Virus record (IMG/VR): IMGVR_UViG_3300025151_000019
Span: 1-64,000 of that record
From: a virus
DNA length: 64,000 bases
Strand: one strand, 5' to 3'
Shown here: one piece after another, positions 1-64,000 of the stretch
How the letters are laid out: each line of letters begins with the position of its first letter
Position numbering within the stretch: the first letter of the stretch is position 1
Notes under the pieces: model-generated
What the model saw: only the letters and a program-made list of their open reading frames with translations
What the model was told of the DNA's origin: nothing
Databases searched by the model: none
Translations under genes and position numbers: made by a program

Positions 1-4
1 AAAA

Positions 5-679
5 ATGAATAAATCTTGGAGTGATATTTTAAAAAATATCCAAATTTCTGGACAGAGAACATCAAGTAGAGATTATGTAAAACCAGAAAAAGACGACGAC
101 GAATGTTGTGAATTGTTAGTGAAGGTAGTGGATGAGGCAACAAATTGGGAGGAAAATAATCGTTTTGGGGGAGGAATGGTAGGTGTCCCTACATTTTTAG
201 ACCCTATGGGTTATGTTCCTGATGATGATTTTCTTGAGATGATTTATGATTGGAAGGACAATATTACGGGAAAGCGAGATTTTTACAATGATATAATTAG
301 ACAGTTGAATGAGAAAGGAAATCCTGTAAGCGAATGGGAAAGACTAAAACAAATGTGGAAAGAAACGAGCAAATATGGTTTATCTCATAAGGCTCCTTGT
401 AAAGAAATAGTAGATGTTTTAGATAAATGGTCAGACAGAAATTTTGTTGGCTGGCAATTTTATGAAGAATGGGTTCATACATACCTATCAGATGAACCCG
501 AAAAAGCAAAAGAAAGAACTCAAAGAGAGTATGACGACTACATGGACTCATACAGAAAAGTTTGGATTGCTCTTCTACAAAACGACTGTGCCGATATTCT
601 AATCCAAAAGCCGTGGATGAATTACTCAATGAATAAAAGTTGGGAGGGTGTTCTTGAGTGCCGAACAAAAACAAAGTAA
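5..679 (+). CDS. Hypothetical head-region protein with N-terminal MNKSWSDILK motif and a second degenerate copy (MNKSWEGVLE) at the C-terminus
   Basis: 224-aa ORF with a CC...PC cysteine pattern also seen in ORF 1047..1475. Confidence 0.75.
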   Translation: MNKSWSDILKNIQISGQRTSSRDYVKPEKDDDECCELLVKVVDEATNWEENNRFGGGMVGVPTFLDPMGYVPDDDFLEMIYDWKDNITGKRDFYNDIIRQLNEKGNPVSEWERLKQMWKETSKYGLSHKAPCKEIVDVLDKWSDRNFVGWQFYEEWVHTYLSDEPEKAKERTQREYDDYMDSYRKVWIALLQNDCADILIQKPWMNYSMNKSWEGVLECRTKTK

Positions 680-789
680 GAAAACCCATTAAACGCAAAT
701 CTGGAGAACCGAGTCAGAAAAGCGAAAAACGCAGACCCAACAAACCAAATCACAAAAGAAGAAATAGTAATTCTTATAAAGAAGTTTAA
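658..789 (+). CDS. Small, highly basic protein (43 aa), not in ORF track
   Basis: GTG at 658 after GGGAGGGTG; manual translation MPNKNKVRKPIKRKSGEPSQKSEKRRPNKPNHKRRNSNSYKEV (16 K/R); fills a gap in a densely packed operon. Confidence 0.5.
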   Translation: MPNKNKVRKPIKRKSGEPSQKSEKRRPNKPNHKRRNSNSYKEV

Positions 790-810
790 TCGTCAAAGAT
801 ATGAGGGAAC

Positions 811-936
811 ATGATGTGCGAAATAATTAAAGAAGGTTCATCTACTGAAACTTGTCTATTAAGATGCACCAAAATTTCGGATATGTGTTATGCTTGTAGA
901 ATTCAGGAGGCAAGTCTTTGGACAAAACCCTATTAG
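811..936 (+). CDS. Cys-rich micro-protein (41 aa), not in ORF track
   Basis: Manual translation MMCEIIKEGSSTETCLLRCTKISDMCYACRIQEASLWTKPY; GAGGGA upstream. Confidence 0.45.
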   Translation: MMCEIIKEGSSTETCLLRCTKISDMCYACRIQEASLWTKPY

Positions 937-944
937 GTGATAAT

Positions 945-1046
945 ATGACGAGATGTAAATTACTTGATACATGGTTTGACCACGAATCTAAGAGATTAGA
1001 TAAGGAAGAGAAGAAGCAGAATAAAGATTTAATTACAGGTGAGTAA
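945..1046 (+). CDS. Micro-protein (33 aa), not in ORF track
   Basis: AGGTGA SD, then MTRCKLLDTWFDHESKRLDKEEKKQNKDLITGE; TAA abuts the next ATG at 1047. Confidence 0.6.
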   Translation: MTRCKLLDTWFDHESKRLDKEEKKQNKDLITGE

Positions 1047-1475
1047 ATGAAATTTGCATATTCTATGGAAGACGACGAAAATAGGTTTGAGCAATATTAT
1101 GACGAACCTAACACCGTTGCCTATGGTGATTGTTGTGCGGAAGCGAAGGATAGATTTATGCAAGTTGTTAAGGAACAATTAGCAGGTGCTTCAACAGATG
1201 TTGGACAAAGAGTTATTAATACCCTTAATGTTTATCAAATTCCATGTAAAGATTTTGCTGAACTATTAGAAAAGTTAAAGGATATTAGAGGTAGCGGTGA
1301 TGTTGTTGTTGCTGTTAATAATGTGTCCAGTAGATATTTTAGATTAGATAAACTTCCAACAAGTATGCTTCCAGCGATGGCTGAAGTAATTAAAAGGGCT
1401 TCAGTTGAATCCCTTACAGTTCTAAAAGAATGTAGGAGTATGAAAAAGAGTTGGGAAATTCTAAGGAGAAGATAA
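1047..1475 (+). CDS. Hypothetical protein with C-terminal MKKSWEILR motif
   Basis: 142-aa ORF, AGGTGAG SD. Confidence 0.75.
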   Translation: MKFAYSMEDDENRFEQYYDEPNTVAYGDCCAEAKDRFMQVVKEQLAGASTDVGQRVINTLNVYQIPCKDFAELLEKLKDIRGSGDVVVAVNNVSSRYFRLDKLPTSMLPAMAEVIKRASVESLTVLKECRSMKKSWEILRRR

Positions 1476-1476
1476 A

Positions 1477-1623
1477 ATGACTTGGCAAGACTATTTGAAA
1501 ACTATTTCAAAAGAAGATATTAGTGATTGGAAAGGTGCATTAAAGGCATTTATTAAAGAAGGTAGAAACTTGGGTATGCCTTTGGAAGTTATTAAATCCC
1601 TTGAAAAAATTGATGAGGAATAA
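1477..1623 (+). CDS. Micro-protein (48 aa) starting MTWQDYLK, not in ORF track
   Basis: Manual translation MTWQDYLKTISKEDISDWKGALKAFIKEGRNLGMPLEVIKSLEKIDEE; AGGAG upstream; fills the gap between flanking genes almost exactly. Confidence 0.7.
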   Translation: MTWQDYLKTISKEDISDWKGALKAFIKEGRNLGMPLEVIKSLEKIDEE

Positions 1624-1625
1624 AT

Positions 1626-2813
1626 ATGTGGGAAGATATTTTAAAAGCAGATGATGATGAATATGAATATGGTCGTCGTTATAGAAAACCTGATGGTTCT
1701 ACCTTTAGAGAAGGAAAGGGCTTTGACCAAGAAGATTATTCAAAGTTTAGAGGTTCAGGCACAGAAGAGATGCCTTCAACAGATTTAGCAAATTGGTTTG
1801 CTACTACTAATGATAGTTTTGAAGGATTAATGGAACAATTATCAGGAGGTATTGAAGGTGAAGGAGAATTACCCGAAGGAGGGCCTGGAGGTGGAATGCC
1901 CTACAAATACAAAGAAGATTCAGGGGCATTTAAAGAATTTAGAAAATCTTCTATGCAATTTGCTAAGGAACTAACTGAAAAAATGATTGAGGAATTTTTA
2001 GACTCTATTTTTCAACTTGGTGAAGATACAGGATTATCCAGCGAAGAGTTAAGCGAAATTATTGATGAAGGTAGTGTCTATAATTTAATGAACTCTAAGG
2101 CTTATCAAGAAGTAACTCAAGCAGGGCTTAAATCCTCTACTGAAATTATTAGTTCTATTTTAGACCAAGCATTTATTACCATTAGAAGAACAGCAGATAG
2201 AGATTCCTACCTTGACGAAGCACCCGAAGAAATGTCTCCTCAAGAGTTATTAGAAGCACTATCACAAATGGAATCAAATAACCTTTGGAAAGATTTATTT
2301 GAGTCAAAAACCAGTAGTCAAATAGATTCAATTATTAAAAATATTACTAACGATATGTTTAGTGATACTAAAATTGACCTTAACTTAGAACAAGAAGGTG
2401 GACAGGTTGAAATGTCTGCTATCAAGGATAACATCGCTCGTGCTGCTATGGAATATGTTAAAAATAATGACCTTATTGCCTTAATTGCTGGTAATGCTTT
2501 GCATCATTTTAATATTATCTATCTTTTAAGATTAGGAAAACTTGGACAAAAAGAAACAGGTGAATTTGAAGAAGAAATGGAAAATGCACCCAGAATTGAT
2601 TTTGAAGATACGGATGAGTTTGATGAAGACTTTAGAGAAGAATTTAAATCGCTTGATGAAGTTGAAAATTCGTGGCAATCAATTTTAAAGGTTGGAGGTC
2701 AAGCGGCAGTAGGAATGACTTCTAACGCAGGATTTACACCAGCCGTTCACAATATTACATATGGCGGTTGCGGTTGCGAAAAGAAAAAAAGCAAGTGCGG
2801 TTGTGATGATTGA
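1626..2813 (+). CDS. Acidic hypothetical protein with MWEDILK start, internal SWQSILK and Cys-rich tail
   Basis: 395-aa ORF ending GGCGCEKKKSKCGCDD. Confidence 0.8.
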   Translation: MWEDILKADDDEYEYGRRYRKPDGSTFREGKGFDQEDYSKFRGSGTEEMPSTDLANWFATTNDSFEGLMEQLSGGIEGEGELPEGGPGGGMPYKYKEDSGAFKEFRKSSMQFAKELTEKMIEEFLDSIFQLGEDTGLSSEELSEIIDEGSVYNLMNSKAYQEVTQAGLKSSTEIISSILDQAFITIRRTADRDSYLDEAPEEMSPQELLEALSQMESNNLWKDLFESKTSSQIDSIIKNITNDMFSDTKIDLNLEQEGGQVEMSAIKDNIARAAMEYVKNNDLIALIAGNALHHFNIIYLLRLGKLGQKETGEFEEEMENAPRIDFEDTDEFDEDFREEFKSLDEVENSWQSILKVGGQAAVGMTSNAGFTPAVHNITYGGCGCEKKKSKCGCDD

Positions 2814-4084
2814 TGAGTAAGTTTGAAGGCACAGACTTTGATAATGTTTCGCAAAGTATTAATGCGAATGCTATCAAGGCTGCCTACAATGCTTGGAAAT
2901 CAAAATGGAGTGAAGGTGATGCTTGGGGTATTGTCGGTGGAACTGCAAAAGACCCCAAACCAAGAACTGTGTTAGAACAAGTTATGGAACACGGTGATGC
3001 TACATATGCCCGTGATGGTGCAAGAAGCATTGAAGGTCTTGGTGATTTAATCGCATCTATTGAAGAAATTTTAGATGGAGATGTTATTGAAACAGAACAT
3101 GTTGAAGCATTAGATATTGCTATTGATGGTATGTTCGCTACATTAAAAAATCCTAAGTGGAATCCAAGAAATATTCCATTTGAAACTATTGTTGAGTTTG
3201 CAGAAACGGATGACCCTAAAAGACCTAATGTTGTTAAGAGAACAATGTATGGACATTACAGAACTAAGGCATATAATGAATATACAGAATGGGCTTTAGA
3301 AAATAAAAAGGGGTTTAAGGGTAAGTTAGCCACAACAGATAAAGAGTGGTATAATGAAAAGAAAGGTAAAGCAAGACCTCCCCTTTGGCAAGCAATTACA
3401 GGTGAAGGAACTACACAAACAGGAAAAGGTGGAATTTTAGCCGTTGCTCGTGATGCTAAAGACGCAGTAAATAAAATTAAAATTGAAGATGATACACAAA
3501 TTGCCGTGTATAATGTCTCAACAGGTCCAGCACAATTAGCACAAATTAAAAGTGTTCAGGAAAAAGTTATTGAAGTTTTACAAAATCCAAACATTTACCC
3601 TGCTGGTAAGCAAAGAGCACCAGTAAAAGATAGACTTAATGCGGCATTTAGCGAAGAGAGTTATGCTATTAGAAATAAAGAAGAAGCGAGATTGTTGAGT
3701 TTTGCTAAAGGGTATGATAGAATTGCAAATATTGAGGAAATTAAATCTGTTAAGTTAAGATTCCCATCAAGCAATAAATCTCTCAATGCAGTTATCCGAA
3801 ATGTTTTGAAAAATTTAGGAGAGGACATTAAACAATATCAAACACCAAAGGCTAAGGATGGAACGGCATCTGCTGGTCTTACATTAAAATCTGAAGAAGT
3901 TGTGAAATATGCATCTTCTTTACAAGAAATGCTTCAGAAAAAAACCAGATGTTTCAAGGCAGGTTGCCCTCATAATCAAGGAGGGGCAGCAGATGTTCCT
4001 GTAAAAACTGCACAAGGTTGTCAATATAAAAATCAAAGAGGGTGTGCAGGTAGTAAATTAGACGCAAGAAGGGGAAATTGGTAA
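2810..4084 (+). CDS. Hypothetical head-region protein with Cys-rich C-terminus
   Basis: 424-aa ORF overlapping both neighbours. Confidence 0.8.
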   Translation: MMSKFEGTDFDNVSQSINANAIKAAYNAWKSKWSEGDAWGIVGGTAKDPKPRTVLEQVMEHGDATYARDGARSIEGLGDLIASIEEILDGDVIETEHVEALDIAIDGMFATLKNPKWNPRNIPFETIVEFAETDDPKRPNVVKRTMYGHYRTKAYNEYTEWALENKKGFKGKLATTDKEWYNEKKGKARPPLWQAITGEGTTQTGKGGILAVARDAKDAVNKIKIEDDTQIAVYNVSTGPAQLAQIKSVQEKVIEVLQNPNIYPAGKQRAPVKDRLNAAFSEESYAIRNKEEARLLSFAKGYDRIANIEEIKSVKLRFPSSNKSLNAVIRNVLKNLGEDIKQYQTPKAKDGTASAGLTLKSEEVVKYASSLQEMLQKKTRCFKAGCPHNQGGAADVPVKTAQGCQYKNQRGCAGSKLDARRGNW

Positions 4085-4746
4085 TGTCAAGAAAGGTTAG
4101 AAAGTCCTGTAAGTTTTGTCAAGACCCAGACCGTGATATTCACGAAGAAGACATTCTCGCAGGTAATCTAACCTGTGATGAATTAGATAACCAAAAAGGC
4201 TGGTGGGCTGGAACCTCAAAAAAACATATGCAGAATCATTTAGGGGAATATCACGAAAGTTCCAATCCCCGTTGTCCTCTATGCACACATCCAAATAGAG
4301 CAGACTTAGAAATAGCCATTCACAATAATGAAATGAAGGTTGCTGAAGTGGCTGAAATTGTTGGTTGTTCCGAAGCCCAAGTTCAATTACACATTCTAAA
4401 ACACCTGAAACCAATTGTCCAACAACACGGAGCATTAGAAATTGCTCGTGCTGATTTAAACGAAGTGGACATTCTTTCTACAAATGTAAATACTTTGCAG
4501 AATAAGGTAAATGAGTTATTAGACAACACGGAGTTATCTACAAAACAAATTGATTCTCTTACAAAGTTGGCTAAAGAAATTAGAGAATCTCTAAAATATA
4601 TGCTTGAGTTTAAGGGACAGTTAGTTCATAAGAGAGAAGAAACAGTAGTTGTTCAGCAAGTGGAAATTATTCAAAAGGTTTTAATTGAAAAATATCCAGA
4701 AGTTTGGACAGAAATTAGAGATTCGGTAGCGGAGAGATTACAATGA
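4084..4746 (+). CDS. Protein with two CxxC...HxxxH repeats and a coiled coil; candidate terminase small subunit
   Basis: CKFC...HMQNH and CPLC...HILKH repeats, HTH-like segment and helical C-terminus; lies upstream of TerL. The TerS call is inference. Confidence 0.45.
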   Translation: MSRKVRKSCKFCQDPDRDIHEEDILAGNLTCDELDNQKGWWAGTSKKHMQNHLGEYHESSNPRCPLCTHPNRADLEIAIHNNEMKVAEVAEIVGCSEAQVQLHILKHLKPIVQQHGALEIARADLNEVDILSTNVNTLQNKVNELLDNTELSTKQIDSLTKLAKEIRESLKYMLEFKGQLVHKREETVVVQQVEIIQKVLIEKYPEVWTEIRDSVAERLQ

Positions 4747-5008
4747 GTTGGAAAAATATATTAAAACAAACTCCAGAAGAAGCAAAGGCAGATGAAGCGA
4801 GGCAATATGTCTTAAATGAAAATTTAAGACCCAAAACAGAATCATTAGGGCAAGCATTAAGAGAGTTTGCGAGAAGATTTCCTGCACATACTCCCCCATC
4901 ATTTGAAGAGGACATTAAAAGATTAGAAAATTTAGCGGCTTTGGGAGAGAGGATTAAGACACAAAGACAGGCTTTGGACCAACAAAAGGAGAGATTACAA
5001 TGAGTTGG
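4731..5008 (+). repeat. 21-bp exact direct repeat GGAGAGATTACAATGAGTTGG at 4731-4751 and 4988-5008
   Basis: Read directly; each copy encodes ...ERLQ* overlapping MSW... of the next gene. Confidence 0.9.
4743..5003 (+). CDS. Small protein with MSWKNILK start
   Basis: 86 aa, ATGA overlap with the upstream gene. Confidence 0.75.
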   Translation: MSWKNILKQTPEEAKADEARQYVLNENLRPKTESLGQALREFARRFPAHTPPSFEEDIKRLENLAALGERIKTQRQALDQQKERLQ

Positions 5009-5203
5009 GAACATATAATTAAAAAGGATTTAACTGATGAACAAAAAAAGGTAATTGATATGTATGCTGAGTCCCAAGATACAATTACTGTCCGAAAGGC
5101 TATGCAAGCAGTATTAAAGACTCTTGGATTTGTTAAGGGTTCAGTTGGCCGAAGAAGCGTTGAAAAATACCTTGAAGAAAATTACCCTGATAAGTTAGAA
5201 TAG
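5000..5203 (+). CDS. Small protein with MSWEHIIK start
   Basis: 67 aa, ATGA overlap. Confidence 0.75.
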   Translation: MSWEHIIKKDLTDEQKKVIDMYAESQDTITVRKAMQAVLKTLGFVKGSVGRRSVEKYLEENYPDKLE

Positions 5204-5211
5204 GTGATAAT

Positions 5212-5457
5212 ATGGCAAAAGACGATGTGCAAGATATTAGATTAGACATTATGGAAAAACAAATTCAAAAACACGATGAATTGATTGAAAGATTAAGTGA
5301 AAATCAGTTAGAGTTAAGTAGCAGATTAACTGAGTTAGCCTCATCAATAGATACTCAAAGCATGGTAATCGGACAGGGCTTTGATTTAATGAAAAAGGTT
5401 ATACTTGGATTAATGGCTATATTGACTACTATTGGTGCTGGAACACAGGTGATGTAA
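5212..5457 (+). CDS. Coiled-coil protein with C-terminal transmembrane helix
   Basis: AGGTGA SD; hydrophobic VILGLMAILTTIGAG. Confidence 0.7.
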   Translation: MAKDDVQDIRLDIMEKQIQKHDELIERLSENQLELSSRLTELASSIDTQSMVIGQGFDLMKKVILGLMAILTTIGAGTQVM

Positions 5458-5458
5458 A

Positions 5459-5884
5459 ATGGTAAAAGACGGACATAAAGATAGCGTAAATGATAGAATG
5501 ATTAAATGGACAGCCCTACCAGCAGTTTATCTATGGTTGGCTGCTTCAGGTGCAGTTGTGGCTATGGGTATTCTAAAGCCTGATGTTGTTCTTACAAATA
5601 TTGAGGGTTTTATTGCTCTTATTGCAATTATTGGTGGAACGGCTCAACCAGCATTTGCTACAATGCTTGAACTTTGGAAACAGGAACAACAAACTGAAAC
5701 AGAACTTCATCCATCGGTTATTGAATCTCAAACAAAGGTCATGGAAGCAAGGGCTGAACTTGATAGAGAATTAGCAAGAGAAGCACAAAAGCATATGCAT
5801 ATGATGGATGCTGAAGAACGCCGAGCAAAAATTGAACTTGTTAAAGAAGGAAAGGCTGTATTTAAAAAAGGTGATAAAAAATGA
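5459..5884 (+). CDS. Two-TM membrane protein (holin-like candidate)
   Basis: Two hydrophobic segments followed by a charged coil; function is inference. Confidence 0.55.
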   Translation: MVKDGHKDSVNDRMIKWTALPAVYLWLAASGAVVAMGILKPDVVLTNIEGFIALIAIIGGTAQPAFATMLELWKQEQQTETELHPSVIESQTKVMEARAELDRELAREAQKHMHMMDAEERRAKIELVKEGKAVFKKGDKK

Positions 5885-6084
5885 AAGAAGAAGAAATTAA
5901 AGAAACAATTGAAGATGTAGAGGATTTAGTAGAGGATGCTCTTGATATTGCTGAAGACTTAGGATTAGTTAGCGGAGAAGATGCTGAGGAAATTCTTGAA
6001 GGTCTTGAGAAGTATAAGAAAAAGATTTTGATTATCTTACCTACTCTTCTCGCTCTTATGATTTTAGTGCAATCTCAATTGTGA
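5881..6084 (+). CDS. Acidic small protein with C-terminal TM anchor
   Basis: KKKILIILPTLLALMILV. Confidence 0.7.
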   Translation: MKEEEIKETIEDVEDLVEDALDIAEDLGLVSGEDAEEILEGLEKYKKKILIILPTLLALMILVQSQL

Positions 6085-6094
6085 GGTGCATTAA

Positions 6095-8404
6095 ATGTTG
6101 ATTCTTAAATCAAAACTTGGTAATATTACCAGTAGGTTTAAGAAAAATAATCTTCCTACTAAGCAGGAAATTGAATCATTAACAGACGCAGAAAAAGAAC
6201 AGGCAGCAAAGTCTTTAGATACAGTTATTACTGATTTGCGTAGTCAATTAGAAAGCGCAAAAGCAGGCAAGCCTGTTCAGGATAAAGTAGTTAGTTCAAT
6301 GCTTAATAGTAGACTTAAGCCTGTATCATTAGAAGAAATTGAAAGAAGAATTGAAGAGTTAGAAAAAATTAATCAAGAATTTGGTTCTTCAGACCCTTTA
6401 CATGGACAAGAAAAATTTGGAATTAAATTTGATATTCCTATTGAGGGTAAGACAAATAAAGAATGGACTATTGAAACCTTAACACAATTATACAATGAGA
6501 TGGGTTCTAATCCATCTGTTGAACTTCTATATGCCCTGCATTATTTTATTGAGGAAAAAACAGGAGGGCAATTTACAGGGACTAAGGGAGGATGGGTTAG
6601 AACTATTGGTAGAGAAATTTCTAAAGACAATCCCGAACCTCTCAAAGAAATTTTTAAACTAAGATTAGACCCTGATGTTACTAACAATGTTGATAGAAAG
6701 GTTTTCAACTATTTTACTAATAAGTATAAATATAGCGTAACGGGTATTCAAGCAATAGAAGAAGAAGTTAATCAAGTTAGAGAAAGAACTGTTTTTAAAC
6801 CTGGGGAAAAACCTACTAAGAAACCTTTTATGGAAAGCAAAAAGGTTAGAAGAAAAACTAAAGGCGAAATGGTTATGGCTGAAAAGGGTTCTTTAGAACT
6901 TCTTTTAGCACCTAATATTGCTGATAAAATTAACCGAATTACCCTTACTGATTTAAGAGGTTTAATTGCAAATCTTAACAAAGCCAATGCAGGCGACGAT
7001 TTTATTTCTGCTTTAGAAGGTCCATCAATTGATATTGTTTATGAAATTATTAACGCAAAAGGAATTGATAATCTTGTTAGAGAAATTCAAGTTAGTAGAA
7101 AGGGAGAATCTACGGTTAAATCTAAAGGTAGATATTTGACATTGTGGGCAGTTAAATATATAGAAGGAAGAAGAAATGAAGACCCCTCCAGAACTATTAC
7201 AATAGGAGATACAGATATTCAATCCGTAAATGAAATGAAGCCCATCCTTTCAAAAACTTTAACTTCAAGGACACCCGAAGAACAAAGAGAAGTGAACAGT
7301 TATTTATCTAATATTAATAAAACTCTTGACTATCTTAGAAGACAAATAAATGAGGACAGACCCGCATTTGTTAAAAATTATAGGCAGTTTATTTCCCAAT
7401 CAAGACAAATTGAATCAAAAGTAGCAGATATTTCAGATGAGGAACTTAGCGGTTTAAGTGGAAAGGAGAGAAGAAATTATATCAAAAATTATCTGGAAAC
7501 ATCTGGATTTTCAAATATTGATAATACAGATTTAAAATACTATGTTGATTTTGATGATTATAAACAACTTGACTATGCTTTATCATCTGAAAACTTGTCT
7601 GGGTTATCAAGATTTCCAAGAAGTATTTTATCTCTTCTTGTATTTTCTTACATTAGTTCCGACGAAAATGATTATGAAACATTAGTAAATAAACTTAATA
7701 CCGTTAGCGGTGAGTTTAGACAATACATTCCTACGGGTAAATTATTTAGTAATAATAGTGAGTCTACTTTTGTAGACTCTATGAGAGCCTTACTAACCAT
7801 CTTCAAAAGATTATTAGGGAGAGAAGAATTGTCTCGCTACAATAACACCTTTGTTGATTTTGCCGACGAACTAAGAAATGCCCTTGATGAGTTATATGAG
7901 GAAATTCTTGAAGAGGCAAAGGAAGAAGGATTAGAAGAAGAAGATAGATTAGAAGTCTTGGAGTATGGTATTAAGGAGGATATTTTTGAAGAAGAAATTG
8001 GCGGCGTTGTTGATAAAGTAAAAGCCGAGTTAGATAATCTAAAGGAGGTCATTAACGATTTGTTGGCTATATTAGCAGAAAATATGATTAGCCTTCTAAT
8101 TACAAACATTTCTGACATTGCCGAAGATACAGAAGATAGATATAAGAGACAGGGGCTTAAAGTTAAGGGGCGGTCAGCAGGCATTAGGGAATATTTAATA
8201 AGCAAGAAATATTTACAAATACCAAGTCCTCCCCGTATTATCACCGAGGGCGACACTAAATATGTGATTTCGGAAGAATCTAAATCTGTCAATAATCTGG
8301 AAGATGAAGTAATTTATTACAAACGAGTTAAGAAGAACAAAAAAATAATTACTGACAAAACTCAAGAATACAAATTTAAATTAAGAGATTTACTGGGTGA
8401 TTAA
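6095..8404 (+). CDS. Large hypothetical protein (769 aa), possible internal virion protein
   Basis: Long ORF, GAGGTG SD, starts MLILK. Confidence 0.75.
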   Translation: MLILKSKLGNITSRFKKNNLPTKQEIESLTDAEKEQAAKSLDTVITDLRSQLESAKAGKPVQDKVVSSMLNSRLKPVSLEEIERRIEELEKINQEFGSSDPLHGQEKFGIKFDIPIEGKTNKEWTIETLTQLYNEMGSNPSVELLYALHYFIEEKTGGQFTGTKGGWVRTIGREISKDNPEPLKEIFKLRLDPDVTNNVDRKVFNYFTNKYKYSVTGIQAIEEEVNQVRERTVFKPGEKPTKKPFMESKKVRRKTKGEMVMAEKGSLELLLAPNIADKINRITLTDLRGLIANLNKANAGDDFISALEGPSIDIVYEIINAKGIDNLVREIQVSRKGESTVKSKGRYLTLWAVKYIEGRRNEDPSRTITIGDTDIQSVNEMKPILSKTLTSRTPEEQREVNSYLSNINKTLDYLRRQINEDRPAFVKNYRQFISQSRQIESKVADISDEELSGLSGKERRNYIKNYLETSGFSNIDNTDLKYYVDFDDYKQLDYALSSENLSGLSRFPRSILSLLVFSYISSDENDYETLVNKLNTVSGEFRQYIPTGKLFSNNSESTFVDSMRALLTIFKRLLGREELSRYNNTFVDFADELRNALDELYEEILEEAKEEGLEEEDRLEVLEYGIKEDIFEEEIGGVVDKVKAELDNLKEVINDLLAILAENMISLLITNISDIAEDTEDRYKRQGLKVKGRSAGIREYLISKKYLQIPSPPRIITEGDTKYVISEESKSVNNLEDEVIYYKRVKKNKKIITDKTQEYKFKLRDLLGD

Positions 8405-8405
8405 A

Positions 8406-10925
8406 ATGAATATTATTAATTTTAGTAGAAAAATTAGAAAGGAACTATTAAGAATTTCTAGACTTGGTTCTTTGGAAGGCCCAAAAACAGAAGAGTTATT
8501 AGATTTAATTAATGAAAAATTAGAAGAAAAAATTACAATAGACCAATTATATAGAATTTTGAAAAATGTTAGAAGTTATGATGCAATAATGTCAGTGCTT
8601 TTTAATTTAGAAAGTGGTGGAGAAGATGGTGCAATTTCTGATGGTTTTACTTTTGATGGTAAATTTCTAAAAGAATATAGAATGTCTTCTTCTATTTGGA
8701 AAATGCCTTCTGAATTTGTTAGAATTGTTAATGAAACCAGAACAATTAAACCTTCATTAAAAGCCTTAGAAGAAAAAGAGCAAATTTTAGCCCATATTGA
8801 AAGTGCAAAAAAATATAGAAAAAATGATATTGTTGAAATTGAAATACCTCCAGAATTTTTAACTGCTCTTGAAAGAGTTAAGGAAAGTCTTGATACAGAA
8901 GTAGGAGAAGATTTTAAAGATAGAGAGGTTCCTAGTTTTGAATCACTAATTGCACTTAAGAAAAGTTTGACAGAAATTTCTGCTATTCCAACTGAAATGA
9001 GAAAAAAATACTACGAATATTGGGAAGATAAAGAAAGAGCATTTGTCAGATTAACTGAAGTGGTTAAGGATGTTATGGAAGAAATATTTCAAGGTGGAAC
9101 TTATTCTAATGTAGAGGCTGACCCAGAATCAGAAGAGAGTGTATATAGTGAAACATCTCAAAGACAATTAGAAGAACTAACTAAGGTGGGCGTTCTACCA
9201 TCATATATTTTAAAGTTTAGTCCAATTATTGCAAGAGAATATCCCGATTCAACTAAAAGTGTCATGTTGCTAAAAGATTTCTTAAATATGGTTGGTAGAG
9301 AAGTTCCCAGAAAGTATAAAAATTTACTACCTAACGAAGAAATAGTTAGCCAGATGGGGGTTTCCTATGATTATAACCCAGAAACGGGTGAATTAGAAGG
9401 GTCTACTGATACTAATTTAGATGAAGAACTTGCCGATGCGTTAGAGCAATTAGATGCTTTAAAGGAAGATATTAAAATTGACCCACTATTTTCTATTTTG
9501 GTAAAAAATAAAAAGGTTCCTTACGCAATTAATAAAAAGATTTTGGACCAAACATTAGAACTAATTAGAGAAGAATTAGACTTGTCTGGTTTAAATGAAT
9601 TTCAAGAAGATATTCAGGAACTATTAGATAAAGAAATTGATACTTTTATTGATAGTTATAAAGATACTTATTCAGTAGACGCTACTGAATATTACATGCC
9701 TATGATGGATTCATCAACAGTTTTATCCCACTTTAACAAGTTTAAAGATTTAACTATTACTGTTTCTTATTTTAATAAGGGTGTAATTAATGATAAGACA
9801 TTTACAAGATATTCTGACGCTGTTAAGTTTGTAAATGAGAATACTGAAAAGTTTTTCTGTAATGTAGTTGATATTTTAGAAATTGATTTAAGAAGTGCAC
9901 CTATGTTAGAGAAACCAAGAAGCGGAAAGGAGGGAACTCCAAAATATTTTAGAGGTGGCGATGTTGTTCCAAGACCTACTAAATCACCTCAAGTCGTAGA
10001 AAATAAAGTTGAAGCGTATAGAGAAATTCTTGACAGTATTGTAGATTATTATATTGACCCGCTATCAGGTTCTATGATTCTCCTTGAAGATACACCTGAA
10101 TTTTTCTCACATAAATGCTTCCGAGATTTACCTATCATTCTTACTAAAAATCCTATCGTCTTAGCGGAAAAGGCTATGCTTGAAGGTATTGAACCAATTG
10201 CAGATAAGAACGACTACAACAAAATTTCTGAATTGTTAAGAACTCTTGAAAATCCAGATGATGTGGTCTATAACGATAGATTAGTTAATTTATTTGAGGA
10301 TGCATTAGATTCTTACATTAAGTTCTGGACTTTGGTTGCTGTTAAAACAAATGAAGATGAATTTTCATTAAGAGATACATTAAAAGATGCAAAAATTGTT
10401 CTTGGTGATGCTCTTTATGAAATTGCTAAATTAACCGAATCTGAAGAAGCATTGGAAAGAGAAACATTCCGTGATGAACCCCTCTCATTTTGGAACAGAG
10501 AACAAAAAAAGAAGAAAGTTACTATTAGAGGACTTTTACCACTTCTCGGTCAAAAGTCATGGAAGACATATGTGGTTAATCAGAACAATAGAGAAAGAGG
10601 AACTAAAGCCGCCTATGATAGATTAGTTAAACTGTTAAAGGAGAGCGATTTAAAGTTAGCAGGTGATTTAACTATTGCTATGTTAGAGGCTACCGATATG
10701 CTTAGAAAAATGGAAGGCTTAACGATATACAATGCAAAGAAGGATATTACAGATATTGACGACTTAGATTATGTTATTAATAAAATTAGAAAGGAACATA
10801 ACATTGACCTTTATGGTGTAGACATTTATAACATTGTTAAATCACAGTCTTCCTTTAATGATATTGGTAATACATTTGGTTTGTCTTCCGAAATTATCTA
10901 TAAAATTAAGGGGCTATTTAGATGA
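8406..10925 (+). CDS. Large acidic protein with C-terminal HTH-like segment
   Basis: ~840 aa ending SFNDIGNTFGLSSEIIYKIKGLFR; start moved to the ATG after GGTGA. Confidence 0.75.
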   Translation: MNIINFSRKIRKELLRISRLGSLEGPKTEELLDLINEKLEEKITIDQLYRILKNVRSYDAIMSVLFNLESGGEDGAISDGFTFDGKFLKEYRMSSSIWKMPSEFVRIVNETRTIKPSLKALEEKEQILAHIESAKKYRKNDIVEIEIPPEFLTALERVKESLDTEVGEDFKDREVPSFESLIALKKSLTEISAIPTEMRKKYYEYWEDKERAFVRLTEVVKDVMEEIFQGGTYSNVEADPESEESVYSETSQRQLEELTKVGVLPSYILKFSPIIAREYPDSTKSVMLLKDFLNMVGREVPRKYKNLLPNEEIVSQMGVSYDYNPETGELEGSTDTNLDEELADALEQLDALKEDIKIDPLFSILVKNKKVPYAINKKILDQTLELIREELDLSGLNEFQEDIQELLDKEIDTFIDSYKDTYSVDATEYYMPMMDSSTVLSHFNKFKDLTITVSYFNKGVINDKTFTRYSDAVKFVNENTEKFFCNVVDILEIDLRSAPMLEKPRSGKEGTPKYFRGGDVVPRPTKSPQVVENKVEAYREILDSIVDYYIDPLSGSMILLEDTPEFFSHKCFRDLPIILTKNPIVLAEKAMLEGIEPIADKNDYNKISELLRTLENPDDVVYNDRLVNLFEDALDSYIKFWTLVAVKTNEDEFSLRDTLKDAKIVLGDALYEIAKLTESEEALERETFRDEPLSFWNREQKKKKVTIRGLLPLLGQKSWKTYVVNQNNRERGTKAAYDRLVKLLKESDLKLAGDLTIAMLEATDMLRKMEGLTIYNAKKDITDIDDLDYVINKIRKEHNIDLYGVDIYNIVKSQSSFNDIGNTFGLSSEIIYKIKGLFR

Positions 10926-11788
10926 GGGGAATTAGAACAGAAGTCTATCCCGTTCCTGCGGGTGATTCTTTTGAAGAAGGTGGAGAAACCTTTACCGTTG
11001 TTGGTCCGTTAAGTGAACCACAATTTATTGAATTAGGCAATAGATGGCCGAAGGCTAATAGAAGACCAAGAGGCAGACCTGATGCTAATTTTACTTTCAG
11101 TAGTGATGAAAATTATATTTGGACAATTGTTGATGAGTTTGGATATTTCGTTGCTAAAGCAGGTGTAGCAGTATTAGATGATGTTATAGGGGATGCAGGG
11201 GCATTTACAGTAGGAGGAATGGGTAAGCACCCTGAAATGTATGGAGAGGATGCTAACTATCAAGGTAGAGGATTCAATACTAAATTAGACGAATACAGAA
11301 TGCCGTTCATTAGAAACTTAGCAGAAGAAAGAAAAATTCCTATTGTTTTTGATTTGTCAAACGATTCAGAAAATAGACTTGCTAAGTATCAAAGAATGGG
11401 TTTTGAAACGCTGAGTGCTAATGATGAAAAGCACCCAAATATACCTGAAAGACATTATAATACTCTCAAGGCAAAAGGTAGAACTTATGCTATTTATGTT
11501 CCAGAAAGTATGAAAGAAGATAAGGCTATGAAAAAGGCTTGGGAAATTTTAAAAATTATGCCGTTAGTAAAGCCTCCAAATGTAAGACAAATACAACAAA
11601 TAAGAACACATGACCCCTCTCCCCAAGAAATGCAAATACAGTTTGATAAAAGTAAAGAAAAGAATGAAAAATGTGATTATTGTCATAGACCTCCTGTTTT
11701 AGATTGTAGGGCATGTGGACAAAAATTATGTTTTAGACATTTATCTAAGCCTTGCACAACAGGCGAAGGTGATTACCGATACGGGTGA
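10922..11788 (+). CDS. GNAT-fold acetyltransferase-like domain plus C-terminal Zn finger
   Basis: YQGRGF (motif A-like) and YQRMGF (motif B-like); linker MKKAWEILK; CDYC...CRAC...CFRH...C. Confidence 0.55.
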   Translation: MRGIRTEVYPVPAGDSFEEGGETFTVVGPLSEPQFIELGNRWPKANRRPRGRPDANFTFSSDENYIWTIVDEFGYFVAKAGVAVLDDVIGDAGAFTVGGMGKHPEMYGEDANYQGRGFNTKLDEYRMPFIRNLAEERKIPIVFDLSNDSENRLAKYQRMGFETLSANDEKHPNIPERHYNTLKAKGRTYAIYVPESMKEDKAMKKAWEILKIMPLVKPPNVRQIQQIRTHDPSPQEMQIQFDKSKEKNEKCDYCHRPPVLDCRACGQKLCFRHLSKPCTTGEGDYRYG

Positions 11789-11792
11789 TTAA

Positions 11793-12095
11793 ATGAGTTG
11801 GGAAAAAATATTAAAAAATAAGGAAATTGATGTAGGTAGACAATATGCTGAAGAAGATATGATTGAATTTGATTTAAAAAAACTATTTCAAAATCGTTAT
11901 TTAATAAGAGACAGTAGTAGGCAGCGAGCAAATATAGATGGTTCAATAGAATTCCATATTATTTTAAGAGAAATTAAAAGAAAATACCCCAATATGACAC
12001 CAGATAGACTTAGAAATTATTTAAATAAATTTGAATATTATGGTCCTACTGAAACAAGAGATGGAAGACGAGATGTTTATTTTACTATGAGGTAG
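11793..12095 (+). CDS. Small protein with MSWEKILK start
   Basis: 100 aa, GGTGA SD. Confidence 0.75.
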   Translation: MSWEKILKNKEIDVGRQYAEEDMIEFDLKKLFQNRYLIRDSSRQRANIDGSIEFHIILREIKRKYPNMTPDRLRNYLNKFEYYGPTETRDGRRDVYFTMR

Positions 12096-12104
12096 TGAGG
12101 AATA

Positions 12105-13520
12105 ATGGATTTACTAACCGAAATGGATTTAGAAATGTCAAAGGGAAACTTCCCTTATTTCTTTGAAAAGGTTCTTGGATATGAATTAGCAGACTTTCAT
12201 CAAGAATGGTTAGACCTTGTAAATAACACATCACGAACAGTTATTATTTGTTCACGCGACCACGGCAAATCTGTTTTCTTTCATTCGTGGTGTGTTTATC
12301 AATTATGTTTTCAAGAACCACCATATCAAATGCTATACATTTCATCAAACCATAAACAGACAATGGTTCACATGAAAGACATTGACCGTATGTTCACAAA
12401 CATTCCTCAATTGAAAAAGTTCAAACCGAGAGGTGGGTGGGCGGTTGGTGCTATGCGTTTAACAAACGGTAATGAAATTCTTGAGCGTTCTGTTGGTTCT
12501 CAAATTCGTGGTCTTCACCCTCAAGAAATTATTATTGACGACCCTCTAAAAGAGTTCAGCATGACGGCTATTCAAAGAGTTACTGATTGGTTTTGGGGAG
12601 ATATGATTCCTACACTTCACCATACCGCTTCACTTAGAATGGTAGGGACACCATTTACTTACACAGATATTTTCGTGCAGTTAGAAGAAAACCCTGCATA
12701 CAATGTAGAAAGATACCCTGCTGTTAAACCTGATGGAACAGCACTTTGGCCTAATCGCTGGAGTCTTGAAATGCTTGAAGAGAGAAAGATTGAAATTGGT
12801 TCATCCAAGTTCACAAGAGAATATCTTTGCGTTCCTATCAGCACCAACACTATGCTTTTTCACCCTGATGCTATCAAAGCGTGTAAGAATGACTATGCTT
12901 CGCTTGAGAGCGTTTGTAGGGAGGGCTACCGCTACTTCATAGGATATGACCCTGCTATTTCATCAAATGGAGACTATACGGTGATGATGGTTTTAGAGGT
13001 GGATGATGATATGAATAAACAGGTTGTTCATATGCTTAGAGCAAAGGGTCTTGATTTTAGAGAACACATTAATCATGTAATGGAACTTTGTAGAAGATAC
13101 AAACCAGAAATTGTCATGATTGAAACAAATACATTTGCAAAGGCATTTGCTATGGAACTAAAAAATATCTCGGATTTTCCCGTCAAGGAATTTACAATGA
13201 GCCGAAAGAAAAAGGAAGAGATTATCCTTAACTTACAAATGAATATTGACAATGGGAAGATTGTTTTTCCCATGCAAAACGAAACATCAAGAAATGTTTC
13301 TAATCAAATTATCCAAGAATTAGGTGCTTTTGGAATTAACGCTCACGGTAAAATTGAAGGTGTTGGGGCGCATGACGATATTGTTATTGCGTTGGCTTTG
13401 GCTAACTATGCGACCAAATCCTTTAGCGATACCTTTTTAGACATTGATAGTAGTGGACTATTTAACAGCCCTACTACAACACCGCAGAAGGGAGGTGGAT
13501 TTTATGGTATTAATCTATAA
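12105..13520 (+). CDS. terL: Terminase large subunit
   Basis: Walker A-like SRDHGKS, Walker B IIIDD, GTP coupling motif, nuclease motifs IGYDPA and HDDIVIALALA. Confidence 0.95.
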   Translation: MDLLTEMDLEMSKGNFPYFFEKVLGYELADFHQEWLDLVNNTSRTVIICSRDHGKSVFFHSWCVYQLCFQEPPYQMLYISSNHKQTMVHMKDIDRMFTNIPQLKKFKPRGGWAVGAMRLTNGNEILERSVGSQIRGLHPQEIIIDDPLKEFSMTAIQRVTDWFWGDMIPTLHHTASLRMVGTPFTYTDIFVQLEENPAYNVERYPAVKPDGTALWPNRWSLEMLEERKIEIGSSKFTREYLCVPISTNTMLFHPDAIKACKNDYASLESVCREGYRYFIGYDPAISSNGDYTVMMVLEVDDDMNKQVVHMLRAKGLDFREHINHVMELCRRYKPEIVMIETNTFAKAFAMELKNISDFPVKEFTMSRKKKEEIILNLQMNIDNGKIVFPMQNETSRNVSNQIIQELGAFGINAHGKIEGVGAHDDIVIALALANYATKSFSDTFLDIDSSGLFNSPTTTPQKGGGFYGINL

Positions 13521-14904
13521 GGCTGAAGACCCTATTGATGTTGAGGAACTTGAAGAAAATCTCAATCAGGTTAAAAGAGTTGAAGAACAAAAAAAGGTTC
13601 TTGACGATTCTGTTAAACCTGTAAAAGATAAACTAAAGAATCAATTATCAAAAGGTAATATAAACGAATGGTTGGTAAAACAATATGGAAATGAAATTGA
13701 TATTGTTAAGAATATTTCTAAGGAATTAAATATTAATTTAACTGAGGCTACAAAATATATTGCGCCTCTACCTGTTGAACCTCTAATTGAAGGTAAGACT
13801 ATCCCTTCATTAGTTAAAGAACTAAGAACTATGAGAAGAAAGTTAAAAGGTGCACAAAGAGACACTTTAACAAAAGGTATAGACCATTTAATTACGGCTT
13901 ATGAGCAACATTTACAAAAATCATTAGATACAATTTATTGGTTAAAACCTTATCAGTTAGGTTTTAAGAAAATGGGACATAACCCCACACAAATTCAAAA
14001 ATTATACAACATTAAGGATGGTGAAACAAGAAGTAAAATTATTGAACTCTGTTGTAAAATGTGGGAAACTGATTTAGAGAAAAAGAGTTTAGATTATGGA
14101 ACTGATTATTCTAATTATCATAATAATTTTAACGAGGCTAAAAAAGAATTAAGAAAGTTATTAAAAAATATTCCACATCAATCACTTAGAGATTCAAAAA
14201 AGGATATGATTCAAAAAAGTGTTTTTGAAATTATTTCTAATAATCAGGGGTTATCAGCAAGTGAAGTTCATTCCAGACTAAGCCCTTCTCATTCTAAAAT
14301 TTCTACACCTCAATCTATTTCAAAGGTTTTAAAGAAAATAAATGCTACAAAAGTTAATAGTGAATATTACTTAATTAACAATATTATCAAAAAGGATTTG
14401 TATTCTTATGTTGCTGGCTTTATTGATTCTGATGGCTTTATTACAATGGATGCTTCGTTATCACCAAGAATCGGTATGATTGCTACGGGTAATAGGGGAA
14501 GAGCATTCTTTGAAGAATTAGAAAAAGAGTTAAAATGTGGCCGCCTACACCTTGACCAAAAGGTTGGAGAAAATAACAGAAGTCAGCACAGGCTTAACTT
14601 TTACAAACAGGATGATATTCTTCATGTTCTTGAAAAGTGCCTTCCTCACCTTAGAATGAAGCACACGCAGGGCAAGTTAATTCAGGAGGCTATTAGAATT
14701 AAGAAGAACTTCAAGAAGGCAGATTGGGCTAAGCCGAGACTTGGTGAGATTTTTAAATTAATCAAGTATGAAAATTGGAAGGACTCGGTTACTCAAGGTC
14801 CAAAGGAATTTAAAAAATATGGAATTGACCCCGAAGTAGTAGTTAAATACCATGATAATTCTAAAATGCAACTAATGGATAGTCTTGAAAGTGGGGTGGA
14901 ATGA
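13504..14904 (+). CDS. Helical domain + wHTH-like + LAGLIDADG endonuclease-domain fusion
   Basis: YVAGFIDSDGFI motif; start moved to ATG 13504 after GGAGGTGG. Confidence 0.8.
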   Translation: MVLIYKAEDPIDVEELEENLNQVKRVEEQKKVLDDSVKPVKDKLKNQLSKGNINEWLVKQYGNEIDIVKNISKELNINLTEATKYIAPLPVEPLIEGKTIPSLVKELRTMRRKLKGAQRDTLTKGIDHLITAYEQHLQKSLDTIYWLKPYQLGFKKMGHNPTQIQKLYNIKDGETRSKIIELCCKMWETDLEKKSLDYGTDYSNYHNNFNEAKKELRKLLKNIPHQSLRDSKKDMIQKSVFEIISNNQGLSASEVHSRLSPSHSKISTPQSISKVLKKINATKVNSEYYLINNIIKKDLYSYVAGFIDSDGFITMDASLSPRIGMIATGNRGRAFFEELEKELKCGRLHLDQKVGENNRSQHRLNFYKQDDILHVLEKCLPHLRMKHTQGKLIQEAIRIKKNFKKADWAKPRLGEIFKLIKYENWKDSVTQGPKEFKKYGIDPEVVVKYHDNSKMQLMDSLESGVE

Positions 14905-16544
14905 TGGGTCTTAGAGATTACTTAGGAGGCTTTGTTAAGCGACGAACCCCTACGCCAAACCAAAAAGAAGTCTACAATTTAGGCATTCAGGAAAAAAGAA
15001 ATATTCAGCACATTGTTGGACCTGTTCTTTATGATGTTGCTAATCAATCAACCATTGTTAGAACTTGTATTACTCAATTAAAAACTGAAATTTTCCGAAG
15101 AGGATTTGAATGGAAAAAAGCATTCTACAAAATTTGTAATAAGTGTGATACTAAGCATGAAAAAGAAACTGATGTTTGTAGAAATTGTGGTTCTAAAGAT
15201 TTGAGAGTTCCCTCTCAAGACCAAATTAATTACGCTGAAAAATTCTTTGATGGATATATTAACAGGTCAGAACAAAAATTAATTGATGTTCTAAAAGAAA
15301 TTGAAACTGATTTAAATATTGCTGATGATGCATATTTAATCTTAGTTAAGGAATATTATCTTGATGATAAGGGAAATGTTGTTCTTCATAAAATTAAAGA
15401 AATGTATAGGGGCGACCCATTAACTATGTATATTGATATTGATGAGGAAGGAGATAGAGGTGAAGCACATTATACTTGTATTACACATAGAGAAATTTAT
15501 GATACCGACTCATTAGCAAGGTGTCCTGTTTGTGATTGTAAATTACACCCTGTTCATTATATTAATAGAGTTCACGGAAAAGACCAATACTTTACAAAGG
15601 ATGAAGTTATCCATCTTAGCAAATACAACCCCTCAAGACTTTACGGCTTCTCTCCTATTTTGACGCTATGGAGTCATATTACTACTCTTATTGCTATGGA
15701 AAATTATGTCAATACTTCTTATACTAAAGCGAGAGCACCAAGAGGTATTCTTGCCGTTCAAACCAATAACATGGAATCTCTTGTTAAATATTGGAAGGGC
15801 GTTAAGGAAAAGTTAGAGAAAGACCCTCACTATATTCCTATTATGGGTATTGAAACCGATGGTGGTTCAAGAGGTTCAATTGAATGGGTTCAGTTTATGA
15901 ACACATTAAAAGAGATGGACTACATCAATGTTAAGGATGATTTGAGAGATAGAATTGGTGCTTTCTACGGAGTCAGTAAAATTTTCCAAGGAGATACCGC
16001 TACAAGTGGTGGTTTAAACAACGAAGGTATGCAGATTTTAGTTACTAATCGTTCTGTTGAATTAGCACAAAATGTCTATAATCAATACTTATTCCCATTC
16101 CTTCTAAAGCAATTTGGAATTACAGATTGGACTTTAACGCTACTGCGTTCTGAAGAAGAGGACAATGTGGCTGAATTAAGAAGAAGGGAAATTGAAATTA
16201 ATATTGCAGCCCAAATTAAAAATCTTGGGTTTGAAGTTGATATGGATGAAGATGGAAACTTTATTTATTCTAAACCTTTACCAAAGGAAGAACAACCTAT
16301 GGAAAGAGTCGGCGGTGGAGAGAAAGTTGAAACAGACCCATACGCAGGAACAAATATTGATGCCTCACAATTAGGACAGATGCAAGAACAGATGATGCAA
16401 GGAGGGTCTAAACCACAAGAAAACCCACCAGCAACGAGAAATAAACCATCTATGAGCGTTGGTCCTCCTAATAGAAATATGGGATTGCCGAGAGAAGCGG
16501 CAAATAATAATGTAGATAGAAGAACAGAAAGAAGAGTTGGTTAA
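14901..16544 (+). CDS. Portal protein with Zn-ribbon insertions
   Basis: Position after TerL; portal-like VIHLSKYNP...LYGFSPI and IGAFYGVS segments; CNKC/CRNC and CITH/CPVC pairs. Confidence 0.88.
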   Translation: MMGLRDYLGGFVKRRTPTPNQKEVYNLGIQEKRNIQHIVGPVLYDVANQSTIVRTCITQLKTEIFRRGFEWKKAFYKICNKCDTKHEKETDVCRNCGSKDLRVPSQDQINYAEKFFDGYINRSEQKLIDVLKEIETDLNIADDAYLILVKEYYLDDKGNVVLHKIKEMYRGDPLTMYIDIDEEGDRGEAHYTCITHREIYDTDSLARCPVCDCKLHPVHYINRVHGKDQYFTKDEVIHLSKYNPSRLYGFSPILTLWSHITTLIAMENYVNTSYTKARAPRGILAVQTNNMESLVKYWKGVKEKLEKDPHYIPIMGIETDGGSRGSIEWVQFMNTLKEMDYINVKDDLRDRIGAFYGVSKIFQGDTATSGGLNNEGMQILVTNRSVELAQNVYNQYLFPFLLKQFGITDWTLTLLRSEEEDNVAELRRREIEINIAAQIKNLGFEVDMDEDGNFIYSKPLPKEEQPMERVGGGEKVETDPYAGTNIDASQLGQMQEQMMQGGSKPQENPPATRNKPSMSVGPPNRNMGLPREAANNNVDRRTERRVG

Positions 16545-16545
16545 A

Positions 16546-16767
16546 ATGAACTGGGAAAATATTAAGAAAGAAATTAGAAGAAAACCTCCTACTAAAGTAG
16601 CGGGTGGTGCAGACCAAGAATTAGAAGAAACCATGTCAGAAGACAATAGAGAACTAATTGCTAATACAAGAAGAAGCACTTTACAGGCAATTTATAAAAT
16701 TTTAAAGGATATGGGTGAAGAAGAACTTGTTAAAATTTTAGAAGAAAGACTTAAGGGGATGGAATAA
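16546..16767 (+). CDS. Small protein with MNWENIKK start
   Basis: ATG 16546 immediately after the portal stop. Confidence 0.7.
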   Translation: MNWENIKKEIRRKPPTKVAGGADQELEETMSEDNRELIANTRRSTLQAIYKILKDMGEEELVKILEERLKGME

Positions 16768-16992
16768 ATGAATAAAGATATTATTAATAGAAAATTAAAT
16801 GCAGCAAAAGAACAAATTGAGCGTTTGGCTAAGACTGTTAATCAGCAACCAAGAGAACCAAAGCAGACTGTTAATACAGTTCCTGCTGGTGTTCAGGAAC
16901 ACCCACCAGTAAATGAAGGAATTAATCAACAATCAGTTCCTGGATTTATTACGGGTGGACCAAAATTTAATAAGAAAATGAAGGAAGTTTAA
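16768..16992 (+). CDS. Hypothetical protein
   Basis: 74 aa, abuts both neighbours. Confidence 0.65.
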   Translation: MNKDIINRKLNAAKEQIERLAKTVNQQPREPKQTVNTVPAGVQEHPPVNEGINQQSVPGFITGGPKFNKKMKEV

Positions 16993-16994
16993 TT

Positions 16995-19379
16995 ATGTCT
17001 TGGCAACTCATTCTAAAAGAAATTCCATTTAAAGTTAGGGATTTCCGAGCCATTGATAAAAAGGCGAAGAAGATTTGGAATGATGGAGGGCGTAAGGAAG
17101 AATTATCTAAAATTATTGTTAGATTAATTAGAGAAAAATACAATACTTCTGATGAAGAATTAATGGAAGATTTTAAAAAGTATTTAGAAACATTATCAGG
17201 GTATGCTCAAACCTCAAGAGTTAGAAGTAAGCAAAAGTATGATAGGTTTGAAGAAAGAAAGCCGTTATCACCACAAACAGACCCTAATTATCAACAAACA
17301 ATTAGGGAACTTGATAAGAGAGATGAAATTGTTGATGAATTAACAACATTGTTTGGAACAATTTTAGCACAAGACACTTCTACTCCTGATGAGGAAATTA
17401 TTCGCCAGTTTGATAAATTTAAAGATAAACTTGAAAGAGAGGAAAAGAGAAGAGAATTGAAAGACACCACTCCTAAGAAAAGGCGCAGAAAAACTAAACC
17501 TAAAGTAAAAACAGGAAAACTTGATTCTTTTGAAGACTCTTTTCCTAAAAGTGCACAAATGTTTAGAGAGTGGGTTGAATCTTCTTATCTTTCCATTTCG
17601 TTTTCAAAATTAAATAGATTGCTCAGTTTGGTTGGCTCTCCTACTATTAGTAATGATGAAACTATTGGTAGATTAAAGAAATTTATTAAAGATGAAAAAT
17701 TGAGCAATAAAGATAAAACTGCTCTAACCGCTATTGCTGACCAAATGGTAAAGGAGAATAATGAAAAACCAAGAAGCAACAGAAGATTATCTGGTAATGT
17801 CGTTCAAGCAAGAGCATTAGGATTAGATATTGCTAAGAGAAGTAGTATGAACAAAACCAATTTAGTGATTAGATTTGGTGATGATAGAAAAATAGAAATT
17901 AAAGGAAAACAAAGAAATTTCTTAGATAATTTTGAAAGATTAGATTTAACTAATGATAGTTTTTATAATAATCCAAATACCAGAGATATTTTTGAATATT
18001 GGGTAAAGGAATCTGGGTATACAGGTTCTGCTGAAAAATTTATTAAATTAGATGCTTTAGAAAAAAGCAAATATATTAAAAATATTATGAGAAATATTCC
18101 AGAATATCCTACAAATGTTATTAAAGTTGGTCTTTTGTATAGAGATATGTTTGAAGATAATCAAGCAGGACTTATTATTGATAAGGAAAAAGCCCCTGAA
18201 GAATTTGCTTATTTTCTTCAAGGTTTGAGAGATGGACTTATGGGTGGTAAATCGGCAAGAACGGCATTTGATTTTAACATTCTCAAGAAATTTAACAATC
18301 GTATTTTACCTCAACTTATTGATGCTATTAAGAGAGGTGTTTTCGTTGATGCAGAAGGAGAGCGTCAATTTAGATTAGGTCCTCCTGTTTCTAAATTAAT
18401 GAACAGGTTAAGTAAAGACCAAGAAGATAAAAGCGAAATTATTTCTGTTATTGGAGATGTTATCCGAGGGCAAAATATTTCAAATAAATATCAAGGTTCA
18501 GATAAAGATACTCTTGCTAAAATTGAATCAGATATTAGAGACCAATTAAAAGAAAAGGTTGCTGGTAAAACGGTAGCCTCATATTTACTTTCCACATTTA
18601 CTAAATTGTATAAAAAGGAAGGTATTTTAAGTAGTATTCTGAATGCCAAAACTGTTATTCCTGTTGAATATCTTAAACCTTCTGATGTGCCTGAAAAAGA
18701 AAGTCCTATGGGTAAAAAGCCTAAATATATACCCGACCCTAATAAAAAGGTGAAACCTCCAAAAGACCCTCCAAAAGCAGGTAAAAAATTATTTGAATGG
18801 GTTGATAAAGAAACTGAAAGACTTCAAGCAATTTCAGATGATAAAGAAAATGATATAACCTACACCGAAGAAGATATTCATAGAATAGTGGGTTGGAAAA
18901 AAGGAACGGTTAAAGAAATAAAACGCGGACCTACTGGAGAAATAATTCGTGATAAAGATGGTAATGCCGTTGAAGTGGAAAGAGAAAAATACATTAAATA
19001 TAATCCTAAAGAGGAGACAAAAAAATCTCTTGACAATCTATTGGTAGCCATCGGTGAAGAAGATGAAATTATTATCAAAGAGGATATTGGTCTTATCCTT
19101 GAGTCCCTTGACAAAAAGCAGAAGAAAAAAGTTAAGGCAATTTTAAATATCGCAGACCCCACAGAATACTTTGGACACGATTTCCTCAAGTTATCCGAAC
19201 TGATTCGTTTGTTGAAAACATTAGGCGTTGTAAAGGGCGACAAAAAGTTAAACAAAAAGATTTTGAGATATGACGAAGAAAATGTGAAGGTAGTAAAGTT
19301 GGCCGCAAGACTAAGAAAGGATTATGAAAGACTTTACGATGATTTGAGAGAAATGATATACCCTAAGAGTGGTGAATAA
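16995..19379 (+). CDS. Large hypothetical protein (794 aa) with MSWQLILK start
   Basis: Long ORF with basic and Pro-rich patches. Confidence 0.8.
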   Translation: MSWQLILKEIPFKVRDFRAIDKKAKKIWNDGGRKEELSKIIVRLIREKYNTSDEELMEDFKKYLETLSGYAQTSRVRSKQKYDRFEERKPLSPQTDPNYQQTIRELDKRDEIVDELTTLFGTILAQDTSTPDEEIIRQFDKFKDKLEREEKRRELKDTTPKKRRRKTKPKVKTGKLDSFEDSFPKSAQMFREWVESSYLSISFSKLNRLLSLVGSPTISNDETIGRLKKFIKDEKLSNKDKTALTAIADQMVKENNEKPRSNRRLSGNVVQARALGLDIAKRSSMNKTNLVIRFGDDRKIEIKGKQRNFLDNFERLDLTNDSFYNNPNTRDIFEYWVKESGYTGSAEKFIKLDALEKSKYIKNIMRNIPEYPTNVIKVGLLYRDMFEDNQAGLIIDKEKAPEEFAYFLQGLRDGLMGGKSARTAFDFNILKKFNNRILPQLIDAIKRGVFVDAEGERQFRLGPPVSKLMNRLSKDQEDKSEIISVIGDVIRGQNISNKYQGSDKDTLAKIESDIRDQLKEKVAGKTVASYLLSTFTKLYKKEGILSSILNAKTVIPVEYLKPSDVPEKESPMGKKPKYIPDPNKKVKPPKDPPKAGKKLFEWVDKETERLQAISDDKENDITYTEEDIHRIVGWKKGTVKEIKRGPTGEIIRDKDGNAVEVEREKYIKYNPKEETKKSLDNLLVAIGEEDEIIIKEDIGLILESLDKKQKKKVKAILNIADPTEYFGHDFLKLSELIRLLKTLGVVKGDKKLNKKILRYDEENVKVVKLAARLRKDYERLYDDLREMIYPKSGE

Positions 19380-19380
19380 A

Positions 19381-19608
19381 ATGGATGAAGAATTGACATT
19401 ATTATTGAAAGAATTAGTAGAGAGAGTCAAGACCTTAGAAACAACCGTCTTTGATAGAGACAATGTGCTAATGAAGTCTGGTCTTGTAAAAGTTGAGAGC
19501 CAAGCACCGTCTATTCAAACGGCGGGAAGAATCCCATCAGCCGATACAATCGCAAAGATGGATTGGAAGGATATTGACGAACTTGTTGTTAGATTAAGTG
19601 GTGAGTAA
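19381..19608 (+). CDS. Small scaffold-like protein ending IAKMDWKDIDELV
   Basis: C-terminus resembles the prohead protease/scaffold C-terminus. Confidence 0.7.
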   Translation: MDEELTLLLKELVERVKTLETTVFDRDNVLMKSGLVKVESQAPSIQTAGRIPSADTIAKMDWKDIDELVVRLSGE

Positions 19609-19609
19609 A

Positions 19610-20242
19610 ATGGATTGGGAAAGTAAAACAGATGTAACTATGGACTTTACGGCAGATGCAAGAGGAGAAGATAAAGTTACTGCGGTATTAACGCAATTAA
19701 TTGAAGTTGGAAATTTGATTTCAAATCATCTTGGTAGTCATATTGACCCAAGTGCAAAGGCTACAAGTGGAAAGGCTAAGACTCCTCAACAAGTTGATGT
19801 TACGAGAATGGCTATGAAACCATTAACTGAAGCACAAGAAAAGACGGCTGGTAGTGTATACAAAAATAGACAAATGCCTACACGAGATTATACAGGCCGA
19901 ATAATTTCTAAAGAAGATATTGACGATGTTGTTGATGATAATATGGATGAATATCTAAGAAGGAATCCTGATGAAAGAAGAAGAGATGAAGTTAATGATG
20001 ATGAAGAAAAGGTTTTATTAACACTAACGAGATTTGGTGATGATGAAGAAAAACTTAATCCTGCTATGACCGCACTCTCCATGTTGGATAATGAGGAAAA
20101 GGCTATGGCTAATCCTCTTTCTACTTCGGAAGGTAAAGCACTTCTTTCTGCTCTTAATGAAGCCGCAAATAAACTCCGAGCATTTTTATCAACAACGAGA
20201 GTTGATGCAAGTTCAGCACAAATGCCCCAAGATATGCGCTGA
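19610..20242 (+). CDS. Hypothetical protein with DDEEK/NEEK repeats; core/scaffold-like
   Basis: MDWESK start; three acidic-Lys repeats. Confidence 0.7.
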   Translation: MDWESKTDVTMDFTADARGEDKVTAVLTQLIEVGNLISNHLGSHIDPSAKATSGKAKTPQQVDVTRMAMKPLTEAQEKTAGSVYKNRQMPTRDYTGRIISKEDIDDVVDDNMDEYLRRNPDERRRDEVNDDEEKVLLTLTRFGDDEEKLNPAMTALSMLDNEEKAMANPLSTSEGKALLSALNEAANKLRAFLSTTRVDASSAQMPQDMR

Positions 20243-20251
20243 GGTGTTTAA

Positions 20252-22990
20252 TTGCCTCCAGAAACGGGTAGGATTGACCCTTTATCAAGGTCATTAAGAA
20301 GTCTTTATGATAAGGTTAGAGTTGCATATTTAAGTGCAAGAGAAAGACCTAAGGATTACAAAGACGAATGGAATAAAGTCATTGAAGAAATTCGTGATAA
20401 TTGGGATAGCCCTAACCCTATTGGTGATTTATTAAGAGATGAATTATCCGAATCGTTAATTTATAGCGAAGAGGTAAAAGACCCTCAAGGTGCTAAAGCA
20501 AAAAGAGTTTATCAAAATATTAAGGAAGTTCAAGAACAGACCTCATTAAGTAAAGACCCGTTTAGAAAGAAATTTGGTGAAAAATTACCAAAGTTACTGC
20601 TTAACAATACTCAAGTATATGCTATGTTTTTGCATTGGGCATATAGAGCAGGTCGTGGTGCTTTAGATGGATGGGATGAAGTAGGAGATTTAAAGGATGA
20701 TTTTACAGAAGGTTATGTCGGTTTAGATTTAACAGATGGAGAATTGTTTAGATGGCTTCAGAAAAATTATGGCGACGATGTTGATGTTAAAAGGTTAAAG
20801 CGTAAAATGCAACCAGCAAGAGAAATGCTTTACGAGGTTTATACAAAGGAAAATAGTGCTTCTTCTTGGCAGGAATTAACAGATACTAAGAGAATTTTAA
20901 AACAGGAAAAAATTATTACTGTTAATCAAATTAGATATATGACTGATGATGGTTATAAAAAAGTAAATGTTAATCATATTTTAACATATGAAGATTTAAA
21001 TTTAAATGAAGAATCTTCCGTTGATGAAATAGAAGATGCTATTTTAGATTATTTATCAGGTGTTGAGCCTTATTTAGTTGATGAATTTAATTATACTATC
21101 GGTAGTCAAGGCGACCCAGATTTTTCTACTAAGAATGCTATGCTTAAGGAGGACAAGGAATTAAACGATTTTATTATTCCCAACAAACCTATGTATCGCA
21201 TCTTTGAAATTGACGATATGAAAGAAATTAAGGGCTTTTCAGGAGATTATGTTGTCCAAGAAAAGTATGACGGTATGCGTATTCAAATTCACAAGAATAA
21301 GGAAATTAAAATTTATTCTTTTAACCAAAGAGATATTACCAGAAAGTTTGACAAACAAGTAGAACTTATGCGTAATGATGATTTCCCTGAATGTATTTTA
21401 GATGCCGAAGTTGTTCTTTATGAAAATGATGAACCACTACATAGAGCAGATACTATTTCATACATTAATTCTAAGAAAGACGATTCCGCCTTTGAATTAA
21501 GAGTTCATGTGTTTGATATTATTCGTCTTAACGGAGAACACATTTGGAAGAACAAATTAGAAGAAAGACTTCAAACCTTAATGGGTAATTTTAACAAAGT
21601 TTCTCATAGACAATTACAATTTCCTACAAAATCCAATACCAGATTTGCAGACTCATTAGAGGACATTGAAGAATACGCTATGGAAATTATGAAAAATCCT
21701 ACATCCGAAGGGGTAATTATTAAAGATGCTAAGTCTTCATATATTGTAGGTAAGAAGAAAAATCCAAAGTGGGTCAAATGGAAAAAATTTGTTGATTTGG
21801 ATTTATTAATTTTAGAGGTTAGAAAGAACAAAAATGGAACATTTAGTTATACATTGGGTGCTGGACCTTTAGGAGATGAAGAGTATAAACCCGTTGTTCG
21901 TTACAAAAATAAAGATTATCTAAATGTTGGTAAGGCTCTTAATACTAAAATTAAATCGGAAGAGGGTAATATCATCCGAGTTAAGGTTGATGAAGTTAAG
22001 AAAACAAAAAAGGGTTTCTCAATTTATAGTGCTAAGGTTATTGAAAAGCCCGAAGTTACTGAGCCAGAAAAAATTATTACCCTTGAGTTTTTATCTAAAG
22101 ACAATAAAAAATCTGCATCTGATTATGCAATTGAAGCCCTTACAAAATCATATTCAATCACAGATAATGTTCACGGTGTTGTAGATTTAAACACATCCTA
22201 TGATACAGAAGGATTTGTTTTATCAGGATTTTTACAAAATAATTTAATGGCTAAAAATGCTATGATAGATATTGATTTGTGGAAACAAGAACTTGCTCAA
22301 ATTTACAAAAAAGATAGTGGTAAATTAATGAGTATTATTTCTGAAATTGTATATGAGGGTGAAATTACAAAACAGGACTTAATTAAGAAATTAAAAGAAA
22401 AGGCACCTGATATTATTAAGAGAATTTTTTCTGATGGGGATATTGAAAAGGGCTTGGCTAAATATATTAAAGAAAGAGGTGAAGCCTTTGGTATTTTATA
22501 CAATAAAGAGAGGCAGAAGTTTTATCATGACGATAAAACATTAGTCAAAGACCCAGAAAATATCGGAAAGATGGAAGATAATACCTATGAAATTTGGAGA
22601 AGAGAGGACGGAGATTTAAATTTTATTTATCAAATTAAAGAAAAAACATTTGCGTGGCGCATTGAGCAGGATAAAATTGAGGATATGTATGAATTGTTCG
22701 GAAAGGCTGAACGATTTTTGGCTGAATATGATAAAGAACCACAGAAGGATAAGAAGGTTGATGAGGGAACAATTAAAATTGGTTCTCAAAGAGATGGCTA
22801 TCACGAATATTTCCTAAAGGGTAAAATGTATTCGGGTAAGATTCATTTCCGAATTGTTAAAATTATGGAAGAAGATAAGTGGATTGTCTTTACTGGATAT
22901 AAAGAAGAGCCAACAGACAAAGATAGTGATGAAGGATTGTGGGATATTTCGGAAGATAAATATATAAATATTACATTTTCTGAAGAATAA
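20252..22990 (+). CDS. lig: Multidomain ATP-dependent DNA ligase with N-terminal extension and C-terminal LigD phosphoesterase-like domain
   Basis: Motif I EKYDG, III ILDAEVV, IIIa VFDII, IV EGVIIK, V WVKWK, then OB domain; TTG start after GAGGTG. Confidence 0.88.
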   Translation: MPPETGRIDPLSRSLRSLYDKVRVAYLSARERPKDYKDEWNKVIEEIRDNWDSPNPIGDLLRDELSESLIYSEEVKDPQGAKAKRVYQNIKEVQEQTSLSKDPFRKKFGEKLPKLLLNNTQVYAMFLHWAYRAGRGALDGWDEVGDLKDDFTEGYVGLDLTDGELFRWLQKNYGDDVDVKRLKRKMQPAREMLYEVYTKENSASSWQELTDTKRILKQEKIITVNQIRYMTDDGYKKVNVNHILTYEDLNLNEESSVDEIEDAILDYLSGVEPYLVDEFNYTIGSQGDPDFSTKNAMLKEDKELNDFIIPNKPMYRIFEIDDMKEIKGFSGDYVVQEKYDGMRIQIHKNKEIKIYSFNQRDITRKFDKQVELMRNDDFPECILDAEVVLYENDEPLHRADTISYINSKKDDSAFELRVHVFDIIRLNGEHIWKNKLEERLQTLMGNFNKVSHRQLQFPTKSNTRFADSLEDIEEYAMEIMKNPTSEGVIIKDAKSSYIVGKKKNPKWVKWKKFVDLDLLILEVRKNKNGTFSYTLGAGPLGDEEYKPVVRYKNKDYLNVGKALNTKIKSEEGNIIRVKVDEVKKTKKGFSIYSAKVIEKPEVTEPEKIITLEFLSKDNKKSASDYAIEALTKSYSITDNVHGVVDLNTSYDTEGFVLSGFLQNNLMAKNAMIDIDLWKQELAQIYKKDSGKLMSIISEIVYEGEITKQDLIKKLKEKAPDIIKRIFSDGDIEKGLAKYIKERGEAFGILYNKERQKFYHDDKTLVKDPENIGKMEDNTYEIWRREDGDLNFIYQIKEKTFAWRIEQDKIEDMYELFGKAERFLAEYDKEPQKDKKVDEGTIKIGSQRDGYHEYFLKGKMYSGKIHFRIVKIMEEDKWIVFTGYKEEPTDKDSDEGLWDISEDKYINITFSEE

Positions 22991-22999
22991 CCCTATTCC

Positions 23000-23010
23000 T
23001 TTATATAATA
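23000..23010 (+). promoter_or_regulatory. Putative archaeal TATA box for the protease-capsid operon
   Basis: TTTATATAATA 20-30 nt upstream of ATG 23030, which has no SD (leaderless spacing). Confidence 0.5.
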
Positions 23011-23029
23011 GTTAAACAGATGTATTAAC

Positions 23030-24268
23030 ATGACTCTTAGGGTAAAGCCGATTCGTCTGGGAAACAAACCCTCTTCAGGTTCGGAATTAGTTATTCTTAA
23101 GGGAACAGGAAAGGATATGGTTATTGCTGGATATGCATCCGTGGATGTAGTAGATAAGCAAAACGATTTAATTACATTAGAAGCACTAAGAGATGCTTCG
23201 GACAAATTTATGAAGAGTGATTATAAGAATGTAATGATTACTCATTCAAATGTGCAGGTGGGAGAAGTTATTGACACCTATACAGATACAAAAGGCAATG
23301 TTCTAAAAACGGGCGTTGATGATACAGGATTCTTTGTTGTTATCAAAATGAGGAACGACATTGAGAAAGCGAAGGAGGTTAGCCGTGATATTAGAAGAGG
23401 CAAACTTCGCTCTTTCAGCATCGGTGGACAGGCTATTAACAAGCACAATGTTCACGACCCCGATATTGGAACATACAAAGAAATAGATAAATTAGAACTC
23501 CACGAAATCACTATTTGTGAAGAAGGGATTAACCCTGAAGCCAAATTTGAGATTGTGAAAGAAAACAAAAAAGGAAGTGAAACTATGACTGACGAAATTA
23601 GTAAGGCTTTGGCCGAATTTGAAGACCTCGTTTCTCAACTACGAAATCAAACGATTTTGAAGGATGATTCAGACGATGAAAAGATGTATGCCGACAAAGA
23701 AAAGATGGAAGACGACGATGAGGAAAACATGGAATACAAGGCTGAAGACGACGATGAAGAGATGATGGATGATACCGAAGAAAAGGCGATTGATTCCACC
23801 GTTTATGGACACAATGCAACGGGACAAAAAATGGGTGAGGCTAACCTTACGGGTCGTTATGATTCGGAATTTAGCCAATTCCTTGCCCGAAAGTCCGAAC
23901 AAATTCAAACGCTTGACCTTTCCGATGAAAATATCGCAAAGGCTTATGCTCAATTCAAGGCCGAAAAGGAAGAAGAGAGAGCATATGATGTTATCAAGGA
24001 ACAATTTGAGGCTCGCTATCAGGCTGAATTAGCAACTGAGGCAAACGCTATTGCAAAGGAGAACTATGATGCACACGCTGAAGTGGCCGCATTAAAGAAC
24101 GAATTTGCACAACTGCGAAAGTCGCTTAACTCCCATAAGGAAGTTATTGCAAAGCAGGCTGTCCCAACCACGCAACCAGCAATTAGTGAAGATGTTATTG
24201 CTAAGATGAACAACCTTCACGAAATGTCTTGGGATGAAATTAACGAATTGGTGCGTGAACTACAATAA
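23030..24268 (+). CDS. HK97-type prohead protease fused to scaffold domain
   Basis: IAGYASVDVVDKQND, His, SFSIGG, ELHEITIC..G.NPEA; acidic coiled-coil C-terminal half; directly upstream of MCP. Confidence 0.92.
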   Translation: MTLRVKPIRLGNKPSSGSELVILKGTGKDMVIAGYASVDVVDKQNDLITLEALRDASDKFMKSDYKNVMITHSNVQVGEVIDTYTDTKGNVLKTGVDDTGFFVVIKMRNDIEKAKEVSRDIRRGKLRSFSIGGQAINKHNVHDPDIGTYKEIDKLELHEITICEEGINPEAKFEIVKENKKGSETMTDEISKALAEFEDLVSQLRNQTILKDDSDDEKMYADKEKMEDDDEENMEYKAEDDDEEMMDDTEEKAIDSTVYGHNATGQKMGEANLTGRYDSEFSQFLARKSEQIQTLDLSDENIAKAYAQFKAEKEEERAYDVIKEQFEARYQAELATEANAIAKENYDAHAEVAALKNEFAQLRKSLNSHKEVIAKQAVPTTQPAISEDVIAKMNNLHEMSWDEINELVRELQ

Positions 24269-24282
24269 AGGAAGTGAAAAAA

Positions 24283-25608
24283 ATGTCAGGATTAAACCAA
24301 ATTAGAACAATTCAAGATTTAGAAGCCGCAACCTACGGCAACCTCGGAACCAACTCTCTTTTGAAGGGATATGGTATTGGGGCTGGTGTAAATACGGGCT
24401 TGCATACCGATTCTTCAACGGGCGCATTTAGCCCCAATGCACTTTATAACTTAGTGTATGGGCAAAAAGTGTGGTCTATGTTGAACCGAGAAATTAACGC
24501 TTTTGCTATGCTTCCTAAGAAGCCGTGGTCGTCAAGTGGTTGGCGAATTATGACTGAGCGAGCAATTGGTGGTGCTGGTGATACAATTAGTATTACTGGT
24601 GGAACTGGTCAAGGTTCAATTACTGAAGGTGTTATTGGTGGTGTTGCAGAAAACGCCGCATTTACTACCGCAGTTACTGATGCTTTTTCCCCTATTGCAC
24701 CTCGTTATGAAACGCTTTATGTTTCGCCTAAGACGATTGCACATCAGTTTGAATTAAGTGAACTTGCTGCTGCTATGGCTCAAATTGATGATGGTATCGG
24801 TGATTTAATGGCCGCATACCGTGAAGAAGTCGGTGTTACTCACGCAGAAATGATGAATCATATGCTTTTGACTCCTCTTGAAAGCATGGTTACTGGTTCA
24901 AACCCTGCTATGGTTACTGGAGTTACCAATAATATTACCTCCCTTTACAAGATTGTTTCTAACCAAGCAGAATTAGCAAATGCTGATGGTGGAAACCTGT
25001 TTAGCGGTGCTTATTCTCACGCTGATGCTGAGGAACTTAGAACGCTTTACGGTAAAGACCGATATAATAGCGGTGGCGTTGCCCTTACTTACATGGAGTC
25101 CTATGTGGATTACGGTGATTATTCTGGTAGCCGAAGACCTCTTACTTTGAATATGCTTAACACGGCTCTTCGTGAGTTGCAAATTCGTGGTGCTTCACCA
25201 AAGGTTATTCTTACGGGCTATGATACTATTCAGGCTCTTGGTGAATTACTCCAATCTCAAGAGAGATACATGGGTAGAACTGAAGTTATGCCTACCGTGA
25301 ATGGTATTAAGGGTGTTAAAGGCCGAGAAGTTGGTTTCAAGGTCGCTACTTATCACGACATTCCTATCATTCCTTGTAAGGAAATGGGTTCAACGGGAAG
25401 CGGCTCAGGTCTTTCGGATATTTTTATCCTTGATACCGACCATTTCCACTTCGCTACGCTTAAGCCAACCGAATACTTTGAGGGTGGTATTGATTCGGGC
25501 GACCCATTCGGTGTCGGAAAGTTGGGCAACCGAGGTATGTATAGAACCATCGGTGAAGTTGTCTGCACTTGGGTTAGAGCACAGGGTAAAATTACCAACC
25601 TCTCTTGA
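24283..25608 (+). CDS. Major capsid protein (HK97 fold)
   Basis: Follows the protease; ~440 aa; GGAAGTGA SD before ATG 24283; capsid-like ATYHDIPII and IFILD segments. Confidence 0.88.
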   Translation: MSGLNQIRTIQDLEAATYGNLGTNSLLKGYGIGAGVNTGLHTDSSTGAFSPNALYNLVYGQKVWSMLNREINAFAMLPKKPWSSSGWRIMTERAIGGAGDTISITGGTGQGSITEGVIGGVAENAAFTTAVTDAFSPIAPRYETLYVSPKTIAHQFELSELAAAMAQIDDGIGDLMAAYREEVGVTHAEMMNHMLLTPLESMVTGSNPAMVTGVTNNITSLYKIVSNQAELANADGGNLFSGAYSHADAEELRTLYGKDRYNSGGVALTYMESYVDYGDYSGSRRPLTLNMLNTALRELQIRGASPKVILTGYDTIQALGELLQSQERYMGRTEVMPTVNGIKGVKGREVGFKVATYHDIPIIPCKEMGSTGSGSGLSDIFILDTDHFHFATLKPTEYFEGGIDSGDPFGVGKLGNRGMYRTIGEVVCTWVRAQGKITNLS

Positions 25609-25639
25609 GGTTAATTGGTGAATTATAGAGGTGAATAAA

Positions 25640-26206
25640 ATGACAAATACTGTTACTTTAATTGCAGACCACTTGGGTTCTACAAGACCTCGTGTTCAAG
25701 GCACCGAATATGTTGTTGATGCTATTATTGACATTACCGATTTTGACGACGCAACAACCACTACTGGAACTTTTGACCATAACCTGAATACCTTTTTAAG
25801 AACTTCAGGAACTGCTCTACCTACTAATTTAATTGCAGGACAGAATGTAATTATTACCGATGCTGCCGATGGAGCAAACAACGCTACTGTTACTTTTGTT
25901 TCTCTTGTTGGTGATAACATGACTTTAAGTGCTGTTGATGCAAGCAGGGCTGGCGATGAAATTACTTTAACAATGGACCAAGAAGTTATTGCTTATTCTG
26001 ATTTTGGACTAACTAAAGTTACTCAAGCCTACATTTTAGGTCAAGAAACGGATGGTCTTAACTTTACGGTTGAATTGGGAACTGATGGAAATACGAAAAT
26101 TGCAGACCACTTGGTTTTGAAGTGTCATACGGCTTCTTCTGGTGCTCAAGCAACAGGAAATGTTGGGACTATTCGTGTTCGTTTAGTTGGACAAATTGGC
26201 CTTTGA
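25640..26206 (+). CDS. Putative minor capsid/decoration protein
   Basis: Beta-rich, directly after MCP. Confidence 0.5.
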   Translation: MTNTVTLIADHLGSTRPRVQGTEYVVDAIIDITDFDDATTTTGTFDHNLNTFLRTSGTALPTNLIAGQNVIITDAADGANNATVTFVSLVGDNMTLSAVDASRAGDEITLTMDQEVIAYSDFGLTKVTQAYILGQETDGLNFTVELGTDGNTKIADHLVLKCHTASSGAQATGNVGTIRVRLVGQIGL

Positions 26207-26215
26207 GGTGTTTAG

Positions 26216-26566
26216 ATGTTTCGCATTAGACATACATTGAGTCCTTGTAGGATTTATGGAACGCTTTATTACCCTAATACTTGGTATGAGGTTTCCCCTC
26301 AAGTCTACAATAAAGTCCGAAATGCCGCAGGTTGGGAAGTTGAATCTCTTGAAGAAGAAACGGTTGAGGCATCTGCTAATGAAACCGTTGAAGAAGTTGT
26401 GGAAGAAACCGTTGAAGAGGTTGAAGAAACCTTAGAAGTGGTTGATGAATCCATTGACTTGTCCACCTTGAAAAAGGCTGAATTACAGGCTCTTTGTGAT
26501 GAAAGAGGTATTGAATATAAACCTCTTGATACAAAGGCTAAGTTAATTTCCCTATTAGAAGATTGA
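26216..26566 (+). CDS. Acidic protein with C-terminal HeH/LEM(SAP)-like motif
   Basis: DLSTLKKAELQALCDERGIEY...TKAKLISLL; EETVEE repeats. Confidence 0.75.
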   Translation: MFRIRHTLSPCRIYGTLYYPNTWYEVSPQVYNKVRNAAGWEVESLEEETVEASANETVEEVVEETVEEVEETLEVVDESIDLSTLKKAELQALCDERGIEYKPLDTKAKLISLLED

Positions 26567-26570
26567 ATTG

Positions 26571-26615
26571 AAGGAGAGGTTGTCGCTACTTTAATAAGTG
26601 GCGGCTTCCTCCCTT
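26571..26615 (+). terminator. Intergenic stem-loop after the capsid operon
   Basis: AAGGAGAGG-TT-GTCGCTACT / AGTGGCGGC-TTCCTCCCTT pairing with G-U pairs. Confidence 0.6.
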
Positions 26616-26635
26616 AATTTAAGAAAGGTGATTAT

Positions 26636-26989
26636 ATGGGCAGAATCCAAAGCAAAAGAATAACTGGCGATACTAATGTTGTAGAACTATTACCCGCCTC
26701 TTTATCTTCAAGAAGAGAAAATCCTTGCACATTTGCAGGTATTGTTGTTAGTGCTATTGATGCAGATGCAACAATTGGTGACGGTTCAGGCGACCAAATT
26801 ATTTCTATCTACTCAGACAATACAGGAACAGGAACAACAAATTTAGTCATGAGAATTTCTCTAATTATTTCCAATACAAATCCTCACTTTATTTTTAAGT
26901 TAGGAGATGATGGAATTCTTTGTCATAGTGGACTTAGAGTTGAATGTGATAATTGGACTAACCTTGAAGCCTTTGTTTTGTATTGCTGA
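26636..26989 (+). CDS. Hypothetical virion protein
   Basis: 117 aa, AGGTGA SD. Confidence 0.7.
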   Translation: MGRIQSKRITGDTNVVELLPASLSSRRENPCTFAGIVVSAIDADATIGDGSGDQIISIYSDNTGTGTTNLVMRISLIISNTNPHFIFKLGDDGILCHSGLRVECDNWTNLEAFVLYC

Positions 26990-26999
26990 GGCGATATAA

Positions 27000-29900
27000 A
27001 TGGAAACAGAAGTAGGCCGCTTTCGTGGCGTGTTTGAAGATGGTTATTCGTGGGATAAAAATACCGCATTAAATTTGTTTTACAACTTTTTAATGCCTAA
27101 CATTCTCACGGGTGGTGGGTATACAAAGCAAAAAATTGCGAAGAAAGGTATTATTTCTTGGGCTACTTCTAAAGAAGATTGGAAGCGACGAGTTCCTGAT
27201 TTTGATATTAATACATTTGATACTATTAATGAGCAAGCATTAAATATTCTTCTAAACACATCTTTGGGCGACTTAAATAATAATCGCTATTATGAAGATG
27301 AGGATGGTAAAGAGGCTGAACAGTCTTTTGACAAACCCGAAGTTACAAGAATTAACAATGATACAGGTGAACCTGAAACTATTAAACTGAAATACGGTAA
27401 AAATTTAACTAATAAGCCAAGCCTTCAAATTGAAACAGATAAACAAAATGTTTATTGGGAATTAAGAGAAGAACTTAAGGTTGCAAGAATAAATGCAGAC
27501 CGCCGTAAAGAAGAACTTAAGGATGCTAAAGGAGAACTTAAGGAAAAGGCAGAAAAGGATTTAGCAGATGCTATTAGTGTGGTTGAGGGGTTATTAAAAG
27601 AATTAGAAACAACCAGAAAAAGAGCATATAATGATGATATTACACTTCGTCAAGTTATGGAAAATGACCCAAAGGTTGAACAGTTCTATTCTGTTGTTGA
27701 ACTTTCTGGTGAAGGTTTAACCGATAGACAAAAAATTGCTTTAGGTATTGTTAGAGAAGTTACTATTACAAATGAGGCTCGTTCTAAAGAAGAATATGAA
27801 CAACTTTATGGCTCAGATATGTTATCATATGAAGAGTTTAAAGAAATGGTTGAGCGTAAAGAAAGAGAATATATTAAAATGTTAGGAATTCCTGCAATTA
27901 TTGATAATAAATTTGCACAACTTTCAGATGAAAGTATTGATGTTGAAATTAGATTGGTTGATTTATTATCTAATAATAATCTTCCTACTAAAAGATTTTT
28001 AGATATTATTAAAGAACTTGACTACCCCCTTACTATTGGAGAAACTACATACGATGGCGTATCAGCAATAACTGATTCTATTAAAAATAAAATGGCTGAT
28101 AAGAAAAAACTAACTAATTTATTCCAATTTATTGTCAAAAGATGGTATAGTAAAAATATTCAACCTTTCTTAAATCAGCAAGCAGAATTTACAATTACCG
28201 AAACTACTCTTGAAAAGCCAGATTTAAAAGATAATCCCGTTAGAATTAGTAAAGAAAATTTACTAAATTATGTTACTGATTGGGAAGAACAAAGATTAAT
28301 TTCAGATGATGTATTTAAAATTGCAGGCAAATCTGATGCTACCCAAGCAAAGTTAAAAATTCAATTAGACTTTAAAGATAAGGGGGTAAGTATGGAAAGT
28401 GCTTTTGCCGCAGAAGTTGGTGCTACTTCTACTGATGTAATTAGTCAGGTTAAGGAAAGAGGCACTAAAAGGGGAGATATTAATATTGACTATGTTATTA
28501 ACTTAAAAAGTAATAATGAATTTAAGGAAGAACTTCCGTTACTTGAAGCACAAGATATTTTTAAAAATATTGGTCCAGTTTTAACAAGATACGGAATGAG
28601 AACTAAAACTTCTCCTGACGAAGCGGCAAAAAATGCTGCCCGAAAATTTTTAACACGAGGTAAATTTAACATCCTTGTAGAGTTTTTAAATTTAATAAAG
28701 GACTTAAAGGAAGCCGAAGAAAAGGATTTAGGTCAGTCTTTATTTGATGAAAGGACTGAAAGCCTATTACTTGAACTTAATACAAAGTTATTTTTTAGTG
28801 GTGATAAATTTAAGTATGATTATTTAACTTTTATTGAAAAACTTACCAGCAGTAGAACCAATTTAGGTAAAAATATTATAAAACAAATGGAAAAACTTAG
28901 TAATTTAGCGGGCTTTTTAGATATTTTTATTGAGGAAAATATGGATATTATTCAAGGCTTTGAAGAAGAAATTGAAGACCTTTCAGAATTATCTGAAGAT
29001 GATAGGAAGGAAAGATTAAAAGAAATAGAAAGCGAGTCTCGCCGTAATATTGCTTCAGAACAAGAAAGACAGGAAGCGGCAGAAGAAAGAGAATTAGAGA
29101 TTGAACAAGAAGAAGCAGGTTCAACTGATGAAGAAGGTGAAGGTAGATTAATCGGTTCAATGGTTGAAGGCGTTGGAGAAGAAATGGAAATGTTAGAAAA
29201 TATTGCAGATAACCAAAAGGTTGTTGAAGCATTACTTAGCATTATTGACGACAAGGATAATTTTGATAAAAGCGTGGTAAGTATTCCACTTCTAAAGAAC
29301 AGTATTAAGAGTGCAAGAAAGGCCGCAGAAGAAAAAATTAACACTCCAAGTTTTAGAAAGTCGGTTAAAAGATTTGCTGGACTACTAAAACAACTTCTTG
29401 GAAGAGATGAAACACTTTCAGATGCAGATACTATGGATGATTTAGAAAGAGATACGGATAATTTAATTGAAATAATTAAAAATATTGAAGGTGATTCAGT
29501 TAATGAAGAAACGAGAATTGCAATTAAACAATATAAAGTAATTATTACAAATTATTGGAATGCTATCCTTAAACAAAAAGGTAATAAATTAATTGATAAA
29601 ACAAAATTATTAGCAATTATTCCCAAATTAAATTTAGAAAGAGGAATTGCAGAAGATATGCTAAGAGACAAAGCATTTAACGATGGCCGCTTAGGTAAAA
29701 TTACTTTAACTTCTAAAAAATTAGTATTGTCTTTAGACTACATGAACAGACAAGCACAATTAAAAGGAAAAATTTCTTGGAAATCTACGGCAACCTCTAC
29801 AATTTCATACAAAATTCAGGGTGGTAAAGCACCAAAATACCCAGGCGCATTAGGTGAAACATCATCACAAAAAGCCTTAAGGGGTAAATTTATGACATAT

Positions 29901-30014
29901 CAAGGTAAAGAACAGGACATTTCATACAGGGCTAATCCTGTTGATGAACTTCGCTATGAATTTTTCCAAGAAGTTAAACGCAATATGCAAGTTTTGATGG
30001 GGGTTATTAAATGA
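27000..30014 (+). CDS. Large acidic hypothetical protein (1004 aa)
   Basis: Long ORF between head and neck genes. Confidence 0.8.
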   Translation: METEVGRFRGVFEDGYSWDKNTALNLFYNFLMPNILTGGGYTKQKIAKKGIISWATSKEDWKRRVPDFDINTFDTINEQALNILLNTSLGDLNNNRYYEDEDGKEAEQSFDKPEVTRINNDTGEPETIKLKYGKNLTNKPSLQIETDKQNVYWELREELKVARINADRRKEELKDAKGELKEKAEKDLADAISVVEGLLKELETTRKRAYNDDITLRQVMENDPKVEQFYSVVELSGEGLTDRQKIALGIVREVTITNEARSKEEYEQLYGSDMLSYEEFKEMVERKEREYIKMLGIPAIIDNKFAQLSDESIDVEIRLVDLLSNNNLPTKRFLDIIKELDYPLTIGETTYDGVSAITDSIKNKMADKKKLTNLFQFIVKRWYSKNIQPFLNQQAEFTITETTLEKPDLKDNPVRISKENLLNYVTDWEEQRLISDDVFKIAGKSDATQAKLKIQLDFKDKGVSMESAFAAEVGATSTDVISQVKERGTKRGDINIDYVINLKSNNEFKEELPLLEAQDIFKNIGPVLTRYGMRTKTSPDEAAKNAARKFLTRGKFNILVEFLNLIKDLKEAEEKDLGQSLFDERTESLLLELNTKLFFSGDKFKYDYLTFIEKLTSSRTNLGKNIIKQMEKLSNLAGFLDIFIEENMDIIQGFEEEIEDLSELSEDDRKERLKEIESESRRNIASEQERQEAAEERELEIEQEEAGSTDEEGEGRLIGSMVEGVGEEMEMLENIADNQKVVEALLSIIDDKDNFDKSVVSIPLLKNSIKSARKAAEEKINTPSFRKSVKRFAGLLKQLLGRDETLSDADTMDDLERDTDNLIEIIKNIEGDSVNEETRIAIKQYKVIITNYWNAILKQKGNKLIDKTKLLAIIPKLNLERGIAEDMLRDKAFNDGRLGKITLTSKKLVLSLDYMNRQAQLKGKISWKSTATSTISYKIQGGKAPKYPGALGETSSQKALRGKFMTYQGKEQDISYRANPVDELRYEFFQEVKRNMQVLMGVIK

Positions 30015-31105
30015 TTATTAGACCCTCCGATACAGGTTTAAATACACTAAACTATGATAGCGGTGTTGGACATTATACAAACATGTCCAAGATTACAGAC
30101 CTATTAGGTATTGCACCATTTACTGCTGATACCATTCCTACATTAGCCACCGTTGGTGAATATATTAGAAGGGCTGAAGATTATATTGATGAATATACTA
30201 AGCAATCTTGGAGGCCAACAATTGTAGAAAATGAGTTCCATGATTTTGATTTTCAATGGGAACGAATGTATCGTTATAGTCCCGATTACAGACACACAGA
30301 TTATGTAGGACTTATTCGCCTACATCGTGAGGATATTAGAAAGGTGTTAAGACTTTGTGCATGGAAAGGAAATGCTTGGGAAGAGTTAGCAGGTGCTACT
30401 GCTACCATTAATGTGACTGACTATACCAACATTACAAACATTGTTTTGCGTCTTCCTAATAGCGGAGAAACTTTTACTTTACTATCGCATCCCACAAGTG
30501 CAGGTTCTTTTAATAGCACATATGGTAATACTACTACTGCTCAAGAAATTGTTTATTTGATTAATGAACAAGTTCCTGTTAATACAAGAGATTTTACTGG
30601 TTCTAATGGTAAGAAATCCTTTCAAGGAACGGCAGGTTCAAACATTAGCAAGTTCTTTTATGCTTCATTAGAAGAAGATAACTCAATTTTAATCTCCTCT
30701 TTATTGCCTTCCGACGATGGTAAAAACTGCACAATTACTGTTTCTGGTAGTGGACTATCTAAAACTGACTTTGCAGATAATGAAAGTCGTGGTCGTGATA
30801 ACGATTGGTGGTTAGACAACCCAACAGGAACAGTCTTCTTTAGAACCACATACCCATACCAAGTTAAGCATTCATTAAAGTGCACTTATCAAACGGGCAA
30901 ACAAACAGTCCCTGCAATTATTACAGAAGCCGCTACAAAATTAGTAGCGTGTGAATTAATGTCTTCTGATGATAATACTTTGTTATTAGGAGAATCTGCG
31001 GAATCAGGTTTGGATATTAAAACCAAGTTTGATACATATAAGCAGGAAGTTGAAAAGATTTTAAATATGAAGAAGCGTCTAATATATTTGATAGATAGTG
31101 ATTGA
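30011..31105 (+). CDS. Head-tail adaptor-like protein with inserted beta domain
   Basis: IRRAEDYIDEYT...Y.TG...VPAIITEAATKLVA pattern; position. Confidence 0.65.
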   Translation: MIIRPSDTGLNTLNYDSGVGHYTNMSKITDLLGIAPFTADTIPTLATVGEYIRRAEDYIDEYTKQSWRPTIVENEFHDFDFQWERMYRYSPDYRHTDYVGLIRLHREDIRKVLRLCAWKGNAWEELAGATATINVTDYTNITNIVLRLPNSGETFTLLSHPTSAGSFNSTYGNTTTAQEIVYLINEQVPVNTRDFTGSNGKKSFQGTAGSNISKFFYASLEEDNSILISSLLPSDDGKNCTITVSGSGLSKTDFADNESRGRDNDWWLDNPTGTVFFRTTYPYQVKHSLKCTYQTGKQTVPAIITEAATKLVACELMSSDDNTLLLGESAESGLDIKTKFDTYKQEVEKILNMKKRLIYLIDSD

Positions 31106-31106
31106 T

Positions 31107-31325
31107 ATGTTTTTTAATGAAAAGGATATTGACGCAATTATCAAACTTAAAGAAGATATTAGTGATATTCGTAGAAAAATTATTGAAGACAACCAGCAAA
31201 TACAAGAATTTACAAAACAATTTTTAGGGGCACAAATTAGTGAAGAAGTTATGGCAAAAATTATTGACCATGAGGTAAGCCAAGAAATAGCAAGAAGAAT
31301 TAGGAGGGATATTCTTGGTGAGTGA
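31107..31325 (+). CDS. Hypothetical protein
   Basis: ~72 aa in the neck cluster. Confidence 0.6.
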   Translation: MFFNEKDIDAIIKLKEDISDIRRKIIEDNQQIQEFTKQFLGAQISEEVMAKIIDHEVSQEIARRIRRDILGE

Positions 31326-31932
31326 AACTGAATACTTAGTTAAATTACTTGATGAAAATTGGAATGCTGCTATTTCTGCATTAAAAACTACGGGAGGTAA
31401 TGGAACATTAGAGGATGTTCATGCTGTTCACCCTATTATTTTAGATATTAGAGATATGTCTGCTGGTAAAAGCACCGACTCTAAAGGTAGGTCTTTAGGT
31501 GGTAATAGAATTAATACCGCAAGTAAAAAAGAATCTACAAACGCAGACACTTATATTTATTCACGAGATATTATTGTTGTTTCTGAAGCATCAAATAGTA
31601 TTGAATATCCTTCTCTTGCATATGATTATAGAACTGAAACATTCAATATGTCAATCAGTATTAGAACGAGGCAAGACGATAGAATACTCAATGATGATAC
31701 AAGAGTAAGTCCTACAAGCGATTTTGGAACTAAAAGAATCCGTAGCCTTTATTTACTTGTTAGATATATCATTGAACAGAAGAGGCGAGGTTGGTTCAGG
31801 TCAGGCTCTATACTTTATGAAAATATTCATGTCATAACATTTGGCGATAGAACAGAAAGTAATGACAAGAAGAATAGAATTTTTGGATATAAAATAAATG
31901 TTGTTATGAAAAGATTTGCACAACCTGTGTAG
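31315..31932 (+). CDS. Putative tail terminator/completion protein
   Basis: Directly upstream of the tail tube; function inferred from position. Confidence 0.5.
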   Translation: MVSETEYLVKLLDENWNAAISALKTTGGNGTLEDVHAVHPIILDIRDMSAGKSTDSKGRSLGGNRINTASKKESTNADTYIYSRDIIVVSEASNSIEYPSLAYDYRTETFNMSISIRTRQDDRILNDDTRVSPTSDFGTKRIRSLYLLVRYIIEQKRRGWFRSGSILYENIHVITFGDRTESNDKKNRIFGYKINVVMKRFAQPV

Positions 31933-31960
31933 ACAAAAAGTAAGTAAAAGGTGAACAAAA

Positions 31961-34201
31961 ATGGTATCAAATGAAGTATGGATGGGTTCAGGACAAAGCG
32001 TTACGATGATTCCCGAAAGTGAATTATTCTTAGGCTATATGCCCTTCGGCCCAACCTTAGGAAGAACAGGAACGAACAGAAGTCATTTAATCAAGTATTC
32101 TCTTGGTTATGCTTTAGATGGAACAGGAGTAACTATCGGAACAACAAAAAAGTTTTCCGATTATTATGAATTAGTTCCTGATTTGTATATCGGTTGCACC
32201 GCTAAATTTTATTACACTACTGATTCATCAGCCGCAACTCTTAGATTTACAGCAAGAGTGGCCGCTAATGATGCAGATGCTATTTATTTTTCAGGTAATA
32301 TTGATGATTTTAAATCATTGTATAATAAAGACACACCTACTGCAACAAACCCAAGAGGTTATATTGTGTTAGAAGCAAATGGGGCAGTTGTGCCTGCACC
32401 TCATTCATATGAATTAATTGATAGTGCAGTAACCAGCACAAATGCTGGCGACTCTACTATTGGTTCTGTTTTAGGTAATGGGCAAAAGTTTGTTATTGGT
32501 GATATTATTAGAAATTCATCGGGGACCGAAGTAGGTAGAGTTATTACTACTTCTACTGACGGAAGTTTAACGGCTACTATTACTGACCCTACATCCTCTT
32601 CAACACATTTACATCTTATTACTTCTTCAATCGGGACTGTAAGTGGAACTCCCTCTCTTGCTTCAACAAGCATTAGCACAATTACTACTTCAGTTAATTT
32701 AACTGGAACTCTTACTGCTGGTGATTGGATTAGTATTCATTCATCAGCGACGGTATCTTCGTCTACTCAGGCGGGTAGAGTTATTTCTACTACTTCTACT
32801 ACTGTTAAAGTGGGCCTAATTGCTGCATCTGATAATCCTGCTAATGGGGAACATATTTTCTTGGGTAAAAGAATTACAGATGGTAATGGGCATACGACAG
32901 TTTATAGAGTGTCCCCAAGAACACTTTCTAATCATTGGCTTGGTTTAACTAATTCTATTACTTACCCTACAACAGATATTGAGATGAAGCAAATGAATTT
33001 GTCTTTGGGTGGAACGAGAAACTTTAGTTATCAATATAAGGGTATGGAAACTTCGGGTCAAGCATCACTTGATATTAATTTAAATCACGGTGCTTGGTTG
33101 CTTTATGCATTCGGAAGTTTGTCAAGTGTTTCTGCTACTAAAACGGCAGATAGAACCCACACTAACAATTTCCAAATTGATTCTGCTGATACCGCTTCAA
33201 ACCATTTACTTTATGCAGGTGTTAATACTGATGCTGATGATAGAGCATCTTCAGGACATACAACTCTTAATGGAAAATTCCACAGAACTTTAAAAGGTTC
33301 TACTGCTCTGTGTCCTCCGCTATTACCAAACACCAGCGCATTTTTAGTTACTGCCCCAACAACTAATGTCTCAAGTGGGGCATTACAGGATGGTATTACA
33401 TATACTTTGGCTGAGAGCAACGATGCTAAACTCCCCTCGTTTGCTATGGAGTTATTGGTTCAAAAGCCATCTGTTTTGGATGGAACTTCTCAATCATTAA
33501 TGGTTGATAGAAACACATACAACGAAAGCGTGTATGCTCAAATCTATCCTCGCTTGGTTGTTTCTGATATGTCCTTGAGTGCAAATGAAAATGAAGAACT
33601 TAAGGCTTCTATTAATCTTAACAGTAAGACTGTCTTTGAAGCACCCGATGGTTATGTTGGAAAGTGTTATGATTCTACAAATAACGACACTACGGAGTTT
33701 AAGAATTTGCTTAACTTTGGACAACAGACTGGCGTTAATACACAAATTGAACAAAGTTTCTTAGACCCATTCTTTTTCAGCAACGGTAGCATTTCATTAT
33801 TTGGACAGGAATTCCTCAAGGTTTCCTCCTTTTCTCTCAACATCCAAAATGGTGTTGCTGACAAAAGATATGTTGGACAATACAACAACCGTATTAAAGA
33901 CTATGTTACGGGTCAAAGAACCTATGAAGTAACTATTACCGCATTAGTTACCGATAGAAGAATCTTTGATGAACTTAGAAAACTCTCCCCGAATCGTGTT
34001 GCATTGGGTGATGCACTAATTGATTTAGAATTTACTAAAGAAAATGGTGAAAGCATTACTCTAAACTTTGACGACTACATGATTTCTACAACAAACTGGC
34101 CTTTGCAAGATGATAGAGGTCCAGTATTAGTAGACTTTACAATCATGCCGTTAAGAGTCAATAGCGTTAGCACTACGACTCATTGGGTTATGCAATCTTA
34201 A
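31961..34201 (+). CDS. Major tail tube protein with large Thr/Ser-rich insertions
   Basis: C-terminal FSLNIQNG...GQRTYEVTITA tube-like segment; precedes chaperone and TMP. Confidence 0.75.
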   Translation: MVSNEVWMGSGQSVTMIPESELFLGYMPFGPTLGRTGTNRSHLIKYSLGYALDGTGVTIGTTKKFSDYYELVPDLYIGCTAKFYYTTDSSAATLRFTARVAANDADAIYFSGNIDDFKSLYNKDTPTATNPRGYIVLEANGAVVPAPHSYELIDSAVTSTNAGDSTIGSVLGNGQKFVIGDIIRNSSGTEVGRVITTSTDGSLTATITDPTSSSTHLHLITSSIGTVSGTPSLASTSISTITTSVNLTGTLTAGDWISIHSSATVSSSTQAGRVISTTSTTVKVGLIAASDNPANGEHIFLGKRITDGNGHTTVYRVSPRTLSNHWLGLTNSITYPTTDIEMKQMNLSLGGTRNFSYQYKGMETSGQASLDINLNHGAWLLYAFGSLSSVSATKTADRTHTNNFQIDSADTASNHLLYAGVNTDADDRASSGHTTLNGKFHRTLKGSTALCPPLLPNTSAFLVTAPTTNVSSGALQDGITYTLAESNDAKLPSFAMELLVQKPSVLDGTSQSLMVDRNTYNESVYAQIYPRLVVSDMSLSANENEELKASINLNSKTVFEAPDGYVGKCYDSTNNDTTEFKNLLNFGQQTGVNTQIEQSFLDPFFFSNGSISLFGQEFLKVSSFSLNIQNGVADKRYVGQYNNRIKDYVTGQRTYEVTITALVTDRRIFDELRKLSPNRVALGDALIDLEFTKENGESITLNFDDYMISTTNWPLQDDRGPVLVDFTIMPLRVNSVSTTTHWVMQS

Positions 34202-34234
34202 GGGGATGAAATATTATGAAAAAAGGTGAATATT

Positions 34235-34603
34235 ATGGAACAAAAAAAGGTTTTGAGCGATAAAAGTAAATTGTTGGTAGGGAACGAATCTGAATTACAT
34301 TATGTTAGAATTGACCCTGTTGAAGAAGAATACATTAAAGTATGGATTAAAGAGCCAACATATCTACAATTAGAAAAAGCACAGATGAAATTATTTAACA
34401 TGAATATGGGTAAGCAAGAAGTTAATCTTGATATGAACGAAGTTTATAGATATTTATGGGATGCTTTTGTCCACAAAACCGAACCTCACCTAACCGCATT
34501 AGATTTAGTTCGTCTTAAGCCATATGTAGGAAAACAAATTAGAGATATTCTTCCAGACCCCTTCGCAATCTTGGAGGGTGATGCTGATTTAAAAGAGCAA
34601 TAA
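34235..34603 (+). CDS. Tail assembly chaperone (gpG-like)
   Basis: Between tube and TMP; slippery T TTA AAA at 34588-34594. Confidence 0.8.
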   Translation: MEQKKVLSDKSKLLVGNESELHYVRIDPVEEEYIKVWIKEPTYLQLEKAQMKLFNMNMGKQEVNLDMNEVYRYLWDAFVHKTEPHLTALDLVRLKPYVGKQIRDILPDPFAILEGDADLKEQ

Positions 34604-34809
34604 GGAGTGCTATTAGAACAGGAAAAGTAGACAATCCTAAAGTAGCATCCCGACTTACTCTTTATACATTAGCAAAACATCTCAATATGAGTCCAAAAGA
34701 AGTATTTGATTTACCTATAAGTTTAGTTCAAGAATTACTATTAGTGCATCAAGAAATAGAATCATTTAAAGCAGATAAAATACAAGAAAGTTTGAAAAAG
34801 GTGAATTAA
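34594..34809 (+). CDS. -1 frameshift extension of tail chaperone (gpT-like)
   Basis: Open -1 frame RAIRSAIRTG...LAKHLNMSPKEVFDLP...LKKVN*, ending just before the TMP ATG at 34811. Confidence 0.75.
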   Translation, partial: RAIRSAIRTGKVDNPKVASRLTLYTLAKHLNMSPKEVFDLPISLVQELLLVHQEIESFKADKIQESLKKVN

Positions 34810-34810
34810 T

Positions 34811-36892
34811 ATGGCAAGCCAAGCCGAAAGAGATGCTGAAGTTCTAAAAGACACCTTTAATAATTTAACAGAATCTATTAGAAAAAGTGCCGCAGAAAGC
34901 GGTAAATTAAAGCAGACCTTCTTAGATTTATCTTCTACTGCAAATGCTTCTGGTCAAGCATGGACTGTCGTTTCTCGTCTTACTTCAGGAACAGGTTTTT
35001 GGAAAATTCAGAACAGGATTCGTGCATTTTCTAACTTCTTTCAATTTCAAGAGAAGAGATTAAATGAACAAGTAGAGAGAGAAACAAAACAAATTCAATT
35101 AATTAAAGACCAAATTATTGAAAGAGAAAGACTAGCAAAGGCTCAAGAAACACTTAATAAAATTCAAGCGGGAAGTGCTACATCTGCTGAAAGGCAGGCT
35201 TTCTTTATGTCTGACCAATTTAGATACTTGGAAGGTATTTTTGGTAGAACACAAGCAATTGAAAAAATGTCTACTAAAATTGAAACTGCTCAAAGTAATC
35301 TAATAAGAAATGCAGGTATTAGAAGAGAGATTAGAGGAGAAGCCATGAGGCGAGATTTTGAAAGTGAACTTAGTGCATCTGAAAAATTCTTTAATCCAAG
35401 AGGCGGAGTTCTTAGGACTTTAACTGAAGTGGCTGGAGGAAAATTTGGTTTTAATCCAGGAGGTTTATTTGCAGGTGGGGGTTCAAGAAAAATTGCTAAT
35501 ATATTCCGTAGTGGTGGAAAACTTGCTTTTGGTAAATTTGGACAACAAGCACCAATAGATGCTATGGACCCAAATAGTAGAACATCAATGTTTAGAAAAT
35601 TAACAAAAGAGCAAGAAGGATTGTTTGCAGAATTGTATGATACTCATGCTAATTTTAGACAACTTCAAGAAGATACTAAGGTAGCAGTAAAAGAAGAGAA
35701 AGAAGCAAATGAAGAATATATTAGAATAAGAGAAGAATTTAATGCTGCAACTGATGAAGCGGATAAAGTTATTTTAAGAGAAAAACTAAAAGAAGCAGCA
35801 CAAATAAAAGATGAAGCAGAAGAAAGAGCAAAATTACTTGGTGAGGAAAAGAAAGAAACTCTTGAAAAACGAAATAAACAAAAAGTTGAACTTCAATCTC
35901 AGGGTGTTAAAACAGTTTTATCAGGTGATGAAGCAGAAATTAAAGATGTAAATAAAAAACAATTAACGCTAATGGAACATATTGAGAAAACTAAATTTTT
36001 CCAAAAGGCAAAAGAACGCTATGAAGCAATAAAGGGTATTAATTTTAGAGGTATTTTTTCTTCACTAATGACATTTTTAAGAGCCGCCATTATTTATGGT
36101 GGTTTAATTATAGGCTTACTAATGCTTCTTAAGACATTAGGAGTTATTGATTTAGTAGTTGAATACTTTAGTCAATTTGCAAGATTCGCTATATCTATCT
36201 ATGAAGCAATTGTAGAAGCATTTTCAAAACTTATTGTGTTTGGTGCCGCCTTATTTACTTTCTTTACTGTTCTATTAACAGGTAATAGGACTGAATCATT
36301 CAAAGCATTAGGTGATTTGATATTTACATTTGCAGACTTTTTGTTAAATGGTATTGGTGGTGTTCTTACTTCTTTAATTGGTGGTGTGTTTAAATTTGTA
36401 TTGGGTGGTCTTTTTGTTTCTCTTGGTAATATGGTTACCAGAGGAACTCGTGATGCTGTTCAAGAAGGTCTTGATAAATTAATTGATGCTATTTTAAATG
36501 TTCCATTATTAGGTTCTTTTATGAAATCAGGTGGTGCAAAGGTAGGTGCTACAATTGGATTTGCAGTAGGAGGTCCTGTCGGTGCTATTATTGGTGCAGT
36601 AGCAGGATATGGTTTAGGTGCTGGTGTTGATATGATAGCAGGTGCTAAAGCGATGGGAGGACCAATTAATAAATCAGGAACATACCTTGTAGGTGAACAA
36701 GGACCAGAATTAGTTTCATTGGCCGCAGGTCAATATGTTACTCCTAATCATCAATTGGGAGGAACAGTTAATATTCACATTAATGGTAGAGTTGGTGCAA
36801 GTGAAACTGAACTCCGAGATATTGGAAATAGACTTGGAGATATAATTAATAATAGAGGAAATCGTGTAGGAAATACAAGAATGTTTAGGTGA
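34811..36892 (+). CDS. Tape measure protein
   Basis: Helical and hydrophobic repeats; C-terminal AMGGP...YLVGEQGPELV. Confidence 0.88.
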   Translation: MASQAERDAEVLKDTFNNLTESIRKSAAESGKLKQTFLDLSSTANASGQAWTVVSRLTSGTGFWKIQNRIRAFSNFFQFQEKRLNEQVERETKQIQLIKDQIIERERLAKAQETLNKIQAGSATSAERQAFFMSDQFRYLEGIFGRTQAIEKMSTKIETAQSNLIRNAGIRREIRGEAMRRDFESELSASEKFFNPRGGVLRTLTEVAGGKFGFNPGGLFAGGGSRKIANIFRSGGKLAFGKFGQQAPIDAMDPNSRTSMFRKLTKEQEGLFAELYDTHANFRQLQEDTKVAVKEEKEANEEYIRIREEFNAATDEADKVILREKLKEAAQIKDEAEERAKLLGEEKKETLEKRNKQKVELQSQGVKTVLSGDEAEIKDVNKKQLTLMEHIEKTKFFQKAKERYEAIKGINFRGIFSSLMTFLRAAIIYGGLIIGLLMLLKTLGVIDLVVEYFSQFARFAISIYEAIVEAFSKLIVFGAALFTFFTVLLTGNRTESFKALGDLIFTFADFLLNGIGGVLTSLIGGVFKFVLGGLFVSLGNMVTRGTRDAVQEGLDKLIDAILNVPLLGSFMKSGGAKVGATIGFAVGGPVGAIIGAVAGYGLGAGVDMIAGAKAMGGPINKSGTYLVGEQGPELVSLAAGQYVTPNHQLGGTVNIHINGRVGASETELRDIGNRLGDIINNRGNRVGNTRMFR

Positions 36893-36896
36893 TTAA

Positions 36897-37652
36897 ATGA
36901 CAATTTATAATACAAATTATGTTACAGATGCTATGTCAAATGATGATAGTAGCAAGCCATTACATCATGTTTTTCTTAATCTAAAAGCAAGACACCCAGA
37001 CCATACAAGTAATAATTTTGAAACAAACCGTATTGGTTTAAAATGTGAAACTATTGGTATTTCAACAGGAAGAACTATTCCTTCTGTTCCAATTCCAGGT
37101 ATGGGTGTTATTACAGGTGAGTCGCAAACTATTGCTATGGATTTAGGAATGGCGAGTAAAACAATCAATATGTCAGGAATTATTACTAATCAAGTTATTA
37201 ATAAAGTATTTGACGATGTAGAAGATGGAGAAGAAGAAAGTCCAACAGTTGAAATGACAGCATTTGAAGTGGCTCAATTATTACATTCATTTGTTGATTC
37301 TTCAGGATTTCAAAAACATCAAACTTTAAACGAATTAATTATTTTAATTCCAAGTAGAGTAGACCATAAATATGAATATTATTCTTATTTACCAGAAAAA
37401 GACGACCCTACTAATTTATCACCTGTTGAACATCTACCTTTAATTCCATTTACATACAAAGTTAGAAATCAGGATAACAAAGGAACAATATTTAATGCAA
37501 TTCCAGGCCATCAAAATTTTCCTAGCCCAATTCAAGATACAGAAGAGATTACAGGACTCAGGGGATTCATTAGAAGTTTTAGCACAACACTAACTGCTGG
37601 ACAACCTTTCGTGCAATTTAACTTAGATTTTGAAGTAGCATTAGTTATTTGA
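36897..37652 (+). CDS. Putative distal tail/baseplate protein
   Basis: Directly after TMP. Confidence 0.55.
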   Translation: MTIYNTNYVTDAMSNDDSSKPLHHVFLNLKARHPDHTSNNFETNRIGLKCETIGISTGRTIPSVPIPGMGVITGESQTIAMDLGMASKTINMSGIITNQVINKVFDDVEDGEEESPTVEMTAFEVAQLLHSFVDSSGFQKHQTLNELIILIPSRVDHKYEYYSYLPEKDDPTNLSPVEHLPLIPFTYKVRNQDNKGTIFNAIPGHQNFPSPIQDTEEITGLRGFIRSFSTTLTAGQPFVQFNLDFEVALVI

Positions 37653-37661
37653 GGGGTTACA

Positions 37662-38963
37662 ATGACATTTAGCGTTTATAACAAGGACAACAAATGTTTA
37701 GTTTTTCCTACAATGTGTGATGCACATATTTTAATTGATTATTCAAAACATAATGGGGAAGTTAATACGGGTCTTTGGGCAACCGAAGGTTCATTTACTT
37801 GTCAGTTTGTAATTAAGCCATATGATGTAAATGGTTATGGTGATAATACTGCTGAGACTCAAGTTAATCTAACAGATAATGGTGGTGCTGGTAATAACTC
37901 AAATCGCAAAACTATGCCAGCAGTAGCAGATAGTGTTTCAGCACTTGCAGATAATCAAGACCAAAGATATTTACCTAATAACCAAAGGTATGACCACGCT
38001 ATGTGTTTATTCCATAATACAAACTTAAAAGTTTCTTTAGTAAATACAACTACTTATAACCAAAATAATCCTGCTGAATATAAAATTCAATTTAAACTAA
38101 CTGTAAATGGAACAGAAACTACTCTTGAATCACCTACTGTATTTACAAGTCGTAAGCATCATTATCATGATATGTCAAGTGTTGTTACAAATAATTCTGA
38201 ACAGGGTTCAGCAATTACATTATGGAATAACTATCACTTACAATTTTTATACAAGGGTTTTAAAATCATTGGAAGAGAAGCAGGACAAAAGAAATTTTAT
38301 CATAGTGGTGGGGGATATTATGAAGGATATACATTAAAAGTAACACCTGCTTCAACACCTACTTCTGCATATGACAGTTCAACAAGAGTAGTTAGTCTTA
38401 CATTTAATGACCCTATACCCACAGATGCACCTACACCTCAAAATGCTATTCCTGTTGGTTGTGAAATATTTAATGATAGGGGAGAGTCATTGGGAACAGT
38501 TGCTACTCATGTTCCTAAAGCGGGAGTTATTACACATCATTCTATTGTTATGAATGCATTACCCGCAGGTTCTACTGCACCAACATTAACAAACGGTTCT
38601 AAAGTTTATGTCCCTGTTCATCGTGAACCTATGTATATTCAAACATCAGCCCATGTTGCAGTAGGATATGAAGAGGCTACAAGACGAATGAGTATTTTTT
38701 ATAACGGTGTTGAGATTGCATCTGGAACTCACGGTGCAACAACAGGAAAGTTTTCATTGGATGAGAGTGATATTTATATTGGAAAGAATGCATCGTTAAG
38801 TTATCCCAATGATAGAAAAACACAATACATGGGAGAAATGAATTATATTGTATTTACAGATGAATACACAAATACATTTACATCTTTATTTAATCCAATT
38901 GCACCAAAAGAATCAATTAAACTATACTATGATTTTAATGAAGGGAGGAAATTAAATGGGTAG
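37662..38963 (+). CDS. Tail protein with split LamG/concanavalin-like domain
   Basis: HVAVGYE...MSIFYNGVEIA...IYIG...YMGEMNYI. Confidence 0.65.
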   Translation: MTFSVYNKDNKCLVFPTMCDAHILIDYSKHNGEVNTGLWATEGSFTCQFVIKPYDVNGYGDNTAETQVNLTDNGGAGNNSNRKTMPAVADSVSALADNQDQRYLPNNQRYDHAMCLFHNTNLKVSLVNTTTYNQNNPAEYKIQFKLTVNGTETTLESPTVFTSRKHHYHDMSSVVTNNSEQGSAITLWNNYHLQFLYKGFKIIGREAGQKKFYHSGGGYYEGYTLKVTPASTPTSAYDSSTRVVSLTFNDPIPTDAPTPQNAIPVGCEIFNDRGESLGTVATHVPKAGVITHHSIVMNALPAGSTAPTLTNGSKVYVPVHREPMYIQTSAHVAVGYEEATRRMSIFYNGVEIASGTHGATTGKFSLDESDIYIGKNASLSYPNDRKTQYMGEMNYIVFTDEYTNTFTSLFNPIAPKESIKLYYDFNEGRKLNG

Positions 38964-41900
38964 AGCAGTAACAAATGTTAATATTTCTCAAATTATTGCA
39001 TTAAATAAAGGAGTTCCTTTACTTAGTCCTATTGCTTGGCCTTACATTTCTCCTAATTATACAGAATTAATTTATAATGATAGTAGCACTATTAAGAGTG
39101 CATTTACTAATGTTAGTCTTAATCCCAGAATTATTACTGTTGGTAGCACAGAAATTCTTACCGCAGGAGTAAAAAGTATTAATTGTTATGAAATTCATAA
39201 CGCACCTACCGCTACTGTAAATAGTGATTCAGTTTTTGAAATTTCTAACATTGATGCGTTTAATGCTGATGGAGAAGTTGATACAATTTTAAACAGACTT
39301 TATCCCTATGACACAAATATTGAAAGTTATCTTACTGTTTCTGCATCATCAAGTGGTAATAGAATTAATTTGGAAGGGCAAGGTGCTTTATCTAATTTAA
39401 TTTCTTCAGGCTCTCTTGACACTACTTATGATTACTTTGTTTTAATTCATGCCGATGATGCAAAAAATCACCACCTTGCTAAAATTACAGAACTGCATAC
39501 CTATGAAACTTTTGGAGATGGTTTTGATTTTGCCCCTGCGTTTGTAGGTGATATTCCAAAAGATACAAAAATTAGTATTTACAAAGGTCCTGCTGCAAGT
39601 GATACACATATTGTAGCAGTAGGTTATGGATTGTTAGGAGATGCCGACGATTCTGATGGAAGACACGATACATATGTTGAAGTTAGCAGACCTACCTTTT
39701 ATTTTTACGAAGATAGATGTGATAAGGATAAACTTTCAGCAAACACTAAATATAGAATAATTAAAAATATGGCCTATGAAATTAGTTCTACTTTAAAATT
39801 AGATTTTGGTTTAAAATATACTGCTTCGCAATCTGATGTAGGGGCAACACCAGGAATTTCTGCTCATGGAACTACTGTTCACTTTTTAACCACTTCAGAC
39901 TATGGAGGATATATTATAGATAAAACGGGATATTCTCAATATGGTGAATTGGTAGATAGTTTAGCAGAAGCAGATAGAACAATTTCTGTTCTTGCTGACT
40001 CATCATACTCTAATGCTATTTCTAATAGAACTCCCGTTAGTAATTGGACTACCAATACATACAATAAAACAACTGCAATTCAATTAGGAAAATGGAGTGA
40101 TTCATTTATTAATTCAATGAGAGATACCCATAACACATCAACAGGTGTTAGTTCTAATACATATGATTCACCAGTTAAAAGAATTGTAACTTATGAAAAT
40201 TCTGATTTAAAAAATTATCATCTACCTCATATTCAGTATATTGATTTATTTGATTCTGTTGCCTCCATTGGTAATTTTATGGAAATGAAATTTCCAGATG
40301 CTAACAAAATTCTAAATTTTAAATTGAAAAATTTTGATAATGTTCTTGTGAAGAAAGAAATTAATTCTGAAGATTATAGCGGTGCTATGAATGTCCAATT
40401 GCCTGGAGTTGTTTCTTCAAGCACTACGGGCTGGTCATTAACTTTTACACAACTAAATGTTGGACAAGACTTTAGAGATATTTGGGGTAGTTCACTTGTA
40501 ACTACAGAAAATACAAATAAACTTAGAGTAGGAGATTTTATTTTTGCGGGAGATTTTACAAGTGCGCCCACTATTGGTGTTAATGGTTATGAACAAATTT
40601 TTGCTATTACACATTATAGAAATATAAGAACCGACTATACATGGACAGCCACTTCTTCAAATTGGAGTTTGGATGCTATTGAGGATGGTAATGCATTTGT
40701 ATATCCGTTTATGAACAAGGAAGGAGTAATTGTCGCAGGATTTGATATTGATACGGAATATGATGGTGCTAATATTAAAAGAAACGGTAATACAGTTTCT
40801 GGAGTTGATAACTTTATTGCAAATACAGAAGTTTTGGTTCGTGATAAAGAACTTACAGGTTTTACTTTTGATTTAAATTACGGAGATAAGAATTTAAATT
40901 ATGTAAAACCAAAGACTACCACTTATGATGGGTATCAAATAAGAACGAGAATCCGAGGAACCGCTTCAAGAAATACCGTTCCTAATATTCCTGAACTTTA
41001 TAGTTATATTAACGGGGATATTCTACATTTAGATAAAGTATTTGATGGCTACATTGAGTCAATTAAGAGCAATATTCAGGGTGGTATAGTTAGTTATGAT
41101 ATTTCAGGTAGAGATTATACCAACCGTTTGTTAGATTCGGTGGTCAATAAAAACTTTACACACACTAAAGACTACATTTTTACAACCGTTTCCCCTGAAG
41201 CAGACATGAATACTCAGTCGGGAACGGTATATATTCAGGACTTTGATATGGGTTCTACTACTATTGTTGTTTCTTCTAATAGCACCTCTACCACACCAAC
41301 CCTTGAATTTGGAGTAGGAGATGTTATTTATTGCACACTTAAAGCGCAGACTAAACTATTGGGTATTGTAAGTGCTACTGCTATTAAAACAGGTGGTAGT
41401 GGAGGTTTTACATTAGGAACATATTGGAATGGAAGCGCACATGTAGCATTTACTTCAAATGCAAAGGCTATTGAAATTACACTAACTGAACCTACCCTTT
41501 ATTCATCTTACAATAAAGATTATGGTGCTGTTAATCTCAAGTATTCTAAAAAGGCTACATCATTAGGAAAAGCATTATCAGCAAACACGAGTGATTCTAT
41601 ATTTCCTACAACTTTAACTGGGTGTTCTAATAAAGGTATTATTTATAGAAGTGGAGAAAAAATTAGTATTACAACAGGAGCATATGATTCTGATTTAGTA
41701 GAAGCATCAGCAAATGAAAGTAAATTTTCAATTGGTTATCCTATTTCAAATATTTCTGGAAGTAAATCTAATACTAATTTTGCAGATTACAGATTTAGTA
41801 TTTCTTCTGATAAGGCTGAAACTAATATTACACAAAATGATACCATAAGTAGTTCTACTGAATTTGCTGTTGTTGGAAGACAAGTATCAGAAAATGAATC

Positions 41901-44900
41901 AATTTTAAGTCTTGCACCTATTTTTCCAGTAGTATTAGCAAAAACATCTTCTAATACATCAGACACAAGAATTAGTAATGGTAATGGTTTATACTTTGTA
42001 AATACGCAAGGGTTATCTAACGGAGGATTTTTACATTTATTAGATAGTGAAACAAGTTCAGTAGGAGCAAGTATTACATTTAGAAGTCCTGGCTACAAGG
42101 ATTTTTCATCGGGTGTAGATTCTATTGATTATAGACTTGAAGATAACTTTGGTGCTTTTATTTGGAGATATTCAGGTCTTCAAACAGCAGACTTATTTTG
42201 GGATTCAGAATATCTTGACAAAGTATGGGATATGAAAAAGGATGATATTTTTACTCCTACTAATAGAGTAGTAGATACTGGATGGTTTCAAAATTTAATG
42301 TATGGAGAAAAAAGTCCTGTGAAGGGTTATGCTATTGCACAGAGAATTAACTATGACGGCGTTGGGGTTGATTTCGGAACAGAAACTAATTTTACTAATC
42401 ATTATCAAAAGTTAGGTTCTCCTGAAAGTAGAGATGGTTTTTATCCTATTATTGGCTCAAGATTTTGGGACATAGATAAAATGTCAGATACATTAGCAAG
42501 TGTTCATTATGTTAAAACAAAGGCAGTTGTTCAAACCTTTGAAGATAGAAATAATAGTCTTAGAAGTTATTATCCTCAAATTTCAAGAAGAGGAGGAAAA
42601 CCTGCTGCTGATTTTAGTAGTTGGTCTTTAACTAAATCAAGACAATCATTTGAATCTTTTGATAGAAATACTGAAAATTTTTATTTATTTTCTACTGGGG
42701 ACATTTATCCAGATAGTTATAAAAGAACAAATAGTATCGGATATGCAAATAGAAATTTACAAAAATATTCAGTTGTTTTAAAATCACAAGGTTCGGATTC
42801 ATTAACAACTACTAATCACGAAAATTATAAAGGTTCAACACCTTCTAATTTAGTTTCAGATGCTTCTTTTGAAATTTTACCTATACAATCTTCAAATGTA
42901 AATACTTCAGAATTAAGAAGATTTGGTTTAGTAAGACTAATTGAAGCAACTTATGATTGGCATTTCAATGAAGTAGATTATGAAAATTTACCAACTGAAG
43001 TAAAAACAGAATTGAGCGAGTATTCAGTTGTTGCACCTGCTGGTAGTATTATTGAACATGAACCAGAATTGCAAGATTTAACTGCTGGTTCTGCTTATGG
43101 AGAACCTTCAGTTACTGGATTTGGTATTGAATTTATTTCTTCTTCTACTACTTATCCTGTTGATACTAACCCACCGTCAGGTGCTGAAGGCTATGCATTT
43201 TATCAAGTAGATAGAGCACCAAAAGCAGGTGCTTCTAAAAATATTTATAGCGGATATTTATACACGGACTTTATTAATTTTAATACAGGTTCAACTAATA
43301 AATTTGGAGAATATGATGTTGAAGAATTAGGTAGAGTCCTTGATAAAAACCCACATAATAATTCTGATGATGCGGCATGGGTTAGTCTTACAGGAGTTAT
43401 TACTGCTTCAGATTTAGTAGGTAGGATTACTTCTGGTGGAACAGATGGAGGCAGAACAGGAAATACTTATAACAATGTTGGGGTAAGCAGTTCATCTGGT
43501 TCTAATTTAAAATTAACAGTAGTAGTTAATGGTAGTGGAACAGTTACTGCAATTACTCCTTATGAATATGCAAGCGCACGAATTACAGGAGTTACTGTAA
43601 AACATAGAGGTTCAGGATATACGACAAGTAATACCTTAACAATAGCAGGTAGTAGTATCGGTGGCGGTGCAGATGTAGTTATTACTTTAGATGCGGCAGA
43701 TATTTCTACCGAGCATAGAATTTATGTTAGGGGAGATGTGGCTGGTCAAGACATTTATGAGACTAATATTGGTTCTACATCTACTCTTGGAAGAAGTTAT
43801 ACTGGATTTTTAAAATATAATGATATTGCTAATGTAAAGGCAGGTGACAGTCCAGCACTTAAAATTAATGATGGTTCATTTAAAAATGCATTATCTAATA
43901 GCGCAAGTGGGGATGGGCCGAGACTAATGAATTTAGGTTTTATTATTGGTGCAACTGGAGATAATAATCCAGGCAGTAACGGTGATTTAGCATACTTGGG
44001 TAAAGATGAATTATCGCCTACTACTGTTCATAATGCTGGTGTAAAACAAACTGGTTATGATTTAATTTTACCCATTTACTTTTCGGCAGGAGGAAGTAGG
44101 ACAAATAAACATGATAAATTTTTAAAGGACATACCTTCTAATCATGGAAATGGTGGAAGGTTATCTACTAAATCATATGATAATAACTTTGAACTTTCAA
44201 GAGTTATAAATGAACTTGCTCAATGGGATGAAGATACTATCATTAGTTATACTGCTAATGCTACTATAAATCCTCTTGGTATTGGTGCAAGTCAATTATA
44301 TACTGATACAATTGGTATTATTAAAAATTTAAAAATGGATAATCATACTAAAATAGAATATACTGAGGGTCGTAATCGTTATCAAGTTGAATTATCTAAT
44401 TATGATGGTGCTACTATTCCTAACTTACACATTTCTTATCTTGAAGGTGATGGAGCAAATAAATACTTTAGTATCAAATATGCTTTTGATTTTACAAACG
44501 CTACATCTTGGAAGAATGAAACAAAAGGACATACAGGTAGCGGTATGCCTTCAACTGTGGGTAGTTTAGGTTTATTTGATGCTAATAGACATGGGTTTGC
44601 CTCAAATACCGATAACATGGTGGGTGCTGAATTTTACTTTAAAATGGTATTAAATACAGGTGCTTCAAATATTACTGTATTTGATACAGACAGTATTACT
44701 CAGACTACTAATATTCCATCTTCTACAAGTTTAAAAAGTAATACACAAATTCAAGGTAGAGCAATTATTAGAATTACTACCCCTGATTTAACTAATCATG
44801 CAAACAACGGTAAAAATGCTGCAACTCCAACAAATAACGGTCCCTTTAATAAAAACAATTTGTGGATTAATTTTGTAAATGATTTAACAGGATATTATTT

Positions 44901-46503
44901 AGCCTCAGAACCGACAGATAGAAAAGTTAATAATACAACTCCATCTAATATTCATCAAATTATTAACCATACTATTAATACTACGGGTGCAACAGTTACT
45001 CATTATTTAGAAATAGATAATGTTACTTATAGCGGAACGGCACAGTTATCTACATATTATAGACTAATGAGAATTGCTAAAGATTGCACTTTCCAATTTA
45101 CTCCGAACAATATAGAACTTTTAAATTTAAATAAAAAATATACTAAGAACCCTAATAAAAGAGAATGTTATACAGTAGTAGGTAAGCATAACAATTCTCC
45201 TATTAATGGTGGTATTGAAGCAGAAGATGATGTTACTAATGAAGCAGTTTTATCCATGTATGCATTATTAGATGTAGATGGAACTGGAGATGTAAATAAA
45301 AGACAATATGTTTTAAGAAGAACATTAGGTTCTATGATTACTACTGATGGTAGTGATGGAACAATTACAGCAGAAACATCTAAAAATATGCTAATTACTG
45401 ACGGTATTAATGATGAACGATTATCTGTATCTTTTAATATTCTTAATAACAAGCGTTTTATTAACCTATCTGAAATGTATAACATGAAAGGTGTGGTATC
45501 TTTTGGTGAAATTTTTGATGTTTCTTTATTTAATTCTCCTGTAAGTCTATCTGCTAAAAGATGCAATATTGCTTCAGCAGTAGATGTAGTAGAAGAAGTA
45601 GATGAAATTGTAAATGAAATTCTTGAAGAAAATGATGTGCAGTTTGAAACAAACTATGACACCACAAGTGACATGTATTTTATCGGACCTAATTTTTCAG
45701 GCGCAAACGGCTTCCATGCAATTAACAATTTGTTAGGTTTAAAAAATAAACGATTGTTAGTAAATGGAGAAAGGATAGAAGGAAGAGATTTACTTTCTGA
45801 TAACCTATATACCAATCTTACATTTTCTGAAAACGATGAAAGTGAGGGTGTTGTTAATCTTAGAATTGATACATCATCATATGACTTCTACAATGAAGTT
45901 ATTGTGTATGGAGATAATGCAAGGGGAGTAGCAAGGAATAACAGGTCAATTCGTGACTTAGGAAGAAAGATTACTTTAGAAATTACAGACCTTAGCCTAC
46001 AAACTTCTAAGGCGGCTCAAGACAAAGCGAACAAAGAATTAGAGGTTGTTGAAATCCTTTCAAGTCAAGTGTCCTTCAATGTGTCTAAGTCCCGAATCCC
46101 TTACCTTAGAGCAGGGCAGGTTATCACATTGGACTATCCCTCACTTGATGTTCAAACGGGCTTCTATCAAGTCCTTGAGATTGAGGACAACTTTGGACAA
46201 CTTCCCCGCATTACGGTGGGTAAATACACGCAAAGTCTCGCAAGTCGCTTTGCTGACCTGTCTCTTAAGACGAGAGAGATTCAGGGAGTCCAAAGAGGCA
46301 ATCGTTTCCAAGAAGGAAACACGATTGTTCAAGAAGCAATTATTCCAGAAATCAAACCTTTGAACTTGAAGGTTATTAAAACAGGAACAGCAGGGTCGCT
46401 ATTAGGATTTACAAATACCTTAGGCTTTAGTTCGGAATTAGGATTTGAAACATCAAGTTCATTAACAGAAGAAGTAATTCTTAACGAAGATTTAACGGAG
46501 TGA
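38956..46503 (+). CDS. Giant tail-tip/hub protein (2515 aa)
   Basis: Hub-like segments (VFDGYIESI...ISGRDY; NEVIVYG...SIRDLG...LRAGQVITL) separated by large beta-rich inserts. Confidence 0.75.
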   Translation: MGRAVTNVNISQIIALNKGVPLLSPIAWPYISPNYTELIYNDSSTIKSAFTNVSLNPRIITVGSTEILTAGVKSINCYEIHNAPTATVNSDSVFEISNIDAFNADGEVDTILNRLYPYDTNIESYLTVSASSSGNRINLEGQGALSNLISSGSLDTTYDYFVLIHADDAKNHHLAKITELHTYETFGDGFDFAPAFVGDIPKDTKISIYKGPAASDTHIVAVGYGLLGDADDSDGRHDTYVEVSRPTFYFYEDRCDKDKLSANTKYRIIKNMAYEISSTLKLDFGLKYTASQSDVGATPGISAHGTTVHFLTTSDYGGYIIDKTGYSQYGELVDSLAEADRTISVLADSSYSNAISNRTPVSNWTTNTYNKTTAIQLGKWSDSFINSMRDTHNTSTGVSSNTYDSPVKRIVTYENSDLKNYHLPHIQYIDLFDSVASIGNFMEMKFPDANKILNFKLKNFDNVLVKKEINSEDYSGAMNVQLPGVVSSSTTGWSLTFTQLNVGQDFRDIWGSSLVTTENTNKLRVGDFIFAGDFTSAPTIGVNGYEQIFAITHYRNIRTDYTWTATSSNWSLDAIEDGNAFVYPFMNKEGVIVAGFDIDTEYDGANIKRNGNTVSGVDNFIANTEVLVRDKELTGFTFDLNYGDKNLNYVKPKTTTYDGYQIRTRIRGTASRNTVPNIPELYSYINGDILHLDKVFDGYIESIKSNIQGGIVSYDISGRDYTNRLLDSVVNKNFTHTKDYIFTTVSPEADMNTQSGTVYIQDFDMGSTTIVVSSNSTSTTPTLEFGVGDVIYCTLKAQTKLLGIVSATAIKTGGSGGFTLGTYWNGSAHVAFTSNAKAIEITLTEPTLYSSYNKDYGAVNLKYSKKATSLGKALSANTSDSIFPTTLTGCSNKGIIYRSGEKISITTGAYDSDLVEASANESKFSIGYPISNISGSKSNTNFADYRFSISSDKAETNITQNDTISSSTEFAVVGRQVSENESILSLAPIFPVVLAKTSSNTSDTRISNGNGLYFVNTQGLSNGGFLHLLDSETSSVGASITFRSPGYKDFSSGVDSIDYRLEDNFGAFIWRYSGLQTADLFWDSEYLDKVWDMKKDDIFTPTNRVVDTGWFQNLMYGEKSPVKGYAIAQRINYDGVGVDFGTETNFTNHYQKLGSPESRDGFYPIIGSRFWDIDKMSDTLASVHYVKTKAVVQTFEDRNNSLRSYYPQISRRGGKPAADFSSWSLTKSRQSFESFDRNTENFYLFSTGDIYPDSYKRTNSIGYANRNLQKYSVVLKSQGSDSLTTTNHENYKGSTPSNLVSDASFEILPIQSSNVNTSELRRFGLVRLIEATYDWHFNEVDYENLPTEVKTELSEYSVVAPAGSIIEHEPELQDLTAGSAYGEPSVTGFGIEFISSSTTYPVDTNPPSGAEGYAFYQVDRAPKAGASKNIYSGYLYTDFINFNTGSTNKFGEYDVEELGRVLDKNPHNNSDDAAWVSLTGVITASDLVGRITSGGTDGGRTGNTYNNVGVSSSSGSNLKLTVVVNGSGTVTAITPYEYASARITGVTVKHRGSGYTTSNTLTIAGSSIGGGADVVITLDAADISTEHRIYVRGDVAGQDIYETNIGSTSTLGRSYTGFLKYNDIANVKAGDSPALKINDGSFKNALSNSASGDGPRLMNLGFIIGATGDNNPGSNGDLAYLGKDELSPTTVHNAGVKQTGYDLILPIYFSAGGSRTNKHDKFLKDIPSNHGNGGRLSTKSYDNNFELSRVINELAQWDEDTIISYTANATINPLGIGASQLYTDTIGIIKNLKMDNHTKIEYTEGRNRYQVELSNYDGATIPNLHISYLEGDGANKYFSIKYAFDFTNATSWKNETKGHTGSGMPSTVGSLGLFDANRHGFASNTDNMVGAEFYFKMVLNTGASNITVFDTDSITQTTNIPSSTSLKSNTQIQGRAIIRITTPDLTNHANNGKNAATPTNNGPFNKNNLWINFVNDLTGYYLASEPTDRKVNNTTPSNIHQIINHTINTTGATVTHYLEIDNVTYSGTAQLSTYYRLMRIAKDCTFQFTPNNIELLNLNKKYTKNPNKRECYTVVGKHNNSPINGGIEAEDDVTNEAVLSMYALLDVDGTGDVNKRQYVLRRTLGSMITTDGSDGTITAETSKNMLITDGINDERLSVSFNILNNKRFINLSEMYNMKGVVSFGEIFDVSLFNSPVSLSAKRCNIASAVDVVEEVDEIVNEILEENDVQFETNYDTTSDMYFIGPNFSGANGFHAINNLLGLKNKRLLVNGERIEGRDLLSDNLYTNLTFSENDESEGVVNLRIDTSSYDFYNEVIVYGDNARGVARNNRSIRDLGRKITLEITDLSLQTSKAAQDKANKELEVVEILSSQVSFNVSKSRIPYLRAGQVITLDYPSLDVQTGFYQVLEIEDNFGQLPRITVGKYTQSLASRFADLSLKTREIQGVQRGNRFQEGNTIVQEAIIPEIKPLNLKVIKTGTAGSLLGFTNTLGFSSELGFETSSSLTEEVILNEDLTE

Positions 46504-46507
46504 TAAA

Positions 46508-46843
46508 ATGATAACAGAAACAGGAAAAGCAAAAATTAGAGATTTAGTCTCTACAACATATACGACGATGAAGATTGGTAATGGCGGAGATTCAACAAAC
46601 CCGTTAGCAACAGACTTGGATTTACCCGTAGCGTCAGCAACATTAAGTGCAGTAACTACTACGCAAAGTGGATTAGATTTTAAGGCCACCTTTACAGGCT
46701 CAGATATTTCAGGGCAAACTATTAAGGAGGTCGGGGTATTTGATGGAAGTGGGAATATGTTTGCAAGGGTGGCTATTAGAGGGGTCGGCCCATTTACATC
46801 AAGTGATTCGGTAGAATTTATTTTATCAGTAGAGGTGGTATGA
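46508..46843 (+). CDS. Small baseplate/fibre-attachment protein
   Basis: MITETGK...IKEVGVFD..GNMFAR pattern. Confidence 0.65.
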   Translation: MITETGKAKIRDLVSTTYTTMKIGNGGDSTNPLATDLDLPVASATLSAVTTTQSGLDFKATFTGSDISGQTIKEVGVFDGSGNMFARVAIRGVGPFTSSDSVEFILSVEVV

Positions 46844-48033
46844 TGGTATCAAACGAAGGAATTATTACAACATTTGGAACAACAGGAACATTAGGAAATT
46901 TAGACGACACAGTAGATAAAATGCATAGTGGACTAATTAAGACATTATGGAATACTGCAACAGGTTCAAGAGTAGTTAGTAGTGGAACATTAACACAATC
47001 AAGTGGTGTTTTCACATTAGCAACTCCTGTTATTTATCGTTCTCAAGGAACTAAGATTACTTTAGGAACTACTGCTTCTCATGGACAAGCCACAGTTACT
47101 GCTAATTCTACATCTAATGATAGATATGATTTATTGTATATTGACCAAAGCGGTAATAGTGGAACAGGACAACTTAGTATTGCTGTTGGAACATTTAATG
47201 TTAATAGTCCAAAGGTTGCAGATTTAGCAAAGGAGGATGTTCCTATTGCTATAATTAAAGTGGCGGCTGGTGCGGCTGCATCTGCTACGCATAGTTTCCA
47301 ACTTCTAATGTCTACTTTTAATAAAGATGTATTAGATGATGATGAAGTTACTTACGCTAAAATTCAAAATGTATCAGCAACAAATCGCATTCTTGGAAGA
47401 GATTCTTCTGGTGCAGGTGTTATTGAGGAAATTACCCCTGCTAATTTAAGGACTATGATTAATGTAGAAGACGGAGCAGATGTTACTGATGCTACAAATG
47501 TAAATGCCGCAGGTGCAATTATGCATTCGGATATTCCTGATAGCGATACGGGATTTGTTAAAAGAACTGGTTCAGAAACTTATGATATTGATACCAGCAC
47601 ATATTTAACTACTGAATCAGATACATTAACCACAGTTACTGGAAGAGGCAATACAACTACAAATAGCATATCAGTAGGGACTATTACTTCAACTGCTAAT
47701 GAAAATATTTCTTTAGAATTGGTTGGGGCGGCTGGTCTCGCTGCTATTTCTGGAACAAAAACAGTTATTTATACACATACACTTACAGGAAATACTACAG
47801 TATTACCACCAACTCCCTCAGGAACTATACTTTATGTTAAAAATATTGACCCTGCCGCACCGATAACCCTCACTATTGTTGGACTTGTAATTGATAATGG
47901 TGTTCATCCAGGGCATCCTAAACTTACAGCAGCAAATGTTATTACATTAGCACCTCAAGAACATGTGACTTTACAATCTGTTGTTGATACTGGTGGAGTA
48001 ATAAATGCAGGATATATGATTATTAGTGATTGA
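46840..48033 (+). CDS. Tail fibre-like protein
   Basis: RYDLLYI, VPIAIIKV and VTYAKIQNV...EDGADVTD fibre-type segments. Confidence 0.65.
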   Translation: MMVSNEGIITTFGTTGTLGNLDDTVDKMHSGLIKTLWNTATGSRVVSSGTLTQSSGVFTLATPVIYRSQGTKITLGTTASHGQATVTANSTSNDRYDLLYIDQSGNSGTGQLSIAVGTFNVNSPKVADLAKEDVPIAIIKVAAGAAASATHSFQLLMSTFNKDVLDDDEVTYAKIQNVSATNRILGRDSSGAGVIEEITPANLRTMINVEDGADVTDATNVNAAGAIMHSDIPDSDTGFVKRTGSETYDIDTSTYLTTESDTLTTVTGRGNTTTNSISVGTITSTANENISLELVGAAGLAAISGTKTVIYTHTLTGNTTVLPPTPSGTILYVKNIDPAAPITLTIVGLVIDNGVHPGHPKLTAANVITLAPQEHVTLQSVVDTGGVINAGYMIISD

Positions 48034-48034
48034 T

Positions 48035-48217
48035 ATGCACGAGGTTTGTTTGGAAGACTTCTGTGTTTCAGTATATGTATTAGGATTACTAATTATATTA
48101 GAATTAGCAATCTATACGGCAATAGGTTTAGGTGTATACAAATTATACCATAAGATAAAATCCAAATTAGAATATAAAGTGCCTCTAAATAAAAAACGCA
48201 AAAAATCAAAAAATTGA
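48035..48217 (+). CDS. Small single-TM protein with basic tail (holin-like candidate)
   Basis: Hydrophobic stretch followed by a K/R-rich C-terminus; last gene of the late module. Confidence 0.55.
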   Translation: MHEVCLEDFCVSVYVLGLLIILELAIYTAIGLGVYKLYHKIKSKLEYKVPLNKKRKKSKN

Positions 48218-48235
48218 AAAATAGGCGTGAAAAAA

Positions 48236-48275
48236 GGGAGCAGGGACAAAAATCCCCACTCCCAGTTTTCTTTAT
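48236..48275. terminator. Putative bidirectional terminator between convergent modules
   Basis: GGGAG-CAGGGA...TCCCC-ACTCCC hairpin flanked by an A-run and a T-run. Confidence 0.6.
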
Positions 48276-48286
48276 TTTATGGGTCT

Positions 48287-48892
48287 TTACCACTCAACAT
48301 TAAGTTCTTCAAACTTATTTTCTACTTCATCAAAGTATTTTACAATACCATTTTCCTTACCATGCATCCACAAATCATAAGTTAATTGTGAATCCTTTAA
48401 ACAATAGTCTGCAACACTTGAATACAAACCTTCATTCCATTTAAATACGGAATCAATACTACTCATATTTTTCTGGTCAGAAATTGTATTCTTAACCAGA
48501 TTATCCAAATGAATTCTTTTACCGTGGTTTTTTAATAGATACGCTGAGGTATCAATACAACGAGATTCTTTATCCTCAAGATATTTTCTAACGATATAAA
48601 TATCCATAGCGTCCCTAAGGACAGGCAAATCAAAAGCATTAATGTTATGCCCTAATAGAATTCCACCCTTTTGGAAGTGTTCATCTAAATCAAATTTTAA
48701 TTGTCTAAGAGGTTTAATTTCTACACTTTCTTCCTTTTTCAAGTCGCCAATTTCCTCATCAATATAAATTACACCTTTATTCCCATCCCATGTAGTTACA
48801 CAGGCAACTTTGAATAGATGGGTATTATCCCACCCACCAATATCATAACTCAAGTTTTTAGTTTCAATATCAAACGATAATACATTACTCAT
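48287..48892 (-). CDS. DEDD/RNase H-like 3'-5' exonuclease
   Basis: FDIET, GHNINAFDL, DYCLKD. Confidence 0.85.
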   Translation of the reverse strand: MSNVLSFDIETKNLSYDIGGWDNTHLFKVACVTTWDGNKGVIYIDEEIGDLKKEESVEIKPLRQLKFDLDEHFQKGGILLGHNINAFDLPVLRDAMDIYIVRKYLEDKESRCIDTSAYLLKNHGKRIHLDNLVKNTISDQKNMSSIDSVFKWNEGLYSSVADYCLKDSQLTYDLWMHGKENGIVKYFDEVENKFEELNVEW

Positions 48893-50423
48893 CTTCTTTC
48901 ACCTTTAATTTTACATATGTTTTTGTTTTTCTAACCTCTTCAAATAGATGCTTTACACTTTCCCAATGGCGATAAAATTTATTCCTTCCACATTGTTCAT
49001 TCTTTCTGAATGCTTCAATCATTAAACGCTTATCAACCCAACCCGCACTACCATCAATGGTCGTCTTTGGTTGTGTAGTATTGTAGGCGTTAATAAACAT
49101 TTTCTCGTTATTCTTGTCAGCCATACGCTTGGGTCGCTTTTTCAGTTTCTCTTCAAACCATTTTGTGATAGAGTCAAAAGATTGGTCGGTCAATCTCCTA
49201 CCTTGATTAATGTGGCGGGCAGTAATTTTATGACTTCTTTCACTAATAGCACAAAGGGCGGCGGCAATACAAATGTTGTTAATCATGTTCATAAAGAAAG
49301 TATTAATAGCAACATAAATATTATCGTCAAAGGTATTCATGTATTTTTTCATAGCAGACCAAACAATCTTGATTGCACCTTTGGCTTCGGGGGTCATTAT
49401 CAGAACCCTTCTCTTATCGCCATCAACCTTTTCTAATCGCTCTTGAACCCACTTGTATGAAGAGTAAAGCATTTCAGCAAACTCTTCTTGGTATGGTGCC
49501 GCCCCTCCATCATCTTCAACAATTTCTCCAATCATGTCCAAATAATCTTCTTCCATCTGTCTCCTCAAAGACTCAGGGATTTCACGAACATAAAGCCACA
49601 TACGCTGAAAAACACCCTTTGTTAAGATAACTCTTTCCAATCCTTCGGGCGGTAGCGTCGTAGCCCAAAGAGAGCGTTGCGAATCAACAATCAAATCTCT
49701 CCCAAAGTTAGTCAAACGCTTCTTGATTAGATGTGATTTAGAATCAAGACGGTTCATAAACTTCTGAAACAGCATGACTGTTTCTTGTTTGTGTTGCGAC
49801 TCCTTGAAAATACCAGAATGCTCAAACTCATCAAAAGCAATAATACCAGAACCATACAAACTCCCATAAATTGTTTTATCAATTGTTTCGGGAATATCAT
49901 AATCCTCACCATCTGCTTCTGCGGCTCTTTTATCAGCCCTACTAAAATCAGGATTAGGGGCATCAATTTGCATTGTCCCTAACAATCCTTGGTCGGTAAA
50001 ACTGTCTGGGTTTTCAAGAGTAAAATGCTTTACACCTGTAAGTGGCGTTTGGTCTTGTGTTGTAGGCCAAGCATTAATCAAATCAAAGGTCTTAGACCAG
50101 ACAGGCTCAAGGAAATCAAACATGGTTGTTTTACCACTTCTTGATGTTTGAATCCAACAAAAATGAATCCTTGGTTCAAGTGCAAGTCTCCCAACAGGAA
50201 TTCTAACTACATCCTTTAGAATCTGCCCTAAAGTTACAAAGTATGACATTTGTGCTGGATATTCATTGTGGAGAGAAAACTCTCCCACTACATCTGTCCA
50301 TTTATTTACACTCTTAGGCAACTCTACTTTCTTTGAACGAATTGTTTCAAGTCCACTTTCCGTGTCAGTAATTTTAGCCAAAGCATCATACATTTCCCAT
50401 TCATCTACATTTAAATCTTCCAT
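48885..50423 (-). CDS. Divergent MCM-like AAA+ helicase
   Basis: SRSGKTT, IIAFDE, LWATT, GVFQR; next to primase. Confidence 0.65.
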   Translation of the reverse strand: MEDLNVDEWEMYDALAKITDTESGLETIRSKKVELPKSVNKWTDVVGEFSLHNEYPAQMSYFVTLGQILKDVVRIPVGRLALEPRIHFCWIQTSRSGKTTMFDFLEPVWSKTFDLINAWPTTQDQTPLTGVKHFTLENPDSFTDQGLLGTMQIDAPNPDFSRADKRAAEADGEDYDIPETIDKTIYGSLYGSGIIAFDEFEHSGIFKESQHKQETVMLFQKFMNRLDSKSHLIKKRLTNFGRDLIVDSQRSLWATTLPPEGLERVILTKGVFQRMWLYVREIPESLRRQMEEDYLDMIGEIVEDDGGAAPYQEEFAEMLYSSYKWVQERLEKVDGDKRRVLIMTPEAKGAIKIVWSAMKKYMNTFDDNIYVAINTFFMNMINNICIAAALCAISERSHKITARHINQGRRLTDQSFDSITKWFEEKLKKRPKRMADKNNEKMFINAYNTTQPKTTIDGSAGWVDKRLMIEAFRKNEQCGRNKFYRHWESVKHLFEEVRKTKTYVKLKVKEDE

Positions 50424-51100
50424 TAATATTTCACCTCTTCTTCTGTATTCAACGCCTTTAGAATATTGTATGCGGTTTTATTCCCAATACCTTTTAATTT
50501 GGTTATGTCTGGAATATTAGCCATTGATAATTCTGCAATACTTCCAAAGGTCTTTAGTAAGGCTTTTGCTTTTTCAACTGAAACGCCTTTGATTTCAGTC
50601 AATATGTCTACTCTAACATCATCTGTTTTTATTTTCTTCGGTAATTCTTTGTGTATAACTAATTCTTTGTCTATATGTTGTGTGGTTGCTACTATAATAT
50701 GTGATGCTGTCTTGTAATTATCTACCCAGATTGGTTTAACATCGGTGTGTAATGCAATAGAGGTTATTGCCCCTACAAACATTTTCTTAAGTTTGACTCT
50801 CCAAGCGGGTGAATTGTGTTGTGTTCTTTGTAAATATGAAATTGCGTCGTCTAATGTTCCGTAAATTAAAATAATGTTTTTATTATAGGCCCTGTCCATA
50901 TTATCTAATTGATTAAAAATTCTTTTGTTTCTTATTGATTGCAAAAAGTCTGCGGCTGATTTTGCCTCAATGCAACAATCTCCAATTACATAATCTCCTA
51001 TCTCTAACCATTTCTTTTCTGTTTCAATCTTTTTTCTTTCGGCAATAGTTTCTACTGCTCTACTTAACTGTGAATCTTCTCTACTGTCAATAATAATCAT
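50423..51100 (-). CDS. ERCC4/XPF-family nuclease with HhH repeats
   Basis: IIIDSRE, GDYVI, IEAKS..DF..SI, IKGV/LKGIG HhH motifs. Confidence 0.9.
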   Translation of the reverse strand: MIIIDSREDSQLSRAVETIAERKKIETEKKWLEIGDYVIGDCCIEAKSAADFLQSIRNKRIFNQLDNMDRAYNKNIILIYGTLDDAISYLQRTQHNSPAWRVKLKKMFVGAITSIALHTDVKPIWVDNYKTASHIIVATTQHIDKELVIHKELPKKIKTDDVRVDILTEIKGVSVEKAKALLKTFGSIAELSMANIPDITKLKGIGNKTAYNILKALNTEEEVKY

Positions 51101-52134
51101 TCTCCATACCTCCAACATTTACCTACACAAAGACCTTCTTCAATCAATGTTTCACAATGAGGAGACATGTATCTTTTATCTACAATGAACGATACTTGTT
51201 CCTGCGTGGTATACTGATTGTAATCAATCCAAATGTCTTCATTAGAAGCAATCAATTTAATCTCATTACAGATAATTGCTTTTATGTCAATTAAGGAATC
51301 GCCAGATAATTGCCTCGGAGTGCATTTAAGTTCATTTTTCATGATTGCATATTCTGATAAAAACTCGTTATACCATTGAACAAGTAAAACTCTCGCACGA
51401 TGATTAGGGTTTTCAACCATTATAGCATTTTTAAGACACGGTAAAATAGGTAAATCACCAGGACTTTCAACACTATGAATTTCAACTTCCATGTTTTCCA
51501 TCTTTTTAACAGACGGCCAAGACACTAAACGGTGTCCGAAAACCGTAGGCTTTTCTTTAACAGGTCCATTTTTAGATAATTTTAGGATGTTTGCTATTCC
51601 AGAAGAAATTGTTTTATCCGTAAGCGGAATACACCAACGACCAGCACCCAGATGATATGTATTTTGAACCCTTCTTAAACGACCAGTATTAATAACAACA
51701 GTATCAAGGTAGGGACTTTTATCAATAACATCATGACATATGTTAAAAAATGCTTTGATTTCACGAAGCGACCTTGCTTGAATACCATAAACAAACATAT
51801 GAAAACCACGACCTGAAAAGGAAACCGTGTGTTTGTATTTCTTTTCTAAAAGCCAACGGTGCAAAACGAGCATATGTTCATATAGGTCGCCCAATTCTTC
51901 TTCATTTCCATGAGCATCAAAATCAAGAAAGATTCTATCAAGAATAATTGAGTATTCAAGACCACGATTATTTGAGAAATGTTCATAATCATAAACAGAA
52001 GTAAAGACATTCATCTTACCATTATAGATTGAAATAAAATCCTTATACTCTTTTAGATTTTTTACAACAATTCGGGAAGGTTCTCTTGCTCTATTACGCA
52101 AACTGCCTGCCCACATTTCTCTCGGAAAATACAT
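51097..52134 (-). CDS. Archaeo-eukaryotic primase, PriS-PriL fusion
   Basis: FLDFD, FSGRGFH, RLRRV; C-terminal LPCL..NHRAR..HCETL..CVGKC Fe-S-like module. Confidence 0.88.
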   Translation of the reverse strand: MYFPREMWAGSLRNRAREPSRIVVKNLKEYKDFISIYNGKMNVFTSVYDYEHFSNNRGLEYSIILDRIFLDFDAHGNEEELGDLYEHMLVLHRWLLEKKYKHTVSFSGRGFHMFVYGIQARSLREIKAFFNICHDVIDKSPYLDTVVINTGRLRRVQNTYHLGAGRWCIPLTDKTISSGIANILKLSKNGPVKEKPTVFGHRLVSWPSVKKMENMEVEIHSVESPGDLPILPCLKNAIMVENPNHRARVLLVQWYNEFLSEYAIMKNELKCTPRQLSGDSLIDIKAIICNEIKLIASNEDIWIDYNQYTTQEQVSFIVDKRYMSPHCETLIEEGLCVGKCWRYGE

Positions 52135-52581
52135 TCATACCATCCCTGCTTTTTTCTTTTCTTCTTCGGACATTAATTTAGTGTCCTGTCTAATTCTTTC
52201 TTTTAGAGTCATTACCTTAGGCTCAGTCTCCACCATATTTGTTGTATCTGTCTCCACCTGTCTTTTAACAGGTTTTTGAATTTCTTCAGTCTCTTCAAAA
52301 TCTTTTTCACCACCAAAATCAACAGTTGCTGTCTTTAGAAAACTTGTTAATACAAATGAAACCATACTGTTTAGTTCCTTTCTAAGATGTGCAGACATAT
52401 CATTTGCTAAATCCGATTGCTTAAGAATGTCCCATTTAGTGCTACTGTCCATATCATTAATTAAACTATCAACGATAGATACAGTTATTTCATCAGCATT
52501 AAGAATGTCATTGATAGTCCATATCCTTTGCTGAATTGCCTTTTCAATAAGACCACTTTTTAGAAATTTAGAACCAGTCAT
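52135..52581 (-). CDS. Hypothetical protein
   Basis: Start moved to MTGSKF to limit overlap with the Cas4-like gene. Confidence 0.65.
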   Translation of the reverse strand: MTGSKFLKSGLIEKAIQQRIWTINDILNADEITVSIVDSLINDMDSSTKWDILKQSDLANDMSAHLRKELNSMVSFVLTSFLKTATVDFGGEKDFEETEEIQKPVKRQVETDTTNMVETEPKVMTLKERIRQDTKLMSEEEKKKAGMV

Positions 52582-53470
52582 ATTGGTCGCCCCCGTCTGC
52601 CGCTTCACAATGGTCATAATGTCCACAATGAATACACTTCTTGTAAAAGAAAGATGCCTTGAAATCGTTTTCCATATACGCTTCAATCAACTTATCAATA
52701 GACCTCAATACAGCAGTTTCGGAACGCTTACTAACCTTTTCAGCATAAACATAATTAGATGCTGGATAATACCAAGCCCAATGGGTAAATTGAATATTAG
52801 GGTCAAGACCATTTTCAATAAGCAACTCTCTATCAGCGTTATCAAAGAGCAACTTATAGAAAGCCATCTCTTTACGCATCATTGTTTTCTTACTGTCTTT
52901 CCAAGCACCAGTTTTTAATTCCATAGGAATATAACCATTGTCCTCAAAAAACAATCTATCAATAATACCCTGAAGGTGAACTGTAATTCCACTTTCGGTT
53001 GTGAACTTGGCATCCAACTTAATCTCATTTCCAATAGGTATAAATGTATCAAGTGTATCATCCTCATTACATTCAATGAATCTCTCAGTATTATATGCTG
53101 ACATAGCCGTATAAAGAACTTCGTATTCCTCGTTATCTGTTTCTGGGTAAAGACTTCTGAAATGCTTTTGTAATTCCATAGGGTCTTTGACTAATTTTTT
53201 TGCGTCGTCAATCTTAACAATCTTCCAAAATTCTTCTTGTGCGTTGTGAACAATAGTTCCTTTAATCATCGCAGGGGAAGTTTTCTGTTTAATGCTCTCA
53301 ATGTAGTTATACCTATAAGACAAATTACAGAAGTTAAAAGTTCCAATAGAAGATTTAGTAATCTTCAACATCGGTCCTTCTTCATTATTTGGTTCCCATA
53401 AATATGTATATTCTCCGTTTTCTGTTCTCAATTCAATCACCTTTTCTTTTGTTTTGTCGGGAAGAATCAT
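52568..53470 (-). CDS. Cas4/AddB-like PD-(D/E)xK exonuclease
   Basis: FC, GTIVH, GIIDRL, ELKTG, CIHCGHYDHC. Confidence 0.88.
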   Translation of the reverse strand: MILPDKTKEKVIELRTENGEYTYLWEPNNEEGPMLKITKSSIGTFNFCNLSYRYNYIESIKQKTSPAMIKGTIVHNAQEEFWKIVKIDDAKKLVKDPMELQKHFRSLYPETDNEEYEVLYTAMSAYNTERFIECNEDDTLDTFIPIGNEIKLDAKFTTESGITVHLQGIIDRLFFEDNGYIPMELKTGAWKDSKKTMMRKEMAFYKLLFDNADRELLIENGLDPNIQFTHWAWYYPASNYVYAEKVSKRSETAVLRSIDKLIEAYMENDFKASFFYKKCIHCGHYDHCEAADGGDQYDWF

Positions 53471-53949
53471 TTCCTCCCTTTCTCTTTTTTTAGTTCGTCA
53501 ATGTAATGACTTGCCTCCTGTCGTGTATTGATACCTTCCATATCTCCACCAAGTTTCTTAATGAACTTAATTTGATTTTCAGTAGGCTCTTTATCTGCGT
53601 TTTCTTTGGAGACTTTCTTTGTTGCACTTTCTAAGTTTGACCTTAACATAGATGCAGTAGTTAAATCATGACAACGCTTACATAACTCAACTACATTAGA
53701 CCTTGCACTAATTAGATGGTCTAAACCTTCTTTTTTGCATTTGTGTTGTGAAATAATGTGGTGCCATTCGGTATAACCGTCTTTAGGTGTGCAACCACAA
53801 ATAGTGCAAGAGCCTTTTTTGACCCATAGTTTTTGTTCTTCTTCTTGTAGTTCTACAAGTTTTATTTCTAATGAATCATATGTGTCTGATAGCAATTGCA
53901 TCTCACTTTTGATTTCTAATATTTTCTTAATATTACTTTTACTTCTCAT
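53467..53949 (-). CDS. HNH-family protein
   Basis: CTIC..EWHHII..NVVELCKRCH. Confidence 0.8.
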   Translation of the reverse strand: MRSKSNIKKILEIKSEMQLLSDTYDSLEIKLVELQEEEQKLWVKKGSCTICGCTPKDGYTEWHHIISQHKCKKEGLDHLISARSNVVELCKRCHDLTTASMLRSNLESATKKVSKENADKEPTENQIKFIKKLGGDMEGINTRQEASHYIDELKKEKGRK

Positions 53950-53950
53950 T

Positions 53951-56353
53951 TTACCACCAACTATCTAATGTAGTCTGTCGGCCTTCATTGGCTATTCCCA
54001 TTAAATCCCACCTTAGAGATTCATAAATCAATTTGACTTTCTTCACAATTTCAGATTCAGCAAGTCTATTCCAATTGATAGGATAGAAGTCTTCTACTTC
54101 TTCATACTTCTTAAATGCAATATACTCAACATTCCTTGTTTTATCACCAACATTGTATTTTGTTGGATATTTTTTAATACGCTTATTATCTACATTGTAG
54201 TAATAATAACTATCACCAACCTCAATCGTTCCAATTTGTTCATTATAAATTAGAACACCAGCAGAACCACCAGCGATTGATTCATATTCATCTAATGACT
54301 TTCGCAATCGGGTTCTCTTAATGACGGATTTAGGGTCATACTTTCCGTTCTTTACAAGTTTATACATGGCTCTTGTATATTTAGTGACTTCATTTTCATC
54401 TTTTCCAGATGCTACCATTTCAAGCACCTGTTTTTGAACCTTTTTAGCCAACTTGGTTTCGTTAGATTTTTTCATTTCAAAGCCCATAACGAAAAATTGT
54501 TTTTCAGAAATAGTTTCGCCTTCTTTCCAACTCAGGAATCCACAGTAGCGATTCTTTTTCTTAGATAAAAAGAAGGTTTCTGCATACTTCTCAAACTCCA
54601 AAACTACATTGTCATTGAACACTTCTTTTTGGATGTATTCATTTAACTTAATACACAATTGTTCGGCATCTGCAATATCCTTTACCTTCACAAAGATTGA
54701 ATCCGTGTGTCCATAGATAACCGAATAACCCAACTCTTGAGACTTGAATGCAACACTTCTCATAGCCTCTCTCGCTGAAGCCGTAATTGCTTGAGCCATT
54801 TCCATATCTCCCCATCCATAACCGTCTTTCGCCAAAACGCCATAGAGAGCGTTCACACCACGCTTTGTAGCCATTTGTGCTGAATCCCACTTTCGGTATT
54901 CCTCATCATTCTTGGCCTCCTTTCGCTTCTTCTTGTATTCATCACGCAACTTCATTAGGGTCAAAACCGCCTTCGGCAACACGCCCAATGAATCCTTCGT
55001 AAAGGAAACACTTGGTTTATCTGGTTTGTATGCTACAAGATTTTTAGGTGTTGGAAAGTATACTTTGTGAGCATCTTGGTTTTGAGTTTTTGTTTCCCAT
55101 GAAATGTTTCGTGCGGCCATCATGCTTGGGTATAGAGATTTAAAATCAAAGATGGCTACATTTTCATGTCTTCCATAAGTGTCTTCTTCATCTGGGTCCA
55201 TAACGAAAGCCGCTTCATATTTTGTTTTATTACCTTTAACTCCTGTCGGTGCTTTCCAATCCGAATGACGCATAAAATATGCCGCACCCATTTGTGAATT
55301 ATGGAACACGCATTCAAATGGACAGATAAATAACTGCTGAAGTGCAATATCATTCTGTGTGATGTTCATCTCATTATCCATGCGAACCATCAATTCTACA
55401 TCCACTCGGTTATACTCAAGGAATGTTTCACTATCTTCTAACCAAGAACGCAGAAAAAATTCATCCTCATCAAATTTAGATGTTTTAGAAACTTTACCTG
55501 CGTCTTCACCAAGCACTAACTTGGAACAGTCGTCTAATTTAAGAGATGGTAGTGTTCCTCTTTGTGCATCAAGCCAAAGTCGTTCAAAGCGAGTCATTAG
55601 ACAATAGGTAATTCTACCCTTAATAGGTTGAGCCGCATTAGTGTAATTGATATTGTATAATTTAGTGTCAGACACTCCACGCACTTCACGATGAGGACTT
55701 AACTTTCGTGGGCTAATATCATTAAGATGCATTCTTTCAATAATCTTAGGAATATCAAAACCAAGAAGATACCAACCAATAATCATATCTGGGTCTTTTT
55801 CTTGGACGAATGCAACAAACGCTTCTAACAAATCATGCTCATCCTCATAGACCAATACCCCATCATATTCTGGAAGAGGTTCTTGTGGAAAATGAGTCAT
55901 AACAAAGTATTCCTTATCATAAGAATCATAGAAAGTTAATGCGTTAATTTGACCATCATAACGACCACCGACTTGTGTTTCAATATCAAGATACCATTTA
56001 CGCATATTATATTCAGGAATTTCTGTAAGCACATCATTAGCATATTTACGGGCAAGTGAAATATCACCTTCATATGTATAGTCCCAAAAATCACGGGCTT
56101 CATATAAGTCCTGTGTAGTGTTAAATGAAACCTTAATTAACTCACGGTTATCAAGAGAATGATAATCACCAAAGTTATACTGAGGCTTAATATTCTCCAT
56201 CCAACGCTTTTTAGTAGGAATAGTAGTGGGCATTTCACTACCTTTCCTAATATAAAAATAAGGCTTAAAAGTTGTAATACTACTTGTCATTCTTTTTCCT
56301 TCTTCATCTCTCCATCTAAGTTCAACATTGCTTCTTGCATCACTAATAATCAA
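53951..56353 (-). CDS. polB: Family B DNA polymerase
   Basis: DIET, DFKSLYPS, KRGVNALYG, YGHTDS; C-terminal PIP box QTTLDSWW. Confidence 0.96.
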   Translation of the reverse strand: MIISDARSNVELRWRDEEGKRMTSSITTFKPYFYIRKGSEMPTTIPTKKRWMENIKPQYNFGDYHSLDNRELIKVSFNTTQDLYEARDFWDYTYEGDISLARKYANDVLTEIPEYNMRKWYLDIETQVGGRYDGQINALTFYDSYDKEYFVMTHFPQEPLPEYDGVLVYEDEHDLLEAFVAFVQEKDPDMIIGWYLLGFDIPKIIERMHLNDISPRKLSPHREVRGVSDTKLYNINYTNAAQPIKGRITYCLMTRFERLWLDAQRGTLPSLKLDDCSKLVLGEDAGKVSKTSKFDEDEFFLRSWLEDSETFLEYNRVDVELMVRMDNEMNITQNDIALQQLFICPFECVFHNSQMGAAYFMRHSDWKAPTGVKGNKTKYEAAFVMDPDEEDTYGRHENVAIFDFKSLYPSMMAARNISWETKTQNQDAHKVYFPTPKNLVAYKPDKPSVSFTKDSLGVLPKAVLTLMKLRDEYKKKRKEAKNDEEYRKWDSAQMATKRGVNALYGVLAKDGYGWGDMEMAQAITASAREAMRSVAFKSQELGYSVIYGHTDSIFVKVKDIADAEQLCIKLNEYIQKEVFNDNVVLEFEKYAETFFLSKKKNRYCGFLSWKEGETISEKQFFVMGFEMKKSNETKLAKKVQKQVLEMVASGKDENEVTKYTRAMYKLVKNGKYDPKSVIKRTRLRKSLDEYESIAGGSAGVLIYNEQIGTIEVGDSYYYYNVDNKRIKKYPTKYNVGDKTRNVEYIAFKKYEEVEDFYPINWNRLAESEIVKKVKLIYESLRWDLMGIANEGRQTTLDSWW

Positions 56354-56568
56354 TCTATCACATCCATTTCTAATAGTCTATCATGTAGGTATTGACATTG
56401 TTCAGGTAATACATGACATTGACCACTTGCTCGGTAGCCGCTAACATAAATAGCAGGCTGTCCTTTGAATATAGGATTCATACAAAGTTTGCATCTCGCT
56501 AACCCTGTTCCTTTCTTTACACCAAATCCAATAGCCATTATATCACAATCCATGAGGTTGTGCTTCAA
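56350..56568 (-). CDS. Small Zn-finger protein (PARP-type-like)
   Basis: ARCKLC..PI.KG...H...C. Confidence 0.5.
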   Translation of the reverse strand: MKHNLMDCDIMAIGFGVKKGTGLARCKLCMNPIFKGQPAIYVSGYRASGQCHVLPEQCQYLHDRLLEMDVID

Positions 56569-57583
56569 TTTGTCCTGCTTGAGTTACTCGGCAAAATTTA
56601 GCATTGTTTCTAAATTCGTTTAGGTCAATAGCACCAACATAACTCATTGACGACCTAACACCATCATTAATATCCTGAACAATCCTACTTACCTTACCCT
56701 TGTAAGGAGTAATCTTTGAATTACCTTCAACATTTTTAACCTCTTCACCACGAGCAACTTTAGATTCAATAGATGCAGACCCTTGATACTTTTTGAATAG
56801 TTTCTCATTAGGCCATTTACCCGTTTTAGCAATAGAACCTGGAGTTTCTTTTGTTCCTGAAAACAAAGAACCAATCATAACTGCATCAGCACCAAGAGCC
56901 AAAGCCTTAGCAACATCACCTGTTGTTTTAATTCCACCATCAGCAACAATAGCAACATCCAATAATTCTTCTTCAAGGAAAGAGAAAATGTCATTAAGAG
57001 CCGTTGCTTGAGGAACACCTACTCCAGCCCTAATGCGAGTTTCACACATTGAACCATTACCAATACCGACTCTAAGTGTATCAGCACCTTCTTTAATTAA
57101 GTCCATAGCACCAGCCTTAGAAACAATATTACCTACCATGACATGAATATCAGGATATTCAGATTTAATATAACTCGTCATTTCCATAGGAAGAGAATGA
57201 TGCCCGTTAGCAACATCAATACAAACACCGCCAACTTGAGTATATTTAAGCAACTTGTCCAGCCTTTCAATACCGTTATTGCCGACACCAATGGCCGCCA
57301 TATAATTTTGAACACCGTTAGCATCAATTTCATCACACATATCAACCTGTTCATCTACACTTTGGAAACGATGCAAAACACCCATTCCTCCAAGTTTAGA
57401 TAATTCAACGCACATATTAACGCCACAAACCGTGTCCATTGGAGAAGCAATAAGAGGTGTAGCAAGAGAATATTCTCCAATATTGGTGTATAATTCGCAT
57501 TCAGCACGACTACCAATACCAGACCATGTAGGTATAATACTAATGTCGTCATAAGTCAAACTCATTCTTTCTTCAATTTTCAT
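56543..57583 (-). CDS. IMPDH/GMP reductase family oxidoreductase without CBS domains; GuaC-like
   Basis: SPMDTV, IDVANGH, GIGNGSMCETR, ADGGI, YQGSAS...KNVEG. Confidence 0.9.
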   Translation of the reverse strand: MKIEERMSLTYDDISIIPTWSGIGSRAECELYTNIGEYSLATPLIASPMDTVCGVNMCVELSKLGGMGVLHRFQSVDEQVDMCDEIDANGVQNYMAAIGVGNNGIERLDKLLKYTQVGGVCIDVANGHHSLPMEMTSYIKSEYPDIHVMVGNIVSKAGAMDLIKEGADTLRVGIGNGSMCETRIRAGVGVPQATALNDIFSFLEEELLDVAIVADGGIKTTGDVAKALALGADAVMIGSLFSGTKETPGSIAKTGKWPNEKLFKKYQGSASIESKVARGEEVKNVEGNSKITPYKGKVSRIVQDINDGVRSSMSYVGAIDLNEFRNNAKFCRVTQAGQIEAQPHGL

Positions 57584-57846
57584 TTTTTCTCTCTCCCTAA
57601 TACTTTTTCTTCATTAATTTTTAAGTCCCCAAGAACCCATCGGAGGGCATTAATAACTCCCTCTAATCCTTTGTAGTTTCTCATGTGTTTCATAAGAAGC
57701 GGTTTTGGTTTTCTCATTTGTAGTGCCGTTAGATGTTTGTTTTGTTCTCTTTCGGCTTTACTCAATAAGTTTTCTATCTCTTCCCATGTTCTTTCATATG
57801 AAAAGTTTTCACTATCTTGGTGGTCATTCATCTTCTTCATCTCCAT
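57580..57846 (-). CDS. Hypothetical protein
   Basis: ORF in the replication operon. Confidence 0.65.
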   Translation of the reverse strand: MEMKKMNDHQDSENFSYERTWEEIENLLSKAEREQNKHLTALQMRKPKPLLMKHMRNYKGLEGVINALRWVLGDLKINEEKVLGREKK

Positions 57847-58030
57847 ATATTTTGTAGGTCACATTATACATGTAATCTTTGTCGGCTGTTAGTCCTGCAA
57901 GGTTAAATTTTTGATAAACAACCACACCATAATAGCATGATTTACAACACTTACCTTCCATTACAGGTTCGGCGTTGTATGCTTCATCAAGATGTTCTTC
58001 TTTACAGATGCAACATTTATTGCTTTGCAT
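57824..58030 (-). CDS. Small Zn-binding protein
   Basis: CCICK...NAEP..EGKCCKSC; start uncertain. Confidence 0.55.
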   Translation of the reverse strand: MQSNKCCICKEEHLDEAYNAEPVMEGKCCKSCYYGVVVYQKFNLAGLTADKDYMYNVTYKIYGDEEDE

Positions 58031-58235
58031 CCTCATTACCATTTTGTTCAGCCTCCATCTTACAAATTGGACATTCACTTGTAATCAAATCTTTACACCA
58101 TCCACCGTTATGTATGATGCCTGCCGCTTCAATATTCATAGCATTAGCCATATATTGAATCATGCCTGTCATTTGTAAGAGCATATCTAATGGTTCTGCT
58201 CTGCTTTCTTGTTCTTTGTTTTGTTCTTCATTCAT
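58017..58235 (-). CDS. Hypothetical small protein (H..C..CPIC)
   Basis: 72 aa after PCNA. Confidence 0.6.
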   Translation of the reverse strand: MNEEQNKEQESRAEPLDMLLQMTGMIQYMANAMNIEAAGIIHNGGWCKDLITSECPICKMEAEQNGNEDAKQ

Positions 58236-58239
58236 TTTA

Positions 58240-59007
58240 TCAACCTTCTATTCTTGGTGCTCTCAGTAATTTGTAGTCGCCATTGATAACTGAGATTGGC
58301 GATTCATCATTGTATGAAATGTAAGTAATACCAGCCTTTAGGTATTTGAAAAATGGTGCAGAGAACTCAACAATAGCATCTTCACCAACAGATTCCATAG
58401 GCTCAATATCAAATTCAACAGACTCGCTACCTTTAGTAGACGAAATTCTAAGTTCAGTATTAACAACATAAGTCATTTTGTATACTGAATTACCCACAAC
58501 TTCACATTCTTTGAAAGCCTCCACTAAGTCAGCAGTAGGAACTTTAAGACGAGTAGTTAGGGAAGTTCTTGAACTAATAACAACAGGTTCTTCCATGTTG
58601 CGACTCATAGTAATATTAGATACGCTATGGATAATATTATCGTTGTATTGGTGTCGTTCAAGAACAGGCAACTTTACAGACTTCTTTTCTGTGCTAATAA
58701 TAAGTCCATTATCTTCCAATCGGAATAAACAGACTTCATTACTAAGATACTTTAGTAAAATATCCGTATCAATTGCAAAACGCCCTTCAACAGTATTCTC
58801 ATATTCTTCCAGAGAAATTTTATTCTCTACGAATGTTGCAGGGTCAGCATTCCAAATACTACATTTCATCTCTTCAGCATCAACACCCATAACAATAGAT
58901 GAAGATAGAGTGGTTTGTTTGTTATTTGTTCCATAGTTCCACTTTCCTTTAAGCAACACGCTTTCAATTTTTTCTTTCATTTCTTTTCCATTTACTTTAA
59001 ATTTCAT
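58240..59007 (-). CDS. pcn: PCNA-type sliding clamp
   Basis: 255 aa, NADPA-like motif, C-terminal LLRAPRIE; in the RFC/PolB cluster. Confidence 0.85.
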   Translation of the reverse strand: MKFKVNGKEMKEKIESVLLKGKWNYGTNNKQTTLSSSIVMGVDAEEMKCSIWNADPATFVENKISLEEYENTVEGRFAIDTDILLKYLSNEVCLFRLEDNGLIISTEKKSVKLPVLERHQYNDNIIHSVSNITMSRNMEEPVVISSRTSLTTRLKVPTADLVEAFKECEVVGNSVYKMTYVVNTELRISSTKGSESVEFDIEPMESVGEDAIVEFSAPFFKYLKAGITYISYNDESPISVINGDYKLLRAPRIEG

Positions 59008-59021
59008 ATTATCAACTCCTT

Positions 59022-59120
59022 AATGGGGAAACGGCAACGAATTGGAGGCGAATTCGTTGTCAGCAATAAAGCCGTTATTATCTGACTAACCCCAACATTA
59101 GGCTCACACCCTTAGCCTAA
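59022..59120 (-). ncRNA. Structured, pseudoknotted intergenic RNA candidate 5' of PCNA
   Basis: Several complementary pairs read directly from the sequence (see findings). Confidence 0.5.
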
Positions 59121-60035
59121 TCAAAGAGAGCCATTTCTAATAGCCTCAATACCTGTCCATTCAACCTTTCCACCATTACTTTGCATAACAGTAAAGGTCT
59201 GCCCAACATTTTCATTGTTGGTTTTAGACTTTCGGACATGGGCAGTAAGTTTGAAAGTCTTTCCCTTTTCTTCCTTTTTACACTCAATATATTGGAACAG
59301 TTTTGCCGTGGTATTCTTTTCCCAATCTGGCTTTGTTCCAACAATAGAAAATCCATCATGCACTTCTTTCATGTGCGTGATGAAAAATTTGTGGCATCGC
59401 AATTGACAAGCAGCCTTAAACAAACGCTTGTATTCCTCAGTCCTTGCATACCATTGGGTTGGAACCATTTTAACTTTATCAGCCTGTCGTGGGTCGCCAC
59501 CCTTAATATGATTCAAACGAGCAATCATGTTTGTAGTATCAAGCCAAGTATCAAGACCATCAAAAACAATAGCCTTAACTGCTTCAATTTCAACTTCATC
59601 GTCGCCATCTTCAATCTTACCTGTTTCAATTGCTTCATTAACCATAGCAATAAAATAACGAGCCATGTCAGCAGTAGCCAAATAATCAACAGTCATATCT
59701 TCATTATAGACATGAGGATTGAAGATAACAATCTTTTCATCTTCACTCCAATGTTGTCGCCATGTAGGTTCTGCACCTTCATCAAAATCAAGAATGAAAA
59801 GCCAATGCGTTTCACGCTCTTCTTTTGTTCGGCAATCCAATGCTAAACCCGTTTTACCCGTTCCAGGATTTCCACTAATTCCACAAATTAGAAACGCCTG
59901 TTCTTGTTCAAGCAATTTCTTTCGTTGGTTCATAGCACGAAGTTTGGCTTGTTTGAAAGCCGAAGCACTATTGTTTTCTTTTGCTGCTTGGAGAGTAGCC
60001 CCTGCTGCATTTCCTTTCTTATTTCCAATTCCCAT
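59121..60035 (-). CDS. Sak4/RadA-like P-loop ATPase (recombinase)
   Basis: GNPGTGKT, ILDFDEG, IVFDGLDTW. Confidence 0.75.
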   Translation of the reverse strand: MGIGNKKGNAAGATLQAAKENNSASAFKQAKLRAMNQRKKLLEQEQAFLICGISGNPGTGKTGLALDCRTKEERETHWLFILDFDEGAEPTWRQHWSEDEKIVIFNPHVYNEDMTVDYLATADMARYFIAMVNEAIETGKIEDGDDEVEIEAVKAIVFDGLDTWLDTTNMIARLNHIKGGDPRQADKVKMVPTQWYARTEEYKRLFKAACQLRCHKFFITHMKEVHDGFSIVGTKPDWEKNTTAKLFQYIECKKEEKGKTFKLTAHVRKSKTNNENVGQTFTVMQSNGGKVEWTGIEAIRNGSL

Positions 60036-60036
60036 A

Positions 60037-60255
60037 TTATTCATCTCCTAATTGGTGTTTAAATTGTTCTTTTAATTGCTTAAACTGTTGCTCAAACAAT
60101 TGACGGGTGAACTGTTTCCCGCTTTTCAAATGGATTCTTACTGAATATGGATTATCTGGTTCTTCTTCCAATCTCTTCCATTCAATAGATTCCACTTCGG
60201 CCATATCAAAACAAAGTTGATGTAGCCTAAAATAAGTTGTGTTTTCTCTAATCAT
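60037..60255 (-). CDS. Hypothetical protein (MIRENTT...)
   Basis: AGGTGA SD before ATG 60255; the longer upstream start is unlikely. Confidence 0.65.
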   Translation of the reverse strand: MIRENTTYFRLHQLCFDMAEVESIEWKRLEEEPDNPYSVRIHLKSGKQFTRQLFEQQFKQLKEQFKHQLGDE

Positions 60256-60267
60256 GTATATCACCTG

Positions 60268-60367
60268 TTTGGGCATCGCACCCTTTCGTATGTCATTCAA
60301 ACCGCCACATATACACGGCAACTCGTAGATTGTTGGTGTATCTCTATGACAACAACCTAAGCGAGAT
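60268..60367 (-). ncRNA. Structured intergenic RNA candidate
   Basis: Three hairpins plus loop-loop complementarity (see findings). Confidence 0.45.
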
Positions 60368-60520
60368 TTACAATTCAGCCAACCTATCGCTAAGAAGCAA
60401 AAGTGCTGATGCCCAAAGACCGACAAAAATTCCTAAGTCGTGGTCATAAAAAGCATAGATACCGATACTTCCAATAATAGATGTAAGGCTACTGTAAAGT
60501 CCAATCTTTCTGTAATCCAT
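60368..60520 (-). CDS. 50-aa two-TM membrane protein, not in ORF track
   Basis: GGTGA SD; manual translation MDYRKIGLYSSLTSIIGSIGIYAFYDHDLGIFVGLWASALLLLSDRLAEL. Confidence 0.7.
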   Translation of the reverse strand: MDYRKIGLYSSLTSIIGSIGIYAFYDHDLGIFVGLWASALLLLSDRLAEL

Positions 60521-60526
60521 TAAAAA

Positions 60527-61768
60527 TCACCAATAAGATAGTTCTTCATCGCTTTCGGTTTCTTCCACTTCAGGCGCAACACCCAAAGCAATACGGGGAA
60601 GAATACCATACACATTCAATGAAACAGGATTCCATTCATCATCAAGAACATTTCCGTCTGAATCCTTCTTCTTGGTTTGATTGGTTCGGCCAATGACAAT
60701 AACATCGGAACCAACACCGAAATCAATATCCACATTAGATGGAACCCAACATGGGGTTGAATCGGGAATCTCTTCTTCTTCAAAACCATAATTTCCATCA
60801 GCAGGTTCAATCCAAATAACACGGTTGCCCGTTCTTTCATTAACAGTCAAGTTCATGCTACTTACAATTCCATCCGTGATACAAAGTTTCATTCCAGGAT
60901 TTGACATAATTTGCTGGTGATAGTCTTCAATCTCCATCAAGTCGGCAACATAACTTTCCATGTGTTCAGCCAAAAGGTCTTCCATAGAAGGAGTATTACC
61001 AACAAACAAATCATCTTCAGCATCAAGATTGTCATTGTAGCGGATAGAACTAAGTGTGCTGGTTCTAATTCCATAACAAGCATTACGCTGGTCATTAAAG
61101 AAAGCGTGGAGGTGAACCCATCGGAAAGATTCAACAGACCAATTCTTTGCGAGACTGTCTTTCAAACCAAGTGTCCAATACTGATAATCTCCACCCTCTT
61201 TCTTTGCGATAAAGTGAACTCGTCGTCGCCATTCTTCAGCAGGAAGAGGCTTACCGAAACGACTGTTTTTATCACCACTTGAATATGCTTCCAAGTTATC
61301 AATAGGAACAATCCACTTTCCTTCATCCACTTCAATAGAGGAGTTAGGTAGGTCGGGGATAACCTTTGTTTCAACATCACCGTTTCGCAGTTGGCTCTTT
61401 TCATAAACACCGTTTTCAAGAACCACTTCAGCAACACGGCCTTCGTTAAAAACAGTATTTGCATTTGTGTTGTAGTCATTCAATAGAGTCTTACGACTCC
61501 ATTCCTGAATATCACGGGCAGGTTCAGCACCAACTACAAAGCCAAAAGCCATATCGCCAAATGAATCAGTTGAGACTTTGCCGCTTTTCTTGGTTGCACT
61601 TCGCACAAATTGGCGAGTCAAAGCAAGAGCAGACCTCATGTGCTTTTCATTTTCCAAATCCAACCCATTAGCGGTTGCAATTTCTTCCATCTTCGTTGTC
61701 ATTTCTTCAGAACTGATACCAAGTTTGTTAGCCAATCCATTCAGTTCATTCGTCATTCTTTCATTCAT
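60527..61768 (-). CDS. RPA/SSB-like OB-fold protein
   Basis: DGIVSS...FGVGSDVIVIGRT OB-like segment; acidic tail ending in aromatic residues; next to the recombinase. Confidence 0.6.
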   Translation of the reverse strand: MNERMTNELNGLANKLGISSEEMTTKMEEIATANGLDLENEKHMRSALALTRQFVRSATKKSGKVSTDSFGDMAFGFVVGAEPARDIQEWSRKTLLNDYNTNANTVFNEGRVAEVVLENGVYEKSQLRNGDVETKVIPDLPNSSIEVDEGKWIVPIDNLEAYSSGDKNSRFGKPLPAEEWRRRVHFIAKKEGGDYQYWTLGLKDSLAKNWSVESFRWVHLHAFFNDQRNACYGIRTSTLSSIRYNDNLDAEDDLFVGNTPSMEDLLAEHMESYVADLMEIEDYHQQIMSNPGMKLCITDGIVSSMNLTVNERTGNRVIWIEPADGNYGFEEEEIPDSTPCWVPSNVDIDFGVGSDVIVIGRTNQTKKKDSDGNVLDDEWNPVSLNVYGILPRIALGVAPEVEETESDEELSYW

Positions 61769-61786
61769 TTTTTTCACCTTTTTGTT

Positions 61787-62692
61787 TTACTGGGTAAATT
61801 GCGCCACAAACCATGACACAATAATTTTCGGAGTCATTACCCTTTGTCTCCATTCCATTTCTCCAATTGCACTAAGGCACTTAAATGTAGTTGCCCTGTC
61901 CAATTCCATATCTAACACACAATGATGCAGATTAACACAAATTTCCTTAACAGAATTACCACCTAATACACGCTTCATCAAAAGACCGTGTGCTTTGGTG
62001 GGGTCGTCTGTAAGGTATTTCACAATATCATAATAGTCGTTCATAAATTCCTTTGCCTTTGTTTTCAAGTCGGAATTAGTAAAGGCGACGGCTTGTAATT
62101 CATTAACCGCCCTTCTCATATCTCCGTTCATCATACCAGCAAAGGATTGTATATCTTCATCTGGGAATGAAAGGTTCTCATTCTCACAGATGTTTTTGAG
62201 CATACTTGTCATGGACTCATTATCTAATGACGAAAAGTGATAATTTGCACAACGACTACGGATAGCATAATCCACAGATGTTTCATCGTTGCAAGTTATC
62301 ATGAAACGAACTCCCGTGGCTCTTTCCATAGTTCGCTTCAAGGCTCGTTGTGAGTCTTTTAGCATACCGTCAATTTCGTCAAGTAGAATAATCTTGAAGG
62401 GCACATTATCTGACCCCTTAGTATTTGCAAAATTTGTAATAGTGTTGCGGATAGTATCTAACTTTCTGTCTTGACTTGCATTGATTTCCATGAAGTTATT
62501 CCTCATTTCATCTCCAAGATACTGCATAGCCAATACATAGACGGCTGATGTTTTACCCGTTCCAGGTCTTCCGTATAACAAAATATTAGGAAGATTAGTT
62601 TTATCTATCCATGATAGTGAGTCTTCTACAAATTTATGTTGTCCTACAATCTCTTCAATCTTTTTTGGTCTGTATTTTTCTGTCCAATTCAT
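61787..62692 (-). CDS. rfcS: Replication factor C small subunit
   Basis: WTEKYRP, GRPGTGKT, EINAS, LLDEID, SRC, GDMRRAVN. Confidence 0.95.
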   Translation of the reverse strand: MNWTEKYRPKKIEEIVGQHKFVEDSLSWIDKTNLPNILLYGRPGTGKTSAVYVLAMQYLGDEMRNNFMEINASQDRKLDTIRNTITNFANTKGSDNVPFKIILLDEIDGMLKDSQRALKRTMERATGVRFMITCNDETSVDYAIRSRCANYHFSSLDNESMTSMLKNICENENLSFPDEDIQSFAGMMNGDMRRAVNELQAVAFTNSDLKTKAKEFMNDYYDIVKYLTDDPTKAHGLLMKRVLGGNSVKEICVNLHHCVLDMELDRATTFKCLSAIGEMEWRQRVMTPKIIVSWFVAQFTQ

Positions 62693-63080
62693 TTTCAATC
62701 TCTCCTATTCCTTTACAATAACCACAGGGCATTTCAAGTGCCTGCCCTGTTCCAGCACATTGTTTGCATATCCTCGGTTTATTTTCGGGATTGCATTCGC
62801 TACAATTCTTATGATTTTTAAATCCTGAACCGTCGCATGTATTACATAATTTCGTTTTAACATACATATTAGAATGTCTGCTATTAGATTTCTTTGTAAT
62901 TTTATAATTTTTGTTGGTTCCTACATATGAAGTTACTTTTCTTTCAGTCGGAACATATGTAAATGTTCCACCTTTCTCCTCAATGTAAGACATAATAGCA
63001 CTAATGATGCCGTTTGATGTTCTTTCAACACCATCGTTCATAGCCCTATCAATATATCTTTCAGCATAACTTTTGTTCAT
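62655..63080 (-). CDS. Hypothetical protein with DnaJ-type CxxCxGxG Zn finger
   Basis: CNTCDGSG, CKQCAGTG, CGYCKGIG. Confidence 0.7.
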   Translation of the reverse strand: MNKSYAERYIDRAMNDGVERTSNGIISAIMSYIEEKGGTFTYVPTERKVTSYVGTNKNYKITKKSNSRHSNMYVKTKLCNTCDGSGFKNHKNCSECNPENKPRICKQCAGTGQALEMPCGYCKGIGEIENELDRKIQTKKD

Positions 63081-63092
63081 CTTTCTGCCTAT

Positions 63093-63230
63093 TTAATCAC
63101 CCACCGTTTTTACTTCAGATGAATCTACATCCTTATCATACAATTCAGATAGGTCTTTAATTTTAAATCTGCCCGCCTTAACAACATCAGCAAGCCATAC
63201 AGTAAATGATACTCCTTGAGATTTCTTCAT
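63093..63230 (-). CDS. 45-aa micro-protein, not in ORF track
   Basis: AGGTGA SD, TAATG overlap; MKKSQGVSFTVWLADVVKAGRFKIKDLSELYDKDVDSSEVKTVGD. Confidence 0.6.
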   Translation of the reverse strand: MKKSQGVSFTVWLADVVKAGRFKIKDLSELYDKDVDSSEVKTVGD

Positions 63231-64000
63231 TAAAAATCACCTAACTTAGTATTCGTGTATCTAATTGATTGCCTTCTCGGTTTTTTCAACCCAAGAATCT
63301 TACATTCTTCAGCATCAAGTTTTGAAATTGCCCATTCTTTCCATTCGGGATTTTTTAGATACGCCCTAACGAGATAAGCATCCTTTTCTTTTAAACCTAA
63401 TTTATGACAAATTTTTGGGACTGGAGAATAAGAGTTTCTCTGTGGAAAATTTACTCTTCCATGATGATTACCACTCCAAGAAAAAACAAAGATTTCCATA
63501 AAGTAATCTTTATTCCACCTTCTCATAATCTGGTCAGAAAAGGCAATCTTTCTAACATCAATATTTGGGGCAACCCAACTCAATATTTGCATATCTGGCG
63601 GGCTATTAAATTTCATGTATCTCAATACTTCATGTCTGTCCTTGTTCTTCAAATACTCAATGTTTAAATCATAGACACTTTTATCAAACTTTAATGGTTT
63701 AGAACAATTTGGCGCATCTCTTTTGATTAATTCTTGGCGATTATCAGTCTGTCCCATACGCTTTCTTACACACATATTCATAATTGACTTAGGCACATCC
63801 TTCTCATTGATAGATGTAAGCACCACATTTTTATGAATTGTTAAGATGTTAATAATTTTCTTAGTTTCAGGCTTGTAGTTCACTTCCTCAATAAGAATTC
63901 CATGATTTTTTGGGTATGAATATATGTCATCAATTGTAATATTACAAGCATCCATCACAATAAAAGGGCGGGAACCCAAGATTTGTTTTGCTCTCTTGGT
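63230..64000 (-). CDS. Divergent RFC large subunit-like protein (5' end beyond window)
   Basis: Frame open to the edge (TKRAKQILG..., fits a post-Walker A helix); ILIEEV; PIP-like C-terminus NTKLGDF. Confidence 0.55.
   Translation of the reverse strand, partial: TKRAKQILGSRPFIVMDACNITIDDIYSYPKNHGILIEEVNYKPETKKIINILTIHKNVVLTSINEKDVPKSIMNMCVRKRMGQTDNRQELIKRDAPNCSKPLKFDKSVYDLNIEYLKNKDRHEVLRYMKFNSPPDMQILSWVAPNIDVRKIAFSDQIMRRWNKDYFMEIFVFSWSGNHHGRVNFPQRNSYSPVPKICHKLGLKEKDAYLVRAYLKNPEWKEWAISKLDAEECKILGLKKPRRQSIRYTNTKLGDF

What the first reader, a model, noticed from the sequence alone, without database searches (positions are those of the whole stretch)
5..24268. Shared MSWxxILK peptide on about a dozen unrelated head-region proteins: candidate capsid-loading and maturation tag
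Seen at N-termini: MNKSWSDILK (5), MTWQDYLK (1477), MWEDILK (1626), MSWKNILK (4743), MSWEHIIK (5000), MSWEKILK (11793), MNWENIKK (16546), MSWQLILK (16995). Seen internally or at C-termini: MNKSWEGVLE (629), MKKSWEILR (1440), NSWQSILK (~2670), MKKAWEILK (11528). Reduced forms: MLILK (6095), MVLIYK (13504). The rest of these proteins (48-794 aa) shares no obvious similarity. N-terminal copies occur only upstream of MCP, never in tail or replication genes. Established: T4 internal proteins use a short N-terminal capsid-targeting sequence that the prohead protease removes, and the HK97 protease cuts after Lys. Inference: this is a portable tag that binds cargo to the procapsid and is clipped after Lys, letting the virus load a variable set of proteins for injection into its archaeal host. 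I know of no description of such a tag in archaeal tailed viruses.
Basis: partly seen in the sequence, partly recalled or inferred. Interest (0 to 1): 0.92.

Follow-up and report, generated by a model that had tools for sequence, protein, structure and literature searches.

The report
Shared eight-residue tag on magrovirus proteins
About a quarter of the genes of this uncultured marine archaeal virus and its relatives start with the same eight residues (M-S-W-x-x-I-L-K) on otherwise unrelated soluble proteins; this is most likely a removable address label that loads cargo into the capsid, and no paper in the searched library contains the motif.

Summary
All 14 peptides sit at the stated coordinates. 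The window is the first 64 kb of a 95.6-kb magrovirus genome. Genome-wide, 30 genes start with [M-x]-W-x-x-[I/L]-[L/I]-K, all on one strand, from 82.7 kb across the contig end to 17 kb. None lies in the tail or replication modules.

In related IMG/VR contigs (TerL 59-99% identical), 480 of 1,943 unique proteins carry the tag, against about 1 expected. They fall into about 250 BLAST-unrelated families. None has a transmembrane segment. Prokaryote genomes hold the exact coding pattern only at chance level.

Selection acts on the protein, and information content falls to background right after the Lys.

Indirect support for a capsid-loading, Lys-clipped tag:
- The protease-scaffold C-terminus carries a conserved MSW-x-E-[I/V] motif.
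- The capsid protein has one conserved hydrophobic-hydrophobic-Lys site, with Lys28 invariant.
- Pooled tagged proteins avoid Lys, relative to Arg, two residues after a hydrophobic residue (odds ratio 0.66). Untagged proteins do not (0.95).

Capsid loading itself is untested; confidence is 0.45. The closest analogue is the T4 capsid-targeting sequence. First-stage notes had already flagged the tag in this genome's other window, and Lys sites in another genome.

The parts
5..34 (+). N-terminal tag MNKSWSDILK of gene 5-679 (224 aa). This gene belongs to the paralogue family whose tag continues as NIQISSQR.
   Evidence: seven further paralogues at 83.8-89.6 kb of the same genome
629..658 (+). Tag-like peptide MNKSWEGVLE near the C-terminus of gene 5-679. 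It ends in Glu, not Lys.
   Evidence: near match only
1440..1466 (+). Tag-like peptide MKKSWEILR at the C-terminus of gene 1047-1475. The Trp-to-Ile spacing is one residue shorter than in the tag.
   Evidence: near match only
1477..1500 (+). N-terminal tag MTWQDYLK of gene 1477-1623 (48 aa)
1626..1646 (+). N-terminal tag MWEDILK of gene 1626-2813 (395 aa)
2667..2690 (+). Internal tag NSWQSILK, 46 residues before the end of gene 1626-2813, followed by a Cys-rich tail
4743..4766 (+). N-terminal tag MSWKNILK of gene 4743-5003 (86 aa). The 21 bases spanning the ribosome-binding site and start are repeated exactly before gene 5000.
   Evidence: no homologue in relatives with TerL 91-93% identical
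5000..5023 (+). N-terminal tag MSWEHIIK of gene 5000-5203 (67 aa)
6095..6109 (+). Degenerate tag MLILK of gene 6095-8404 (769 aa)
   Evidence: orthologues start MSWISILK or MNWKLILK; this copy lacks three residues
11528..11554 (+). Internal tag MKKAWEILK in gene 10922-11788, at the junction with a C-terminal Cys-rich (zinc-ribbon-like) module
   Evidence: the same tag plus module occurs after KKSWEDILK in L150:5449
11793..11816 (+). N-terminal tag MSWEKILK of gene 11793-12095 (100 aa), directly upstream of the large terminase gene
16546..16569 (+). N-terminal tag MNWENIKK of gene 16546-16767 (73 aa), directly after the portal gene
   Evidence: relatives have MNWQDILK or MKWEDILK genes at this position
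16995..17018 (+). N-terminal tag MSWQLILK of the conserved post-portal gene 16995-19379 (794 aa)
   Evidence: AlphaFold2 gives residues 1-12 pLDDT below 50, with a short helix at 3-7
19549..19587 (+). C-terminal IAK-MDWKDIDELV segment of the conserved 75-aa gene 19381-19608. It resembles the scaffold C-terminus and the tag.
   Evidence: the gene is conserved at 38-83% identity in relatives
23030..24268 (+). Prohead serine protease (Peptidase_S78, residues 29-179) fused to a scaffold-like C-terminal half. This is the candidate enzyme that removes the tag.
   Evidence: Pfam E = 3.9e-11
23090..23104 (+). Conserved V-I-L-K|G site (Lys24) just before the protease domain. A second conserved site, E-I-V-K|E (Lys177), lies at 23549-23563 at the domain's end.
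   Evidence: 16-sequence alignment; the Lys and the two preceding hydrophobic positions are fully conserved
24197..24253 (+). Scaffold C-terminal segment: I-A-K-M, six residues, then M-S-W-D-E-I-N-E-L-V. This tag-like motif is the presumed capsid-docking helix.
   Evidence: E/N-M/L-S/T-W-x-E-[I/V/L/A] is conserved in orthologues of 53-93% identity
24355..24369 (+). Capsid protein site S-L-L-K28|G. It follows a conserved N-terminal segment (TI.DLE.ATYG).
   Evidence: Lys28 is invariant in 25 orthologues; it is the only conserved hydrophobic-hydrophobic-Lys site in the capsid protein

Best explanation
The eight residues M-[S/N/T]-W-x-x-I-L-K are a portable address label for procapsid cargo, combined with a cleavage site.

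Proposed mechanism:
1. Trp, Ile and Leu form one face of a short, flexible amphipathic helix.
2. This helix docks soluble cargo proteins inside the assembling procapsid. It would use the same site as the scaffold's C-terminal MSW-x-E-[I/V] helix.
3. The HK97-type prohead protease then cuts after the Lys. The same hydrophobic-x-Lys rule would remove the first 28 residues of the capsid protein and dismantle the scaffold.
4. The cargo is a fast-changing set of about 30 mostly small proteins per genome. It stays in the head and would enter the host with the DNA.

Shown: the tag exists; it is selected at the protein level; it is portable between termini and between protein families; it is confined to late-strand soluble proteins; the same short motifs recur in the scaffold and the capsid protein; and tagged proteins avoid extra hydrophobic-x-Lys motifs.

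Inferred: docking, cleavage, packaging and injection.
For: 1. Scale and specificity.
- 30 of 127 genes here are tagged. All are on the + strand from 82.7 kb across the contig end to 17 kb. None is in the tail or replication modules.
- Across relatives, 480 of 1,943 proteins are tagged against about 1 expected.
- 83 IMG/VR stretches hold the exact MSWEDILK coding pattern. The 596-Gb prokaryote genome set holds 4, which is about chance.

2. Protein-level selection.
- Ile, Leu and Lys codons in the tag are used at background frequencies.
- Information content is 3-6.7 bits at Trp, Ile, Leu and Lys. It falls to 0.3 or less from the residue after Lys.

3. Portability.
- Tagged proteins form 254 unrelated body clusters.
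- Homologues of the untagged gene 2813 carry the tag at the C-terminus, internally or at the N-terminus. Six proteins have the Trp exactly 8 residues from the C-terminus.

4. Cargo-like properties.
- 0 of 479 tagged proteins have a transmembrane segment, against 70 of 1,044 untagged same-strand proteins (p = 2e-12).
- Small tagged genes have few or no homologues even in relatives with TerL 91-93% identical, while untagged neighbours are conserved.
- Some tagged proteins are strongly basic. Among 150 representatives there is one pentapeptide-repeat match and one weak SAM-lyase match, both of kinds known as anti-restriction proteins.

5. Link to the assembly machinery.
- An S78 protease-scaffold fusion is present.
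- Its C-terminal MSW-x-E-[I/V] motif is conserved down to 53% identity.
- A conserved 75-aa gene ends the same way.
- Capsid protein Lys28 is invariant after two hydrophobic residues.
- HK97 gp5 is cut at F-N-K|S.

6. A test of a prediction.
- In 210 cluster representatives of tagged proteins, Lys is under-used relative to Arg only when I, L, V or F sits two residues before it. The odds ratio is 0.66 (bootstrap 95% CI 0.58-0.77, p = 1e-8).
- No effect appears at any other offset from -6 to +4.
- 225 untagged representatives give 0.95 (0.84-1.08).
- The effect holds in every length class.

7. Structure. AlphaFold2 places the tag of gene 16995 as a short, low-confidence helix.
Against: - There is no virion proteome, no N-terminal sequence and no experiment. 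The virus is uncultured.
- Thirty cargo species per genome far exceeds the few T4 internal proteins that share its targeting sequence (three by my recollection).
- Many tagged genes lie in an accessory block far from the head genes and could equally be early or host-takeover genes.
- Some orthologues of the tagged post-portal protein have a different N-terminus, so the tag is not obligatory for that protein.
- A tagged gene sits where a small terminase subunit is usually encoded, and no small terminase was identified. A tagged terminase subunit would not fit the model.
- The avoidance of hydrophobic-x-Lys is a pooled signal. It is not resolvable in this genome alone (odds ratio 0.94). It would also fit recognition by a factor other than the prohead protease.
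- The Ser codon before Trp is AGT in 90% of cases and the next codon prefers GAA or AAA. Some nucleotide-level or shared-ancestry effect therefore exists.
- The structure prediction of the capsid protein failed (pLDDT 33). The position of Lys28 relative to the fold is unknown.
Confidence: 0.45

Rival explanations
1. The tag is a docking motif for some other common partner in the infected cell. Candidates are a viral or host hub protein, a chaperone, or the virus's own ubiquitin-like system, since W-x-x-I matches the core of Atg8-type interaction motifs. In this reading it has nothing to do with the capsid and is not cleaved.
For: - It is a short, amphipathic, flexible peptide that works at either terminus or internally, as linear docking motifs do.
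- The genome encodes a ThiF/E1-like protein. First-stage notes report a ubiquitin-like protein and a JAB protease nearby.
- Most tagged genes are not in the head module.
Against: - It does not explain the sharp loss of information right after Lys.
- It does not explain the matching conserved Lys site in the capsid protein, or the MSW motif at the scaffold C-terminus.
- Avoiding extra hydrophobic-x-Lys motifs is expected for a destructive protease more than for a binding partner.
- No partner was identified.
Confidence: 0.2
2. The tag is a leader peptide removed by a Lys-specific protease (the prohead protease or a host enzyme). It would activate, time or stabilise effector proteins in the cytoplasm, without packaging them.
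For: - The information boundary falls at Lys.
- Tagged proteins avoid hydrophobic-x-Lys.
- Internal copies sit at domain junctions and are often preceded by a second hydrophobic-x-Lys, as in a polyprotein.
Against: - Prohead proteases of this family are generally taken to act inside the procapsid (general knowledge, not tested here).
- An eight-residue leader is unlikely to mask activity in more than 250 unrelated folds.
- The resemblance to the scaffold's terminal motif is left unexplained.
Confidence: 0.12
3. The tag is mainly a by-product of how genes are gained. In this reading, new cassettes are joined by recombination at a shared stretch covering the ribosome-binding site, the start codon and the first codons. 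That stretch would also favour translation initiation, so the peptide itself has little function.
For: - The Ser codon before Trp is AGT in 162 of 181 unbiased cases, against 26-36% background. The second codon is mostly A-N-T.
- The codon after Trp prefers GAA or AAA.
- An exact 21-base repeat flanks gene 4743.
- Tagged genes turn over quickly.
- Tagged genes have stronger ribosome-binding sites.
Against: - Synonymous sites of Ile, Leu and Lys are at background, so the copies share too little DNA identity for homologous recombination.
- Trp, Ile, Leu and Lys are kept at the protein level.
- The motif is also kept at C-termini and inside proteins, where translation initiation is irrelevant.
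- It does not explain the absence of membrane proteins or the Lys avoidance.
- The AGT bias is explained well enough by common descent of the tag, with slow switching between the two Ser codon classes.
Confidence: 0.1
4. All tagged proteins are very diverged paralogues of one ancestral gene. The tag is simply the best-conserved structural helix of that family.
For: - The Ser codon bias points to common descent of the tag.
- Real paralogue families exist: eight members share about 25 residues after the tag.
Against: - Bodies range from 40 to 830 residues, with basic, acidic, Cys-rich and enzyme-like types.
- The tag moves between N-terminus, C-terminus and domain junctions within one family.
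- The one model made shows the tag as a short, low-confidence helix, with no sign that it is part of the fold.
Confidence: 0.08

Closest known systems
Capsid-targeting sequence (CTS) of phage T4 internal proteins (IPI, IPII, IPIII and the variable IP locus of T-even phages)
   Same: - A short N-terminal peptide shared by otherwise diverse proteins.
[quoted passage not shown]
- The T4 sequence targets foreign proteins into the head and permits proteolytic processing (title of Mullaney and Black 1996, as cited in PMC3012670 and PMC9024508).
- Here too the tag ends in a motif that recurs in the capsid protein and scaffold, and the tagged genes turn over quickly.
   Different: - No sequence similarity. 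By my recollection, which was not checked here, the T4 peptide is about 10 residues and ends in Glu.
- The protease family differs. By my recollection T4 gp21 is not an S78 enzyme; here the protease matches Peptidase_S78.
- The apparent cleavage rule is hydrophobic-x-Lys.
- About 30 tagged genes per genome, against a handful in T4.
- The tag is also used at C-termini and at domain junctions.
- The host is archaeal.
- Nothing has been shown experimentally.
N-terminal packaging signal of phage P1 DarB and the Dar anti-restriction cargo system
   Same: An N-terminal stretch directs an anti-restriction protein into the capsid, and the first 30 residues suffice for a reporter protein (PMC9024508). 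The cargo is thought to enter the cell on infection.
   Different: In P1 the signal is described for one protein, and loading is stepwise through helper proteins (PMC9024508). It is not a motif shared by dozens of genes, and no shared cleavage motif is described.
Propeptide-bearing head and ejection proteins of giant phages (SPN3US, phiKZ, 201phi2-1)
   Same: Many head-internal proteins, including paralogue families, are made as precursors. The prohead protease trims them at a common three-residue motif (PMC10052503, PMC7411985).
   Different: Those propeptides are 20-254 residues long (PMC10052503). They are not reported to share one conserved sequence, and cleavage follows a motif ending in Glu. 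Here the leader is a fixed eight-residue motif ending in Lys.
HK97 prohead protease and capsid maturation
   Same: The protease family matches (Peptidase_S78). HK97 gp5 is cut after Lys103 in the context F-N-K|S, which is hydrophobic-x-Lys.
   Different: I know of no cargo proteins carrying a shared tag in HK97. Here the protease is fused to a long scaffold domain, and the capsid protein would lose only 28 residues.

Membership tests
T4-type capsid-targeting sequence system | A short N-terminal peptide shared by proteins that are otherwise unrelated | tested here: met
   30 genes in this genome; 479 unique tagged proteins in 254 BLAST-unrelated clusters
T4-type capsid-targeting sequence system | The peptide ends at a site for the virus's own prohead protease, the same kind of site as in the capsid protein | tested here: inconclusive
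   The tag ends in I-L-K with an information drop after Lys. Capsid protein L-L-K28 is invariant. Tagged bodies avoid hydrophobic-x-Lys. No cleavage data exist.
T4-type capsid-targeting sequence system | The virus builds a procapsid with a scaffold or core and a maturation protease | tested here: met
   Peptidase_S78 domain fused to a scaffold-like half, directly upstream of an HK97-fold capsid gene
T4-type capsid-targeting sequence system | Tagged proteins are present inside virions and are delivered to the host | not testable with these tools
   The virus is uncultured and no proteome was available. Indirect only: no membrane proteins among 479 tagged proteins.
T4-type capsid-targeting sequence system | The tag alone is sufficient to load a foreign protein | not testable with these tools
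   This needs expression experiments. Natural shuffling of the tag between families and termini is suggestive only.
T4-type capsid-targeting sequence system | Sequence homology to the T4 peptide or its protease family | not tested
   The T4 peptide was not fetched, so no comparison was run. From memory it is unlike W-x-x-I-L-K. The protease here matches Peptidase_S78. This is treated as an analogue, not a member.
Sec, Tat or class III signal peptides | A hydrophobic core of about 10-20 residues after the N-terminus | tested here: not met
   The tag is 8 residues with three hydrophobic positions. 0 of 479 tagged proteins have a 19-residue window with mean hydropathy of 1.7 or more.
Atg8-type interaction motif (W/F/Y-x-x-L/I/V) read by a ubiquitin-like protein | An aromatic-x-x-aliphatic core, plus an Atg8-like reader | tested here: inconclusive
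   The core W-x-x-I is present by definition. Only a ThiF/E1-like gene was confirmed. The reported ubiquitin-like gene gave no Pfam match. No binding test is possible.
Magroviruses (viruses of Marine Group II archaea, groups A/B) | A genome of about 100 kb with a head-tail structural module, an archaeal-type replication module, a second DNA ligase and a LAGLIDADG gene inside the structural module | tested here: met
   95.6-kb contig. TerL, portal, S78 protease, capsid and tail tube genes. PolB, RFC, ERCC4 and a replicative ligase. A ligase at 20252-22990. A GFIDSDG motif in gene 13504. These match the description in PMC5434244.

The most novel reading that the evidence does not exclude
A clade of abundant ocean archaeal viruses uses one eight-residue code to send an open-ended, rapidly exchanged repertoire of proteins into a common destination. 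There are about 30 such proteins per genome and more than 250 families across the clade. If the destination is the capsid, this could be the largest set of co-injected effector proteins I am aware of for any tailed virus. It would also be a ready-made tag for loading foreign proteins. If the destination is something else, such as a virus-made compartment or the virus's own ubiquitin-like machinery, it would be a new kind of viral protein-sorting signal in archaea.
Probability: 0.55. Interest if true: 0.9.

Novelty: new variant of a known kind. Interest (0 to 1): 0.82.

Why it matters
Magroviruses are described as widespread and abundant in surface oceans (PMC5434244), yet most of their genes have no known function.

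A single tag that marks about a quarter of the genes gives these ORFans a common handle. It predicts which proteins travel with the DNA into Marine Group II archaea, and these are likely to include counter-defence factors.

It also gives a concrete, testable cleavage rule for an archaeal virus protease. And it suggests that capsid-loading tags like that of T4 arose independently in archaeal viruses, on a much larger scale.

Neither the searched paper library nor the two magrovirus papers checked mention the motif.

Tried and rejected
- Chance: rejected by shuffling.
- Host origin: rejected. Only 4 exact coding matches occur in 596 Gb of prokaryote genomes, none with an array of tags.
- A purely RNA- or DNA-level element: rejected, because Ile, Leu and Lys codons are at background and the motif also occurs at C-termini and inside proteins. 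The AGT bias at the Ser codon is real, and I read it as shared ancestry of the tag.
- Function by homology led nowhere. Pfam and PHROGs found nothing for the tagged proteins of this genome. Among 150 tagged representatives there were only scattered single hits. The ESM Atlas gave nothing usable.
- Gene 16995: a profile search found 122 relatives, all unnamed. The AlphaFold2 model (pLDDT 67) had no significant match by Foldseek. VIA-align matched only generic helical hairpins at Z of 8 or less.
- AlphaFold2 of the capsid protein with 25 orthologues failed (pLDDT 33). The place of Lys28 in the fold could not be checked.
- The 'phages' collection held no close relative (TerL 29% identity or less).
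- The SUMO-like consensus (hydrophobic-K-x-acidic) was considered and dropped, because the residue two after Lys is not consistently acidic.
- The Lys-avoidance signal was sought in this genome alone and is not detectable there.
Full report
**What the window is.** The window is the first 64 kb of a 95,639-bp contig whose ends overlap by about 100 bp. On the + strand, Pfam identifies a large terminase (12105-13520), a portal (14901-16544), an ATP-dependent DNA ligase (20252-22990), a Peptidase_S78 prohead protease fused to a scaffold-like half (23030-24268), an HK97-type capsid protein (24283-25608) and a tail tube protein. On the - strand it identifies family B DNA polymerase, RFC, ERCC4 and PD-(D/E)XK nucleases, a ThiF/E1-like protein, a ribonucleotide reductase and a second ligase. 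Gene 13504-14904 carries a LAGLIDADG-type motif. This is the published magrovirus layout, including the second ligase and the homing-endonuclease gene inside the structural module (PMC5434244).

**The observation.** A scan of the whole genome shows the window holds only part of the phenomenon. Thirty genes begin with [M-x]-W-x-x-[I/L]-[L/I]-K. All are on the + strand, running from 82,722 across the contig end to 16,995. Every called gene between 82.7 and 95.6 kb is tagged. None is tagged in the tail module (25.6-48 kb) or on the - strand.

**Conservation of the tag system.** Eighty loci around terminase genes of 69-99% identity carry tags, always on the terminase strand. A scan of IMG/VR for the exact coding pattern of MSWEDILK gave 83 stretches, usually with several further tags beside them. 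Five such records, searched whole, have terminases 59-62% identical to this one. The same pattern occurs only 4 times in 596 Gb of prokaryote genomes, with no neighbouring tags. Pooling everything, 480 of 1,943 unique proteins are tagged against 1.06 +/- 0.8 expected by shuffling.

**Anatomy of the tag.** The Trp is residue 3 in 408 of 479 cases and residue 2 in 39. The consensus is M, S (53%; also N or T), W, E/K/Q/F, D/N, I (82%), L (74%), K (98%). Information content against background is 6.7 bits at Trp and 3.0, 2.6 and 3.3 bits at Ile, Leu and Lys. It is 0.3 bits or less at every position after Lys, so the motif has a sharp C-terminal edge.

**Codon evidence.** Codons for Ile, Leu and Lys in the tag are used at roughly genome frequencies, so the constraint is on the protein. 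The Ser codon is an exception. It is AGT in 162 of 181 cases not forced by my search pattern, against 26-36% elsewhere, and the second codon is mostly A-N-T. I read this as common descent of the tag. Ser, Asn and Thr are one step apart within A-N-T, whereas a switch to TCN needs two steps. A translation-initiation effect cannot be excluded.

**Portability.** With the tag removed, 479 tagged proteins form 254 clusters at BLAST E of 1e-4 or better, with lengths of 41-829 residues. The tag also occurs away from N-termini. Six proteins have the Trp exactly eight residues from the C-terminus. Internal copies number 68 against 18.5 expected, although many of these are start codons called too far upstream. 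Homologues of the untagged window gene 2813-4084 carry the tag at the C-terminus, near it, or at the N-terminus. A 'tag plus Cys-rich module' found inside window gene 10922-11788 recurs in another protein. Internal copies tend to read hydrophobic-x-K-S-W-x-x-I-L-K; in nine of nine K-[S/Q]-W cases the residue four before Trp is hydrophobic. Window gene 6095 (MLILK) is an orthologue of MSWISILK proteins that has lost three residues. Some orthologues of the tagged post-portal protein have a different N-terminus, or a 22-residue extension before a Tyr-for-Trp version of the tag.

**What tagged proteins are like.** They are short (median 111 residues) but reach 830 residues. No tagged protein has a predicted membrane segment (0 of 479), against 70 of 1,044 untagged proteins on the same strand (p = 2e-12). 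They are almost all ORFans. Among 150 representatives there were only single hits to pentapeptide repeats, PAP2, DUF6321, AbiJ_NTD4, a weak SAM-lyase match and a few unnamed PHROGs. The small tagged genes in the window have few or no homologues even in relatives whose terminase is 91-93% identical, while untagged neighbours are conserved. In the AlphaFold2 model of gene 16995 (pLDDT 67), residues 1-12 score below 50, with a five-residue helix at 3-7. The confident core matched nothing known.

**Links to the assembly machinery.** Following a lead from a first-stage note, I aligned protease-scaffold orthologues. Their C-termini keep E/N-M/L-S/T-W-x-E-[I/V/L/A] down to 53% identity. In most it is preceded by hydrophobic-hydrophobic-Lys-Met. 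A conserved 75-residue gene (19381-19608) ends the same way. In the capsid protein the only conserved hydrophobic-hydrophobic-Lys site is L-L-K28. Lys28 is invariant in 25 orthologues, while the residues around the site vary in sequence and length. Similar conserved sites lie just before (Lys24) and at the end (Lys177) of the protease domain, and four more lie in the scaffold half. HK97 gp5 is cut at F-N-K|S, as read from the HK97 record.

**A test of the cleavage idea.** If tagged proteins share a compartment with a protease that cuts after hydrophobic-x-Lys, they should avoid that motif elsewhere in their sequence.
- Using one representative per cluster (210 tagged-only, 225 untagged-only), Lys is under-used relative to Arg in tagged bodies only when I, L, V, M or F lies two residues before it. 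The odds ratio is 0.66 (p = 1e-8, bootstrap 95% interval 0.58-0.77).
- At every other offset from -6 to +4 the ratio is 0.93-1.16.
- In untagged proteins the ratio is 0.95 (0.84-1.08); the difference has z = -3.9.
- The effect is carried by I, L, V and F, and it holds in all four length classes.
- Shuffling gives the same picture. In all unique proteins, [IL][IL]K is at 0.64 of expectation in tagged bodies and 1.20 in untagged ones. The same context followed by Arg, Glu or Asp is not depleted.
- With one representative per cluster the direction holds but is weaker, at 0.77 against 1.18.
- The signal is statistical. In this genome alone it is not visible (0.94).

**Interpretation.** The data fit a removable capsid-loading tag best, as set out in the best explanation. 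The nearest precedent is the T4 capsid-targeting sequence, which is shared by a diverse, fast-evolving set of injected anti-restriction proteins (PMC3012670). Related precedents are the P1 DarB N-terminal signal (PMC9024508) and the giant-phage propeptides (PMC10052503). This tag is an analogue, not a homologue: the sequence, the protease family, the cleavage rule, the scale and the host domain all differ. Packaging, cleavage and injection are not shown. Rival readings remain open: another docking partner, a cytoplasmic pro-peptide, or a by-product of cassette recombination. Confidence in the full model is 0.45.

**Novelty.** The two magrovirus papers I checked do not mention such a motif, and no paper in the searchable library contains its sequence. 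First-stage notes of this scan had flagged the same leader in the other window of this genome, and Lys sites in another genome. Those notes were unchecked.

Noticed in passing
genome 82,722-95,552 (outside the window; L081:2722-15552): An unbroken run of 23 genes, every one starting with the tag or a near variant such as MSWEDTLCK or MSWEDILQK. It includes several protamine-like Lys/Arg-rich and Cys-rich mini-proteins.
   Followed up: partly
window 5-679 and genome 83,832-89,600: A family of eight paralogues shares about 25 residues after the tag (W..ILKNIQISSQRTSSKDYV.PD). Their bodies are divergent, ranging from 167 to 806 residues.
   Followed up: partly
window 4731-4751 and 4988-5008: An exact 21-base direct repeat (GGAGAGATTACAATGAGTTGG) covers the ribosome-binding site and the first codons of two adjacent tagged genes. 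Recombination between the copies would delete gene 4743-5003.
   Followed up: partly
window 13504-14904: A LAGLIDADG-type gene (GFIDSDG motif) lies between terminase and portal and is conserved at 45-74% identity in relatives. It has 26 [ILVF]-x-Lys motifs against one [ILVF]-x-Arg. Its N-terminus, M-[V/E]-L-I-x-K, is conserved but has no Trp. Its presence in magrovirus structural modules is already published (PMC5434244).
   Followed up: partly
window 20252-22990 and genome 64,711-66,219: There are two ATP-dependent DNA ligases. One is a 912-residue protein embedded in the head module just before the protease. The other is in the replication module. This is a known magrovirus feature (PMC5434244). 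Whether the head-module ligase is packaged is open.
   Followed up: partly
window 16995-19379: The post-portal protein family has 122 representatives in the 1.84-billion-protein library. Its most conserved part is the last 100 or so residues, which also occur at the end of much shorter and differently built proteins.
   Followed up: partly
window 19381-19608: A conserved 75-residue gene has a C-terminus that copies the scaffold's terminal segment (IAK-M-x-W-x-D-I-x-E-L-V). It is possibly a second, small scaffold or a competitor for the same docking site.
   Followed up: partly
genome 68,561-69,127 (L082:4561-5127, - strand): A ThiF/E1-like gene is confirmed by Pfam. First-stage notes report a ubiquitin-like protein, a JAB protease and a candidate E2 nearby. 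The 70-residue and 200-residue candidates gave no Pfam match here.
   Followed up: partly
window 56543-57583 (- strand): A full-length IMP dehydrogenase / GMP reductase family gene (Pfam E = 5e-89) lies in the replication module.
   Followed up: no
L089 (IMG/VR record of 184,733 bp): This record holds two terminase copies about 90.5 kb apart, so it is probably a head-to-tail dimer assembly of a genome of about 92 kb rather than a larger virus.
   Followed up: partly
L220, L223, L225, L226, L229 (relatives with TerL about 70% identical): In this sub-lineage a protein of 946-1,024 residues sits between the portal and the post-portal gene. It starts M-(M)-I-I-K-K, and the post-portal protein is untagged. 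The protease still has F-[V/I]-I-L-K before its catalytic domain, and the capsid protein still has N-L-L-K.
   Followed up: no

Follow-up and report, generated by a model that had tools for sequence, protein, structure and literature searches.

In lambda (C/Nu3), P2 (gpO) and the herpesviruses (UL26/UL26.5), a protease-scaffold gene contains an in-frame internal start from which a free scaffold is made, with the same shell-binding C-terminal end as the full-length protein. A short terminal peptide that docks inside an HK97-fold shell is also known from the tail of the HK97 protease and from the cargo-loading peptides of encapsulins, and for the HK97 maturation protease a C-terminal encapsidation tail was reportedly described by Duda, Oh and Hendrix in 2013. 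For phage 80alpha it has been shown that the last 16-21 residues of the scaffold bind the N-arm helix of the capsid protein, and that this site is also bound by the 72-amino-acid CpmB protein of SaPI1, in which a flexible leg joins a pairing domain to a tail homologous to that of the scaffold (PMC5644958). In T4, a tag that is sufficient to load foreign proteins is placed in the scaffolding core and is removed by the prohead protease (PMC9958956).

The DNA described here (64,000 nucleotides, referred to below as the window) is taken from a complete virus record of 95,639 bp that has direct terminal repeats, and makes up its first 64 kb; the virus is a magrovirus-type archaeal tailed virus from the ocean. 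Magroviruses are abundant in the ocean and their Marine Group II hosts are uncultured; to our knowledge, nothing is known so far about how their heads are assembled. The paper in which the magrovirus type was described, as viruses of Marine Group II archaea, mentions neither an N-terminal tag nor the small gene, the shared tail or the nested scaffold that are discussed below (PMC5434244), and among the papers searched there was no description of the tag or of the small gene in magroviruses.

The head-gene block

The head-gene block is shared with hundreds of marine IMG/VR contigs of 60-107 kb. Its genes, which all lie on the + strand, begin in the window with the large terminase (12105-13520), and the portal gene (14901..16544; PHROG portal, E 3e-69; Pfam Phage_portal) opens the conserved part of the block in which the small gene is found. 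Two small ORFs lie between the portal gene and that of a 794-amino-acid head-module protein; directly after the portal gene is encoded a 73-amino-acid protein with the N-terminal tag M-N-W-E-N-I-K-K (16546..16569), and the 794-amino-acid protein itself starts with M-S-W-Q-L-I-L-K (16995..17018), one of the 27 tags of this genome. These are followed by the gene for a 75-amino-acid candidate mini-scaffold (19381..19608), a gene for a 210-amino-acid protein, one for a 912-amino-acid protein with an ATP-dependent DNA ligase domain, and the gene for a 412-amino-acid S78 prohead protease fused to a helical scaffold region (23030..24268; identified by Pfam and PHROG matches), within which a probable nested scaffold of 227 amino acids would start at the internal ATG of M186 (23585..24268).

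The block continues with the gene for the major capsid protein, which is of the HK97-fold type (24283..25608; PHROG major head protein, E 2.5e-27; Pfam SU10_MCP) and approximately 27% identical to the capsid proteins of Haloarcula tailed viruses. Gene order from portal to capsid is fixed in all lineages compared, and in all of them the scaffold gene lies directly upstream of the capsid gene, its stop (24268) being 15 nt before the capsid ATG at 24283 in the window.

Two C-terminal tails with a common tryptophan motif

The protease-scaffold ends in ...VIAKMNNLHEMSWDEINELVRELQ, in which M-S-W starts at 24224, and the 75-amino-acid ORF (its length being counted from its ATG) ends in ...TIAKMDWKDIDELVVRLSGE, with M-D-W at 19558, both exactly as reported in a preliminary description of this DNA. 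The two ends hold a common motif of 13 residues, I-[AHS]-x-M-[SD]-W-x-[DE]-I-[NDH]-x-[LMF]-V, which runs from L396 to V408 in the scaffold (L-H-E-M-S-W-D-E-I-N-E-L-V, 24215..24253, + strand) and from I57 to V69 in the small protein (I-A-K-M-D-W-K-D-I-D-E-L-V, 19549..19587, + strand). Compared column by column from W-5 to W+7, the two genes have the same residue make-up (42 distinct pairs from 63 loci), so this ungapped pairing of L-H-E-M-S-W with I-A-K-M-D-W fits the family better than the gapped alignment of the preliminary description, which we have replaced. The V-I-A-K-M that stands just upstream in the window scaffold looks like a clade-specific six-residue insertion or a local duplication.

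Conservation of both termini in homologues, which that description had proposed as a check, was found. The Trp is invariant in 26 of 26 scaffolds, in 33 of 33 small proteins and in all 42 distinct tail pairs from the 63 related loci, and W+3 is mostly I, V or L: this holds for all of the small proteins and for the scaffolds of 39 of the 42 distinct pairs, the other three having Ala and all belonging to one subclade. Within the scaffold tail W401 is invariant and E403 nearly so, and in the 33 small-protein sequences K59, M60, W62, D66 and V69 are invariant. Both tails are retained wherever the DNA extends far enough among the 49 loci of the window clade, which range from 50 to 93% in protease identity.

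Further lineages were fetched via distant homologues of the protease-scaffold, giving clade B (approximately 50% protease identity) and clade C (approximately 40%), and in both of these the end of the small gene repeats the scaffold end of its own lineage. Clade B and the window clade differ in which of the two genes has Ser and which has Asp at W-1, showing that neither form is specific to one gene and that the tails are interchangeable variants. Distant S78 protease-scaffold proteins (35-50% identity) end in the same motif, and many more distant ones end in [KN]-M-[SD]-W-x-[ED]-[IV]-H-x-[LM]-A, so the tail is an old feature of the protease-scaffold family; in Haloarcula virus HVTV-1, no clear motif was found at the C-terminal end of the protease or in its small upstream ORF. 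Tails that are not from the same genome still share 6 of 14 residues on average. Within-genome co-variation of the two tails gave P 0.0012 when all pairs were used and a non-significant P 0.12 when each of ten clades was represented once, and hence co-evolution of the tails with a common partner is not claimed here.

The small gene and its relation to the scaffold

The small gene was found in 27 of the 27 window-clade loci with sufficient upstream DNA, and it is present in three lineages, lying one to four genes after the portal gene in clades B and C. It overlaps its neighbours by 4-11 nt. A frameshift extension of the upstream 794-amino-acid gene was ruled out, as the relative frame is either +1 or -1 depending on the locus, and this variation shows that the small ORF is an independent gene. 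The final S-G-E of the small protein, which is outside the motif, comes from translation of GGTGA, the ribosome-binding site for the gene that follows; an identical junction stands after the 794-amino-acid gene.

The family to which the small protein belongs comprises 49 clusters of 63-78 amino acids, all from marine metagenomes and with no named relative, and family and PDB profile searches with the small protein gave no Pfam, PHROG or PDB match. In clade C the small proteins have 106-116 amino acids, and comparison by hhalign shows their homology to the family of the window (probability 91.5%, P 9e-7). The layout of the small protein is an N-terminal amphipathic helix (residues 3-22), a conserved central V-L-M-K-S-G-L-V, a variable linker and a C-terminal Trp helix; AF2 predicts helix 3-22 with a pLDDT of approximately 87, a disordered middle, and helices 54-58 and 62-72 with a pLDDT of approximately 80.

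Profile-profile alignment placed residues 4-74 of the small protein colinear with residues 351-412 of the scaffold, with moderate statistics and from alignments of low diversity (P 3-4e-4, hhalign probability 36-39%; P 3.9e-4 and 36% for these residue ranges). Within this alignment helix falls on helix, V-L-M-K-S-G on V-I-A-K-Q and tail on tail, and the AF2 models have the same helix layout in the two proteins, the last helix starting exactly at the Trp in both. The small protein is thus read as a duplicate (paralogue) of approximately the last 60 residues of the scaffold. The preliminary description had regarded it as a second, possibly portal-proximal, scaffold: its homology to the scaffold, its architecture of helix, linker and Trp helix and its presence in three lineages favour the first part of this, the mini-scaffold role itself being one that we infer, while the term portal-proximal refers to gene position alone.

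The protease-scaffold and a probable nested product

The protease domain is N-terminal in the 412-amino-acid product (Pfam PF04586, E 3.9e-11, residues 29-179, above the curated cut-off; PHROG head maturation protease, E 8e-18). The scaffold part is largely helical, with predicted helices at 188-208 and 280-376 (including 299-343 and 348-376), then a linker, helix 387-394 and a terminal helix (401-411) that starts at W401; the AF2 model from which these are taken is poor overall, with a pLDDT of 61-79 in the tail. The conserved motif overlaps this terminal helix.

Just past the protease domain, M186 and its ATG (23585) are invariant in 26 of 26 homologues, and in these this ATG always has an SD-like element 5-9 nt upstream. 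The type of element differs by clade (GGAAGTGA, GGTGAT or GGAGGA), with changes in the encoded residues too, and in the window it is identical to that before the capsid gene. In one locus (L023) the protease and the scaffold are two separate ORFs, and residue 186 is the first residue of two database representatives. An internal ATG that never varies and has its own ribosome-binding site implies a nested scaffold like lambda Nu3, and it is probable that the 227-amino-acid protein is made from M186. With this nested start and the separate small gene, three products would carry the tail.

N-terminal tags compared with the tails

In the 95.6-kb genome, 27 genes start with an M-x-W-x-x-I-L-K tag. 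Most of them form an array that runs across the ends of the record (82.7 kb to 5.2 kb), and three are found close to the genes for terminase and portal; one tagged gene (11793-12095) occupies the position expected for the small terminase subunit. Related loci gave 143 distinct tagged N-termini. All loci together hold 188 distinct M(x)W N-termini, of which 84% have L or I at W+4 and 80% have K at W+5; past W+5 the residues are not conserved. The Leu, Ile, Lys and Ser codons of the tags vary synonymously, which indicates selection on the peptide and not on the DNA, and on this ground a DNA-level origin (promoter, ribosome-binding site or recombination linker) was rejected as the main cause of the tag. 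A virus chaperonin was rejected as the tag receptor, there being no Cpn60/TCP1 gene in the complete genome. Searches of Pfam, PHROGs and PDB profiles with ten tagged proteins gave no family match.

The interval between the portal and protease genes is the usual place for genes of head-internal proteins, and several clades have five to eight tagged genes there. The orthologue of the 794-amino-acid protein is tagged in some clades only, the tag being absent or the protein split in others (in clade B, into a large protein and a tagged protein of approximately 115 amino acids), and this patchiness argues against a simple cargo reading, as does the tagged gene at the expected place of the small terminase subunit.

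A tag matrix was built from the 27 N-terminal tags of the genome and was scored on 29,227 positions of 119 ORFs. On its first six columns (M-S-W-x-x-I) the two tails score 13.7 and 12.2 bits, which is within the range of true tags, and they are the best non-tag sites among all of the positions scored; approximately 0.4 such sites would be expected by chance per shuffled proteome, and approximately 2e-4 in one named 15-position tail, the two tails being counted as one event because they are paralogous. On all eight columns they reach only 6.0 and 4.4 bits, whereas the tags from which the matrix was built score 17 bits or more, with a single exception. After the shared half, tags have a hydrophobic residue and Lys, and tails have polar-x-hydrophobic-Val, with N, D or H at W+4 and L, M or F followed by V at W+6/7; at these following positions the two patterns of conservation exclude each other. 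The earlier proposal that the tag mimics or derives from the scaffold helix has partial support, as the match covers the first half, M-[SD]-W-x-[DE]-I, and stops short of W+4 to W+7, where the differences are systematic. The likeness between tag and tail is real but partial; it is more than chance would give, and it falls short of proof of a shared receptor.

It is quite possible, at a little under an even chance in our estimate, that tag and scaffold tail are functionally unrelated, the shared half being a generic helix start with a Trp, and that the tags use another partner (for example the scaffold core, as in T4) or are chiefly a signal for cleavage or stability that ends in I-L-K. M-[STD]-W-x-[ED]-hydrophobic is a generic capping box with a hydrophobic staple at a helix start, and so a single Trp added to structural grammar may account for much of the match, leaving the Trp, an acidic residue and Ile/Val as the specific shared content once this grammar is discounted; where Ser, Thr, Ala or Gly comes second, the initiator Met is usually cleaved off. 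Apart from the mutually exclusive second halves and the low full-matrix scores of the tails, a lack of relation is favoured by the Trp coming directly after the Met in 42 of the 188 tags (22%), and by the scaffold subclade with Ala at W+3, in which the tags of the same loci keep Ile. Conserved positions in the N-terminal end of the capsid protein, in the small protein and in the scaffold also have hydrophobic-hydrophobic-Lys, as would be expected of a protease site, and the tag of T4 is placed in the core and is a substrate of the prohead protease (PMC9958956). Two observations weigh on the other side, namely that the tails are the top non-tag matches proteome-wide on six columns at so low a chance expectation per named tail, and that tagged genes occur in the head block of several clades.

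A relation of tag to tail would be of the following kind, which we offer tentatively and with some doubt: the tag may be a two-part signal from the scaffold docking helix, in which S-W-x-D-I would fit the pocket of the capsid protein that takes the tails of scaffold and mini-scaffold, and I-L-K would be the cut site of the S78 protease, so that dozens of fast-changing proteins per genome might be loaded into the head and trimmed there, and would then enter the host together with the DNA. Such a two-part tag, if true, would amount to a natural, programmable protein-loading system in archaeal viruses. A truly shared pocket would make the tail peptide a key to natural cargo loading of an HK97-fold shell, and would bear on what these viruses inject into their hosts and have a possible use in protein encapsulation.

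A proposed model for docking on the capsid shell

The N-terminal helix of the capsid protein, I-R-T-I-x-D-L-E-x-A-T-Y-G, is conserved in all three lineages and is followed by a conserved [SN]-[LI]-L-K and then by a variable Gly-rich stretch; it is plausible that this conserved end includes a docking arm and a maturation cut. We infer, by analogy with the solved systems of 80alpha and CpmB, that the capsid protein is the most likely docking partner of the tails, and it seems reasonably probable that the tail docks the scaffold and the protease on the capsid shell and that the 75-amino-acid paralogue is a mini-scaffold at the same sites. The 13-residue Trp motif would dock the scaffold and protease inside the assembling shell, most likely on the conserved N-terminal arm of the major capsid protein, and would be presented by three carriers: the 412-amino-acid protease-scaffold, the nested 227-amino-acid scaffold from M186 and the separate 75-amino-acid protein. 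The last of these, with a pairing helix, a flexible linker and a docking helix, may act as an auxiliary mini-scaffold or adaptor on the same shell sites. The N-terminal tags may use the same Trp/Ile pocket as the tails, this being the weakest step of the proposed mechanism. A complex prediction from two alignments, A2 for the capsid protein and A1 for the small protein, run without controls, scored 0.00 and is given no weight either way.

A different partner for the Trp motif, such as the portal, the protease domain or other scaffold molecules, with the small protein co-assembling with the scaffold core, seems unlikely. In its favour, the small gene follows the portal at a distance of one to four genes in every lineage and has translational coupling to the genes on either side, and the N-terminal helix of its product, which aligns with a scaffold helix, could pair with it; but those scaffold C-terminal tails for which there are structures (80alpha and CpmB) contact the capsid protein, as does that of P22 by genetics (PMC5644958), and the position of the motif at a free end, past a flexible linker, suits a docking element that reaches out. 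That the small protein instead competes with the scaffold, capping shell sites and so timing assembly or setting curvature or head size as CpmB does in SaPI1, is suggested by its CpmB-like size class and its pairing helix with a homologous docking tail (PMC5644958), but is very improbable, given that the gene is the virus's own, with a fixed place in every lineage examined and no satellite, and that no second head size is known or needed. Docking of all three tail carriers on the capsid protein is the reading that we prefer, and the Trp tail, nested scaffold and mini-scaffold together make a concrete model of head assembly that is testable with three or four recombinant proteins, no culture of the host being needed.

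Comparison with known systems

The likeness of the magrovirus tail to the tail of the HK97 protease and to the encapsulin peptides is one of proposed role, and those systems are not known to have a separately encoded small paralogue with the tail. The magrovirus tag resembles the capsid targeting sequence of T4 in being a short N-terminal peptide (approximately 8-10 residues in T4) on otherwise unrelated proteins of one virus (PMC9958956), but its sequence is different, it is found on approximately 27 genes per genome, and loading and cleavage are only hypothesised for it here.

In its organisation, the protease-scaffold gene combines an S78 protease with an internal ATG and an SD-like element, like lambda C/Nu3, P2 gpO and UL26/UL26.5, the expression of the nested product being predicted here from the sequence. 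Unlike in those systems, the third carrier of the tail is a separate paralogous gene, approximately 3.4 kb upstream.

For this third carrier the likeness is to 80alpha gp46 and SaPI1 CpmB, where a full scaffold and a helical protein of approximately 72-75 amino acids have homologous C-terminal tails, both of which bind one site on the capsid N-arm, and where the small protein begins with a pairing domain and also has a flexible leg (PMC5644958). The magrovirus motif, which we know at the sequence level, differs in being a Trp helix and not a helix-and-hook with R-I-I-K, and no size redirection is implied by it. CpmB is encoded by a satellite that hijacks its helper phage, whereas the small gene described here lies inside the virus's own head block, and both genes are found in one virus and are conserved together in three lineages. 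Should the tag prove not to share the pocket of the tails, another explanation would be needed for it, but the mini-scaffold would still be a clean same-genome counterpart of the CpmB principle.

Head-block genes and the distribution of the tag

The 794-aa head-block protein (16995-19379) carries the N-terminal M-x-W-x-x-I-L-K tag in some clades only, and in clade B its counterpart consists of two proteins, a large one and a tagged one of about 115-144 aa which retains the conserved C-terminal end of the 794-aa protein. Counterparts lie at 5413-7044 of L062 and 3107-6810 of L069, two related loci, and in L069 a tag-like S-S-W-Q-E-I-L-K is found at the end of the large part.

The 794-aa gene ends in a junction sequence, AGTGGTGA[A/G]TAAAATGGAT (19364-19386), that recurs at 19591-19613, at the end of the small gene which follows it (75 aa, 19381-19608). 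As this junction sequence is common to both gene ends, the C-terminal S-G-E that the two proteins share is the ribosome-binding site of the next gene as read in frame. The 210-aa gene downstream of the small gene begins M-D-W-E-S-K (19610-19627), half of the tag without I-L-K; the same position has M-E-W-D-K-K in close clades and no such motif in distant clades.

In the tag array, the cluster of most of the tagged genes, two genes (5-679 and 1047-1475) end in the tag-like peptides K-S-W-E-G-V-L-E and K-S-W-E-I-L-R respectively, each immediately preceding the next tagged start, and these peptides may be leftovers of junction duplications. A tagged 100-aa gene (11793-12095), whose product had no family match, adjoins the large terminase on its upstream side, the place expected of a small terminase subunit.

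An ATP-dependent DNA ligase domain (PF01068, E 1e-28) is present in the 912-aa head-block protein (20252-22990). The window clade and clade B retain orthologues of this protein, 680-870 aa long, and in clade C a giant protein of 1800-2140 aa occupies its place.

Capsid protein and protease-scaffold

The capsid protein has [SN]-[LI]-L-K (24355-24366), conserved in all three lineages, between its conserved N-terminal helix and a variable Gly-rich stretch, and this is a candidate maturation cut. Comparable hydrophobic-hydrophobic-Lys sites are invariant at K10, K32 and K59 of the small protein and at K375 of the scaffold.

In one related contig (L023, 256-1518) protease and scaffold are separate, neighbouring ORFs, and the break between them falls where M186 lies in the protease-scaffold.

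Within the protease-scaffold gene, the internal ATG of M186, which comes with an SD-like element (23570-23587), is invariant in 26 of 26 homologues, and this conservation implies a predicted nested scaffold of 227 aa starting from M186, similar to Nu3.

Follow-up and report, generated by a model that had tools for sequence, protein, structure and literature searches.

A composite DNA ligase with a predicted phosphoesterase-fold barrel encoded beside the protease and capsid genes of a magrovirus

The magrovirus gene at 20252-22990 encodes a 912-residue composite ligase and is fixed directly 5' of the protease and capsid genes, from which a conserved TATA box parts it. We propose that this structural-module enzyme acts late and seals nicks and ends in the viral DNA at about the stage of packaging, a role that does not require its incorporation into the particle; we give this reading about an even chance of being right. 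In the surface ocean, few archaeal viruses are as abundant as magroviruses, and the question of why they retain a second ligase next to the head protease dates from 2017.

That magroviruses have a second DNA ligase among their head genes is known from Philosof et al. 2017 (PMC5434244), which, in the portion drawn on here, reports, for magrovirus groups A and B, two ligases, one of them embedded in the structural module. The present gene belongs to the same family and has the same placement, and both ligases also occur in the present genome. New here, and not described in that portion of the paper, are a family-specific N-terminal domain, a hypervariable insert, a predicted winged helix, a predicted 3'-phosphoesterase (PE)-fold barrel at the C-terminus that lacks the usual catalytic residues, and a conserved TATA box, the likely promoter, after the gene.

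Genomic position and transcription

The gene was found in a complete magrovirus genome of 95,639 bp, of which 64,000 nucleotides form the window analyzed here. The portal gene lies on one side of it and the prohead protease and capsid genes on the other, as laid out below.

12105-13520: terminase
14901-16544: portal
20243..20246, + strand: GGTG, read directly, a putative ribosome-binding-like motif
20252-22990, + strand: ligase open reading frame (912 aa), start codon TTG, stop codon TAA
23000..23007, + strand: TTTATATA, archaeal TATA-box-like element, 23 nt 5' of the protease ATG
23030..24268, + strand: the downstream neighbor, a fusion of an S78 prohead protease with a C-terminal half that is acidic and scaffold-like
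24274-25608: capsid protein
31961-34201: tail tube
From ~48 kb, opposite strand: replication genes ERCC4, PD-(D/E)XK, PolB and RFC

The ligase start site is common to its relatives, which open with M-P at the same place. The GGTG motif is located 6-9 nt 5' of this start and 1 nt past the stop codon that ends the preceding gene (20240-20242), a placement that suggests translation of the ligase within an operon with the upstream genes. The genes 5' of the ligase include several that are prohead-core-like, namely a 794-aa protein tagged MSWQLILK, a 79-aa mini-scaffold, and an acidic 214-aa open reading frame. The PHROGs label of endonuclease VII for the open reading frame at 26216-26566 was rejected; the match was limited to a HeH/SAP-like tail motif, and therefore no debranching partner is confirmed beside the ligase.

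The element TTTATATA is the sole + strand copy in the 64 kb, and the two strands together hold 2 matches versus 9.4 expected. Of 65 distinct spacers between ligase and protease, 61 contained a TATA-like element; in windows of equal size taken from within the ligase gene, the frequency was 5%. The element is likely the promoter of the protease-scaffold/capsid unit, and its conservation between the two genes implies that the ligase closes the upstream transcription unit. Among salt-marsh metatranscriptome contigs from ~90%-identical relatives, long deep contigs that start at 23047-23303 span protease to capsid, and the ligase was represented by short contigs only (depth 2-5), with the caveat that contig depth cannot rank genes and that DNA carry-over is possible. 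These contig starts are compatible with a promoter at 23000.

At least 554 loci in IMG/VR possess the head-block ligase gene. The preliminary description of this region had the ligase directly before the prohead protease, an arrangement that turned out to be kept in 64 of 66 viral loci, with the protease beginning 30-118 nt past the ligase; the capsid gene was next in all 39 loci (39/39). This position was constant over 43-90% identity, although neighboring small genes vary. Among 185,579 species genomes only five matches were obtained, all to MAG contigs with portal-ligase-protease-capsid synteny, and the relatives assigned to "uncharacterized bacteria" in the portion of Philosof et al. 2017 considered here may be misbinned virus contigs.

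The ligase core

The protein is predicted to comprise, in order, a helical N-domain, an acidic insert, an adenylation domain, a presumed OB domain, a conserved block, a winged helix, and a PE-fold barrel. The corresponding segments, all on the + strand, are as follows.

20252..20863, + strand: all-helical N-terminal domain, residues 1-204 (AF2 pLDDT 83.6)
20864..20902, + strand: short helix SWQELTDTKRILK, residues 205-217 (likeness to scaffold tails)
20903..21148, + strand: hypervariable acidic insert, residues 218-299, between ...ILK and ...MLK (alignment of relatives)
21164..21787, + strand: nucleotidyltransferase (adenylation) domain, motifs I-V, catalytic lysine K338 (Pfam, alignment, PDB profile matches)
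21788..22045, + strand: presumed OB-fold domain, residues 513-598 (position after motif V, 72% conservation)
22046..22309, + strand: conserved beta-hairpin and long-helix block, residues 599-686, holding K632 (68% mean identity)
22310..22549, + strand: winged-helix-like domain, residues 687-766 (VIA Z 6.4-8.1)
22577..22912, + strand: predicted LigD 3'-phosphoesterase-fold beta-barrel, residues 776-887 (Foldseek, VIA, ESM Atlas)
22913..22987, + strand: acidic C-terminal tail, residues 888-912

The ATP-ligase core had been called intact, and the profile and alignment data agree. PF01068 matched residues 326-511 with an E value of 1.1e-28 (100.8 bits, cut-off 26.2), phrog_114 was also matched, and K338, D340, G341, R343, D384, E386, F421, D422, E486, G487, K491, K509, and K511 did not vary among 21 relatives, the most distant of which is 41% identical; mean identity across the core was 71%. 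As judged from these residues, the ligase chemistry is intact and strongly constrained. Profile matches of the core in the PDB were to archaeal and Lig1 ligases (E 1.8e-17) and to LigD of M. tuberculosis (E 0.11). No Pfam match to DNA_ligase_A_C (PF04679) was detected in the 912-aa protein at E≤1 to 10, and the OB domain at residues 513-598 is presumed. The second ligase of the genome, at 65 kb in the replication block, is a standard Lig1-like enzyme with both PF01068 and PF04679; the two proteins are only 29% identical across the core, and the replication block is served by this conventional enzyme. Among phage GenBank records, the only matches to the head-block ligase were the ligases of SPbeta-type Bacillus phages, which are 27% identical to it in the core.

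An enzyme that acts on RNA, or that caps or ligates some other non-DNA substrate, appears very improbable. Such an activity would fit the weak, sub-threshold Pfam matches over the core (mRNA_cap_enzyme, 25.6 bits versus 29.6; RNA_ligase, 24.0 versus 27) and the action of LigD PE enzymes on 3' ribonucleotides (PMC3082917). The DNA-ligase model, however, is far ahead at 100.8 bits, the best solved relatives of the core are DNA ligases without exception, and cross-matches of this kind are usual within the nucleotidyltransferase superfamily.

The N-terminal half and candidate cleavage sites

The N-terminal domain is confined to the magrovirus head-block ligase family: an exhaustive phmmer search returned 36 matches, all to family members or to fragments on ~1-kb contigs. 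Short matches considered as stand-alone N-domain or PE-like proteins were rejected as contig-end fragments on ~1-kb contigs. Foldseek against the PDB gave nothing below E 0.4 for this fold, VIA-wide comparison gave only generic helical bundles (Z<8), which speaks neither for nor against kinship with the DNA-binding domain of Lig1, and the single BFVD match was a family member. The ~680-705-aa forms of the ligase have a truncated N-domain, with most of it missing.

The helix that follows, SWQELTDTKRILK, is similar to helices at the C-termini of two other proteins, the protease-scaffold (SWDEINELVRELQ) and the 79-aa mini-scaffold (DWKDIDELVVRLS). The next segment had been described as an acidic insert of ~80 residues between the first two of four lysine boundaries; it measures 82 aa with 17 D/E versus 6 K/R, and all four boundaries are present in the sequence, at K217|Q218, K299|E300, K632|S633, and K773|M774. 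The first two bracket the insert, the third lies within the conserved, probably folded block (residues 599-686), and the fourth lies within an indel-rich linker. Among relatives the insert has 10% mean identity and 51% occupancy; it is missing in ~835-aa proteins and reaches ~190 aa in others.

These segments bear on the possibility, put forward in the preliminary description, that the ligase is a polyprotein clipped by the prohead protease and packaged as virion cargo, which we consider fairly unlikely. The internal scaffold-like helix would load the enzyme into the procapsid, the S78 protease would clip after ILK/MLK-type lysines, and the ligase, possibly pre-adenylated, would be ejected with the genome and would seal or circularize the incoming DNA. 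T4 provides the model for such loading, in that capsid-targeting sequences bring its internal proteins and Alt into the prohead, where the gp21 prohead protease removes these sequences; the T4 tags are N-terminal, whereas the magrovirus candidate helix is internal. An ungapped alignment pairs residues 205-217 with the C-terminal helix of the scaffold, and a genome-wide search with a regular expression for the long helix motif, composed after the motif had been seen, recovered only the ligase, the protease-scaffold, the mini-scaffold, and two N-terminal tags. The acidic hypervariable insert is flanked by ...ILK and ...MLK, and candidate sites 1, 2, and 4 fall in low-confidence linkers of the predicted models. 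Also in favor of packaging are the prohead-core-like genes on both sides (the MSWQLILK-tagged protein, the mini-scaffold, and the acidic 214-aa product upstream, and the protease-scaffold downstream), the gene position kept across 43-90% identity, and an L-L-K before G/A/S at residues 29-32 of the capsid protein, kept in five relatives, which would fit a hydrophobic-x-Lys protease site.

Several features argue against packaging. The ligase starts with MPPETGRIDPL and lacks the N-terminal [SKNT]-W-x-x-[IL]-[LIV]-K peptide (MSWxxILK) of ~25 candidate cargo open reading frames. The SWQELTDTKRILK helix is conserved only in part, its RILK being absent once identity falls below ~50%, and most of the N-domain is missing from the ~690-aa forms. 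Site 3 is in a conserved, probably folded block, and a conserved promoter parts the ligase from the scaffold-capsid unit. The post hoc origin of the regular expression also weakens the helix argument. We know of no tailed virus that packages a ligase. Complex prediction with the capsid protein and ligase residues 186-232 gave a score of 0.00, which speaks neither for nor against docking.

In its fullest form, this alternative makes the ligase a true capsid passenger: loaded by the helix, it would lose the N-domain and insert to the protease at the ILK/MLK lysines, and a ligase/winged-helix/PE core, possibly pre-adenylated, would enter the archaeal cell together with the DNA and seal or join the genome before viral expression. 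We view this full course of events as unlikely. If true, it would be the first case of a tailed virus packaging a DNA ligase, and the few kinds of protein that tailed viruses inject would then include genome repair enzymes.

The C-terminal half

The conserved block (residues 599-686) gave low pLDDT when modeled without the core. For residues 687-766, the VIA matches (Z 6.4-8.1, a range that the tool calls common) were to the winged helices of cullin WHB, forkhead, IclR, PadR, and Hel308 proteins, which provides moderate support for a predicted winged-helix domain preceding the barrel.

The preliminary description likened the C-terminus to LigD phosphoesterase domains without their H-x-D-x-R motif, and had named a C-terminus of another fold as evidence against itself. 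The fold searches recovered the PE fold in the predicted model. The best seven Foldseek matches were all LigD PE domains (probability 1.0), VIA gave Z scores of 11.0 (rmsd 2.6, 103 aa), 10.6, 9.3, 8.4, and 7.7, with PE structures in first and second place among 48,161 representative chains, and the nearest ESM Atlas clusters carry PF13298. The last ~110 residues of the model thus have the PE fold. A circular permutation of this domain was considered and dropped because VIA aligns the PE domains collinearly.

The motif is absent, as both the sequence searches and the conservation table of the relatives agree. The LigD_N Pfam model had no match at E≤10 in the protein or the six-frame genome, phmmer against the PDB returned no LigD PE match, and hhalign of the C-domain with 11 alphaproteobacterial LigD PE domains gave a probability of 0.1%. 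Its sole local alignment (KIHFR.. with LHYDFR..) was discarded as noise. The best structural matches are the archaeal stand-alone enzymes CkoPE (3P4H) and MbaPE (3P43), which share the eight-stranded barrel (Z 10.6 and 11.0, 95-103 residues aligned). In these enzymes Mn is bound by His9/His15/Asp17 and phosphate by Arg19/His51(/Tyr55) (PMC3082917). In contrast, the magrovirus barrel, at 12-18% identity, appears to keep none of the Mn or phosphate residues: in a mapping from aligned-range offsets on which 3P4H and 3P43 agree, the catalytic His/His/Asp/Arg correspond to R784/N790/I792/Q794, and the conservation table contains no conserved His between 805 and 850.

The conserved residues of the barrel are R784, D786, W802, Q846, R847, Y850, H851, E852, Y853, K863, H865, R867, and W877, of which about ten polar ones (an Arg/His/Lys/Tyr/Glu set) are nearly invariant. 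By its sequence, neither the metal site (His-His-Asp) nor the phosphate site (Arg/His) appears to remain in the barrel, which keeps another polar set. The term "degenerate" in the preliminary description falls short: given its nearly invariant polar residues, the domain is probably divergent rather than decaying. This relocated polar cluster offers a natural test of whether the PE fold can house a second type of active site or serves purely as an end-binding module.

Relation to end-joining systems and proposed role

The predicted winged helix and PE-fold tail give the enzyme the architecture of a ligase for break repair rather than for replication, which narrows the question of its role to nicks or ends of DNA during packaging or entry. 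Bacterial LigD, an NHEJ enzyme with ligase, 3'-phosphoesterase, and polymerase domains, likewise joins an ATP ligase and a PE-fold barrel in one chain. Unlike LigD, the magrovirus protein has the order ligase, winged helix, PE, its core is nearer to archaeal/Lig1 enzymes, and it has no polymerase domain (no Pfam match in the 912-aa protein); Ku (PF02735) had no match at E≤0.1 in the complete genome. The mycobacteriophages Omega and Corndog encode Ku and use the host LigD to circularize their incoming genome. As in those phages, end-joining-type enzymes would be turned to the virus's own genome ends; the phages, however, bring Ku and not a ligase, whereas the magrovirus lacks Ku and has a ligase that includes a PE-fold domain.

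The PE fold and winged helix, domains typical of break repair, would also suit a general second repair ligase that was inserted once by the protease gene and stayed there as a frozen accident. Such an enzyme would be unconnected with head assembly and would mend viral DNA that is damaged or nicked by the host, whatever the stage of infection. The place of the ligase outside the capsid promoter unit fits this account, as do the independent acquisitions of magrovirus ligases that Philosof et al. 2017 (PMC5434244) infer in the portion considered. We nevertheless judge this account improbable: the position is strictly kept in 64/66 loci over deep divergence while small neighbors vary, the N-domain is known only from this viral ligase family, and a full end-joining pathway would have to run without Ku and a polymerase domain.

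In the proposed role around packaging, the ligase would be expressed together with the upstream, portal-side head-region genes and would close nicks or breaks in fresh viral DNA at about the stage when it is packaged. Binding of DNA and of 3' ends by the winged helix and PE-fold barrel would guide the core to nicks or ends; a divergent end-healing site formed by them seems less likely. In T4, efficient packaging needs nick-free DNA sealed by ligase. For the magrovirus enzyme, it is the position of the gene that ties it to packaging. The scaffold-like helix and the prohead-core-like neighbors fit loading of the ligase as cargo at least as well.

The structural-module ligase and its gene neighbourhood

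The source record is a complete virus genome of 95,639 bp with terminal repeats, and its assignment to the magroviruses fits the literature. The ligase ORF is real; it begins with TTG, at a position where its relatives start as well, and GGTG lies just ahead of this codon, one base past the stop of the previous gene.

Genes and elements around the ligase
12105-13520, + strand, terminase
13444-14904, 486-aa ORF between terminase and portal, conserved (38-60% identity in the MAG contigs L003 and L007)
14901-16544, + strand, portal
between portal and ligase, + strand, 794-aa tagged protein, 79-aa mini-scaffold and acidic 214-aa ORF
20252-22990, + strand, ligase (912 aa)
23000-23007, + strand, archaeal TATA-box-like element TTTATATA, 23 nt before the protease ATG
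23030-24268, + strand, S78 protease with a scaffold-like half in the same protein, downstream of the ligase
24274-25608, + strand, capsid protein
after the capsid protein, + strand array, tail tube
from ~48 kb, strand opposite to the head array, replication block (ERCC4, PD-(D/E)XK, PolB, RFC)

The ligase thus lies directly before the prohead protease and away from the replication genes, as the preliminary description had stated (protease at 23030, replication block from ~48 kb). A second, ordinary ligase (PF01068 and PF04679) is present in the replication block at ~65 kb, and its core is only 29% identical to that of the structural-module ligase. The core observation of a ligase among structural genes is already in print and is not new, because Philosof et al. 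(2017; PMC5434244) describe a ligase within the structural module of magroviruses. What is new in this known virus gene is its composite architecture of ligase, winged-helix-like domain and a non-canonical barrel with the fold of the LigD 3'-phosphoesterase (PE) domain.

The family is large and marine, with more than 791 protein clusters and at least 554 IMG/VR loci. The protease starts 30-118 nt past the ligase in 64 of the 66 viral loci with room downstream, and the capsid gene follows the protease in 39/39 loci. Matches among 185,579 species genomes were confined to five loci, all on MAG contigs (L003-L007), one from Altibacter (sp. EAC109) and four from a single Maricaulis bin (sp. IN14). 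Their gene order is portal-ligase-protease-capsid, and they are probably misbinned virus contigs rather than cellular ligases. Such misbinning may explain the grouping, in the 2017 article, of "ligases from uncharacterized bacteria" with this family.

Pfam and PHROG searches with the 486-aa ORF gave no match. The tail region contains a 2515-aa ORF (38956-46503), and the replication block includes an auxiliary gene of nucleotide metabolism from the GMP reductase/IMPDH family (56543-57583, - strand; PF00478, E 4.6e-89). PHROGs labels a 116-aa ORF (26216-26566) endonuclease VII; we rejected this identity, as the nuclease core is absent and the match is confined to an HeH/SAP-like motif (Pfam Endonuc-dimeris, HeH). 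The ORF opens with a short N-terminal stretch, continues as a long, acidic linker rich in V and E, and carries this DNA-binding motif at its C-terminus.

Domain architecture

Segments of the ligase (ligase-family alignment A1)
1-204, all-helical N-terminal domain (AF2 pLDDT 83.6)
205-217, segment SWQELTDTKRILK
218-299 (20903-21148), acidic insert
305-512, adenylation domain
513-598, presumed OB domain
599-686, conserved block, poorly modeled when predicted alone
687-766, winged-helix-like domain (Z 6.4-8.1)
776-887, C-terminal beta-barrel (predicted structure)

The ATP-ligase core is intact, in agreement with the preliminary description: residues 326-511 match the ATP-dependent DNA ligase adenylation domain (Pfam, E 1.1e-28; PHROGs concordant), and the motif I-V residues, including K338, are all invariant across relatives down to 41% identity. 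The best PDB matches of a 21-relative profile were archaeal and Lig1-type ligases (E 1.8e-17). Residues 513-598 presumably form the OB domain, and the predicted structure of residues 687-766 resembles winged helices.

Fold searches with the N-terminal domain yielded no specific match, and when 1.84 billion representatives were searched exhaustively with HMMER, the 36 matches were all ligase-family members or fragments on ~1-kb contigs. Ligase forms of ~680-705 aa lack most of this domain. The insert (17 D/E versus 6 K/R) shows 10% mean identity and 51% occupancy in A1; it is missing from ~835-aa forms, in which RI-LKEDK is uninterrupted, and elsewhere it reaches ~190 aa. Among relatives, the inserts at this point (A1 columns ~225-480) vary in length from none to ~190 aa and are unrelated in sequence. 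The site where the N-terminal domain meets the ligase core is a hot spot for insertions, and L-K is repeated at both insert borders in the source genome.

When the barrel was compared with the PDB by Foldseek, a check suggested in the preliminary description, the best seven matches were all LigD PE structures (E 3e-4 to 5e-3, probability 1.0). VIA-align scored five PE structures (3P43, Z 11.0, rmsd 2.6 over 103 residues; 3P4H, Z 10.6; 3N9B, Z 9.3; 5DMP, Z 8.4; 2LJ6, Z 7.7), and a pass over 48,161 chains that did not depend on Foldseek placed PE structures at ranks 1 and 2. A language-model atlas gave PF13298 clusters, which serve as a lead only. At the sequence level the barrel does not belong to the PE family: a LigD_N search found no match at E<=10, phmmer found no match in the PDB, and hhalign against 11 LigD PE domains from alphaproteobacterial genomes gave a probability of only 0.1%. 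In PE enzymes, His/His/Asp bind manganese and Arg/His(/Tyr) bind phosphate (PMC3082917). We infer that the catalytic positions map to R784, N790, I792 and Q794, with concordant aligned-range offsets for two structures, and a 59-sequence conservation table contained no conserved His at the expected phosphate-binding His position. Because R784, D786, Q846, R847, Y850, H851, E852, Y853, K863, H865 and R867 are 93-100% conserved in these sequences, the domain is divergent and constrained rather than a relic. The proposed LigD phosphoesterase-like C-terminus therefore stands as to fold, with His/His/Asp/Arg replaced, but "degenerate" does not suit a domain with near-invariant polar residues.

Transcription signals and possible packaging

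The ligase-protease spacer (22991-23029) is 39 nt long. TTTATATA occurs once on the + strand of the 64-kb window, where its consensus is depleted (2 found versus 9.4 expected, both strands). Of the 65 distinct spacers from relatives, 61 contain a TATA-like element, versus 5% of equal windows within the ligase gene. This conserved element suggests that the protease-capsid genes have their own promoter and that the ligase therefore closes the upstream unit; RNA-library contigs from ~90%-identical relatives are compatible with, but no proof of, a promoter at this point.

That promoter, separating the ligase from the scaffold genes, speaks against loading of the ligase into the virion, which we consider rather unlikely. 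The ligase neighbours are prohead-core-like, and residues 205-217 align without gaps to the tails of the scaffold and mini-scaffold, although the RILK end of this segment fades in relatives below ~50% identity. Elsewhere in the genome the long-form pattern (written post hoc) occurs only in two N-terminal tags; the MSWxxILK tag of other candidate cargo proteins is absent from the ligase N-terminus. ILK and MLK flank the insert, the capsid protein retains LLK at residues 29-31, and three of the four proposed cleavage sites fall in predicted linkers, but site 3 (after K632) lies within the conserved block. As for function, the most probable reading, to which we give about even odds, is that the structural-module ligase acts late in infection and seals viral DNA at nicks or ends.

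In the capsid N-terminus (24274-24370; capsid-protein alignment A4), L29 and K31 are kept in five relatives of 52-60% identity as x-L-L-K followed by G/A/S. This L-L-K is a candidate hydrophobic-x-Lys site for cleavage of the capsid protein during maturation.
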